Source: Monosiga brevicollis MX1
Lineage: Eukaryota
DNA: 57,508 nt
NCBI RefSeq assembly: GCF_000002865.3
Contig: NW_001865078.1
Location: forward strand, 170,103 to 227,610
Direction: 5' to 3'
Every line of letters starts with the position of its first letter. Position 1 is the first letter of the stretch. The notes below the pieces were generated by a model. The model saw nothing but the letters and a program-made list of their open reading frames with translations, made no database searches and was not told the DNA's origin. Of the stretch, positions 1 to 57,508 are shown piece after piece. The position numbers and the translations under genes were made by a program.

Positions 1-11371: not shown

Positions 11372-13173
11372 TGGCGGGCGCAGGTGCGTTGGCTGTGCGG
11401 GCGGGCGCACAGTTGGTGCTGCTGCTGTTGTTGGCTGGTTGGGTTGAGTGTGATGGCCCGGCGACACGGCGTATCCCAGCCACAAGCGAGCTTGGGCGCT
11501 GGGTGGATCAGCGCTTGCCTGTGCCGCAGACAGCAGCCGAGTTGAAGAGCATATCCGTGTCCGTGGACCAGGCCCTCGCCGCAGCCCCTGCCGCCTTGCT
11601 CGCCTCGGCCAGCTGCCTCGACGTGAGCTGCTTCTCGTGAACCTCTTGCGCTGGCTTGTACCGGCGGGGCTTGTCGATTAATCTTGTTGCAATGCACCGC
11701 ATGTTTGGCAGCTGGTGCATCTGATCGACCAGCTGCGCGCTCTGGCTATCAAAGATCACCTCTTTCTGGGAGTCTCGCTGGCGGTGACGCCTGCCCAACG
11801 CCGCCAACTCGAGCAAGGCAAGACCGCTTTTTGCCCCTGCACTGTGCCGATGCATACTGGATGGTGGGCCAGCGTCCCTCATTATGGGTAGCTCGCTCAT
11901 GCCGCCGTGCCCACCGTAGGCTTTGCCCTGGCTGTGTTTAGTCGGCCCTCTGGCTGCCTGCAGCAGGACCCACACGGCACAGCCACGCTGTCGCTGATCC
12001 TTGAGCTCTATCTGCCAATTACCCTGACCATCCTGGTCCAAAGTGGCTGGCAAACCGGGCCCATCCCTTCTCATCTTCGAAGCCAACTCGTACAAGATGC
12101 GCAGCGCACTGGAGATGGCCAGCTCGTGGCGGCGCTGCTTGCCGTGCTCGATGAGCAGTCTGTAACGCCCACACTCGATGAGGATCAAAAGCCATCCAGT
12201 CTGGTTTTTGGCACCTCCCTGCTGGGCGAGGCTGCAAATTGCAGTCAAGTATTGCCACATGTCGACGGCCATCCGTTGGCGCTGGCAGCCGCCATCCTAC
12301 GTGGACAGCCCGTGTTTGTGAGGTGGAGCAGTGTCGCGTTGGTGCAGAGCCTATCGCCCCGTGCCATCACGCAACACTGGGGTAATGTTGACGTGCGCAT
12401 GTCAAGCGTGCCCTACGGTGACACTTTTGGCCTTGAAGAAGGCTGGGCTTCCTTAATGGAGGTCTCCGACTATATCCAGCAGTATGAGGACAGCTTGCCG
12501 GCTGATTTTGCTGATGTAGATGCGATTGCAGAACTGGATGCCACCTGCCGCGCAGGACGCCCACCCCTCTACGCATTTGACAACATTATTTTGACTCGCG
12601 AGTTGGCACACGTGTGGGATGAGCTCCGTTCGCTTCTGACACGGGCCTACGCAGAAGCGCGGGCACCAGGGGCCTCATCTCCCGACCCACGGCTCTTACC
12701 CCAATTCTATTGGGGTCCTACCTGCAGCGGCGCGCCTTGGCATTATCATGACGATGCATGGAATCTGTTGACGAGTGGGCGCAAAATTTGGTGGCTGCAG
12801 GTATCTTTGTCAAAACGGCGCTTTTTGAAGGCTGTAGGCATTGTGAGTCTGCTTTCTTTGTTGCCGTGGCTCCTCTCACGCCATTGCTGTTGCTTTACAG
12901 GAACCCGTGCATGCTGTGTACAGTCGAGTCCCGCCGGCGGCAGAAGGCCAGCCCGCGCCCAGCGACTCTACTCTTCCAGACCTGCGCTGCATTCAGCATC
13001 CTGGTGCGGAAAACCACCCCAATCATTGGCTCAATGCCAGGGCACAATCTCACGGCGCATTGGTGGTGGATGTAGGGGAGCTCATCTTTATACCGCATGG
13101 GTTTGGACATAAGGTGCTCAATTGGGCTGCCAGCCTAGGCCTGGCAGTAGAGATTGATACCCATGCTGACTAA
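11371..13173 (+). CDS. JmjC/cupin-domain protein with signal peptide (JMJD8-like), multi-exon
   Basis: Signal-like LVLLLLLAGWVEC. JmjC motifs PLYAFD, FYWGPTCSGAPWHYHDDAWNLLTSGRKIWWL and GELIFIPHGFGHKVLN. Confidence 0.75.
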
Positions 13174-13226
13174 AAGGCACGTGCAGTGTCAAGGCTGTCA
13201 GGAAGCACTGCGCGGGCGCATGCTTT

Positions 13227-15174
13227 TCAAGCCTTGGTAAATCGCAGAAAGGCCACATCATGAGAATCGAGCGTCACTTTCCACGTCTTGGACCCAGCAG
13301 GCAATGACACTGTTTGGCCACTCCAAATGTCGCGCACGCTCATGTCCTGGGTGAGATTGAGCCCGGGTATCATGCTCAGGGGGGCATTGCAGGTCACGGT
13401 GGAGTTTTGCACATTGAGTATGATGGCTGCTGTGTCACCATCAGCTAGCGCCCCAGACCACACCTGTTGACGCACCGGTTAACATCAGACACTTGCATGC
13501 CAGCAGGGAAAGGAGGATTCTTTGGGGGTGGTCAGGGAGCAGCAGCAAGTCTCACCTCACAGCCATCAGCTGTGGCGTTTTGGAACCGGCCCTGCTGACC
13601 CAGGGGGTCTTGGTTGATGGCAATGGCATCTTTATTAGTCAAGATTTCCAACACGCTTCTGTTTAATCATGCAGCCACCACAAGTGAGGGGCAGAATGCC
13701 AACAGCTTGTCTGCGAGCTACGAGCGCAAGCATGTAGCATGGGCCAAACCGTGATGGGGGATTGGCAACCAGATCAGTGCCAATGAGAAGTGGCGCCTTC
13801 ATGAGACACCACAAGGAAAAATGTGCCCGATTTTCAGCCATGGTCAGGGGTGCGTTGCCCACCTAGAACGCATGGATTGCAAGATCAATGAAATGGATCA
13901 CAAAGCTCGAGTGAGAACGCAGCAACCTTCAGGCCGATGCGTTGTGGGTGGAAATCTAACCTCGAGCATGTCAGCATCGTTGAAGGCACCTGGTCGGGCT
14001 GCGGCAATGTACTGGTTGTTCTCATGGGCGCGTTGGTAAAAAGAGTCCCAGTTGGGGTTGATGTCAGTCGTGGTGCGCCAGCAGTTGGCGAGCGAATCAT
14101 TGGCAATTGGGCCATGAATGGAGTAGTAGATGGGACGGCCTAGGGAGATTGGTGGCCCAGAAATGAGCCTGAGTTTGTGACGGCGAAATTCATATCTGGA
14201 GGTGGAGCAGAGCAAAGCTGATCGCACCTGTCTTGTTCAGGGCATCACGCATGTCAGGATACGAGGAAGGGCCCGGATTGCAGTTGTCGTGCTTGAGGTA
14301 GTCAATGCCCAAGCTAGCAAACCTATTTTCCAGCATTTGCAGCATGCAGCATTGCAGCGTAAGAAAAAAAAAGGCAATACAAACTGAGCTTTTAAAGCGA
14401 AGGGCGACGGAGGAATAGATTTACCAGGCGGCATCGGCGGCTTCATGGCCCAGCGATCCATCATTAGCGCCAGGCCAGATGCGGCTGCAGCACTTGTAAA
14501 AAAAAATAAAACCACATGGACATGCATGTTCCAGGTTGTGAAGAAATCTGATCTGACGGGATCAGCAGAGGTGGCCTCGAGGTTGTGTACCTGAACGGCG
14601 CCAGCGTCACTGTAGAGGCCAAACTTGAGGCCCTTATCATGGATGTAGTCCCCGAGGGCCTTGAGGCCAGAGGGATAGAGTGAAGTGTTGACCTACACGA
14701 AAAATCTTCCTTGTGAGTGAAGCAACAAGATGCGATGGTATCTGATCGCACGTTTCTCTGGCCGTACTACGAGCTGGCCCTGAGCATCGCGAAAGCCAGT
14801 GGAATAGCCACAGTCAAGGTTGACGTATTCGTAGCCAGCTTCCTTCAGGCCCAAAGTGACAAAAGCATCCGCCACGGCCTTGATCACTGTCTCGTTAAAG
14901 CCCACGATCTTCCTATCCCCATCGATCGCACATCAGACACGCCTGCGGTCAGCGAGAGACAAGAACGTTCTCCTCACGACTCGAGCCAGGGGTCAAGTAC
15001 GTACGAGCCCGGCAGCTTGGGCAGGCCGGTAGACTCAATGCCGTAGCAATTCCAGGGATTAAACCCCATGGGCGGGGTCAATCCGAGTCCATTATCCAGG
15101 CTGAACGCAGGCGTGACCAGTAGCAACACCACCACCAGCCCCCCGGCTGTCATCTGTGACTGCCACACTGCCAT
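13227..15174 (-). CDS. GH27 alpha-galactosidase / alpha-N-acetylgalactosaminidase-family glycoside hydrolase, secreted or lysosomal, multi-exon
   Basis: [25 protein letters not shown], nucleophile motif [69 protein letters not shown]. Confidence 0.92.
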
Positions 15175-15222
15175 TTCCTTCTTGCTGAACGTTATGAAAA
15201 AATTGAAAAAGTAAACACTTTT

Positions 15223-15224
<2 letters not shown>

Positions 15225-15298
<74 letters not shown>
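15225..15298. repeat. (GA)n microsatellite
   Basis: Perfect gaga run. Confidence 0.95.
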
Positions 15299-15302
<4 letters not shown>

Positions 15303-15595
15303 TGTCAGTGTGTTTTGTTATGCGTCAGGGAAGTCAGGGGGAGGGAGCATAGTTTTGGGGATTGCATTGGTGGGGTCATGTACAATGACCCGGGGTCTGC
15401 AAGGGTCGAGCAGAGTCGGGAGGACACACGGATTGGCCCGGCTCCACTCGCCGACCTAAGCTTGGACTGCAAGCGGTAAACTGGGGGTATCTAATAAGTG
15501 TTTGTTTCTTCATGATTCTTTCTGTGGCTATTTGGCGGCCGTGCTTGGCAGATGATTCAAGTGAGGGCCTGGTCTCGCCGGGCTGATCTTGGCAG

Positions 15596-16019
15596 TTAGT
15601 TGGTACCATCGCTGGCGGCATCGAGAAGATGTGCATCTGCTTTTAAGCTCAAACGCTTGACAGTCTACGTCAATGAACGGCCCATGCGTGAGACGGCGCC
15701 CTCGCGCTCATGTTCAAGTCCAGAACATGACAAACGATGGCAAGACAGTACCTCGTAGGCCGCGATCAAAAAGAACGAGTTGCAGCCCATGTATACCATT
15801 CGCGCAGTCACGCCCTTGTAAAGACCCCTGAATTGGGAATGGCGAAGAACAATGATGACCGAAAACCACAGCAACAACTTATAAATTGCAGGTGCGAGTC
15901 ATGGCTCAGCGGCCAAAGCAGCCGCTACGACGTACCGTATGCCTTCTTCCTTCATAAGCTCCTTGAGGATGGAGGAAAAGGTCTGGCCGTCACCGGCTCG
16001 AGCACCCACCTTGCAAGAG

Positions 16020-16053
<34 letters not shown>

Positions 16054-17507
16054 CGAGCGTGAGACGGCGAGGACGAACAAACCAGGGTTGCAATCTACGG
16101 CGACGAGATCAAGCGTCGGCACGCACTTGCAGTCGGGCGCGCACAACATCAAGCGGGTTGGTGACTACTGCTGTAATGACGCCGGCGGAGGAGCCGCCCA
16201 GCGATTGAAGCAGCATGGTATTGCCGCCTTGTTTCACAACATCATATCCCTGCTGCCAACGGCGCACAGCACCGTAGCTTGCCCACCTGTGAAAAACGGA
16301 CAGCACGGTGATACGAAAGCAGATGAGATTCCAGTCCAAGGGCTACGACGTAAAATACAAAGAAGGTCCAGTGCAGAGCTGCAGGACGGGCTCGACGACG
16401 GCCCAAGAGCGCACCAGATGGCACTGGAGGGGGCAAAGGCGGCCACGGAAGCCCAGTAGCCCGTGAAAAAGCCACGAAGACCCTGGGGACATTACAGGAA
16501 TCAGTAAAACGTGCTTTGTCGTAGAGTTTGGCACGAAGCGAACACACGTCGACAGGCGAGGCAGAAGGACTCACCTCCACTTTGAAAATGGAGCGAATGA
16601 GGGGTATCGCCTTGAGGCGGGGGATGCGGGCAACATTGGGGTCAACGTTTTGGCCGTGGACCATCATGCGTTGTGACACAACGTTGACGGGTACCACAAT
16701 GGTCTAAATCACGCAGCCCATGATCGTACAGTGAAGCAAAGAAAGAAACGACCAAAAAGATTACAATAAAAGAGGGCGGGTACTCTGACTCGGCGGTGAT
16801 TGGCAGACCTGGGCGACGGTCGAGGCCAAAAAGCCACCGAGAAGGTTGCGCGTCACCTCACTGGGCACGGTGGGTTGCAGCTTGACTTTGATAGACTCGT
16901 ACAGGGAAATGTATCTGTCCGGTCGAGAGGGGCTTGGGTGAGCAGAGAAACGGCCTTAAAGAAACAGTTGGCGAGCGAGGCAAGACCCTGATGGACGTAC
17001 AATTGGCCACCTGCCAGGCCCACAAGGTTTGGTACAAAGCCCTTGTAGAGAGCAAAAAAGCCTTCATGACGGATGATCTTTCGAGCTGCATCGACCATGC
17101 CATTGTACAAGGCCCTCTGCAACACGTCGGCGCCAGGCACGTGAGCTACATCAAAGGCAGAGGCAGGCATGGCTTGCTTGGGTACATTGTGATCTGCCTC
17201 ACCTTGGTTTGTACTTGCAGACGAGTCTTGATGAGTTGCGTAGGGTAGAGCACAATGCGCGTGGAAAGGCCGCCCAGGGGAGCCAAGATGTAGAACCTAC
17301 TCACGGCCATACATGAGCATACATCATATGTCAAGGGTATGCCAAGGCAACTCGACGAGCATGTGCGGGTCGGGGTCTTTGGGGCCAGGGTGACACCAAC
17401 CTGGTCTTGTCCAGATGGTGCCATTCAATGACTGCGGGCTGAACGGGTGGAATCTTTCCAGCTGCTGGTCCGGGCTTGGGCTCGGTGGCCGGGGAAGGGG
17501 CCGCCAT
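15596..17507 (-). CDS. SLC25A44: Mitochondrial carrier family protein, SLC25A44-like, multi-exon
   Basis: IEWHHLDKTRFY, then three carrier signatures (YPTQLIKTRLQ, VPVNVVSQRMM, NPLDVVRARLQ), EGFFALYKGF and GLYKGVTARM. Last exon TVKRLSL...GTN*. Confidence 0.85.
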
Positions 17508-17896
17508 GTCGGCTCCAGCCATGCTGGGTGACTAGTTTTGTCAGAGTCAAAGCTGGAAGGGGCGGCAGTCAAGGTGAGGTGGGTCTTGAGATGATCAGGA
17601 AGAACACAGCATGATATCAACTACAAGCGCGGGCAGAATAAAAGCGAGGCGCCATCGACGCAAATACGCATCCGGGTCAGGCGCGCACGATGCAGCGCAA
17701 CCCGCATGCAATAGCCATCCCCGCGCTCGTCGTCCGAGGCCAGCACAACCAAAAAGAAAGAAGACTCAAACTACCAACACACAGGCACCAACACACACAC
17801 GGAGACAGACGGATACAGCCACACACGTGCGCACTCGTATGCCACTGTGCCGTCAGAATCGATTCGATCCAGCTGCAGCACGACCCGCTGCCATTT

Positions 17897-17920
17897 CACA
17901 CACACACACACACACACACA

Positions 17921-17972
<52 letters not shown>
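17897..17972. repeat. (CA)n microsatellite
   Basis: Seen directly. Confidence 0.95.
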
Positions 17973-17980
<8 letters not shown>

Positions 17981-18163
17981 CACTGGCAGATGACGGTAAT
18001 AAGAATCATCCGAAAATTAAAGCCTTCCACCCTCTAAAATGAAACCAAAGACCTTTTTTGTTGTTCGGTGGTGATTCTTTGCATTAACTTGTTGGTGCAG
18101 GCTCTGCTCGAGAGAGTCAATTGGAAACGGGCGTGTTTGACTTTGTGAGCCGAATTAAATGCG

Positions 18164-21100
18164 CTAAAGAGGCTGAACAAAACGCTTTGCGTGCTTGGCG
18201 CTGGTATCAGTCCTGTCTTCCAACTTGTAGTGAACAAAGAGCTCAGGATACAGCTGTTCGGTTTCGAAAACAATAACTTCATGATGCTCACAAGCTGGCG
18301 TCGCAAGCACCGAGTCATATCTGCTTTGCCGGTGTGGGTGATAAACCAAACAACCGAAAACGTGAGAAAATAGCGCAGAGCAAGACAAGTTCAAGCATGC
18401 CGATTGCCGAACAACCAACCGCTCATTGCTGGGTGCGCTTTGCAGCAAGGGTGGAGCTAACCACGAGCTGCGATCAAGCTTGATTTCCCCTTGATCGAGG
18501 ACGTAGGTTTGCCCCAGAAGTGCGCGCGTGATAATCAACACATGCTCGTTGTCCTCCGAGCACGGCATTGCAAATCGATGACTCTGTCAAACACGAATAT
18601 GAGAGGTCGAGTTTCATACGCCATGGTGAAAGTGAAATGACAACGAACCTCTGCAGGGTTATCAGTCAAGTATACACCGAAACCAAATCGATGACCAGCG
18701 TTGCTTCCACTAAAGCGCTTGTCAAAACCCAACCGCGCAACCTTATCGCATAGCGCGCGATCGGCACTTATGCCGTGAAGCAGCAACCGCTCTTGGCATG
18801 GCGAGTCCCAATGCAAGACTGGTTGACCTGGTAGTGCATCCACATCATCTGTACGGAGTTGTGCAACGTGATTGTTGTTGTCGATGCGATGCAACATCTC
18901 CCGCCGCTTTGCACTGTAGCGCTCCCACAACACGGGGTTTTGAACGCGCTCTACTCGTTGTACGACAATGTTGGCTAGTCCCCGCCCATCAGGGCTCAAT
19001 TGACAGAGCAGCTCAGCCACCTATGCACACAATAAATTCAAATCAGACGACCTGTAAAAGAGCATCAAATCGTCGTAAAACGCACCTCTGGAATAAGCTC
19101 GGGCGCGTCGCGCAAAACGTCAATGGCTGGCCCGACTTGGGCAGCAGGTTGCTGTAGAATTTGCCCGGCGCTAAGTAGATTCGGCCTTTGCTTCTGATCT
19201 GTTGCAAGCAAAGCTCGCGTTTCCTTGTACAGCTGGCTCGTCGAGTCGCACATCTGCATCAGAAGCCAAGGTGAGTTTCAATCAAATAGGACGCGCGGTG
19301 GCCAGTTGCCAAACAAGAGATTTTGCAATTCGCTGACCTCGGTAGCCAACTGAGGGAAGGCGCAGTTGAGATCTTCCAGATGCATGCTCCATCTGCATTG
19401 ATCCACAACCTCATCGGTCTGCGACCGAGCCGGCGGCACCGTTCGCGGGAACATGTATGTGTTGTAGAGAACGCAGCCAAAGGCAAAGGCATCCTGTGCC
19501 GGACGCGCCCCCACACGACCACGGCCAAAAAGCACCTCTGGAGCGACGTAGCCCGCCGTGCCAGACAGGGCAGTAGCCGTGAATGGTAGCATGGTGGCTT
19601 CAGCGGCGGCCTTGGCAATGTCAAAATCACCCAGCCGCACGACGGGCTGGTCCTCCTCGCCGTCTAACATGACATTGCTCAGCTTGACATCTCGGTGTAC
19701 CAGGCCCTTGCTGTGCATAAACGCCAGGGCCATGCGCAGCTGCGTCATGAGTCCTGCAACCACGGTCGAGGTGGCCAGATGGCGCGCCCTACCGAGCCAC
19801 TGCTGCAGATCCCCCTGTGTACACCATGGCTGTACCAGGTATGCGCTTGGGTGGCCATCTCGCACATCCACAAGCGCGCCGAGGACTGGGACGATGTATG
19901 GGTGCTCAAGCTGACGCATGGCGCGGAGTTCGCGGAGAAATGTCCGGCATTGGTCCTGCTTGTGTTGCTCGGCAAGTGCATACTCTTTCACAGCCAAATC
20001 TTGCTCAGAAAGATTCGGCAGCGTTGCGCGGGCTTTGTACACCTTGTGATTCTGGTTGTATTGGAGAGACAGTTGGCCCAGGCTGGAGAGCGTCAAACCC
20101 TGGTCTACTTCGGTCATGGCCTCCAAGATGAGGCTGGCTGGAAGGTCGGGGCCAAGCACTGTGCGGAGCCGCGCTCCCAGCGCGCTCTGGTCAGGGTACA
20201 AAAAGACCAGAAGAGCTGGGAAGTGTTGGTGTAGCAGCTCTGCCAGTGCCGCCACCTGGTCTACCTGTGTTTGATCCGATAGTTGTCGCTGCAAAATGAC
20301 CAAACGCTCCTTCATAGTTTGTAATCGAGCCTCGAGGCCAGCTCGCATCTCTTCGGGAGCCAAGGGCAAGAATGCCGTGGTTGCCTGGATGTTGTTCTGC
20401 AGCTCGGCCACTTTCTCGTGGATGGATACGACTTGATCCGTGCGGCTCTGCGTGATGCCATCGGCATAGCTTTGGCACGAAGTTAGCACGGACAGCGTCG
20501 TGGTCTGCCAGTCGATCATGTCTTGCAACTGCTGCACCAGGGCTTGCGCCTCGTGAAGCGCAAACGCCAGATACCAGTCTTGATGTCCATAGTCATGCTC
20601 TGCTCTCCAGGTTATCAGCTGCTCCAGGCCGTTCTGCTCGGGCAAGCTCAGCTTTTCGTGGGCTTGGCACAACTCCTCCCAGGCCTCGGGCAATGCCTCG
20701 GCTGGAGGTGGTGCACTCAAATCCAAGCCTTGCGCACTCTGCTCGAGTGTATCGACGCGATGGTCCGTGTCAGTGGTTCCCGCTCTTGCCACAGCACGCA
20801 GGGCAGTAATCAGCGCCTTCGCCAGCTGCTGGAGGTTGCTGTTGGCGTTGGTGAACAGTTCTATGCGGTTGGTTTCCACGTCGCGTAGCATGGCGACTTT
20901 ATCCAGGGCTGCACCGAGGTTGGCGGGCGGCGTTTCGGGTGCCATTGTCAGCGTGGTGGGTGGAGCGGGGCACGCTGCCAGCACGGTCTGAAGCTCGAGA
21001 AGCACTGGCTGTAGCTCAAAACCAGCAGCGGCATTGTGCAGCGCTTGCAGTACTGATTCTAGGTTGTCAGTGTTGGGGTCCAATTGACCCAAGCGGTTGT

Positions 21101-23019
21101 TCAACGCTTCGGGCGCTGCCAGTGCCTGGTCGAGCGCGCCGAGGGCCTGGGTGGTGGTCGCCTGGAAGGCAGCCCAGTCCATGGCAGGAAACTCTGGTGG
21201 CGCTTTATCGATGGTCCTCTGGATGTCCGCAACTGCCGTTGCAAGATTGGGGTTTTGTTTGGCGGCACCGCTGATAAAGGCATCGAGGTGGGGGAGGGGA
21301 TGGCTGGTGGTGCGCTCCGGCAAGAGGGGCCTGAGCCAGGTATCCACCGCCACCACAACAGAGGCCGTGGTCTAAATCAGGGTTGTGTGGTGCCATCGGT
21401 CGTGATCAGGTTGAATGAGGCCGTGGGGATTGGGGTAGTAAATGCATCGGGGAAAACATGATAGGGGGAGCAGGCTCACCTCGAGGGTGGGGGTGGGGGG
21501 CAGAGGCGGCAGCCAGGCAGAAGGCGGTGCCGGCGTGGGCGGAGCGAGGGGCGCGGGTGATTGCGATAGGCGAGTCTCGTGGGCAGCAAACACGGGCTCC
21601 AGCTTGTCGCCATGTCCATTGTGACGTCCGCATTCGAGGGGCGTTCGACCACCCTGAGAACATGTGATTGGAGCGTGTGAGGTGGGCAGCGACGCGAGGG
21701 CTGAGTTGGGCGACGTGCATTTGCTTTCTAATAACAAAGGCGAGGTAACAATGTTTTAATGTGTGCTAAAGACGCCAGACGCGCGAGTGGTGTGAAAATG
21801 GTGCGGGCAGGGGGTCCGAAAGGAGACGCGTTTGGAGAAGGAAAAAAAAAAGAAAAAAGAAAAAAAGGCAACGGCGCGTGTGCCGGGGGCAAACGTGAAG
21901 GCACGGCCACCGAAAGCCGCTTGGGCGAGCGAGGGAGGCAGAGACATGATGGAAAGGGGGGTGGAGTGGTGCCCGGATGGATCAGAAAAAGGCAGAGCGA
22001 GGACGGCAGGCGGAAGACACCAGCAGGGAGCAGGGCGGGGCGCAGGGAGCACCGGCAAAGCGCGGACGCAAAGCAGGGGGAAGAAGAGGGATAGCGGGAA
22101 AGAAGAAAAGGAGCCAGGGGGGAGAACGGACGCGCACGGGTGGGCAGGGTGTAGAGGAGAGGAGGGACGGGGGCAAAGGCGACGGGGCAGCGGGAGCAGG
22201 AGCAGCAGCCAGAGGGGTAAAGGGGGGGAGAGGGAGATACTGTACTGACCTTGTTCTTGGCATTAGCATCAGCACCGTGCTTCAACAGCATCTCCACCAC
22301 CTTGACATGACCGTAAGCGCAGGCCAAGTGCAGTGGTGTCCAGCCACTCTGTGGGATGATGCATCAGCATGACGTACAGGTACAGCATCAGCATCATCAT
22401 CATCATCATCATCATCATGGGGTACAGGTGCACCATCATAAGGGGGTAAAGGGGGGAAGAGGGAGGTACTGTACTGACGTCGTTCTTGGCTTTAGTATCA
22501 GCACCGTGCTTTAACAGCATCTCCACCACCTCGACATGACCGTTTTCGCAGGCCCTGTACAGTGGTGTTTTGTCATCCTGTGGGATGATGCATCAGCATG
22601 ACGTACAGGTACAGCATCATCATCATCATGGGGTACAGGTGCACCATCATAAGGGGGTAAAGGGGGGAAGAGGGAGGTACTGTACTGACGTCGTTCTTGG
22701 CTTTAGCATCAGCACCGTGCTTTAACAGCATCTCCACCACGTTGTCATGACCCCAATAGCAGGCCCAGTGCAGTGGTGTATAGCCACCCTGTGGGATGAT
22801 GCAGTATATGTCCCATGTTATACCATAACGTCACCACATACAGTAAATAATTAAAAGTGTAACCAAGATCACACTACATAATACAAACAGCATACGTACC
22901 TCACTTCTTTTTTGGGCAGCATCTCGAATACGTTGTTGGTCCCAACTGCTCACCAGCTGCAGCGCCTCTTGTGGATTTGATGAACGACACGCATCGAACA
23001 GCTGCTTTCCATCACCCAT
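18164..23019 (-). CDS. Ankyrin repeat - helical linker - protein kinase - PARP catalytic domain fusion, copy 1 (3 canonical ankyrin exons), apparently intact
   Basis: ATG 23019. 99-bp ANK exons at 22788-22690, 22577-22479 and 22348-22250 (TPLHx[15 protein letters not shown]). Kinase in ORF 19278..21356: [37 protein letters not shown]; next exon gives DQKQRP. PARP exons: [45 protein letters not shown]. Confidence 0.88.
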
Positions 23020-23701
23020 GGTCACGGTATCTCTTTCGTTTTCCACCACCAATCTCATGAACCCCCTCCAAGTTTCAAAACCCAAAATTCGGACTGGGGT
23101 GCGACGTGCGCGCGCAGTTCCCAAAGCGGCAGCCAGTCGGCGGGCCTTTGCTCTTCCCTGCCTGATGCGCCAAACGACTCACCTCTGTCAAGAGTTGTGG
23201 GTGACAGTTGCGAGAACCGGTGTACTTGGTTGCCCAGGCGCAGGCGAGATCGATGGCCTCACCAAAATCGCAGTGATGCTCTCAACCAAAAAGTTCCGGC
23301 GTTGCCGCAAGGCCCCATCGGAGCACAAGCAATCAGTCACCACACAAAAAAGACGCCTCAAACAGCTCCGCTGATGCCAATGTCGATGTCGATACCGATG
23401 CCAAAGAGGGGAAGTAGGAAGAAGAGCAAATGCCAAACAAGAAGAAGAAGAAAATGCAAACGGTTGCAACCTTTTTTTATTTTGTTCAATCACGCAAGCA
23501 AATGGCGAAGTGCGGAAAGTGACGCGGACTGCAAGTCAAACGCACAAAAAAATAAAGCAAAAGTTTTCACCTTTTTTTCCTTTTTTTATTTTGCAATCAC
23601 GCAAGCAAATGCCGAAGTGTGTAAGTGTGTAAGAGTAAAAGTGGTTGCGAAACTGCTGCCATCTCTGTCACGAACCAGTGAGAAAGGAGAGATCGCGCTT
23701 T

Positions 23702-23949
23702 TTAGGATGTGATCTGTTTGTGGTCAATTCACAAAGCAAACAGAGGAAATTGAAACGGGAAAGGTACAAAGTAAAATGCCACTTCTGGTCTACAGAACCG
23801 TACTTATATCTCGGTGGCAGGAACAATCACAATGTTCTACAGGCTTCCTTGACGAGCGCCGTCAAGAATCATCAGACATCATCCTGGACTGGTATCTTCC
23901 AGAGTGTTCCAGCAGCTTCTGGACATACGTCTATGCTTGTAGTCCAATA
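23702..23949 (-). repeat. 3' LTR of the copia element
   Basis: Matches 27722-27992 apart from a 23-bp indel, a 1-bp indel and several substitutions. Preceded on the minus strand by a polypurine tract. Confidence 0.88.
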
Positions 23950-23958
23950 CTCCCCCTC
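23950..23958 (-). promoter_or_regulatory. Polypurine tract (PPT)
   Basis: Minus strand GAGGGGGAG directly after the RNase H stop and abutting the 3' LTR. Confidence 0.8.
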
Positions 23959-26900
23959 AAGCAGAGAAGCATAGCTTGCTTGTATGACGTTCATGAGCAT
24001 CTCTTGGAAGCGGCTTCGTCAGCAGATCAGCTATCATCTCATCAGTAGGACAATACACAATGTCCAATTGCTGTCGCTCGTACATCTCACGTAACGCGTA
24101 AAATTTGATCAACATGTGATGTTGTCCACGCTGTGCATTGCCATTGATCACGTTGGCGATGGCAGGTTGGTTGTCGCAATAGATGAGTGGTTTCAAGTCG
24201 GGTGAGAGATCCAACAACTCGTCCATCAGTTCATGCAGGATCAGGCTCTTGATAGCACCACTGTGTGCAGCCATATACTCAGCTTCTGCAGTTGATGCTG
24301 CTGTAGTCGTCTGTCGCTTGGAACGCCAGTATACTGGTCCGTTGCACAAGAAAATAACGCAACCTTCACGTGATTTCTTGTCATGCTCTTGAGCAAAGCT
24401 TGCATCAACGTACGTATCCAGCTGCAATCTCGTAGCAGGCGCTTGGCAGCTTGCCAGTGAGTCTCATCAAACCCCTGATTGTGAGCACTCAGGAAGCTAA
24501 CTGTGGCAGCAATGTCTGGTCGAGTGTGAGTAGCCAGGTAATTGAGCTTGCCTGTCAGCTTGCGAAAGGGAAATGACTCATCTCGGGAATCGATTCGCTC
24601 GAGCTTGAGTCCAGCAGGCCACGGTGTCGCTGTTGGCTTGGATGAAGCCATGTTGAACTCCTTGAGAATGCTTTCGATGTATGCAGTCTGCTTGATCACG
24701 ATGGAGTCCTTCGAAATGGTAAACTCCATGTTCAGAAAGTTCTTGATCTGTCCAAAGTCTTTAGTCTCAAACTTGTGCAAGAGCTTCTGCTTGAAGTCGG
24801 CAATGATGCGCTCAGAGCTGCCCACGAGCACGATGTCGTCAACATAGGCCAATGCCCATAGCGTGTCGATGCCTGCCGTGTAGACGTAAACACATTCATC
24901 CTGTCGGAGTCGGCGGCAGTGCAGCCCAGTTCGAAAATACTTGTCGAGTTCAAGGTACCATGCTCGCGAGGCTTGCTTCAGGCCATAGACTGCCTTGTTG
25001 AGCTTTGCATACTCACAACCCCCAAGTCCAGCTTCAAGACCACGTGGTACACGTACATAAATGTCTTCTTCGAGAGGGGCGTGAAGAAAAGCCGTCTTCA
25101 CATCCACTTGGTGCACGTGGTAATGCTGATGCGTTGCAAGTGCCATCAACAGGCAGATGGTGGTCATGTTCACCGTTGGCGAGTACGTCTCATCGTAATT
25201 GATGCCTTCACGTTGCTTGAAGCCCTTGGCGACAATGCGGGCCTTGTACCGGCCATCTTGCTTGATGTCGAATACCACACAAAGATCAAGCACATCCGCA
25301 TTGGGCTTGTGGTCCAGGCCAATCAGGACCTGGTGTTCTTGAAAAGATGCCATCTCATTGTCCAAGGCACGTTGCCAGGCGGAAGCATCTGGGCGAGTGA
25401 GAGCGTCTGCCACGCTCTGTGGTAGTTTTGCAGTCGAGCACCGGTTGGCAAAGTGGCCTAGTTCGGTTTCATTCAGGCGATCATACTTGCTCTTGTTTCG
25501 GCCATTGCCGGCGCTTCGGCGTGCTGCTAGGCGGGCTCCAATACCGTCGTCTGCTTCAGGACTGCTGGGCAAGGAATGATTTGTTGGTGAGGCAAATGGT
25601 GTTGCATCTGGACTTGATGTTGCTGTTGGTGATCCTGGCACCGGTTCTGGGTCATCAAACATCATTGGTACCATAGCCTCTGTGGTCTCCAGGTCAGCAC
25701 TTGCATGAGTGTAATCCGCACTGCGCCATGGCTGCAGCGAGTCGAGTGATGGCAACGTCACATTCTCCCCCTCATCACGAGAGTGGGGCGTCAGCTTCAA
25801 GTGCACGGTCTCAATCATCTTCTTGGTATCCAGCATGTACACCTTGTGCGAGAGCTTGGCAGGGGAATATCCCACGTAAATGCCCTTGCGCGCCTTGCGG
25901 CCAAACTTGAAGTCGCGGTGGTCCTTGTCACAGACGTACGCATCTGCACCAAAATCATGCAGGTCCAGGAGTGTATGTGGGTTGCGGCCATGCAAAAGCT
26001 GGTAGGCCGACATGTCGTTGAGAACCTCCTTGACCTTGATGTTGATCAAATATTCAGCGTGCTTGGCTGCATACGCCCAAAAGCCACGGGATAGCTTGCT
26101 GTCCTCCAGCAGTACACCAACCATGTCTCGAATTTCACGAAACGTGTTCTCAATCGCACCATTCATCTGCGGTGTGCGAGGTGGCGAGCAGCGCCACGTA
26201 ATACCGAGCTCCTTGAGCTTGGTTCGGAAGGCAGTGCTGCGATACGGTCCATCGTTGTCACTCTGAAAGATAGTCTGCCGGGCAATATCGCGCTCATTGA
26301 CCTTGACGGGAATGCTTGAATCGCGCAACATACGCTGAAAGCTCACCAGCAGCTCGTCTTTGCTCTTGACCGGGTCCAAGAACAGGTAACCAGTGGCAAT
26401 GTCCTTGTATGCAATGATGTACTTGTCGCCACGCAATGATGGGGGCGAAATGGGGCCAAACATGTCCGAGACCATCAAATCTCCCGGGCGACGAGGTGCC
26501 CTCGGTTCAGCTTTCTTGGGAATGGAGGCGAGCTTGGCCTTGTGAAGATGACATTCCTCGCAGCTGTCTAGCTTGTTCTCCAACTGCGTCAAGTCGACCT
26601 CCTTGTCCTTCAACATCTTGCGCGTTGCTGCTGCGGGTGGGTGTCCTAGGCGTCGGTGCATGTCAACAATGGTGTCATAGGACATATCTCGTACGACGTC
26701 AATGTCAAATGTGTAGAGTGGCAGTCCGTGCATCTTGTACTGAGCCTTCCACACCACGTTGTCCTGCTTCATGACAATGGTATCATAGCTTGGCATGGTC
26801 ACGTCCACGCCGGTCTTGCCCAGTTGACTCGTCGAAATGAGGTTGCGGGAAAAATCAGGCACGTAGCAGGCATCACGCAGCACGATCTGCTGCATCACTC

Positions 26901-27408
26901 CATCTTCATCCGTCACCAGCATACGAGCCGTACCAATGGCTTGAGATACCACCATGCGTCCTCCAGCATCAATCGGGACCTTGTGGATCTCCATGCTTTC
27001 GAAAAGTTTGGCATTGTTCAGAAAATGGCTGCTTGCTCCTGTGTCCACAATGGCCATGTCTTGACCTACTGGAATGCTTGCATGTGCCTCCTCCTGCACC
27101 GTGACAACGCTCACGTGCGCATAGGCACCAGGCGGCCCATTCTTCTGGTTCTTCTTGACGTCGTTTTTCTTCTTCTTGCAGTCAGCTTGCTTGTGGCCAT
27201 AGCCCTTGCAATAATGACAGTTGCCGTCAAAACGATGAAATTCATCTTGTTGTTCCTTGGAATGCTGCTTGCCGCGGCGCACACCACGGCGCCCCCGGCC
27301 ACGACCATAATTGCCTTGGTCAGGATACCTTTGGCCAGAACCACGTCCACGGTGAGATTGAGAGGCGTAGTAGGCTGCCTCAGCTTCTTGTTGTTCCTCA
27401 CACGGCAA
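23957..27408 (-). pseudogene. Copia gag-pol polyprotein, frameshifted near 24425 and lacking the capsid part of gag
   Basis: Two overlapping ORFs carry RT and RNase H separately. The YLKGT...GL segment usually found after AAKRLLR is absent. The ORF starts only about 60 aa before the zinc knuckle. Confidence 0.8.
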
Positions 27409-27708
27409 AATCCAACCCTTGGTTACGACGAATGAAATCTCCTTGTTCTCGGTAAGGTGTCACAGGCACCAAGTACACAGCTCCAGCCAGGCGACACAAG
27501 CACCAAGGCGAGCTCAAAAATTTTCCGCACAGCTCCAACCGGACGACACAGGCATCCACAGTGAGCTCAGGCTTTGTACAGCTCCAGCCGAGTGACACAG
27601 GCACTCCAGGCGAGCTCAGCTCTCACAGCTCCAGCTGGTGCAGCGCAACCACAGCGAGCTAGAAGCCGCAACACAGATCGAGACGAATTGTCAGCATGCG
27701 TCCATCGA

Positions 27709-27719
27709 GGCCCATAACC
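27709..27719 (-). promoter_or_regulatory. Primer binding site (copia-type GGTTATGGGCC)
   Basis: Minus strand ...CCTCA aa GGTTATGGGCC immediately inside the 5' LTR; this motif is typical of copia elements primed by an internal tRNA-Met fragment. Confidence 0.75.
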
Positions 27720-27721
27720 TT

Positions 27722-27992
27722 TGAGGATATGATCTGTTTGTGGTCAATTCACAAAGCAAACAGAGGAAATTGAAACGGGAAAGGTACAAAGTAAAAATGC
27801 CACTTCCGGTCTACAGGACCGTACTTATATCTCGGTGGCAGGAACAATCACAATGTTCTACAGGCTTCCTTGACGAGCGCCGTCAAGGATCATCAGACAT
27901 CATCCTGCAGTCGTTAATCACGATAGTCAGGACTGGTATCTTCCAGTATGTTCCAGCAGCTTCTGGACATACGTCTATGCTTGTAGGCCAAT
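27722..27992 (-). repeat. 5' LTR of the copia element
   Basis: Begins TG on the plus strand (ends CA on the minus strand) next to the PBS; homologous to 23702-23949. Confidence 0.88.
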
Positions 27993-30900
27993 GAGGCTGG
28001 CTGGAAGGTCCGGCCCAAGCACTGTGCGGAGGCGCGCTCCCAGCGTGCTCTGTTCAGGGTGCAGAAAGACCAGCAGCGCTGGAAAGTGTTGGTGCAGCAG
28101 CTCTGCCAGTGCCGCCACCTGGTCTACCTGTGTTTGATCCGATAGTTGTCGCTGCGAAGTGACCAGACGCTCCTTCATAGTTTGTAATCGAGCCTCGAGG
28201 CCAGCTCGCATCTCTTCGGGAGCCAAGGGCAAGAATGCCGTGGTTGCCTGGATGTTGTTCTGCAGCTCGGCCACTTTCTCGTGGATGGATACGACTTGAT
28301 CCGTGCGGCTCTGCGTGATGCCATCGGCATAGCTTTGGCACGAAGTTAGCACGGACAGCGTCGTGGTCTGCCAGTCGATCATGTCTTGCAACTGCTGCAC
28401 CAGGGCTTGCGCCTCGTGAAGCGCAAACGCCAGATACCAGTCTTGATGTCCATAGTCATGCTCTGCTCTCCAGGTTATCAGCTGCTCCAGGCCGTTCTGC
28501 TCGGGCAAGCTCAGCTTTTCGTGGGCTTGGCACAACTCCTCCCAGGCCTCGGGCAATGCCTCGGCTGGAGGTGGTGCACTCACATCCAAGCCTTCCACAC
28601 ACTGCTCTAGTGTGTCCACGCGATGGTCCGTGTCAGTGGTTCCCGCTCTTGCCACAGCACGCAGGGCAGTAATCAGCGCCTTCGCCAGCTGCTGGAGGTT
28701 GCTGTTGGCGTTGGTGAACAGTTCTATGCGGTTGGTTTCCACGTCGCGTAGCATGGCGACTTTATCCAGGGCTGCACCGAGGTTGGCGGGCGGCGTTTCG
28801 GGTGCCATTGTCAGCGTGGTGGGTGGAGCGGGGCACGCTGCCAGCACGGTCTGAAGCTCGAGAAGCACTGGCTGTAGCTCAAAACCAGCAGCGGCATTGT
28901 GCAGCGCTTGCAGTACTGATTCTAGGTTGTCAGTGTTGGGGTCCAATTGACCCAAGCGGTTGTTCAACGCTTCGGGCGCTGCCAGTGCCTGGTCGAGCGC
29001 GCCGAGGGCCTGGGTGGTGGTCGCCTGGAAGGCAGCCCAGTCCATGGCAGGAAACTCTGGTGGCGCTTTATCGATGGTCCTCTGGATGTCCGCAACTGCC
29101 GTTGCAAGATTGGGGTTTTGTTTGGCGGCACCTCTGATAAAGGCATCGAGGTGGGGGAGGGGATGGCTGGTGGTGCGCTCCGGCAGGAGGGGCCTGAGCC
29201 AAGTGTCCACCGCCACCACAATACAGGCCGTGGTCTAATTAAGGGTTGTGTGGTGCCATCGGTCGTGATCAGGTTGGATGAGGCCGTGGGGATTGGGGCA
29301 GTAAATGCATTGGGGAAAACAAGATGGGAGAGCAGGCTCACCTCGAGGGTGGGGGTGGTGGGCAGAGGCGGCAGCCAGGTAGAAGGCGGTGCAGGCGCGG
29401 GCGAAGCAAGGGGCGCGGATGATTGGGCCAGGCAAGCCTCATGGGCAGTAAACACGGGCTTCAGCTTGTCGTCATGCCCGTATAGACGTCCGTATTCGAG
29501 GGGCGTTTGACCACGCTGAGAACATGGCCACAGTCAAGCGATCGGAACGTGCGAGGTGGGCAACCACACGAAGTTGAGTTGAGCGATGTGACAAAGCTTC
29601 AGAGTGTGTCAGAGCCGCCAAACACGAGGGCATTATACAAATAGTGCGGGCAGGAACCGGGGTCCGAAAAGAGGCGCGTTTGGAAAAAAAAAAAAAAAAA
29701 AAAAAAAGGAGCGGCGCGTGTGCCGGGGCAAAACTGAAGGCACGGACACCAAAAGCCGCTGGAGCGCAAGCGAGGCAGAGGTGTGATGGCAAGGGGTAGA
29801 GTGGTGCCCGGATAGATCAGAAAAGGGGAGAGCGAGAACGGCAGGCGGAAGAAATCATGCAAAACGGGGTAAGAAGAGGGATAGCGGGAAAAAAGAAAAG
29901 GAGCCAGAGGTGGAACGGACGAGCACGGGTGGGCAGGGCGTGAAGGAGAGAAGAACGGGGGGCAAAGGCGACGAGCAGCGGCAGCAGGAGCAGTAGCCAG
30001 AGAGGAGGGGAAGAGGGAGTTCCTGTACTGACATTGTCCTTGGCTTTGGCATCAGCACCGTGCTTCAACAGCATGTCCACCACCTCAACATGACCGCCAA
30101 TGCAGGCAACGTGCAGTGGCGTTTCACCACCCTGTGGGATGATGCAAACAGCACGACGTACATGCACAGCAACTTTTTCATCATCATGTGGTACAGGTGT
30201 ATATCATGGGGGGGGAGGAAGGTACTGACGTTGTCCTTGGCTTTGGCATCAGCACCGTGCTTCAACAGCATCCCCATCACCTTGACATGACCCTTATGGC
30301 AGGCAACGTGCAGTGGTGTACGGCCATCCTGTGTGATGCATCAGCATGACGTACAGCATCATCATCATCATCATCATGTGGTACAGGTGTATCATCATAA
30401 AGGGAGGGTAAGGGGGTGAAGAGGGAGGTACTGAACTGACGTTGTTCTTGGTTGTAGCATCACCACCGTGCTCCAACAGCATCTCCACCACCTTGACATG
30501 ATCCTGATCGCAGGCATAGTGCAGTGGTGTATAGCCATCCTGTGGAATGATGCATCAGCGTTATATACAGCATTATCATCTTCATCATCATGTGATCCAG
30601 GTGTACCATCATGGAGGTACTGCACTGACCTTGTCCTTGGCTTCAGTAGCAGCACCGTGCTTCAACAGCATGTCCACCACCTTGACGTTACCGTTACTGC
30701 AGGCATCGTGCAGTGGTGTACGGCCATTCTAGGTGATGCATCAGCATGACGTACAGGTACAGCATCATCGTCATCATGTGGTACAGGTGTATATCAACAA
30801 AAGGAGGGTAAAGGGGGAAAAGAGAGGTACTGAACTGACGTTGTTCTTGGTTGTAGCACCACCACCGTGCTCCAACAGCATCTCCACCACCTTGACATGA

Positions 30901-31967
30901 TCCTGATCGCAGGCATAGTGCAGTGGTGTATAGCCATCCTGTGGAATGATGCATCAGCGTTATATACAGCATTATCATCTTCATCATCATGTGATCCAGG
31001 TGTACCATCATGGAGGTACTGCACTGACCTTGTCCTTGGCTTCAGTAGCAGCACCGTGCTTCAACAGCATGTCCACCACCTTGACGTTACCGTTACTGCA
31101 GGCATCGTGCAGTGGTGTACGGCCATTCTAGGTGATGCATCAGCATGACGTACAGGTACAGCATCATCATCATCATGTGGTACAGGTGTATATCAACAAA
31201 GGGAGGGTAAGGGGGTGAAGAGGGAGGTACTGAACTGACGTTGTTTTTGGCTTTGGCATCAGCACCGTGCTCCAACAGCATCTCCACCACCTTGACATGA
31301 TCCTGATGGCAGGCATAGTGCAGTGGTGTATAGCCATCCTGTGGAATGATGCATCAGCGTTATATACAGCATTATCATCTTCATCATCATGTGATCCAGG
31401 TGTACCATCATGGAGGTACTGCACTGACCTTGTCCTTGGCTTCAGTAGCAGCACCGTGCTTCAACAGCATGTCCACCACCTTGACGTTACCGTTACTGCA
31501 GGCATCGTGCAGTGGTGTACGGCCATTCTGGGTGATGCATCAGCATGACGTACAGGTACAGCATCAGCATCATCATCGTTATCATGTGGTACAGGTGCAC
31601 CATCATGTAGGGGGTAAAGGTGCGAGGAGGAAGGAACTGTACTGACCCTGGCCTTGGCTTTAGCATCAGCACCGTGCTTCAACAGAATCTTCACCACATT
31701 GAGATGACCGTGAATGCAGGCATAGAGCAGTGGTGTATAGCCAATCTATGGGATGATGCCGTTTATGTTCGATGTTAGACCTCATTCAGTGACATATTCA
31801 AAGTGTAACCAATATCACACAGCATCATATCAAACAGCACATACACTAGATTTGTAATTGGCAGCAGCTCGAATGCATTGGTCGTCCCAACTGGTCAACA
31901 GCTGCAGCACCTCTCGGGGATCTGATGAACAACACGCCCTGTACAGCCGCTGTCCATCATCACTCAT
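27975..31967 (-). pseudogene. Ankyrin-kinase-PARP paralogue copy 2, truncated just before the kinase (9 canonical ankyrin exons + linker, stop inside the LTR)
   Basis: ATG 31967 (MSDDGQRLYRAC). Nine 99-bp ANK exons between 31745 and 30033. ORF 27975..29219 is nearly identical to the copy 1 linker up to ...DLPASLI, then reads GLQA* in the LTR. Confidence 0.85.
30330..31560. repeat. Three near-identical ~400-bp tandem units, each holding two ankyrin exons plus introns
   Basis: Near-identical ORF translations recur at 30468, 30867 and 31267 (offsets 399 and 400). Confidence 0.9.
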
Positions 31968-34230
31968 GGTCACGGTACCTCTTTAACACCAGATTCTGTT
32001 TTCTTGCTTCTCTATCCAGCATCAATCGCATGAGCCCCCTCCAAGTCTGACAACCCAAAATTCGGACTGGAATTCGACGTGCGCGCGCAGTTTTCAAAGC
32101 GGCAGCCGGTCAGCGGGTCTTTCCTCTTCCCTGCCTGATGCAGCAAACGACTCACCTTTGGCCAACAGTTCTCGGTGACAGTTGCGAGGACCGGTGTACT
32201 TGCTTGCCCAAGCGCACGTTGTCGACTGCGAGGCGAGATCAGTGGCCTCACCAAAGAGAAAATAGTGCGTTACCACAAGTGCTGATCGGAGGGTCCCGAG
32301 CACAAGCAATCAGTCACCACACAAAGCAAGACACGTCAAGCAGCTCGCTGATGCCGACGTCAATGTCGACACCGATGCCAAAGAGGGGAAGAAGGAAGAA
32401 GAGGAAAGAAGAAGTAAATGCGGGGAGGGGGGTCATCGATAAACAATGATGATCGAATTCATCGAAGAACACTTGTTCAGAACAAATTGTATAAGCTAAA
32501 ATTCCTAAAAAATTAAATCTTACGATTTGCACAAATGTCCACTTCTGACATCGTTGGAAAGAGGAAAGCCTTTCTGGTGTATTTGAGACGGTGGACGAAG
32601 CTGCCCTGTGGGCCGAGCTAGCCTCACACCAGCGCGTCCGTAAGGATTTTGCCAGGGGTTCCGATGGAGAGCTTTTGACTGAGTTTCTCAGCAATGGCAC
32701 GGCCCAGCCTATTTGAGGTCACTATAACCCGGCGACCGTTGCGCCAATTGACTTGGGATTTTAACAGAGGCTGCATGAGACGAGATGGTCCAAACACCCC
32801 AATAGGTCCATTTGGCCCAAAAGCGACAAAATCTCAGCTTGACCAAAATGACAGTCGTGCAAATCGAAACTCGAGCTTACACAATTGTGAGGTGCAGTCA
32901 GAATGGAGTTTCCAGCGTTGATGAGGTGACGCGTCATGACTGCCACAAAGAGTCCAACATTATCCACAGAGACAACTAACTACCCCTCACAGCTCGCATG
33001 CAGCAAACAACCGTGACTTGTCTCAGAGAGCAAGCACAACTTTGTGTTTTTTTTTCTGCTCAGGACCCCGGTCTTCAAAAGTCGTTTGCCGGTGTTTTTT
33101 GCTGATTCGGGCGTAAATCCGCTGTTTCTCGGGTCTGACGAAAACAAGTGTTGCGGAACTGCTGCCATAACAGCTGGAAAGAATTCCAAGCCCTTTACAA
33201 GCAGATTTTGAAGAGCCGCAAAAACTGGGGCTTGCATGTACACGCGTGCTGCCCGCTGTGCCAGCCATGGCATTCAAAGTTCGTTGGCTAAAACGGTACA
33301 ACCCCTCTGTCCATATCACTCTCATCCCTCCCGCCTGAGCGACCCTTCGAGCTCCTCGTGCTTCTTCCCCTTCGGTCCAGCAATTATAATTGTTGCTGAG
33401 GACGTGATCCATTCGCCTTGCTCTTTCAAAGATGATTCAGCCGGCCTGGGCAGCGAATTAGACTGTCTCGAAAGCTAGTCTTCACGAGCGTTGTGTGAAC
33501 CCGTCCATCCCTAGCATGGTCTGACGCTCCTGTTGCACGCCACATCACACCATGACCAACCAAAAGTCGACCACCATGACAATCACTTGCACGTTGACTT
33601 GCACTTCACGGCCATCATTCTTGGGTGCCATCACGGCCGGTGTGCAAGAGAGGTCAAACACATGTATCTGTGACACGAACCAGTGAGAAAGGAGAGATCG
33701 CGCCTGATGGCACCGTTGTTTCAGTTTGAGAGACGTCCGTTGGAATGGAACAAGAACAGTGGAGGTGTCTTGAGGTCAATTGAACCAGCTGTGGCCGGCA
33801 AGCATTCACAGTGAGCAGACCAGGTGCATCCTTAGAATAGCTGTCGAAGCGCTTATTCCCGAGGATAAGAAAAGTGCAACTCGTGCTCAACCGCAGATGT
33901 CACAACAGGGAGACACAACGGTAAACACAAGTTCATCAGACAGAGCTGCTTGCCAATGCAAAGTACCCAAAGCACGCGAGGTTGGCTCATGTGCCTCTCA
34001 TGAGAAAGGTCTGGTCCAGTGGCGCTTTGTGCAGGTGTGTATGTTAGTCAGGCAGTGAAAGTCGTGCCGGCTATAGTGGGGTTCCCCTGTGGAAAGACTT
34101 GGAGTGGATGACACCGATCATGTGCAAAAGTGGTGGGGGTGCTCAAGTGTGGAAGAACAACGGATTTGACGCGAACAACTAGCAAGTCGTCCAGCCCATA
34201 CTCGTCCAGCTCAAACTCGTCCAGCTCTTC

Positions 34231-37200
34231 CTAATTGGCCGTGTAGTGTACAACCAGCTCGGGATAGATTTGGGCGTTCTCAAACACAATCACCTCATGG
34301 AATTGCCCAGGCGGCGTTGCAATAACCGAGTCATACCTGAAGGAAATTTCAATGGCAAACGCAACAAGTCAGATCAGGTGGCGGGCAAAGTCAACATGCA
34401 ACAAATACACGATTTTGTTCCACGCACCGCTCGTTGTTGGGCGCATCGGGCAGGAGCGGTGGTGCCACCGCCCCAGCACGAGGTGATGGATGGGCATGGG
34501 CATGGCCAAGGAGTGCTCGCGTGATGATGAGCATCCGTTTGTCGTTGGGTCCGGCACGAGCGTACTGATGACTCTGGTATCATGTAGGCACACAATGCGT
34601 CAGAACACCATCACTCATATAGACAAATCGCAATTGAAAGTCAGCGCGGCCATACCTTGCCGGGATGGTCGGCCAGGTAAACACCGAGACCAAATCGGTG
34701 GCCGGCACTGCTGCCAGCAAAGCGATAGTCAAGGCCCAGTCGCACAATCTTGTCGCGCAGCATTGTGTCAGGGCCGATGCCGTGGAGCAACAGGCGCTCT
34801 TGACAGGATGTATCACGGAGCAGAGCTGGAGAGCCGGAGGGTGCATCTAATGTGGACGCTTGGAGTTGATCATAGTGCTCCTGACTTTTGATACGATGCA
34901 ACATCTCGCGTCGCTTGGCGCTGTAGCGCTCCCACAGCACGGGGTTGTGCACGCGCTCTACCCGTTGCACTGCAATATTTGCTGGTCCCCGCCCATCGGT
35001 GTTCAGCTGCTTCAGTAGCTCACCCACCTAGCCACCCAGTAGGTTCAAATCAGACGATTCGTGGAAGCGCCAAAAAGCCAACAAGCAACGCACCTCTGGA
35101 ATAAGCTCGGGCGCATCGCGCAAGACATCAATGGCTGGCCCGGCTTGGGCAAAGGCAGACTGCTGCACGATCTGCCCGGCACTGAAGAGGCTTGGTCGTT
35201 GCTTTGAATCTGTTGCAAGAAAGGCTCGTGTTTCCTTGTACAGATTGCTCACTGCGTCGCACATCTGCACAGAAACACAGCTGTGAACAACAACAACAAC
35301 AACAACAACAACGACGACGACGACGACGACGACGATGACAACCAGAGCGTCTTAAAATTCAAGAAAACAAAATATTTGACTGACCTCGGCCGCCAGATGA
35401 GGAAAGCTGAAGGCATCATCTCCCGCTTAAAAATCCCATCTGCAATGATCCACAACCGCATCGGTTCGTGACTGAGCCGGCGATACCGTTTGTGGGTACA
35501 TGTAGGTGTTGTACAGCACACAGCCGAAGGAAAAGGCATCTTGTGCCGGACGCGCCCCCACACGACCCCGGCCAAAAAGCACCTCCGGTGCGACGTAGCC
35601 CGCCGTGCCCGACGACGCGGTGGCCGTACATGGTAGCATGGTGGCTTCAGCGGCGGCCTTGGTAATGTCAAAGTCGCCCAACCGCACGACGGGCTGGTCC
35701 TCTGCACCGTCCAGCATGACGTTGCTCAGCTTGACATCTCGGTGCACCAGGCCCTTGCTATGCATAAACGCCAGGGCCGTGCGCAGTTGAGTCATCAGAC
35801 TTGCAATTACGGTCGAGGTGGCCAGGTGCCGTGCCGTGCTGAGCCACTGCTGCAAATCACCCTGTGCACACCATGGCTGTACCAGGTATGCGCTCGGGTG
35901 GCCACTGTGTACGTCCACGAGCGCACCGAGGACCGGGATAATGTGTGGGTGCTCAAGCTGCCGCATGGCGCGGAGTTCACGCAGGAATGTACGGCACTGG
36001 TCTTGTTTGTGTTGCCGAGCAAATGCATACTCCTTGACAGCCAAATCTTGCTCCCCAAAATCTGGTATCACGGCGTGGGTCTTGTACACCTTGTGATTTT
36101 GATTATAATGAAGATCAAGCTGACCCAGGTTGGAGAGTGACAGTGTGCGGTCCACTTCAGTCATGGCCTCCAAGATCAGACTGGCTGGAAGGTCGGGGCC
36201 AAGCACTGTGCGGAGCCGCGCTCCCAGCGTGCTCTGTTCAGGGTGCAAAAAGACCAGCAGCGCTGGGAAGTGTTGTTGCAGAAGCCGGGCGAGCTCTACG
36301 ACGTGGTCCACACGTGGCTGATCTGATAATTGCTGTCGCAAGGTGTCGCGTTGCGTTTCTAGCTTTTTGAGTTCTTGCTCGAGAGCAGACCGAAGAACTT
36401 TGGGCACGAGCTGTAGAGCTGCGCTGCTGTTTTGAATCTCAGTCTCCACCTTGGTTAGTTCCTCGTGGGCAGCAGCCGATTCATCATCAACGTCTTGAGT
36501 CAAGCTGTTCACATGACTCATGCACGAGGTCAACACGGAGAGCGTCGTGGCCTGCCAGTCAATCATGTCTTGTAACTGCTGCAGCAGAGCTTGCGACTTG
36601 TGGTGCACAAACGCCAAGTACCAATCCTGATGCTCGTAGTCTGTAGGTGGTTGCCACTGAGCAATTTTTTGAAGGCCATTGTGCTCGAGCAGGCTCAGCT
36701 TCTCGTGAGCTTGGCACAGCTCCTCCCAGGCCTCGGGCAAAGCCTCGGCTGGAGGCGGTGCACTTGCATCCACGCATTGCGCGCATTGCCGTAGCGTTTC
36801 CACGCGATGAATCGTCTCGCTGGTTCCAGCTTTTGCCACGGCGCCCAGGGCATCGATCAAGGCAAGCACTAGGTGCTTGAGGTTGCTGTTGGCACCGGTG
36901 AGCAGCTCTTGACGCTTGGATTCTACGCCGCTTAGAGGGATCACTTTGCCCAGGGCCGCTGCCAGGTCGGTGGGTGGTGTCTCAGGCGCGATTAATGGCG
37001 CGGTGGGTGGAGCGGGGCATGCTGCCAGCACGGCCTGAAGCTCAAGAAGAACTGGCTGCAGCTCGAACCCAGCAATGATATCGTGCAGCTCTTGCAGCAC
37101 TGAGTCCTGGCTGTCACTGTTGGGATCCAATTGCTTCAAGCGGCTGCTCAACGCTTCGGGCGCTTCCAGTGCCTGTTCGAGTGCGTTGAGAGCCTGTGTG

Positions 37201-38554
37201 ATGGTGGCTTGAAAAGCAGACCAGTCCATGTCAGGGAAGTCTGGTGGAGTTTGATTGATGATCTTCTGGAAGGTAGTAGCTGCCGCAGGATTGAAATCTT
37301 GCTTGATGGCACCGCTGATAAATGCATCGAGGTGCGAGAAGGGATGGGTGGTGGTATGCTCGGGCAGAAGCGGCTTGAGCCAAGCTTCCACCGTCAGCAC
37401 AATGGAGGCCGTGGTCTGATGTTTTGAAGTTTTGTTGTGGGTATGCACTCGGATTAGAGAAGCGTTTTCAATGGGGACGCATGTATAAGCATAATGTTGG
37501 AACAGGCTAACCTCGAGGGTTGGTACGAGGCTAGGCAGGGTCAGCAGCCATGGGAGGCTGGCTTCGTAGGCAGCAATCATGGGCTCTAGCTCATCGCCAT
37601 GCCCGTTTTTACGCCCCAGATCGAGGGGCGTTTGGCCATCCTGAAAACATGGCCACAATCAAGCGATCAAAGCGTGTGAGCTGGACAGCAATGTACGAAT
37701 AAACTCGAGCGTTATGCTTTTTTTCTTTACAAAAAAAATATCCGATATAATAATATATTCAGGAAGCACTCAGAATGTGCAAAACCGCTCAAGGTCGAGC
37801 GGTTCACAACTGAAACAAACAGATGCAGGATGGGTATACACAAGCAATGCCAGGGAAAAAGGCAAGGTCTAGCAAACACGGGCAAGAACAAGGCGAGTCA
37901 CAGGCAGAACCGAAAGGGGCCGAGGCAAGGCGGTATGAAAGAAAGACCTCGAAGATGTACAGCAAGTAGGGTGTAGAGAAACACAACAAGCAGAGCAGGA
38001 AAAGGATGAGAGAGAAGAGATAAGTACCAACTTTGTCTCTGACTATAGTGTCAACGCCGTGTGTCAGCAGCATTTTTACCACGTCCACATGACCTTGGCC
38101 ACAGGCCCAGTGCAGCGGTGTCCTGCCACTCTGTGGGTCGATGGACCATTAACGAGTGTTAGTTACAATGTATCAAAAGACGCATGATGACGACATTCAA
38201 GTTGAATGTGGGCAGAAGAAGGAGACACTGACGTTGTTCCTGGCTTCAACCTCAACGCCGTGCTCCAACAGCTTCTCCGCCACTTCCAACTGACCGTGGA
38301 AACAGGCCCAGTGAAATGGTGTCCAGCCGCGCTATGGGTTGATGCGTCACCATTACGTTCAAGTACACAGTATAATGAGTATCAGGTCGTGCCATGACGT
38401 CTAGGCTTATGATCTGAAACGGGTACAATGTGACGTGACGTACCTTATCTTTGAAAGTGGCATCCCAACTGTTCAATTCATTCATCAGCTGCAGTGGTTG
38501 TGGATTCAATGACCGACATGCCCAGTACAGCGAATCGCTGTCTGCATCATTCAT
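34231..38554 (-). CDS. Ankyrin-kinase-PARP fusion, copy 3 (2 canonical ankyrin exons), apparently intact
   Basis: ATG 38554. ANK exons 38331-38233 and 38130-38032. Kinase in ORF 35427..37658 has the same motifs as copy 1. PARP exons ERLLLHG, FGLGVYLADHPGK|SHQY, YDSV..FHEVIVF..IYPELVVHY. TAG at 34231-34233. Confidence 0.88.
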
Positions 38555-39016
38555 GTTCACGGTCTCTGTCGAGCACACTGCCAAATGAATGAGCTCCCTC
38601 CGAACGAATCTCATACCTTCTGTTATTGTCTGACAACCAGGTGTCGGACTCACCTGAGAACTCGACGGGTTGCGGGGTGGGTGTCCAAGTTGAGATCGAG
38701 GCGTAGTTGATGTTGACGTTGATCTTCGTGGCACTCGCACCACGCAGAACGAAAATAAGATGGCCGGTGTTGTCGGATCAGGATTGAGGCGTAGTCAATG
38801 TTACTGTACTGTGACGTGATCTCTCCACGCAGAAAGAAGGAAACTTAAAACGACGCGGTCACTGAACTTGGTCCACCAACTTTTGGCATCGTCACAAGCC
38901 CTTGAACAGGACCACATACACAAGAAATCGGGCGCGTTCAGCCAAGAGCCAAGATACGATAACTGAAGGAGTCAGCTCCCAATACCGATGCCGATCCCGA
39001 TCCCGATTCCGATCCT

Positions 39017-39137
39017 CCCGATCTCGATCTCACTGTCAATCCCGATCTCGATCTCACTGTCGATCCCGATCTCGATCTTACTGTCGATCCCGATCTCGAT
39101 CTCACTGTCGATCCCGATCTCGATCTCAATGTCGATC
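39017..39137. repeat. 24-bp minisatellite (cgatcccgatctcgatctcactgt), about 5 copies
   Basis: Seen directly. Confidence 0.85.
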
Positions 39138-39977
39138 TTAATGTCGATGAAGAAGAAAAATCAAAACAGGCAAAGAGGAAAAATGCCCATTCACACCGGT
39201 TTCTGGTTTCTGATGCTTCAAACACACTTACACGGACATGTACATGTAAGTGATACCAAGTTCTTTCCCACGTCTCAGTCCCTCTCCCCCAAAAAACCCA
39301 AAAGGACAAATCATTACCAACAACCTGAAGAGGTCAATGTCCTGACGATGAACAATCGTTACCACAAAGACCAAGCATACTTGTGCCAAACACACACACA
39401 CAAGCCACGAGCAACACTCGAGACAGAGCGAGGCATTTCATATTCATCCGAATCGTCGATGTTGACGGCACCCGTGGATGCCAATGTTCGCACCGATTGA
39501 TGACCGTATGTTGACGGTGCGTGCTACTAGATCCCATGGATGCCAAAGATGGTGATTCGCGCCGATTGATGAGTGAAAGGGGGAGTCAGAGTGAGAGAGA
39601 AAGCGTCAAGCAAAGCGGGCAAAATGGGAAGATGGAATGAGTTGCAAAGTGAGAAGAGATCAGGAATTTGCAGGTTCGGGTGGTTGCCAAACTAGCAACA
39701 TACGATATCAAAATGTTCTCTGCTCGCAAGACGGCATCACATGGATCGCACGGATTTGCATAGTTTTGCACAGTTCGTCCCAGCCAGCGGCGTTTGTCGA
39801 TCTCGGCGGGAGTGGTCAGTTGAACTACATGTAGTGCTTTATCGAACCTTGAAATTTATAGGTTTTTATGCAATTTACAATTTTACATGTTGATAAAACA
39901 TGACATTGTTTACATCATCAGATCTGTGGTGTGTGATCAAAATTAAATTTTCATTTTATGTCAGACTTTTTATATGA

Positions 39978-39980
<3 letters not shown>

Positions 39981-40025
<45 letters not shown>
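39981..40025. repeat. (TG)n microsatellite
   Basis: Seen directly. Confidence 0.95.
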
Positions 40026-40026
<1 letters not shown>

Positions 40027-40086
40027 AATTTTAAACTTTGTTGTTTTACTAAGTCTTCATTTTATCGTGCCTCCTCCCGCGTCGAG

Positions 40087-41400
40087 ATGGAACGAGCTCG
40101 TCGCTACTGCCGGGGATGGGGAGCAGTAAGACTGTCCATGTGCTTGGCGCTGGGTGTCTTGGCGACCTGCATGGAGGTGGATGAGCCGTCGATCAACGTG
40201 GGGGAGGATGGTACCCTCTACATCAACGCGACTGACCGCGTCGTCATCAATGGGGTGGACATGGTTGCGCAGTCGGCCATTGTGCGGTCGCTCGTGCGCC
40301 TGCACCCTGAGCTGTACCTGCCGGAGTTTGGTCGACAGGTGATTACGACGGCCGTTCAGCGCGTGAGCTCGTTGTTTGCCGCAGATCTCGACGAGGATGG
40401 TGACTTGGATGTGCTCAGCGCGAGCTACGATGATGACAAAGTCGCCTGGTACCGCAATGAGGGCCAGGGCTCCTTCTCCGCTCAGCTCATCATTTCCAAC
40501 GAAACCAGGGGGGCACGCTCCGTGGTCACGGCCGACTTTGATGGTGACGGCATTGCTGATGTTCTGAGCGCTAGTTTCAAGGACGATAGCATCATTTGGT
40601 TCCACAACCATGGCAACGGCTCTTTTTCCGCGCCAATTGTCCTTGCGTCTGATGCATTTGGCGCGTTTGGAATTCACGCAGCCGACCTCAACAGCGACGG
40701 CCATGTTGACGTGATAAGTGCCAGTGTTCAAGACCACGTGGTTGCGTGGTATCAGAATTACGGCAACGGCACCTTTTCAAGCCGACGTGTCCTCAGCAAC
40801 CAAGCCAATGAGGCGCGTTTTGTTTTTGCTGCCGACCTGGACAACGATCTCAGACTGGACGTCCTGAGTGCCAGCTATAGTGATAACAAAATTGCGTGGT
40901 ACCGGAACCGCGGCAACGGCACCTTCTCTGCTCAAATCATCATTAGCACGGAATGCCTCGGTGCGACTGCAGTCCATGCAGCTGATCTTGACGCTGACGG
41001 TAATTTGGATGTCTTGTGTGCCTGCTTCAGCGGCCACGAGCTGGCTTGGTATCGAAACCTTGGAAACAGCTCGTTTTCTGCGGCAAATCCCATCGATATG
41101 GCAGCAACCGGTGCCTCCACAATACTTGCCGCAGACGTGGACAAGGATGGCCGACTCGACGTGCTCGGCGCCAGCTATATCAACCAAAGCATTACATGGT
41201 ACCGCAACATGAGGGATGGCTCATTTTCCCCTCGAATAATCATCGCCACAACAACAGACGCGCTGACCACCATCTTTGCAGCTGACCTTGACCAAGACGG
41301 GGACGTGGATGTTCTCAGCGGCACCGCTGGCCTAACGCACAGCAAAATTGCCTGGTATCCCACCGACACCTCCCTGATCGACCTCCTCCGGCACTATTGA
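40087..41400 (+). CDS. Secreted FG-GAP/VCBS-type repeat protein (7 Ca-binding repeats, predicted beta-propeller), intronless
   Basis: Seven ~50-aa repeats of ADxDxDGxxDVLSA......AWYxN.G.GxFS. Hydrophobic N-terminus LSMCLALGVLATC. Confidence 0.88.
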   Translation: MERARRYCRGWGAVRLSMCLALGVLATCMEVDEPSINVGEDGTLYINATDRVVINGVDMVAQSAIVRSLVRLHPELYLPEFGRQVITTAVQRVSSLFAADLDEDGDLDVLSASYDDDKVAWYRNEGQGSFSAQLIISNETRGARSVVTADFDGDGIADVLSASFKDDSIIWFHNHGNGSFSAPIVLASDAFGAFGIHAADLNSDGHVDVISASVQDHVVAWYQNYGNGTFSSRRVLSNQANEARFVFAADLDNDLRLDVLSASYSDNKIAWYRNRGNGTFSAQIIISTECLGATAVHAADLDADGNLDVLCACFSGHELAWYRNLGNSSFSAANPIDMAATGASTILAADVDKDGRLDVLGASYINQSITWYRNMRDGSFSPRIIIATTTDALTTIFAADLDQDGDVDVLSGTAGLTHSKIAWYPTDTSLIDLLRHY

Positions 41401-41745
41401 CATGTTCATGTCCCGAAGCGAAAGAACCAATCCATCTGGTAGACGTGCGTGTCTGTCCAATAACATGATGATGGTGAGATGAAAATTTAAACAACATCAC
41501 ATCAGATGTAAAGTTTTACAAACATCAGTGTACATGCGCATGTAAAATTTTCAATTTGAATTTCAACTTTAGAATAACAATAGATACCTTCTAACCCCCT
41601 TAATGTACGGGGAGGAAATTGCACATGATCACATGTGGTCGGAGTTGTTGTTTGCGATCGTTCAACAAGTGGTTTTGAAAAAGTGCATGTTCTGATAAAA
41701 AATTCAGGTTTCAAACATTTTGATCAAGAAGGAGCTTTGGGACTG

Positions 41746-43512
41746 ATGAATTGGGTTTGGGCTTTGAGCTGGATCGCCGTGCTCGTGGCGGGTTGTGAGG
41801 TCGGGCAGGGAGGGGAGGAGCAGGCTTGCGGTGGAGAGGATTCTGGACATGCGTATCGATCGATGCAGTTGCCGTTTCCGGATCAAAGATATTTGCTGTA
41901 CAGTGTCAATGTGGGCGAGGGCTTCAATTTGGCACGCGATGTCTTCTTGCGGGCCGCCGAGCTGGTGCAAAGGCTCAACGAACAGCGGGGCGCTGCCGAG
42001 CCACCCTGGACCCTGGTCCTGCCCCCATTTGCGCCGCCTCACTGGCGTAAGCCAGTCCGTCCAGCCCCTTGGTCCGACTTTTTCAACCTGACTCTTCTCA
42101 ACCAGGTCTCTCGCAATGCCGTGTGCGCGAGCTGTGGCTTGTTCTGGGTATCCCGCCATCGATCCCATTCATCCATTCATCCGCCTGCATTGATCCCCTG
42201 AATCAACAGGCTCTACCAGTCGTGGAGTTACATGACTGGCTCGCCATGCAAATGCGGCAATCACGGAAGCACGTGGTTCACATTGACATGGCCCTGCATT
42301 TGCGCATGGTCTTTCCCGACGATGCGCAAATGTATATGCGTGAGGACCCAACCTGCCAGCTGGGATCAGATCGTAAGTGGACCTTCTGTGCTCCAACGTT
42401 GACGGTTCTGACTGCATACACTTGGCCGGAAAATCAACATTCACTGCACCATTCGTGACGCATAGCCTGGGCCCTTGTCTACGATTCAAGTCGCCAGGGC
42501 TACTCGGGATGGTTCTGGGGTCATGGCGACGAGCTGGTGGCTGCTGAGCGGCGCTGTCTCGAATGCATGGGAACCACCGCCACCTTGCAGCCCTATCTGG
42601 AACATGAGCTGCCACCTGCCACCTCGAGTGTACTTCTGGCACGGCTTGAAAGCTTGATGCATCATCGTTTTAGCGGACCCGCATACTGGCGCGTGCGGCG
42701 CAGGTATAAAGCACCCAACTTCGCTCTTGGGCCATCTCCTTGCCGCAGTGTGCAACTTTTTTATCAAAGCTTACCAGTTTGTACACAGCATGCAGTTTCA
42801 TGCAGATCTGATCCGTACAGCCGAGGAATTCATCCACACCAATTTCGGGTCTCGAGCCTATCTTGCTCTCCACCTCCGCCAGGGCGATTTCAAAGCACAC
42901 GGGCGAATGCCTGCCATCGAGCTCGTTGCTCGCCAGCTCCTTCACGCCCTTGCAGCAGATGCAAATTTGACTTCAATTTTCTTGGCCTCTGATGCTGACA
43001 CCAGTGATCCGGATATGGCTTGGCTGACCGCGCAGCTGGCTGCGCAGAACGTGCCCCTCGTACGACTGACGCCGCCCGCCGGATCATCCCTTGGTGATGG
43101 CCAGGTATGGGCAAAAGCAACTTGCACCTTGTTGCCGTGGACTTTTTGCTTGCACGCTGATTTGAAAATTGGCTCGATAGCTGGCTATTCTGGACCAGAT
43201 TGTGTGCGCCCGAGCGCACAAGTTTATTGGCACCCCCGAGTCGACCTTTACCTTTCGGATTCAGGAAGAACGGTAAGATCAGCTGGGACACCTATCTTTT
43301 TTTCTTTCTTTTTTTTCCTTTTTCTTTCGTCTTGCCAACATCGCCCAAGCCGCATCGAGCCTGAAGCTTGCTTGAGGTCACTTTGGAATGCTGGACTTTG
43401 TAGAGCCTTTTTGGGTCAATCAGAAAGCAGCAGTTATGAGGTGTTGTGTGAGGGTGCTGTCAACTGTCCTTCCAGCCCGCGATGGCCCGTGCACCTGTCC
43501 TCGGATCCGTAG
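41746..43512 (+). CDS. POFUT2: Protein O-fucosyltransferase 2 (GT68), multi-exon
   Basis: Signal peptide; [96 protein letters not shown]. Confidence 0.88.
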
Positions 43513-43772
43513 CGTGTCTTGCTTTGAGTTGAGAGTATAATCGAGTCGTCGTGAATTATGAACAAGAAAACACACCCTCTCCTCACAGCTGTTTTTTGCT
43601 ACTCCTTAAATTCGGTGGAGCAAAGGCACGACACAATACACGCAACACACAGCGCCCTGACGGCCGTGACAAGTCACCGCCAAACGGACGGAAAGCCTGG
43701 CCAGCCAGCCACAGATTATCTGAGTGACAAAATGCACGAATCGGCCCCTTTGTGACAACTCTTGGCCGGCCG

Positions 43773-45755
43773 CTAGATCGCAGCAATGGCCGTCAAGATT
43801 TGCTGCCGCACCGGGTCATGAGCAGATCGTGTGCGCACAGTCGCCAGCAACGCTTGCAGGGGCGTCTGCAAGGCCTCAATGTCTGCAGGCAAAGCCGCAC
43901 ACACAAACGCCACAGGTCAGACTGGTTTAGAACACACAACGCAGAGTATAACACATGGCAAACACAGTCACATAAGCACCTTGTTGTTGAAGATCCTTGG
44001 AGAGGTCTAGACTGGGCAACTGATGATCTGCCAGCGGGGGGCTACAATTGGCCAAGGCTTGGCGGATGCGCTCGTATGCCACAGTCAGGCGCTCAGTCAG
44101 GTCACGATTGCTTTGTTCCACACGTCGCTTTTCCAAACGCATGCTCTCCTGAGTGACTTGCAATTCTTCCACCTAGAATCATAACCTGATAATCAGATGC
44201 ATCGCCTAGAAGCTGAATTGTCGCTGCCCAACTCGGAAACCAACCGTGGTTCGAAGCTCTGCGCACTCGGCATCGAGACCTTCCATTTCTCGCTCCAATG
44301 TCCTCAAGCTGGTCACTCGAGCTGTCAAGGATGTTTGGTGTCAGACATCAAGGATAATGATTGGCATGCGTGACGGCGCGGCCGGATGTGCTTCAGGCCT
44401 GTTCGTACCTCGATGGAAGTTGATAAACTCGTCTGTAAACACCTTGACAGGCAGGTGGCGGTCACCATGTTGGGCCGCAAGCTGCAGGTGTCGCCTACTA
44501 CTCATGTGCTCTTGCTGCAAAGTCGGCAGACCACGACAAGTCAGCTGGGTACTTTTAAACCTGTGGACATACAGGCGAGGCGTACCTTGTTATGAACAGT
44601 GGTAAAGCTCTGCGTACAGATGCCACAAAACATGTCTTCATCATCCGGGGGCAAGGCCAAGACGGGCTGGCTATGCCGCTCAATCACGAATCGAGATGCG
44701 TCATTGCTTTTCGGCGTAGGCGGAAAGGCTTCGGCGGCAGACGACCGTGTCGCGCTGGCCGAGACGGTGCTGGAAGAACGCTTGCCAACGGGGCGGTTTG
44801 AGGCCTTGCGCGATGAGGCAGAAGCTGATGTTGAACCCAAGGCCCGGGCTGGCGTTGGAGACGGAGACGAGGTGGGTACGGGGGTCGGGGCGGCACTGGG
44901 AGGGGTGGTTGAAGGGGGACGGGATGACCGGCCTGAAGATTTGGGGCGGCGGCGGTTGCTTTCAGCCTTGCTGGTGTTGCTGGCCGCGCTTGAGGGACGT
45001 GAAGACGCGAGGGCTCCCGATACGGACATGAGGGGTGATGGGTTGCTCGGTCGAGAGCCCGATTTTCGTGCGGGCGTGCCATCGGGCGAAGTCTGAACAA
45101 CGACCTTGGCACGTTTGCGCACCAATTCTTCATCCACCTCGGGCGGCTTTTGGGCCACCCACTCTGCGAATTCAACGTTGTACCGGTCCCGATCGGCCTT
45201 GGCGCGCATTTGGTAGACCTGTGGGAATGATGCATCGAGCCACAGTCACGAGCCGAGGTGTCAAGAGGTGTCAGAATTGCTTATGGGCGCAAAGCTGCCA
45301 CGGCAGTAAGCAGGGGAATGAGAAATCAAGGCACAAACATTGCGCTGCTCGTCAGTTGAATCTCGCCAGGCCTGGCCAACGAGCTTGGTCACTTCTCGTG
45401 AGCTCAGGTTGGGGTTTTGTGCATTGGTCGCGGTCCAATGATCCGCCTAGGTAGGAAGCGAGATTATAGTAAAGGTGAGCCTCACGACACAATGGACCCT
45501 GGCGGGGCTTGTTCAAAGCTGAAAACAGTAAAAAAAATGCCAGTCATGATGACAGCGAACAACCGCACTACGGCTTGATCCGCCGTGCATGCAACTGGCG
45601 AGACGGGCCCCGGGGAGACCGGGCCGTACCATGAAAAGGGCGTAGGGAGAGCAGGCGCCCTTGGGCTTGCGAGCAAAGTACTCGGCCTCAGCCGCGCTGG
45701 CATACACGATTGGCGGCTTCTTCTTTGCATGTGAAGTAGACGGGCGACGCGCCAT
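43773..45755 (-). CDS. HMG20 (BRAF35/iBRAF)-like HMG-box protein with a C2H2/U1-type zinc finger and C-terminal coiled coil
   Basis: HMG start RKPKGACSPYALFM and end YQMRAKADRDRYNVEFAEW. Ser/Pro-rich linker, CGICTQSF...NK|QEHMSSRRH, HMG20-like PVKVFTDEFINFH, then coiled-coil exons. Confidence 0.65.
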
Positions 45756-45792
45756 GTTGGCTGGTTTATCCCACCCCAATAGGGCCCACCAG

Positions 45793-45840
<48 letters not shown>

Positions 45841-46238
45841 ACCACGTTCCGTGCGCACCCCGTCGCCGCCAAAAAAGGAAAAAAAAAAGAGAGAAAACTG
45901 GAAAAAAAAACAGAGAGGAGAGTTGTGAAGGTTTAACAAATTGTTATTTCCAAGCCAAATTTAAAGGGCATGAAGAGATCGACTCAAATCAAAACTGGGT
46001 TCGTTTGATCAAAAGAGCTTATGGGCAACGTGTGAGATGAACTATGGAAGGAGACGCGGTCAAGGCAGCCTGATGGAGTTGGGATGCCGAGGTGTGGTTG
46101 GCTGAGAATGCTCGTGTAAAGCAGGTGCTTGGGGCTACGTGGAGATCAGTTGGTTGTGATAAAAAAATCGAATCAACTCTATTCGGATGCCCTTGCTGGG
46201 TGCCTGCTCAGCAGGCGTGCCAGTCTACAGTCGATTCC

Positions 46239-48413
46239 TTACAGATAAAAAGAGCCTGATGTGCCCAGTTTGTTGTCACGATCCTCCTGCAACTCGGCCA
46301 GGGCAAGACGATGGCGCAAGGATGCACGACGACGCGTCAGTGCACCGACCGTCTCTTCGGGAGCCAAAGCTAGGGCATCCATCAACGTGCTTAAGAGGGC
46401 AAGCACATCCGCTTGTTCCGTGGCCGTTTGGGCAGTCTCGGCATGATGTTGTGCATGTTGCTCGTGGCTCTGGCGCACTGCGCGTTCATGAGCCTCACGG
46501 TGCAGCGCCATCGCATCGTGCTCTTCGCCCGGCAAATTGGGTTCCCTTATTTGAGCGGCAGGCTCGCGAGCCAGTGCGGGTTCTAACGGAGCCTCTGGGT
46601 GCTCTTGAGCTGCCTGTGGCTCCGCGTGTGGAGCGACTCTTGCGCTGTGAAAGTGTCGAACATGTTCCTCGTGCAGGCGTGCATGCTCGTCGGCAATGGT
46701 GTTTGCGGGGCCCTGGCTCGCCGGATGTATGGTCGCCTGTTGATCGTGATGCCGCCGGTGGTGACGCTCGAGCTGTTCCTCGTGTAAGCGGCGATGTGCA
46801 GTTGCAGCATCCTGGCTTGACGGCGTAGAATGCTCTATCTTGGAGCTGTGGGTCGCCGTCGTGGTTTTGGTGGAGCCTCGCTGACCCTTTGTTCCTTGCT
46901 TTAGTTTGGCGTTGGCACTGTCCTTGACGTATGGCGCACTGTCATCTGGCTTGTCGGGCTGTTGTTCTGGAAGCACTACGGCCAACAGATCCTCCAAAGT
47001 GGCGAGCAAAATGTCGGCTTTGTCTCCTCGAGACACGGGATGTGCAAGCAATGTTGGGTCCGAGGCTGCACCCATGCATGTCGTGTTTACCAGAGGTTTA
47101 AAAAGCACGCGCCATCGCCAAGCAGAACATGACCCACGGCAAGAACCAACGTACCGAGGAGGTGCTGCACCGAAGCAAAGGCAGGGTTGCTGGGTGATGT
47201 TGCGCGCAAATGGGTTGGCCCACTGCCACATTCCGAGACGACTCCGATCAACCTTTGTTCATACATGACATCGGTTTAGATAATTGATGACCAGCAAGCC
47301 CCTGTCAACAGAAGATGGGCCACGCGGAGAAAAAAGACAAATGTGTCTACAGACGTACGTCTTTTTACTGAAAGTTGAGCGCAGGTCGATGGATACGGGG
47401 CCAAATCCGTCAGGATGCAACAGCCAACGGTGGAACTCAAGTCGAAACCCACGGTCCGGAATCATCTACACCATGACATGCATTCAAGTGGGCACGTGGG
47501 TATCAGCTGTGCGATCGACCCGAAACCAACAAAAAAACAAGAAAAAAGAAAAGAAAGAAAACCGTACCATGCTGGTGGCCAAGTAGGCGCCATGGGTACC
47601 GGTGTGCACAAAATACAAGAGAACTGTGGCAAGGGAGGCCTTGGGGTGGCGACATTGACGGTGAGCTGAGTAGGGAGCATGCAAGCGCGGGCATGCATAC
47701 GCCAACGTGCGGAGCTTGATGCTTTGATAGCCTTGACAAGTATATCGGCCGACATAGGCGGGATACAAGGGAAGCTTGGGACGAGGTACTGGAGGTGCAT
47801 GGCAGGTGACAAGCTGCGGCGGGGGACAGGCCGCGAAAGAGGCTATGCGTACGGCAAAGTGACAGTTGGAGTGCTGAACAACACCAAGCACCTTATCCTG
47901 ATCCTGGTAATGGCACTGGTAGTGAACAGTGGCGTGATAGTGCGCGCTCGCATTGGTAGGACAAGCCTGGGTGGGCGGGGCTGCATAAAAGGCCAGCTGC
48001 GCAGATGTTGAACGAATAAAAGGCAGCATGATGGTGGCGCGCCGTTGCCCCTGTGCTTGTTGATGGCGGATCTGAAGATGGTGTCCAGGACAGAGCTGGT
48101 AGGAGGCCGCCGTCGCTGAATCCGTGTAGTAAGGAAGACAGGACTGGGCTGCGGGATTGAACACCTTGGGGCTCGTACGCTGTGCGGCACGACAGCCGCC
48201 GTATCGAGTGTCCGAGGGCTGTATGAGCCACTGTTCCTGTTGCATTGCTGCCGGAGGCGGGGGCGGGCTTCGGACCACCTGCAGCTCGACGGGCTGCTGA
48301 TGTTCGCCAAGGTCAAAGGTCCCCAGGGCAGTGCCCACCACAGGAAGCATCGTGTTGCAAGCCACAAAAGCCAGCAGCAACGCCAGCCCGTGCGGGCAGC
48401 AGACAGATGTCAT
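46239..48413 (-). CDS. Putative secreted protein with an MRH (mannose-6-phosphate receptor homology)-like domain and His/Glu/Ala-rich C-terminal region; exon joining tentative
   Basis: Signal-like GLALLLAFVAC. MRH-like cysteine pattern SYQLCPG...QACP...ATVHYQC...VLGVVQHSNCHFAVRIASFAAC. Intermediate exon-like segments at about 47460-47355 and 47265, then ORF 46239..47231. Confidence 0.45.
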
Positions 48414-48674
48414 CCTGTTCGCCTTCAATCGTCGCCTCTGCCGCTGTTCCCGCCCGACGCGACGTCCAACGCAACGTCGATACAAGCACCGCCAACTCGA
48501 CGCCGTCCAATGAGATGAATGGTTTTTGCAGCAAAATATCTAGTACCTGTCGAAATCAAGTAAAAGCAAGTGTGACTTTAAGACGCATTTTCAAGAGTCT
48601 TTGCATTGTCAGCACGACTTCGAAGAAGAGCAAGTGGGGACGGAGGGCGCCGACGGACGGACGCTGCCAGAGCC

Positions 48675-49752
48675 ATGACGACGCTGGAGGAGCGGATTGT
48701 CAACTCGGGGGTCGAGGGGACCTACGTCACCTCGTTGGAGCAGGTGAGATGTGCTCGAGGCCTGCTGGTAGGGGCTTTGGACGGGTCGTCTCGACGCCGT
48801 CAGCAAAGCGGGCGCGAGCGCGAGCGGTCCCGGAAAAAAAAAATGAGGGGCGTATTCATGGCTCTTGCCTGTCGCCATCGTGGGGACCCGTGGAGCAGGA
48901 AGCATTGGCATATGCAAGAGAGCTGGGCCAAGAAGATCTGGATAGCTTGGCGCAGGCCGTGGCCGATCAACATGGCGTACCTGTCGAATCCCTTCGAAGT
49001 GCGCCCGCCCCACCGGTAGGACCGCCACCGCCCCCGGTCGTGCTTGTTGTCAACAGATCCCACCGGATGACGACGTCTCATGTCCGCGGCCTTGCCTCAG
49101 GCCGAACCGCATTGGTCAACCCTGGCACCAGAGGAGGACGAAGGATGGGGCACTCGCGCTGCACGCTATTCTTGGCGTTTGGGGTTTGGCCTGCTGTACG
49201 GTGGGTGCCCTGGACCATCCACACACGGCTTCTTGGCTGCACCGACAGTTTGCTCATCCATCAACCGACTGGGCGGGCATTGACAGTGATTGATGTTGTC
49301 GGTGAATCCTTGGCGCGCAACTTGGGCATCACCCGGCCTAAATATGATTATGTCCTGGACGATTTTATCGAAACACACCGAGAAGTGAGTGGGCTTGCTT
49401 GGCCCTTGTGTATCAGCACATGCATGTGATCCTCCGCCTCACGGCACGGATGCGATGAATCTGGGTCTAGGAGCTAGAGCAGCGGCGTGCGCTGCGTCGG
49501 GAGCAGGCCGCACGAGCCGAGGCCCAAGCTGAAGCGGATGACGACATGGAGCAAGGCCTCGGCGATGGTGCAGCCGCCGCGTTGCCAGTTGAGACGACCA
49601 AGCCAACGGCATCGAGGCCAGCACTCGGCTCGCATGCCGGGCCGATGGCCCCGACACCTCTGACCATGCCGGTGACAATGACGCCTGCTTCATTCCAACC
49701 CTCAAATGGTGGTCCCATCCCGGCCGAGGCCGACGCCACCACGGCCTTGTAA
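48675..49752 (+). CDS. FAM177A1: FAM177-family protein, multi-exon
   Basis: DVVGESLARNLGITRPKYDYVLDDF matches the FAM177 signature (D..GE.LA..LGI..PKY.Y..D). Acidic, helical C-terminus. Confidence 0.7.
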
Positions 49753-50014
49753 TGGTGTTTCCGTGTTGGTGCACGAGTTGCTTGCGAGACGTCTTCTTCA
49801 CGGGCTGGGGTTGATGACACAGCCCGCCATTTGGCTTGCCAAGCAAGCCATCCAGATCGAAAAATCACGAGTCTTTTATTGTCAATTGATGGGTGTAACG
49901 TTGCAACCTCTTGCTTGTTTCCCGAGCCGGAAGCCGTGTTGGGACCGCAGATCAAAAGGTTGAGGAGCCGAGGGGAAGAGACGCAAGCAAATGGATACTG
50001 ACATGTGAGTACTT

Positions 50015-50502
50015 TTAAGCCACCACGGAGGAATCCTCCACGCCGAGAATGGCAGCATCATCAACGGCCGAGGTCACAGGGTCGGCGGACTCGGTGCGCT
50101 TGGAACGGTACTCGTCGAGCATGGCGTTGAGGCCACTAGCGGTCTGGCCACGATAGTTGTTCATCTGGGCGTCGAGCGAGTCTCGGTCGGCCGGAGTGGG
50201 CTTGGCAGCCTCACCCTTGCCCTTCTTTCCCCCCTTGGCGCCATTCTTGGCGTTGGCGGGAGCGGCACCCTTGGTGCCTTTTGCGCCCTTGGCGTTCTTG
50301 GCGCCCTTTGTGGGCGTCTTCTTTTGCGCTGTGGGTCCCGTGGCCGAGGCACCCTTCTTGGTGGCCTTTTTGCCCGATGCCGAAGCCGCTGTGAGCTTGA
50401 CAGGACCACCGATTTTAGAGAACCTAAGGGAATCAACAAGCCCCCGAATCGTGCGTGAGTCCGAGAGGGCGGTTGCACCATCACACAAAACAGTTGACGA
50501 CA

Positions 50503-50544
<42 letters not shown>

Positions 50545-50772
50545 TCATACGGGCCGATCTTTGGAGTTTCAAAAGACTTACCGCTCCGAGAGAGACATGC
50601 TGGTGGTGCTGGCCAGGCGAACTTGACCCAAGCTCTGCTTGAGGGCGGCAGCCGTGGCTGCCTGCGCGCCCGCCGTCTTGGGCTTGCTACCCGACGACCG
50701 CCCGCTGCGCCCACCACCAGCTCGACGACCACCCGCCGCTGAGGCACCCGCACCGCCACGACCCCGCGCCAT
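50015..50772 (-). CDS. CHTOP: CHTOP/Friend-of-PRMT1-like RGG protein (mRNA export/chromatin), 2 exons
   Basis: RGG-rich N-terminus, STTSMSLSER|F motif, and C-terminal duplicated motif SLDAQMNNY...LNAMLDEY. Confidence 0.7.
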
Positions 50773-50920
50773 GGCCACTAGTATGATATCTCCAACCACA
50801 AGTCCACCACGCCCTATCCGTGTGCTCTGAGCCGTCCAAGAACCCGCAGACGCTCACCACCCACAAACGCACACACACAGACACACTGTCCACCGCCGTC
50901 AACAAAATATTCGCGAGAAC

Positions 50921-50960
<40 letters not shown>

Positions 50961-52083
50961 AGAGAGAGAAAAAGAAAGAAAGAGAGAGTCAGAGAGTCAG
51001 AGAGAGAAAACATTGTACAAGAGAAAGGAAATGCAGAGAGGGCGTGTTCAAGAGTGAGAAAAGCAGAGAGTCGAAAAAATTGCAGAGAGAAAGGCGGACA
51101 GGGAGAGAGAAACTGATTCTCTTGTGCTTTCAGCCACAACTGTTGTAAAGACATGGCGAAAACAGCTGTGGCACTCGGCTGCCCGAGCCGTGCTACCACT
51201 CGTACCTGACATTAACACCAAGTAGCAACCCACCGTCCTCGAAAAAATCAGATGCAAAACACATGTTCTGAACAGATAAAGGCGGTTGCTTTAGGGATCT
51301 TCCCTTTTTTTCTCTCTTGTGTGTGTGTGTGTGTGAGGTGAGTGAGCGATGGTGAAATGGCAGCCGGACCGTGATCCCTCCGGGTCCCCGCCTTAGACCT
51401 CGTGGCAGGCGGGCACTTCATTCAAAGGCGGGGGAATTGTTGATCGGCACATGGTGTTGATTGCTGCATTTGCCGTTGTTCATGTGACGTGGACCAACCA
51501 GTAGCATCATTGCCGTCTTGTTGTTGTTGTTTTGGCCTCCGAATGTGTGTGTGTGTAACGAGTCGTCGATCTGCTTTTTTGGCAGTGGACCTGGGCCCCA
51601 GATCACGGGAACCGCAGGCACTGGCTCCTTGAGACGGCGTTCTGTGGGACCTGTTCGTTGCCCTCGGGCATGTTCTTGGACTTGTCTTGATGGCATTGGA
51701 TCTATCTTGTTGCGCTTCTTGTTCCTTTTTTTTTTTTTTTTCGCTTGTGCCACGGTGGCTGTTTCCTGCTTGACCAAGAGACCGCGCGCACCCCCCGCAC
51801 TGCCTCCTTGTTCTGTTGCGAGCTCAACCTCGGCATGCCTCTCCCTCGCTCAGTGACTCTTGTGCATTTTGTAACCATCTGTGTTTTCATTTTACAACAA
51901 CACCTTTTTCCCCATTGCCATTCTTGAAACCTCCTGTTCCATCTCTCATCTCATCTCTTTCTTTCTTTCTTGCCTCTCCGGCCCCCTGCCCCTCCCAACC
52001 CACCATCTCAACCATACCTTTACCCTGCCCCTGCCCCTGCCTCTGCATGCCAGGTATCTTCGCTTGGTTTGATACCGGACATC

Positions 52084-53346
<1,263 letters not shown>

Positions 53347-54153
53347 GCAAGCTTATTATCCCGCGATTTCCTCTTCGCTTCGCCAGATGGCGGCGTTTGG
53401 TCTCTTGTCCTGTGTCCTGTTCCTTTTTCTTATGCTTTCACTTTGATTCGTTGTTGATTGGGCGACGCCCGCCCGACTTTGTCGTGGTTGGCGTCTGCGT
53501 GGCGCTGTCCTTTGCGTCCCAGGTCCCCCTTTGTTGAACGCTGTCCTTGACGTTTCGTGCCTTTGATGTTCCGCATTCACATTTTCACGTTCTTCCTGCC
53601 CTGCTCCCAATTCACGACCACTCTATCTTCCGTGCCAATGATATCGTAATTTCGCCATCTCAAACTCAGAAGCCATGCAAGTTTAGAACGGGCTCTATGT
53701 GTAAAACCAAACCCATAATATTATGAGACACATAGAGACACGCAAGAAAAGCCTTCGAGTTCCTGTCCGGCTTTTCAAACCAGCTTGGTTATTTTATTTT
53801 ATTTATTCTCTAAAGCCCCTTCGGGGTCTCTCATCCCGATCATACTCCAAGAATAGAAACAAGGCAGCCGCATTTGCCGCGCCGTTTGGCCGTCAGCAAC
53901 TCCCCAAGGGGGATCGTATCAGTCACACCGTTTCTAATACGAGATAAGCAACGCGCCTGGTTGCTCAAAAATGAAAATACAGTAAAAAAAAAACAAAAAA
54001 AAAAAAAAAAAAAAAAAATTCAAGTTGAAGCACATGCTGTACGAAATGTAAAGAAGATTTAAAGTTTTAAAAAGGGGGTTTGATTATTAATTTCAATTTT
54101 GGCGCCGAAACGGACAGAGCGAGAGGACACGCTGTGTTGTGTTCGCTCTCTCT

Positions 54154-54207
<54 letters not shown>

Positions 54208-54355
54208 TGCGTACGGCAGCTGCGGCGATGAACTGAAGCCGCCGATGGGAGATATTGATGCGTCATGTCTTTGAACGCGCAATAAAGTCGGGCTTCGTGT
54301 GTGCAGTGGATCGCCTTTGCCACATGCGGGCATTTGCACCTGGCGACACCACATC

Positions 54356-57300
54356 ATGAGGAGGTCACGTTCCGTGATTCGCTGTGCGATGATTGCGATC
54401 CTGGTCGCATCCATCGCTGTCTTGGCTCGGGAAGAAATGGAAGACCCCTTTATTGGCACCGATGACGACGGCAATCTTGTCATCAACAGTTCAGCGGCAG
54501 GCCGCGAGGGTCGACTCGTGCTCAACGGTGTGGACGTGCTGAACGAGCTGGTCGAGCTGCGCGACCTCTGCAGTGGGGCTGTTCCTGCAGCCACCACACC
54601 AGGCCCGAGTACAACCGTGCCGCTGCCCGTAGGTGCTGTGACATATGCGGCCAATGTGGGATGCAACTTGGGGCCCGTGCCCGCCAATGTGACGCACATT
54701 CTGGGCAATCTCGACCTGTACTATTGCACATCGCTGGTAGCAACAGACCTGGCGGTGTTTGACAAGCTGGAACACGTGGATGGCCACGTTCGGATTTTTG
54801 TGAGTATTTGACGGCATCATCATCGGAGCTTGGCTCCTCTCAGAACCCTGGCCAAATCACTCTTCGGGTTGGTTTCTCGTGCATGAGAGATGGACGCTCA
54901 ACGCGCAACGCGCGCCCTGCCTGCATGTAGAACAACCCCGTCTTGACGAATATAGATCTGCTTGACAACTTGACGTACATTGGCGACTATCTATCGATTT
55001 CTGTGAGTCTCTTGGCCCCCCTTTTTTCCTTGCCCTGCAATGGGCACTTGGACGGAATTGTCGAGAGTGCCAGTTGCGGACAGGTGGCCCAGGGGATGCG
55101 GACGCAGTGCGTTGTTTATGACCTCGTGTTCACGAATCCCATCCGTGTTGGTTGCTGCACGACTTGGGCTGCAGAACAATTACGCTTTGACCAATCTGGA
55201 AGGCTTTGGCAGCTTGAGCTCAATCGGCGACTCCTTGACGATATCCGTAAGATTCGGTTTTAACGCACTTACGCTTTTATCATGCGGCAGAGACGCACAA
55301 GTAATCTTGTCGATCCCAATGGGGTTTGCTGCAGGAGCATGAGTTGTTGACGAGCTTGACAGGACTCAGCAGCCTGACATTTATCGGCAGTCATGTCAAT
55401 ATTATGGTACGTTGGGAGAAATTGTTGGTCAAAGTCTGTCTTTGCTGCCGCATAAAACGTTGCCCTCTTCGTCTTCCGAATGCACGCGTCTCATTGCCTA
55501 ACGCTCGCTGGAGGCATGTGTACAAATTGGAGCTCATGCAGTGGTGATCATGTTTGTAGCGGAATAGCATTTTAACAAGCATCAACGGGCTTGAAAAGTT
55601 GAAGACAATCAATGGTTCACTTAAAATTCGTGTGGGTAAACCTGACATGCCCCAAGCACCAAAGTCAAATGCCTTAGCGCGCGACTTGCAGCATTTGAAG
55701 GCGATGTCTATCCATCGCATGCAAAGCCAAGCTCATGGCAACTGGCTTTGGCGCGTTGATGGGCAGGCCAATACGATGTTATCAAATTTGAATGGGCTAG
55801 CCAACCTGGTCTCGATCAGAGGCGATCTGAATTTAGAAGTATGTCCGAGCAACTTGCTGATCCAGGGCGCAAGGTAGCTGCCACATGCTCACGTGCTTGC
55901 ACCATTTGATCTTCAGCAACATGAGGTTTTGGAGACGGTGGATGGACTTGGCAACTTGAAGACCATTGAAGGTGGCCTTGTCTTGGGTGTAGGTCTGCAT
56001 CTGAGGTCGGCTGGGTGCACTTTATGTTTGTCGTCTACACGCTTGCTCCACTCATGCCCATGACCTTCGTCGGGTGCTTCTGACTGAAGAACAATCAGGG
56101 TTTGAAGAATGTGCATGGGCTTGGCAATGTGGAGAGCATTGGCAATCAAATCAGCATTCATGTCAGTTCTTTGCATATCACGGTCAAGCGACAAGCTGCA
56201 ATCATCATGTTGCCTAGCTGACGATGGTTGATGATGACTCATCCATGTATTAGAGCAATCGACTTTTGACAACCATCGGTGGGATCGGCAAGGTGACATT
56301 GTTAAATTCCTTCCTCTCCATTGCCGTAAGCTTTGCTTCCCTCAGCTCGAGAGGAAGAAAAGATTTGAGGCAAGGCGAGGCACACGTTTTCGTGCTCGTT
56401 CCATTCACGCTGGGTTCATCTTGTAGAATAACGCCGAGTTGTTGAGTTTGGACGGCCTCGACAACTTGACCTCAATTGGTGGCTATGTTTCATTCAACGT
56501 AAAGTTTCGCAAAACGGCCGGACTGGCAACGATGAGGCACGGGGTGGGAGCAGCCACATCGGCGGCTTGGAGGGTGCCTGCGCTGTTGCTTCTTTGGAGC
56601 TAACACTTGACTCTTGTAGGGTAACAACAAATTAGCAGGCCTCAACGGTCTTGGCAATCTCCAGCGAATCGGGGAGTATCTCAACTTGAATGTACGCAAA
56701 ACACAAGTAGACTTTTGGGACCTTCCTGAGGTTTCAAGCCGTGGGCCATGTTGCCGGATAGCAAGGACATTGTTGGGTGTGTATGTTGTTTAACAATGGA
56801 CTTTTGTGGGCTGTGCACGCAGTTCAACCCGGCCTTGGCCCACTTGGATGGGCTTGGACGTTTGACTTCGATTGGCGACTATCTTTCCATTTATGTCAGT
56901 CTTGGGTGGGCGGGCAGAAGTTTTGCGTTTGCCAAGCGACGAGACTGCAGTGTATTGTGTGGTGCGGCATGCGGCTCCATGGTCGAGTGAGAGTCTTGTG
57001 TCTCATTCATTTGCTTTGAAATGCTAGAATAATCCTGCCTTGACCAACGTCAATGGTCTGAGTCAGCTGACCTCGGTGGGACCTTTTATTCGGATTACGG
57101 TACGTCTTTTTCAGGCCATAACCGCTGCCATGCATGACAGTGCCCATGGTGCCACGCTCACGATGAGAGGGGTGCGTGCTCGACGTTTAGGGCAACACCA
57201 ATCTGACGAATGTCGAGGGTCTGTACGGGGTTGAATTTCTACTTTCCTATGTCCGAATTTGCGACAATCCCCTGCTGAATGTATCTGCAGTTGAGAGCGA

Positions 57301-57373
57301 GCTGGGGGATTTGGGCGACACTGGTCATCTGTGCCGTTTCTTCTCGCCTGCAAGCTGTTCAGTCACCTGTTAA
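54356..57373 (+). CDS. Secreted leucine-rich/receptor-L-like repeat protein (about 496 aa, 14 exons)
   Basis: Exon 1 54356-54799 has a signal peptide. Twelve 72-bp AG/GT-bounded exons from 54931-55002 to 57028-57099 each encode N..L..L.GL..L..IG..L.I. Last exon 57191-57373 ends TAA. Confidence 0.88.
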
Positions 57374-57508
57374 TTATTCCCATGCCACTCGTAAAACCAT
57401 CCGTAATTAAACTTCTTCCACCTACACCACTGTACACATGACTCCCGCAGTCACATTAGTCAAGCGCCGAGATTGATATGCCCAGCGACCTCCCATCCAT
57501 AATCCATT

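What the first reader, a model, noticed from the sequence alone, without database searches (positions are those of the whole stretch)
18164..38554. Tandem family of ankyrin - kinase - PARP fusion proteins: candidate sensor/effector system
Seen: three head-to-tail paralogues. Copies 1 and 3 splice in frame from ankyrin repeats through a ~400-aa helical/coiled-coil linker and a kinase with VAxK, HRD and APE motifs into a PARP catalytic domain retaining the H-Y-E triad (LLHG, GVY, HEVIVF). Established: tankyrases are ANK-SAM-PARP and have no kinase; many PARPs act in antiviral defence. I do not know a characterised ANK-kinase-PARP protein. Inference: variable repeat sensor plus oligomerising linker plus two modifying enzymes, in a rapidly rearranging cluster, resembles an intracellular immune-type receptor. 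The linker differs a lot between copies 1 and 3 while the kinase is close to identical.
Basis: partly seen in the sequence, partly recalled or inferred. Interest (0 to 1): 0.88.

Follow-up and report, generated by a model that had tools for sequence, protein, structure and literature searches.

The report
Ankyrin-kinase-PARP gene family in Monosiga
The window, from the choanoflagellate Monosiga brevicollis, holds three tandem copies of a species-restricted gene family whose proteins join ankyrin repeats, a helical region, a protein kinase and a PARP enzyme; only one copy is intact, and the family's function is untested.

Summary
The architecture is real. The window is Monosiga brevicollis MX1. 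Three head-to-tail minus-strand paralogues lie at 18164-38554.

- **Copy 1 (18164-23058)** is intact. RNA-like contigs splice its exons at canonical GT..AG sites. One contig runs from the kinase exon across three introns into the PARP exons. A fourth 65-nt intron inside the PARP domain (18584-18648) is retained in both such runs. If retained, it gives a stop before the catalytic Glu.
- **Copy 2** has at least 8 one-exon ankyrin repeats and a linker 97% identical to copy 1. It ends at the LTR of a Ty1/copia element, so it has no kinase or PARP.
- **Copy 3** has every exon but carries an in-frame TAA (35427-35429) in the kinase.

The family has 24 gene models on 14 scaffolds. All are from M. brevicollis, and none was found elsewhere. 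Kinase catalytic residues are invariant but the Gly-rich loop is degenerate. The PARP domain is closest to PARP12/15 and keeps H-Y-E. dN/dS is below 1 in every domain: kinase 0.17, PARP 0.13-0.17, linker 0.34, ankyrin 0.47.

No NTPase, SAM or other known domain lies in the linker. The immune-receptor reading is plausible but untested. The gene models have long been in public databases, and I found no description of the kinase-PARP fusion in print.

The parts
18164..23058 (-). Copy 1 gene (public model MONBRDRAFT_39174 = P0001). CDS exons: 23058(or 23019)-22900, 22788-22690, 22577-22479, 22348-22250, 21653-21480, 21371-19338, 19253-19086, 19020-18649, 18583-18420, 18320-18164 (stop included).
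   Evidence: Spliced contigs of runs X1/X3; GT..AG at every intron; open frame of 1161/1174 aa. The public model skips exon 22577-22479.
21480..22788 (-). Copy 1 ankyrin module: three 99-nt single-repeat exons plus a fourth degenerate repeat with a Pro-rich tail (21653-21480).
   Evidence: Pfam Ank hits; exon scan; joints 22787/22899, 22576/22689, 22348/22479 and 21652/22249.
20067..21371 (-). Copy 1 linker (435 aa). It is an orphan region predicted to be all-helical.
   Evidence: No Pfam family. AF2 mean pLDDT 49, all helices, with helices 264-365 at pLDDT about 84. Homologues only in M. brevicollis (6 of 6 hits). No Walker A motif in the linker.
19086..20066 (-). Copy 1 protein kinase domain, interrupted by intron 19254-19337.
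   Evidence: Pkinase 4e-36. K, E, HRDxKxxN, DFD and APE are invariant in 8 of 8 members, and the Gly-rich loop is reduced to LGQLSLQ. Best solved relatives are generic Ser/Thr kinases (CHK2 2e-16).
18164..19020 (-). Copy 1 PARP catalytic domain, with introns 18584-18648 and 18321-18419.
   Evidence: PARP 8e-12. H and Y lie in exon 19020-18649 and Glu in exon 18320-18164. The closest solved chains to its N-terminal half are PARP15 and PARP14.
18584..18648 (-). 65-nt GT..AG intron inside the PARP domain of copy 1. It is retained in the RNA-like contigs. Retention shifts the frame and gives a stop at 18538, before the Glu-bearing half.
   Evidence: X1 record 1 (18420-18918) and X3 record 7 (18420-19017) run through it, while the neighbouring introns are removed. 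Sequence; truncated product.
23700..27992 (-). Ty1/copia-type LTR retrotransposon. LTRs at 23700-23948 and 27720-27992 (95-97% identical). Single ORF 24241-27459 (1072 aa).
   Evidence: RVT_2 3e-58, rve, gag_pre-integrs, Pol_BBD. LTR pairs. Flanking pentamers differ (GCGCT / GAGGC).
27993..31967 (-). Copy 2: start Met at 31967, ankyrin exons, a last ankyrin-like exon and the linker exon 29234-27993. It is cut off by the LTR about 20 codons before the kinase, with no kinase or PARP. The frame runs 6 codons into the LTR, with a stop at 27975.
   Evidence: blastn 20128-22803 versus 27991-30554. Linker is 97% aa and 97.8% nt identical to copy 1, dN/dS 0.26. No homology to copy 1's 3' part on the other side of the element.
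30033..31527 (-). Copy 2 ankyrin array: 8 intact 99-nt exons with AG/GT borders, spaced 189-211 nt apart, including a two-exon unit of about 400 bp repeated three times.
   Evidence: Exon scan; repeat hits.
34231..38554 (-). Copy 3 (poorly modelled as MONBRDRAFT_29987 = P0014). Exons: 38554-38444, 38331-38233, 38130-38032, 37640-37512, 37415-35385, 35264-35094, 35027-34656, 34573-34428, 34336-34231. All borders are GT..AG.
   Evidence: Pkinase 3e-34 and PARP 2e-5 on its ORFs. PARP domain versus PARP12 1e-11.
35427..35429 (-). In-frame TAA in the kinase C-lobe of copy 3 (codon 809 of 1087). Paralogue P0009 has Gln here.
   Evidence: alignment A1.

Best explanation
These are three tandem members of a Monosiga brevicollis-restricted multigene family with 24 gene models. 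The family encodes cytosolic multi-enzyme proteins built from four parts:
- an N-terminal cap helix followed by a variable number of ankyrin repeats, one repeat per symmetric 99-nt exon;
- an orphan helical region of about 430 aa;
- a Ser/Thr-type protein kinase;
- about 40 residues later, a PARP12/15-like ADP-ribosyltransferase domain with an H-Y-E triad.

Shown here: the kinase and PARP of copy 1 are spliced onto one mRNA, and the family evolves by birth and death. In the window, one copy is intact, one is truncated at an LTR retrotransposon, and one has a nonsense codon. All four modules are under purifying selection, strongest on the two enzyme domains and weakest on the ankyrin repeats.

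Inferred: the ankyrin module is the paralogue-specific recognition surface. It brings a target or ligand to a conserved enzymatic core, which then phosphorylates and/or ADP-ribosylates the target or itself. The many paralogues would provide different specificities. Retention of the 65-nt PARP intron may switch copy 1 between a PARP-competent and a PARP-truncated product.
For: - **Organism and family.** Of 75 hits, 19 are M. brevicollis proteins with 28-99% query coverage. The other 56 cover at most 34% (kinase only) at 44% identity or less.
- **Restriction to the species.** PARP-region search: 20 of 20 hits are M. brevicollis. Linker search: 6 of 6. Together that is 24 models on 14 scaffold sizes.
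- **One transcript.** X3 record 7 (1168 nt) reads 18207-18320 | 18420-19017 | 19083-19253 | 19338-19622. Seven CT..AC joints appear in X1 and/or X3, whereas X5 record 12 is colinear with the DNA.
- **Domains.** Pfam scores.
- **Kinase residues.** K, E, H-R-D, K, N, D-F and A-P-E are each present in 8 of 8 members.
- **PARP residues.** H in 7 of 8, Y in 8 of 8, E in 8 of 8. The Glu aligns with the third triad position of PARP12.
- **Selection, copy 1 versus copy 3 (NG86).** Ankyrin 0.47, linker 0.34, kinase 0.17, PARP N-half 0.17, PARP C-half 0.13, with dS 0.65-2.6. The kinase's conservation therefore reflects constraint, not recent homogenisation.
- **Identity among 8 members.** Ankyrin 0.37, linker 0.57, kinase 0.80, PARP 0.70.
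- **Decay of copies 2 and 3.**
Against: - No activity, localisation or partner is known.
- The kinase lacks the GxGxxG loop (only the first Gly remains; the Pfam match starts at profile position 22), so it might not bind ATP normally.
- The dominant RNA-like contigs of copy 1 retain intron 18584-18648, which would remove the Glu half of the PARP domain. The PARP of copy 1 is also the most divergent of the family (60% to P0008, against 64-78% for the other full-coverage hits).
- Contigs are assemblies, not single molecules.
- The AF2 models of the linker (pLDDT 49) and PARP (pLDDT 37) were too poor to test folds.
- The exhaustive HMMER search was swamped by giant ankyrin proteins (145 of the 150 rows listed), so it could not test for kinase+PARP fusions elsewhere.
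Confidence: 0.7

Rival explanations
1. Immune-type sensor/effector. The ankyrin repeats sense a pathogen molecule or a nucleotide messenger, the protein self-associates, and the kinase and PARP fire as effectors. This is analogous in layout to RNase L (ankyrin sensor, kinase-like dimerisation module, C-terminal effector enzyme; recalled, not tested).
For: - Lineage-specific expansion to 24 models, often several per scaffold.
- Birth and death within the window.
- The ankyrin module is the most variable part and changes repeat number by exon duplication.
- The PARP domain is nearest the PARP12/14/15/10 group. The vertebrate PARP family has been argued to take part in host-virus conflicts (PMC4038475, listing and start of abstract only).
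- M. brevicollis has inducible antibacterial and STING responses (PMC8592570, passages).
Against: - No NTPase/STAND, TIR, death or other immune signature in the linker.
- Whole-domain dN/dS is below 1, including the ankyrin repeats at 0.47.
- The family is not mentioned in the text of the M. brevicollis immune-response paper (0 occurrences of PARP, ADP-ribos or ankyrin). Its expression tables could not be read.
Confidence: 0.2
2. The kinase is a pseudokinase scaffold and the PARP is the only enzyme. The conserved kinase fold would serve for nucleotide-dependent regulation or dimerisation rather than phosphotransfer.
For: The Gly-rich loop is degenerate in 8 of 8 members (LGQLxLxYNQNH), and the Pfam match begins at profile position 22. 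The layout resembles RNase L and IRE1 (recalled).
Against: Every catalytic residue used for phosphotransfer (Lys, Glu, HRD Asp, Asn, DFx Asp) and the APE motif are invariant. Pseudokinases usually lose at least one of these (general knowledge). dN/dS is 0.17.
Confidence: 0.2
3. A decaying family without present function: the window copies are pseudogenes or gene-model artefacts.
For: - Copy 2 is truncated, copy 3 has a stop, and copy 1's PARP intron is retained.
- Many public models are fragmentary. Only 14 of 24 show all three PARP motifs by pattern, and 3 of 24 lack the kinase.
Against: - Copy 1 is transcribed and correctly spliced at 7 introns.
- dN/dS is 0.13-0.47 over dS of 0.65 or more.
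- Copy 3 has a single defect and all splice sites intact, so its loss is recent.
Confidence: 0.08

Closest known systems
Tankyrase (TNKS1/2; ANK-SAM-PARP)
   Same: N-terminal ankyrin repeats and a C-terminal PARP domain with H-Y-E. Weak sequence similarity of the PARP domain (E 7e-5).
   Different: No SAM domain. 3 to about 9 repeats rather than five ankyrin repeat clusters (recalled). A 430-aa helical region and a kinase lie in between. The PARP domain is closer to PARP12/15 (1e-11). A published survey found no tankyrase in M. brevicollis (PMC9688111, passages).
PARP12 / PARP15 / PARP14 / PARP10 catalytic domains (vertebrate mono-ADP-ribosyltransferases)
   Same: Best solved matches of the PARP domain (PARP12 1.1e-11, PARP15 5e-11, PARP14 7e-7, PARP10 6e-5). 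They share the N-terminal helix motif (VERVxNPxLWERY versus IERIQNxxLWxxY).
   Different: Those enzymes carry Ile/Leu at the third triad position (seen for PARP12 in the alignment; the rest is recalled), whereas this family keeps Glu. Their accessory domains are zinc-finger/WWE or macro domains, not ankyrin plus kinase.
RNase L (ankyrin repeats - pseudokinase - KEN ribonuclease)
   Same: The same order of modules: an ankyrin sensor, a kinase-fold domain and a C-terminal effector enzyme on one chain (recalled; analogy only).
   Different: The effector here is a PARP, not a KEN RNase. A long helical region separates the ankyrin repeats from the kinase, and the kinase keeps all catalytic residues. 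RNase L was not among the 60 best of 1721 solved kinase matches.
Ankyrin-plus-kinase proteins (RIPK4/ANKK1, TNNI3K, ILK, DAPK1)
   Same: Ankyrin repeats combined with a protein-kinase fold (recalled).
   Different: None has a PARP domain. None of them is among the top solved matches of this kinase.
'Ankyrin + PARP' proteins of M. brevicollis noted by Perina et al. 2014
   Same: Probably this very family. The paper lists M. brevicollis among species that combine ankyrin repeats with a PARP catalytic domain (PMC4245714, passage in section 3.1.3).
   Different: The passages seen do not mention the kinase, the linker, the copy number or the clustering. 'Kinase' occurs twice in the text, both times unrelated.

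Membership tests
PARP / ARTD catalytic domain (PF00644) | Profile match above the curated cut-off | tested here: met
   P0001 45.5 bits, P0008 44.4, P0014 40.1, against a cut-off of 26.7. Single exons alone fall below it (16-25 bits).
PARP / ARTD catalytic domain (PF00644) | H-Y-E catalytic triad | tested here: met
   His (LLLHG) and Tyr (GVY) align with PARP12/15. Glu (HEV) aligns with the Ile of PARP12 and lies 10 residues before the YPE motif. H 7 of 8, Y 8 of 8, E 8 of 8 members. Which PARP12 residue is the triad position is recalled.
PARP / ARTD catalytic domain (PF00644) | ART fold of the domain | tested here: inconclusive
   The AF2 model from 14 paralogues had mean pLDDT 37, so no fold search was run.
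PARP / ARTD catalytic domain (PF00644) | NAD+-dependent ADP-ribosyl transfer (mono or poly) | not testable with these tools
   Needs an enzyme assay. H-Y-E is necessary but not sufficient for chain elongation (general knowledge).
Tankyrase | SAM domain between the ankyrin repeats and PARP | tested here: not met
   No SAM family in the Pfam scans of P0001, P0008, P0223 and four others.
Tankyrase | PARP domain closest to tankyrase | tested here: not met
   Tankyrase-2 E 7e-5 to 6e-3, against PARP12/15 at 1e-11 to 9e-11.
Eukaryotic protein kinase (PF00069) | Profile match and catalytic residues (VAIK Lys, alpha-C Glu, HRD, Asn, DFG Asp, APE) | tested here: met
   125 bits against a cut-off of 31.7. 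All residues present in 8 of 8, with DFD in place of DFG.
Eukaryotic protein kinase (PF00069) | Glycine-rich loop GxGxxG | tested here: not met
   [12 protein letters not shown]: only the first Gly, in 8 of 8 members.
STAND / NLR-type immune receptor | Central P-loop NTPase (NACHT / NB-ARC) | tested here: not met
   No such Pfam family. The only Walker A pattern in 24 models is residue 70 of P0006, which lies outside the linker.
RNase L-like sensor-effector | Ankyrin - kinase fold - C-terminal effector on one chain | tested here: met
   Domain order. This is a resemblance of layout only.
RNase L-like sensor-effector | KEN ribonuclease domain; ligand-induced dimerisation | tested here: not met
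   No KEN/Ribonuc_2-5A family. Dimerisation is not testable here.
Ty1/copia LTR retrotransposon (the element at 23700-27992) | Two LTRs flanking gag-integrase-RT in copia order | tested here: met
   LTRs 95-97% identical. gag_pre-integrs 262-307, rve 323-430 and RVT_2 731-946 all lie in one 1072-aa ORF.

The most novel reading that the evidence does not exclude
The family is a choanoflagellate-specific innate defence arsenal. Each paralogue's ankyrin surface would recognise a different pathogen molecule or nucleotide signal. Binding would drive kinase-domain-mediated self-association, as in RNase L. The H-Y-E PARP domain would then ADP-ribosylate targets or consume NAD+. Intron retention in the PARP domain would act as a safety switch that keeps the effector truncated until it is needed.
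Probability: 0.15. Interest if true: 0.85.

Novelty: new variant of a known kind. Interest (0 to 1): 0.55.

Why it matters
A protein kinase and a PARP enzyme on one polypeptide, aimed by a variable ankyrin module, would couple two major protein modifications in a single molecule. I found no description of such a fusion in the papers I could search.

[quoted passage not shown] Its PARP domain is nearest the vertebrate clade linked to antiviral defence, yet it keeps the ancestral Glu.

If the family is a defence or stress system, it would be an independent invention of a repeat-sensor plus enzyme-effector design. If not, it is still a tractable natural test of kinase-PARP cross-talk.

The practical value of this check is threefold:
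- it shows that the fusion transcript is real;
- it gives corrected exon maps, since the public models of copies 1 and 3 are wrong in places;
- it shows that two of the three copies are dead.

Tried and rejected
- **Linker self-association** (complex prediction, residues 250-435, two copies): no answer. This is not evidence either way.
- **AF2 of the linker** (pLDDT 49) and of the **PARP domain** (pLDDT 37): too poor for any fold search, so none was run.
- **ESM Atlas on the linker:** no usable hit.
- **Exhaustive HMMER search with whole P0001:** 717,689 hits at E 0.001 or better. Of the 150 listed, 5 are family representatives and 145 are not (nearly all giant ankyrin-repeat proteins). It therefore could not serve as a domain-architecture search. 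In hindsight the query should have excluded the ankyrin repeats.
- **Metagenome scan with family patterns:** 588 pattern matches, of which 1 was confirmed, at 30% identity over the kinase only (L001).
- **Viral contigs:** 62 pattern matches, none confirmed.
- **Run search:** no RNA holder listed. The RNA nature of X1 and X3 is inferred from their spliced contigs.
- **Expression of copies 2 and 3** could not be examined because read laying is capped at one call. Variant positions seen on the linker exon mostly do not match copy 2, so nothing can be said about its transcription.
- **Whole-genome search:** no genome is held for this window.
- **Papers not held:** the M. brevicollis kinome paper and the genome paper. 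Either may classify this kinase family.
- **Differential-expression tables of PMC8592570** are in an unreadable archive. The two readable supplements held none of the terms searched.
- **Literature searches for the fusion** found no description. Citarelli 2010 included only three M. brevicollis PARPs. Of the two whose tree context I saw, one sits beside PARP3 and one beside PARP2 sequences, and none of the three ids is a model of this family.
- **Rejected readings:** tankyrase (no SAM domain, PARP clade differs), STAND/NLR (no NTPase), and kinase conservation through gene conversion (dS of the kinase is 0.65, like the other domains).
Full report
**What is there**

The window has 50-59% G+C and spliced genes. 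Stop-to-stop ORFs on the minus strand between 18 kb and 39 kb carry pieces of ankyrin repeats, a protein kinase and a PARP catalytic domain. A 1072-aa Ty1/copia polyprotein lies at 24241-27459.

The 697-aa ORF 19278-21371 is 99% identical to MONBRDRAFT_39174 of Monosiga brevicollis MX1 (P0001, 1128 aa). That protein's precomputed Pfam list holds Ank, Pkinase and PARP. My own scan of P0001 gives Ank_2 9e-30, Pkinase 4e-36 and PARP 8e-12, all above the curated cut-offs.

Self-comparison shows three copies in the same orientation:

| Copy | Span | Match to copy 1 |
|---|---|---|
| 1 | 18.2-23.1 kb | - |
| 2 | 28.0-32.0 kb | 86% DNA identity over 2.7 kb |
| 3 | 34.2-38.6 kb | 75% over 2.8 kb |

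A tblastn of the copy 1 protein finds nothing else in the window. Neighbouring genes are unrelated: a dehydrogenase/aminotransferase, an AAA protein, an FG-GAP protein, an O-fucosyltransferase and others.

**Copy 1 is an expressed fusion gene**

Ten public runs hold this DNA, and I laid four on 18100-23300.

- Contigs of X1 and X3 (one study) skip seven stretches bordered by CT..AC, which is GT..AG on the minus strand. The joints are 18320/18420, 19017/19083, 19253/19338, 21652/22249, 22348/22479, 22576/22689 and 22787/22899.
- X5 and X8 are colinear with the DNA (for example X5 record 12, 18100-19125). X1 and X3 therefore behave as RNA, and X5 and X8 as DNA.
- X3 record 7 (1168 nt, no mismatches) joins 19622-19338 (kinase), 19253-19083 (kinase subdomain XI plus spacer), 19017-18420 (PARP) and 18320-18207 (PARP C-terminus).
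- A loose end at 21480 matches the start of the large exon at 21371. This supports the intron 21372-21479.

All nine introns are GT..AG. The resulting frame encodes 1161 aa from MGDGK, or 1174 aa from an upstream Met. The public model omits the ankyrin exon 22577-22479.

These are assembled contigs, so they are strong evidence for one transcript but not single-molecule proof.

**An unexpected point: a retained intron in the PARP domain**

To pass from ...[10 protein letters not shown] to SHRFAMP..., the frame needs a further 65-nt GT..AG intron at 18584-18648. Both RNA-like contigs that cover it (X1 record 1, X3 record 7; k-mer depths about 650-680) run straight through it, while the introns on either side are removed.

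If retained, the frame ends at 18538. The product would then have the His and Tyr of the PARP domain but not the Glu-bearing half. Contigs drop minor variants, so the spliced form may also exist.

The downstream PARP half has dN/dS 0.13 against copy 3, so it has been translated over most of its history. I cannot tell whether retention is regulated, leaky or an early sign of decay. Copy 1's PARP domain is the most divergent of the family: 60% identity to P0008, against 64-78% for the other full-coverage hits.

**Copies 2 and 3 are broken**

*Copy 3.* It has every exon with intact GT..AG borders. A TAA at 35429-35427 replaces the Gln seen in paralogue P0009, within ...CRWDF*AGDDAFSFPHLAAE. The public model P0014 dodges the stop by skipping part of the kinase. 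As assembled, copy 3 cannot make a kinase-PARP protein. The defect is single and so probably recent, or it may be a sequence error.

*Copy 2.* It starts at 31967 and has at least eight intact 99-nt ankyrin exons, with a two-exon unit of about 400 bp repeated three times. It also has a last ankyrin-like exon and a linker exon. The linker exon shows 27 differences in 1244 nt from copy 1 (97% aa identity, dN/dS 0.26).

Homology ends at 27991-27992, exactly at the outer edge of an LTR. The element spans 23700-27992, with LTRs of 249 and 273 nt that are 95-97% identical. On the far side of the element lies copy 1's upstream region, not the rest of copy 2. The flanking pentamers differ.

A simple insertion therefore does not explain the structure. 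A deletion or ectopic recombination involving the element is the likeliest cause. This is an inference, and the LTR ends are only approximately placed.

**The family**

Three searches of the 5.8-billion-protein collection returned family members only from M. brevicollis:

| Query | Family hits | Other hits |
|---|---|---|
| Linker + kinase ORF | 19 of 75 | 56 kinase-only matches, at most 44% identity and 34% coverage |
| PARP region of P0008 | 20 of 20 | none |
| Linker alone | 6 of 6 | none |

Together these give 24 models on 14 scaffold sizes, with up to five on one scaffold. Pattern scans of JGI metagenome contigs gave one kinase-only match at 30% identity. Viral contigs gave none.

These searches depend on shared short words. 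The exhaustive HMMER run was swamped by giant ankyrin proteins. 'Restricted to M. brevicollis' is therefore well supported for close and moderately distant relatives, but it is not proven.

By pattern, 21 of 24 models have the HRDVKLSN motif and 14 of 24 have all three PARP motifs. Five have part of the PARP motifs and five have none. Many models are visibly fragmentary.

**The modules**

*Ankyrin.* There is one repeat per 99-nt exon, with codon-aligned borders and conserved flanking intron ends (...CATCCCACAG | exon | GTCAGT). Duplication or loss of a unit therefore keeps the reading frame. Mean identity among eight members is 37%.

*Linker.* It is about 430 aa with no Pfam family and no Walker A motif. 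It has no ESM Atlas neighbour. AF2 predicts helices throughout, but only residues about 300-365 exceed pLDDT 60. It is an orphan region. Coiled-coil or oligomerising behaviour is a guess.

*Kinase.* It matches Pkinase better than the Tyr-kinase profile and has the Ser/Thr-type HRDVKLSN motif. Lys, Glu, Asp, Asn, DFD and APE are invariant in 8 of 8 members. The glycine-rich loop is degenerate. Its best solved relatives are unrelated Ser/Thr kinases (CHK2, ULK1, StkP, PDK1, NEK2; E about 1e-16 to 1e-14), so it belongs to no recognisable subfamily.

*PARP.* It starts about 40 residues after the kinase. Copy 3's domain matches PARP12 (1.1e-11), PARP15 (5e-11), PARP14 (7e-7), PARP10 (6e-5) and tankyrase-2 (7e-5). 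His and Tyr align with those enzymes, and the Glu of HEVIVF aligns with the Ile of PARP12 in ...SIFVIFE... and sits 10 residues before YPE. I recall that position as the third triad residue. The domain is therefore H-Y-E in a PARP12/15-like sequence context. Whether it transfers one ADP-ribose or builds chains cannot be told from sequence.

**Selection**

Copy 1 versus copy 3, Nei-Gojobori:

| Region | Codons | dN/dS |
|---|---|---|
| N-terminus + ankyrin | 140 | 0.47 |
| Linker | 429 | 0.34 |
| Kinase | 281 | 0.17 |
| Spacer + PARP N-half | 146 | 0.17 |
| PARP C-half | 81 | 0.13 |

dS is 0.65-1.2 in all regions except the PARP C-half, where it is 2.6 and probably saturated. The kinase's high identity (82% here, 80% on average among eight members) therefore reflects constraint, not recent homogenisation.

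Nothing here shows positive selection. Pairwise whole-domain ratios cannot detect it at individual sites.

**How it most likely works**

Shown:
- The protein is one chain carrying a variable ankyrin module and two catalytically equipped enzyme domains, and it is transcribed as one mRNA.
- The family turns over rapidly.

Inferred:
- The ankyrin repeats give each paralogue its own target or ligand.
- The conserved linker-kinase-PARP core modifies that target or itself by phosphorylation and ADP-ribosylation.
- The close apposition of kinase and PARP suggests that one regulates the other.

I put about 0.7 on this general reading. I put about 0.2 on the specific immune-sensor version, and about 0.2 on the variant in which the kinase is a non-catalytic regulatory fold.

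**Comparison with what is known**

- **Tankyrase:** these are not tankyrases. They have no SAM domain and a different PARP clade, and a survey reports none in this species (PMC9688111).
- **STAND/NLR:** these are not STAND/NLR proteins.
- **RNase L:** the order ankyrin, kinase fold, effector enzyme recalls RNase L. I could not test this resemblance beyond domain order.
- **Perina et al. 2014** (PMC4245714, passages) list M. brevicollis among organisms that combine ankyrin repeats with a PARP domain. The passages do not mention a kinase.
- **Citarelli et al. 2010** (PMC2964712, passages and supplement search) analysed only three other M. brevicollis PARPs.
- Five full-text searches found no description of a kinase-PARP fusion. 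The M. brevicollis kinome and genome papers are not held, and they may classify the kinase.

**Verdict**

The feature is real and unusual. It is already present as uncharacterised gene models in public databases, but as far as I could search it is not described in print as a family. The immune interpretation is open.

Noticed in passing
window 35290-35350 (minus strand): The kinase intron of copy 3 contains a trinucleotide run that reads as poly-Val, poly-Ser or poly-Leu in the three frames (VVVVVV..., [15 protein letters not shown]). Copy 1's equivalent 84-nt intron lacks it.
   Followed up: no
window 20148-20303, 20720-20754, 21270-21361: The 27 differences between the linker exons of copies 1 and 2 fall in three clusters, separated by long identical stretches. 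The pattern suggests patchy gene conversion with other paralogues rather than even divergence.
   Followed up: partly
window 22912 and 23073 (loose ends): RNA-like contigs match copy 1's first exon and then diverge 12 nt before its end. The diverging sequence reads ...YKDDR, which resembles other paralogues' exon-1 ends (AQYKD...). Other family members with near-identical 5' regions are probably transcribed too.
   Followed up: no
one search hit table: Outside the family, the best kinase matches in the big protein collection are bacterial-type Ser/Thr kinases (Planctomycetota, Polyangia, Streptomyces). Several are fused to TPR, AAA or NACHT-like modules, at 31-38% identity. This may only reflect the make-up of the database.
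   Followed up: no
P0018, P0019, P0225 (other scaffolds): Public models P0018 and P0019 consist of ankyrin repeats plus linker without kinase or PARP, like copy 2 here; P0225 (328 aa) has no ankyrin, kinase or PARP motif by pattern, only the linker. Truncated members may be common, or these may be partial models.
   Followed up: no
window 3059-3310: A run of 252 N (an assembly gap).
   Followed up: no
window 39937-41397 (+): An ORF of 487 aa with six FG-GAP-like repeats (PF13517, 3e-73) lies directly upstream of copy 3. O-fucosyltransferase fragments lie at 41629-43509.
   Followed up: no
window 21654-22249: The 596-nt intron of copy 1, between the third ankyrin exon and the last ankyrin-like exon, is much longer than the other introns (65-130 nt). 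It translates as Pro/Ser/Leu-rich low-complexity sequence, and a weak ankyrin-like tblastn hit reaches into it (22351-22097).
   Followed up: no

What the first reader, a model, noticed from the sequence alone, without database searches (positions are those of the whole stretch)
22250..38331. One exon = one ankyrin repeat, with variable number and hypervariable binding positions
Seen: canonical repeats are 99-bp phase-0 exons (3 in copy 1, 9 in copy 2, 2 in copy 3) with related flanking introns (donor gtcagt, acceptor tgcatca..ccacag). The framework is constant but the residues around the first helix vary: [100 protein letters not shown]. Established: these positions form the ankyrin binding groove. 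Inference: a natural DARPin-like library reshuffled by unequal crossover, where any exon skipping stays in frame.
Basis: partly seen in the sequence, partly recalled or inferred. Interest (0 to 1): 0.78.

Follow-up and report, generated by a model that had tools for sequence, protein, structure and literature searches.

The report
Ankyrin-exon cassettes in choanoflagellate kinase-PARP genes
Three neighbouring genes of the choanoflagellate Monosiga brevicollis build their ankyrin binding domain from 99-base exons, one repeat each, whose number varies and whose binding-surface residues change faster than silent sites, much as in candidate immune receptors of brown algae and fungi.

Summary
On the minus strand lie 14 exons of exactly 99 bases, AG/GT-flanked and in phase 0. 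Each codes one ankyrin repeat: 3, 9 and 2 in three tandem paralogues. An RNA-like run shows the predicted splicing.

The window is Monosiga brevicollis. The genes belong to a family of at least 24 gene models, found only in that species. The architecture is N-cap exon, n ankyrin exons, C-cap exon, an orphan helical domain of about 415 residues, a protein kinase and a PARP catalytic domain.

Variation is concentrated at repeat positions 11, 8, 12, 3, 1 and 33. Five of these are the positions I recall as randomised in DARPins. At the six a priori DARPin positions, non-synonymous divergence is 0.455. Synonymous divergence is 0.181 (Fisher p 8e-5) and flanking-intron divergence is 0.281 (p 0.004).

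A 400-base two-exon unit stands three times at 96-97% identity, which fits unequal crossover. Use of exon skipping and array polymorphism between strains are not shown.

Each ingredient has a precedent: Ectocarpus LRR/TPR exon shuffling, fungal NLR ankyrin repeats, and (recalled) ANK1 99-bp exons. This is a new variant of a known kind, in a new lineage and with a new effector pair. A recognition or immune role is inference only.

The parts
22900..23019 (-). Copy 1 N-cap exon, coding part (ATG at 23019-23017; 40 codons; donor GTACGT); a helix-pair cap without TPLH
   Evidence: read from sequence; equals residues 1-40 of gene model P0001
22690..22788 (-). Copy 1 ankyrin exon 1 ([14 protein letters not shown]...)
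22479..22577 (-). Copy 1 ankyrin exon 2 ([14 protein letters not shown]...); left out of the public gene model P0001
22250..22348 (-). Copy 1 ankyrin exon 3 ([14 protein letters not shown]...)
21480..21653 (-). Copy 1 C-cap exon ([20 protein letters not shown]... then a Pro-rich linker), 58 codons, phase 0 at both ends
19338..21371 (-). Copy 1 large exon: orphan all-helical domain (about 415 aa) followed by the protein kinase domain
   Evidence: Pfam Pkinase 4.1e-36 on P0001; helical domain found only in M. brevicollis plus one unnamed fragment; model pLDDT 73, no PDB fold match; exon end
18164..19253 (-). Copy 1 last four exons (about 19253-19086, 19020-18649, 18583-18420, 18320-18167 plus stop): linker and PARP catalytic domain
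   Evidence: Pfam PARP 8.4e-12, 45.5 bits against cut-off 26.7, on P0001; nearest solved chains PARP15/PARP14, E 8e-6, with His and Tyr aligned; coordinates
31845..31967 (-). Copy 2 N-cap exon, coding part (ATG at 31967; 41 codons; donor GTATGT)
30033..31745 (-). Copy 2 array of nine 99-nt ankyrin exons with eight introns of 90-119 nt; holds three 400-nt two-exon units (31527-31128, 31127-30729, 30728-30329)
29342..29515 (-). Copy 2 C-cap exon
27978..29234 (-). Copy 2 helical-domain exon; homology to copy 1 (86% over 2697 aligned nt) stops near 27991 and the frame ends at a stop, so kinase and PARP are missing
23600..27990 (-). Copia-type LTR retrotransposon (approximate limits) standing where the 3' half of copy 2 should be; pol ORF 24241-27459
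   Evidence: Pfam RVT_2 3.1e-58, rve, gag_pre-integrs; direct repeats 23773-23893 and 27794-27914, 95%
38444..38577 (-). Copy 3 N-cap exon (ATG at 38554; 37 codons; donor GTACGT); preceded by a 5' UTR exon ending at 38654
38233..38331 (-). Copy 3 ankyrin exon 1 (RGWTPFHWACFHGQ...)
38032..38130 (-). Copy 3 ankyrin exon 2 (SGRTPLHWACGQGH...), donor GTTGGT
37512..37640 (-). Copy 3 C-cap exon
34234..37415 (-). Copy 3 helical domain, kinase and PARP exons (first exon starts at 37415; one intron 35028-35093 seen as a joint in X6; last coding exon 34335-34234)
   Evidence: Pfam Pkinase 3.4e-34 and PARP 1.8e-5 (below cut-off on this piece)

Best explanation
The region holds three tandem members of a gene family found only in Monosiga brevicollis. 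The proteins read: N-terminal cap, n ankyrin repeats, C-terminal cap, a helical domain of about 415 residues with no known relatives, a protein kinase domain and a PARP-type ADP-ribosyltransferase domain.

Shown: the ankyrin domain is built as a cassette system. A cap exon is followed by n identical-length (99 nt) phase-0 exons, each with a homologous short intron, and then a cap exon.

Inferred: because exon and intron are duplicated together and the 3' half of each exon and the intron ends are nearly identical between units, misaligned recombination adds or removes whole repeats without breaking the frame. This would give arrays of 1 to 9 repeats among paralogues.

Shown on a small sample: the residues that line the concave binding face (repeat positions 1, 3, 8, 11, 12 and 33) change by amino-acid replacement faster than synonymous sites and flanking introns, while interleaved framework codons stay identical even at silent sites. 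That is diversifying selection on ligand contact.

Inferred, not tested: the ankyrin array is the target-recognition module, and it brings diverse ligands to a kinase plus ADP-ribosyltransferase output. A role in recognising non-self (bacterial prey, pathogens or viruses) is the most likely use, but endogenous targets are possible.
For: Exons: 14 of 14 are 99 nt, AG/GT-flanked and open. Splicing is seen in RNA-like run X6: the joint removes 30540-30629, and a contig shows a 461-nt gap that equals 134+99+99+129.

Family and species: the top 19 hits of 75 (E at most 4e-143) and all 5 longer hits are M. brevicollis MX1 models. The next hit has E 1.1e-11 and matches the kinase only. The helical domain has 8 hits in 1.84 billion representatives: 7 M. 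brevicollis and one unnamed 66-aa fragment.

Domains: Ank_2 9.1e-30, Pkinase 4.1e-36, PARP 8.4e-12, all above Pfam cut-offs on P0001.

Same intron position in paralogues on other scaffolds: 16 of 40 repeats in public models are followed by V[SN].., the read-through of a GTCAGT-type donor.

Concentration of change: 50.0 of 112.3 parsimony replacement changes fall in the 6 a priori codons. Only 61 of 200000 random six-codon sets reach that.

Rate above neutral: in five independent exon pairs, pN at the 6 a priori codons is 34.9/76.7 = 0.455. That compares with pS 19.8/109.3 = 0.181 (Fisher 8e-5) and intron flanks 97/345 = 0.281 (p 0.004). For the pair c1e2/c1e3 the figures are introns 3/76, synonymous 2.5/21.2, and binding-site replacements (the six positions plus position 8) 10.5/18.2 (Fisher 1.2e-6). 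On the tree, the seven binding codons show 3.35 replacements per site, against 1.22 synonymous and 1.75 intron changes per site.

Unequal crossover: three 400-nt units are 95.7-97.0% identical, and their first 219 nt are identical in all three. TRF finds period 400 x 4.4 copies. Exons c1e1 and c2e1, and c1e3 and c2e9, pair by position in the tree. A second two-exon duplication is visible in paralogue P0077.
Against: The selection test uses 14 exons (12 distinct proteins) from one window. It relies on parsimony and Nei-Gojobori counts, with no codon-model likelihood and no correction for recombination or transition bias.

Framework codons are only weakly constrained: pN 0.156 against pS 0.181, not significantly different. 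Copy 2 has lost its kinase and PARP to a retrotransposon. Part of the family may therefore be decaying, which raises dN generally.

Intron flanks close to splice sites may be constrained or homogenised by gene conversion, so they may understate the neutral rate. At 0.281 they are already above pS.

There is no evidence on ligands, on enzyme activity, on array polymorphism between strains or on alternative splicing. The kinase glycine-rich loop is degenerate by reading. The third PARP catalytic residue could not be placed.

Internal repeat identity is 61% (70% within copy 1), lower than in the fungal cases.
Confidence: 0.7

Rival explanations
1. An ordinary ankyrin gene family. The variable positions are simply the unconstrained surface positions that vary in all ankyrin repeats. 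Repeat number drifts by neutral tandem duplication, and nothing is selected for diversity.
For: Framework dN/dS is near 0.8-0.9. Copy 2 is truncated by a copia element. Several public models are partial. The repeats are close to the universal consensus: the ankyrin-only search was flooded by generic ankyrin proteins at 40-58% identity. DARPin positions were themselves chosen, as I recall, because they vary in natural repeats.
Against: Neutral positions should not exceed the silent rate. Here pN at the a priori positions is 2.5 times pS and 1.6 times the intron rate in independent pairs, and 14 times the intron rate in the closest pair. Variable codons differ at 2-3 bases while neighbouring codons are identical at silent sites.
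Confidence: 0.15
2. The diversification is real but serves endogenous sub-functionalisation. Each paralogue would be a tankyrase-like scaffold enzyme aimed at a different cellular substrate, with no role in recognising non-self.
For: Ankyrin plus PARP is the tankyrase plan, and tankyrase-1 is among the solved ankyrin matches (E 2.2e-60). Ankyrin-PARP combinations in M. brevicollis were noted as independent inventions (PMC4245714, passages). Nothing on this family appears in the main text of the M. brevicollis pathogen-response paper (PMC8592570).
Against: Species restriction, tandem clusters, a retrotransposon-rich setting, rapid birth and death, and replacement rates above silent rates are more typical of conflict-driven families than of housekeeping scaffolds. 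This is inference from the Ectocarpus and fungal precedents. The PARP domain is nearest PARP14/15 rather than tankyrase (8e-6 against 9e-4).
Confidence: 0.25
3. The apparent hypervariability is a product of mosaic gene conversion. Old, divergent 5' half-exons would be kept while 3' halves and introns are homogenised, giving a false signal of fast evolution.
For: Differences cluster in codons 1-16. The 3' half of the exon and the downstream intron are identical in c1e1 and c1e2. The first 219 nt of the three 400-nt units are identical.
Against: Within the 5' half, the conserved codons (TPL, AC, GH) are identical at silent sites and are interleaved codon by codon with the divergent ones. Conversion tracts cannot produce that without selection against conversion at those codons. 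The upstream introns of c1e2 and c1e3 are also identical, 0 differences in 39.
Confidence: 0.08

Closest known systems
Ectocarpus ROCO-LRR and NB-ARC-TPR candidate pathogen receptors (Zambounis et al. 2012, PMC3341825, abstract and outline seen; follow-up on ROCO splicing PMC11378527, search listing only)
   Same: Each repeat is coded by one exon. Exon duplication and shuffling vary the repeat domain. Diversifying selection acts on the repeat domain. The families show high birth and death and are lineage-specific.
   Different: Repeat type is ankyrin (99 nt) rather than LRR or TPR. The output domains are kinase plus PARP, not ROC-COR GTPase or NB-ARC. The organism is a choanoflagellate, not a brown alga. 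Exchange of exons between loci is not shown here beyond positional pairing of copies 1 and 2.
Fungal NLR-like proteins with highly conserved ANK/TPR/WD repeats (Dyrka et al. 2014, PMC4986451, passages seen)
   Same: Ankyrin repeats have a constant framework. Positive selection acts at about five positions on the concave face (inner helix and beta-hairpin). Repeat number changes, attributed there to recombination between repeats.
   Different: In the fungal work the repeat unit is defined by protein-sequence conservation, with no exon-per-repeat structure reported in the passages seen. Internal identity there is at least 85%, against 61-70% here. The fungal proteins carry a NACHT or NB-ARC domain, absent here. 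Polymorphism among isolates was measured there and not here.
Designed ankyrin repeat proteins (DARPins)
   Same: N-cap, n consensus repeats and C-cap. Solved DARPins are the best PDB matches (6mol, E 1.2e-152). Five of the six most variable positions here are DARPin-randomised positions, a list I recall rather than tested.
   Different: DARPins are man-made and are selected in vitro. Here position 10 (DARPin numbering) also varies and position 33 does not.
Tankyrases (ankyrin repeat clusters + SAM + PARP)
   Same: An ankyrin recognition domain is coupled to a PARP catalytic domain. Ankyrin-PARP combinations in M. brevicollis were noted in passing (PMC4245714).
   Different: No SAM domain is present. 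A kinase and a 415-residue orphan helical domain are inserted. The PARP domain is closer to the PARP14/15 type. The family is species-restricted and expanded.
Vertebrate ANK1/2/3 genes (recalled: many of the 24 repeats are coded by 99-bp or 198-bp exons; no call; a text search for this found nothing)
   Same: One ankyrin repeat per 99-nt exon exists in animals, so the exon-to-repeat match is not new in itself.
   Different: Those arrays are fixed at 24 repeats and conserved. Here number and contact residues vary between recent paralogues, and the introns are co-duplicated.

Membership tests
Ankyrin repeat (Pfam PF00023 / PF12796) | 33-residue repeat matching the profile above the curated cut-off | tested here: met
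   Ank_2 9.1e-30 (103.5 bits, cut-off 27.3) and Ank 2.3e-22 on P0001; DARPin and ankyrin-1 chains are the top PDB matches
Ankyrin repeat (Pfam PF00023 / PF12796) | TPLH start of helix 1, GH turn, LL..GA core in each unit | tested here: met
   Columns T4, P5, A9, C10, V17, L21, L22, H24 and G25 are invariant in 14 of 14 exons
Protein kinase (PF00069) | Profile match above cut-off; catalytic HRD..N, DFG-type and APE motifs, and the beta-3 lysine | tested here: met
   Pkinase 4.1e-36. By reading P0001: [11 protein letters not shown] (in place of DFG), AVKEY and APE are present. The glycine-rich loop is degenerate, so activity is not assured
PARP catalytic domain (PF00644) | Profile match above cut-off | tested here: met
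   45.5 bits against cut-off 26.7 on P0001. The single ORF piece of copy 3 alone scores 24.8, below cut-off
PARP catalytic domain (PF00644) | H-Y-E (poly) or H-Y-[ILY] (mono) catalytic triad | tested here: inconclusive
   His (ERLLLHG) and Tyr (GFGVYL) align to PARP15. The C-terminal piece that should hold the third residue found no solved relative
Tankyrase | SAM domain between ankyrin clusters and PARP, and no other enzyme domain | tested here: not met
   No SAM match in Pfam; a kinase and a helical domain stand between
Exon-per-repeat shuffling receptors (Ectocarpus type) | Each repeat coded by one symmetric-phase exon | tested here: met
   14 of 14 exons; splicing seen in X6
Exon-per-repeat shuffling receptors (Ectocarpus type) | Diversifying selection on ligand-contact positions | tested here: met
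   pN 0.455 against pS 0.181 and intron 0.281 at a priori positions; small sample
Exon-per-repeat shuffling receptors (Ectocarpus type) | NB-ARC or ROC-COR signalling domain | tested here: not met
   Pfam finds kinase and PARP only
Fungal NLR-type highly conserved ANK repeats | At least 85% identity between repeats of one gene | tested here: not met
   Mean identity is 0.70 (copy 1), 0.66 (copy 2) and 0.45 (copy 3); 0.84 in copy 1 once the six variable positions are set aside
Fungal NLR-type highly conserved ANK repeats | Repeat-number polymorphism between isolates | not testable with these tools
   No whole genome is held. Short-read contigs of other runs cannot resolve the arrays
DARPin-like architecture | N-cap and C-cap half-repeats flanking consensus repeats; variation at positions 2, 3, 5, 13, 14, 33 | tested here: met
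   Cap exons read in all three copies. Register fixed against 6mol. Five of the six top-entropy positions coincide, position 33 does not. The list of randomised positions is recalled

The most novel reading that the evidence does not exclude
This family is a germline-diversified recognition-receptor system of a choanoflagellate. Cassette ankyrin exons would supply a fast-evolving binding surface for foreign proteins from bacterial prey, pathogens or viruses, wired to a dual kinase and ADP-ribosyltransferase output. In-frame exon skipping or recombination between the near-identical exon-intron units could add further diversity within an individual clone. [quoted passage not shown]
Probability: 0.25. 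Interest if true: 0.8.

Novelty: new variant of a known kind. Interest (0 to 1): 0.6.

Why it matters
[quoted passage not shown] This is a species-restricted, tandemly expanding family whose binding surface is under diversifying selection. Its repeat number is set by an exon cassette. That makes it a concrete candidate for a recognition-receptor family built on a different plan from NLRs and Toll-like receptors: ankyrin, kinase and PARP.

It also adds a third independent lineage and a third repeat type to the "one exon, one repeat, shuffle and diversify" pattern described for brown-algal LRR and TPR genes.

On the practical side, the public gene models of this family are unreliable. One omits a repeat exon, one lacks the ankyrin part, and 16 of 40 repeats run into introns. 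Counts of repeats taken from the annotation will therefore be wrong.

Tried and rejected
- **Whole genome and earlier findings:** neither was available. A genome-wide exon census and a codon-model test could therefore not be run, and all DNA-level tests use the window's 14 exons.
- **Sequencing runs:** no RNA holder is listed on record; the kinds of the runs are guesses.
- **Exon skipping:** joints in X6 at 31338>31649, 31338>31653, 31337>31653, 30328>31241, 30530>31649 and 30092>31652 look like skipped exons. They carry 1-11 unmatched letters at the joint. One joint (30501>38303) even links copy 2 to copy 3. At 90% likeness they fit paralogues or the repeated units as well, so I do not count them as skipping.
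- **Depth as copy number:** depth in DNA-like run X1 is about 11 in unique parts, 700-1160 in the highest ankyrin-exon bins (down to about 32 in one) and 200-640 in kinase bins. This fits many paralogues, but the tool warns it is not a copy number.
- **Organism B run X14:** it covers only parts of the region, and nothing can be said about array length there.
- **Helical domain:** the model is all-helical (pLDDT 73, pTM 0.50). Foldseek against the PDB gave no match at E 0.001 or better. The best rows are long-helix proteins with TM at or below 0.23, which I take as meaningless.
- **C-terminal PARP piece:** no solved relative found.
- **Ankyrin-only protein search:** the search with P0016 residues 1-107 gave 236 hits among 334 candidates, dominated by generic ankyrin proteins of many phyla. 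Seven of the 120 listed are M. brevicollis. It did not show whether the same exon type serves other architectures, apart from one lead, P0184.
- **Literature:**
  - Four search terms on 99-bp ankyrin exons found no paper.
  - Searches on Monosiga + ankyrin + PARP + kinase, Monosiga + kinome + ankyrin, and Monosiga + ankyrin + exon + diversifying selection found no description of this family's exon structure or selection.
  - PMC2964712 mentions Monosiga only for a PARP2-like clade.
  - PMC1553488 treats ankyrin duplication units and exon shuffling only in general terms.
  - PMC4494053 held nothing relevant.
  - PMC8592570 does not mention ankyrin or PARP in its main text. Its two readable supplements hold none of the gene numbers I tried, and its expression tables are in a zip that cannot be read here. 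Induction by Pseudomonas therefore remains open.


Full report
**What is there.** The window is eukaryotic, about 54% G+C. Between 18.1 and 38.8 kb the minus strand carries three tandem paralogous genes.

I scanned both strands for AG, 99 open bases, GT and a loose ankyrin motif. This returned 23 rows. The other nine are unrelated chance matches.

The donor is GTCAGT in 13 of 14 exons. The acceptor is CAG in 10 and TAG in 4. The introns between repeat exons are 90-130 nt and are visibly homologous near both ends.

Each array is preceded by an exon that codes a cap-like helix pair without TPLH. Its coding part is 40, 41 or 37 codons from the ATG, ending in phase 0. Each array is followed by an exon that begins with a degenerate half-repeat (G.TPL..G...GH.D.LEP) in phase 0. 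Any number of the 99-nt exons therefore gives an open frame.

**Transcripts.** No whole genome is held and no run is on record as RNA. Run X6 behaves like RNA: it has zero depth in the intergenic bins 32609-33511, where the DNA-like run X1 has 11-39.

In X6 one joint removes 30540-30629 with CT..AC ends on the plus strand. That is the predicted intron between two repeat exons. Another joint removes 35028-35093 in copy 3.

A 1143-nt contig lies on 37149-37415 and then on 38654-38900, with 461 nt between. From the sequence I place four exons in that gap:
- the N-cap exon at 38577-38444 (134 nt);
- the two repeat exons (99 + 99 nt);
- the C-cap exon at 37640-37512 (129 nt).

The neighbouring exon edges fall at 38654 and 37415. 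The sum is 461. The middle pieces of that contig were not printed, so the agreement is arithmetic, but it is exact at both ends and in length.

**Organism and family.** The large exon of copy 1 (697 aa) finds 75 proteins. The top 19 (E at most 4e-143) are all Monosiga brevicollis MX1 models, and the twentieth has E 1.1e-11 and matches only the kinase. Five longer models are also M. brevicollis.

P0001 (MONBRDRAFT_39174, 99% identical) is the public model of copy 1. P0014 is a partial model of copy 3.

Pfam finds Ank_2 (9.1e-30), Pkinase (4.1e-36) and PARP (8.4e-12, 45.5 bits against a cut-off of 26.7) on P0001.

The 415 residues between the C-cap and the kinase match nothing in Pfam. Among 1.84 billion representatives they have 8 relatives: 7 from M. 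brevicollis and one unnamed 66-residue fragment. They fold as long helices (pLDDT 73) with no credible PDB match.

The PARP part is nearest PARP15/14 (E 8e-6), with the catalytic His and Tyr aligned. The third residue could not be placed.

By reading, the kinase has [16 protein letters not shown] and APE but a degenerate glycine loop.

**Where the variation lies.** In the 14 exons, T4, P5, A9, C10, V17, L21, L22, H24 and G25 never vary. The highest entropies are at positions 11, 12, 8, 1 and 3.

I added the repeats found in the 24 public models with a profile built from the window's exons. This gave 39 distinct repeats. The six top positions are 11, 8, 12, 3, 1 and 33 (2.6-3.5 bits), and all others are at or below 2.0 bits.

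Alignment to a solved DARPin fixes the register. Exon positions 33, 1, 3, 11, 12 and 31 correspond to DARPin positions 2, 3, 5, 13, 14 and 33. That these are the randomised DARPin positions is my recollection of Binz et al. 2003, not a call. Five of the six coincide with the top six here. Position 31 does not vary, and position 8 (DARPin 10) does.

**Is it more than relaxed constraint?** I fixed the six DARPin positions beforehand as the test class. Three measures follow.

- *Tree counts.* On a FastTree tree of exon plus 60-nt flanks, 50.0 of 112.3 parsimony replacement changes fall in those six codons. Only 61 of 200000 random six-codon sets reach that. With position 8 added, replacements run at 3.35 per non-synonymous site, against 1.22 synonymous changes per synonymous site over the whole exon and 1.75 changes per site in 55 alignable intron-flank columns. 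Conditional binomial p values are 6e-6 and 9e-5.
- *Independent pairs.* In five phylogenetically independent exon pairs, pN at the six positions is 34.9/76.7 = 0.455. This compares with pS 19.8/109.3 = 0.181 (Fisher 8e-5) and intron 97/345 = 0.281 (p 0.004). Framework pN is 48.3/309 = 0.156, not different from pS.
- *Closest pair.* Between the second and third exon of copy 1, the flanking introns differ at 3 of 76 sites and synonymous sites at 2.5 of 21.2. Replacement sites of the seven binding codons (the six positions plus position 8) differ at 10.5 of 18.2 (Fisher 1.2e-6). In the alignment the divergent codons differ at up to three bases, while the interleaved TPL, AC and GH codons are identical even at silent sites. 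Gene-conversion tracts alone cannot produce that.

Averaged over all 91 pairs, dN/dS is 1.12 for the whole exon, 0.82 for the framework, and dN is 0.70-0.77 at the binding positions.

The limits are plain. There are fourteen short sequences. The counts are simple rather than codon-model likelihoods. There is no correction for recombination. The framework is only weakly constrained. One of the three genes is broken.

**How the arrays change.** Tandem Repeats Finder reports a 400-nt period, 4.4 copies, at 30003-31759, and 211-229-nt periods in copy 1.

The three full two-exon units of copy 2 are 95.7-97.0% identical, and their first 219 nt are identical in all three. Introns are thus duplicated with exons.

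In the tree, the first exons of copies 1 and 2 pair with each other and so do the last exons. The inner exon of copy 1 groups with the expanded inner exons of copy 2. That is what unequal crossover inside an array leaves behind.

Copies 1 and 2 are 86% identical over 2697 aligned nt running from the arrays into the helical domain, even though their arrays hold 3 and 9 exons.

Paralogue P0077 on another scaffold shows an exact duplicate of a segment running from mid-exon to mid-exon.

Public models carry 1 to 7 recognisable repeats. However, 16 of 40 are followed by V[SN].., the translation of the GTCAGT-type donor. This shows the same intron position in paralogues on other scaffolds, and it shows that the models are unreliable.

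**What is not shown.** Use of exon skipping is not shown. The X6 joints that look like skipped exons carry unmatched letters at the joint, and one links copy 2 to copy 3. At 90% likeness they are as well explained by paralogues.

The public model of copy 1 omits exon 22479-22577. I cannot tell whether that reflects a cDNA or a prediction.

Also not shown are array polymorphism between isolates, any somatic process, enzyme activities, ligands, and regulation.

The M. brevicollis pathogen-response paper does not mention ankyrin or PARP in its text, and its expression tables could not be read.

**Comparison with what is known.** Four precedents each cover part of the picture.
- In Ectocarpus, LRR and TPR repeats of ROCO and NB-ARC proteins are each coded by one exon, shuffled, and under diversifying selection (PMC3341825, abstract).
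- In fungal NLR-like proteins, ankyrin repeats show repeat-number polymorphism and positive selection at five positions on the concave face (PMC4986451, passages).
- Vertebrate ANK1-3 repeats are largely coded by 99-bp exons (recalled; no call).
- Ankyrin plus PARP in M. brevicollis has been noted in one sentence (PMC4245714).

My searches found no description of this family's exon cassette, its kinase-PARP pairing or its selection pattern.

The finding is therefore a new variant of a known kind. The repeat type, the lineage and the output domains are new, but the principle is not.

The most likely mechanism is germline diversification of an ankyrin recognition module by whole-exon gain and loss plus positive selection at contact residues, feeding a kinase and ADP-ribosyltransferase output (confidence about 0.7 for the evolutionary mechanism). 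A role in recognising non-self is plausible, at about 0.25-0.3, and untested.

Noticed in passing
window 23600-27990 (ORF 24241-27459, minus strand): A copia-type LTR retrotransposon with an open 1072-aa pol frame (RVT_2 3.1e-58, rve, gag_pre-integrs) and direct repeats at 23773-23893 and 27794-27914 (95%). It stands exactly where copy 2 loses homology to copy 1 (near 27991). The sequence beyond it is the upstream region of copy 1, not the rest of copy 2, so the kinase and PARP half of copy 2 was deleted rather than merely interrupted.
   Followed up: partly
window 22479-22577 against protein P0001; window 35427-38794 against P0014: The public gene models disagree with the sequence. The copy 1 model skips the middle ankyrin exon. 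The copy 3 model starts after the ankyrin part and drops part of the kinase. Across the family, 16 of 40 repeats in models run into translated introns.
   Followed up: partly
window 22386-22418, 22591-22659 and the introns of 30033-31745: The short introns between repeat exons carry (CAT)n/(ATG)n runs. Six of the eleven have no stop in the exon frame, which explains why gene predictors read through them.
   Followed up: no
window 54275-54811 (+) and protein P0184: An ORF near the 3' end of the window is 42% identical (E 2e-29) to the N-terminal, apparently extracellular part of M. brevicollis model MONBRDRAFT_7571. In that model the part is joined to ankyrin repeats of the same type (..TPLHTACYYGRVKVVEMLMEHGVDAKAKDN). 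This is either a second architecture using the same repeat exons or a fused model of neighbours.
   Followed up: partly
window 39937-41400 (+): A long open frame with about seven FG-GAP/VCBS-like repeats (..DLDGDGDLDVLSAS..D.KIAWYRN.G.G.FS..), read by eye only and not scanned against Pfam.
   Followed up: no
window 3059-3310: An assembly gap of 252 N flanked by long (CA)n/(TG)n runs; similar dinucleotide runs recur across the window.
   Followed up: no
window 29900-38900, run X1: Summed contig depth in the DNA-like run is about 11 in unique parts, 700-1160 in the highest ankyrin-exon bins (as low as about 32 in one) and 200-640 over kinase and PARP parts. This is as expected if tens of paralogues at 90% identity or more exist. 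The tool warns that this is not a copy number.
   Followed up: no
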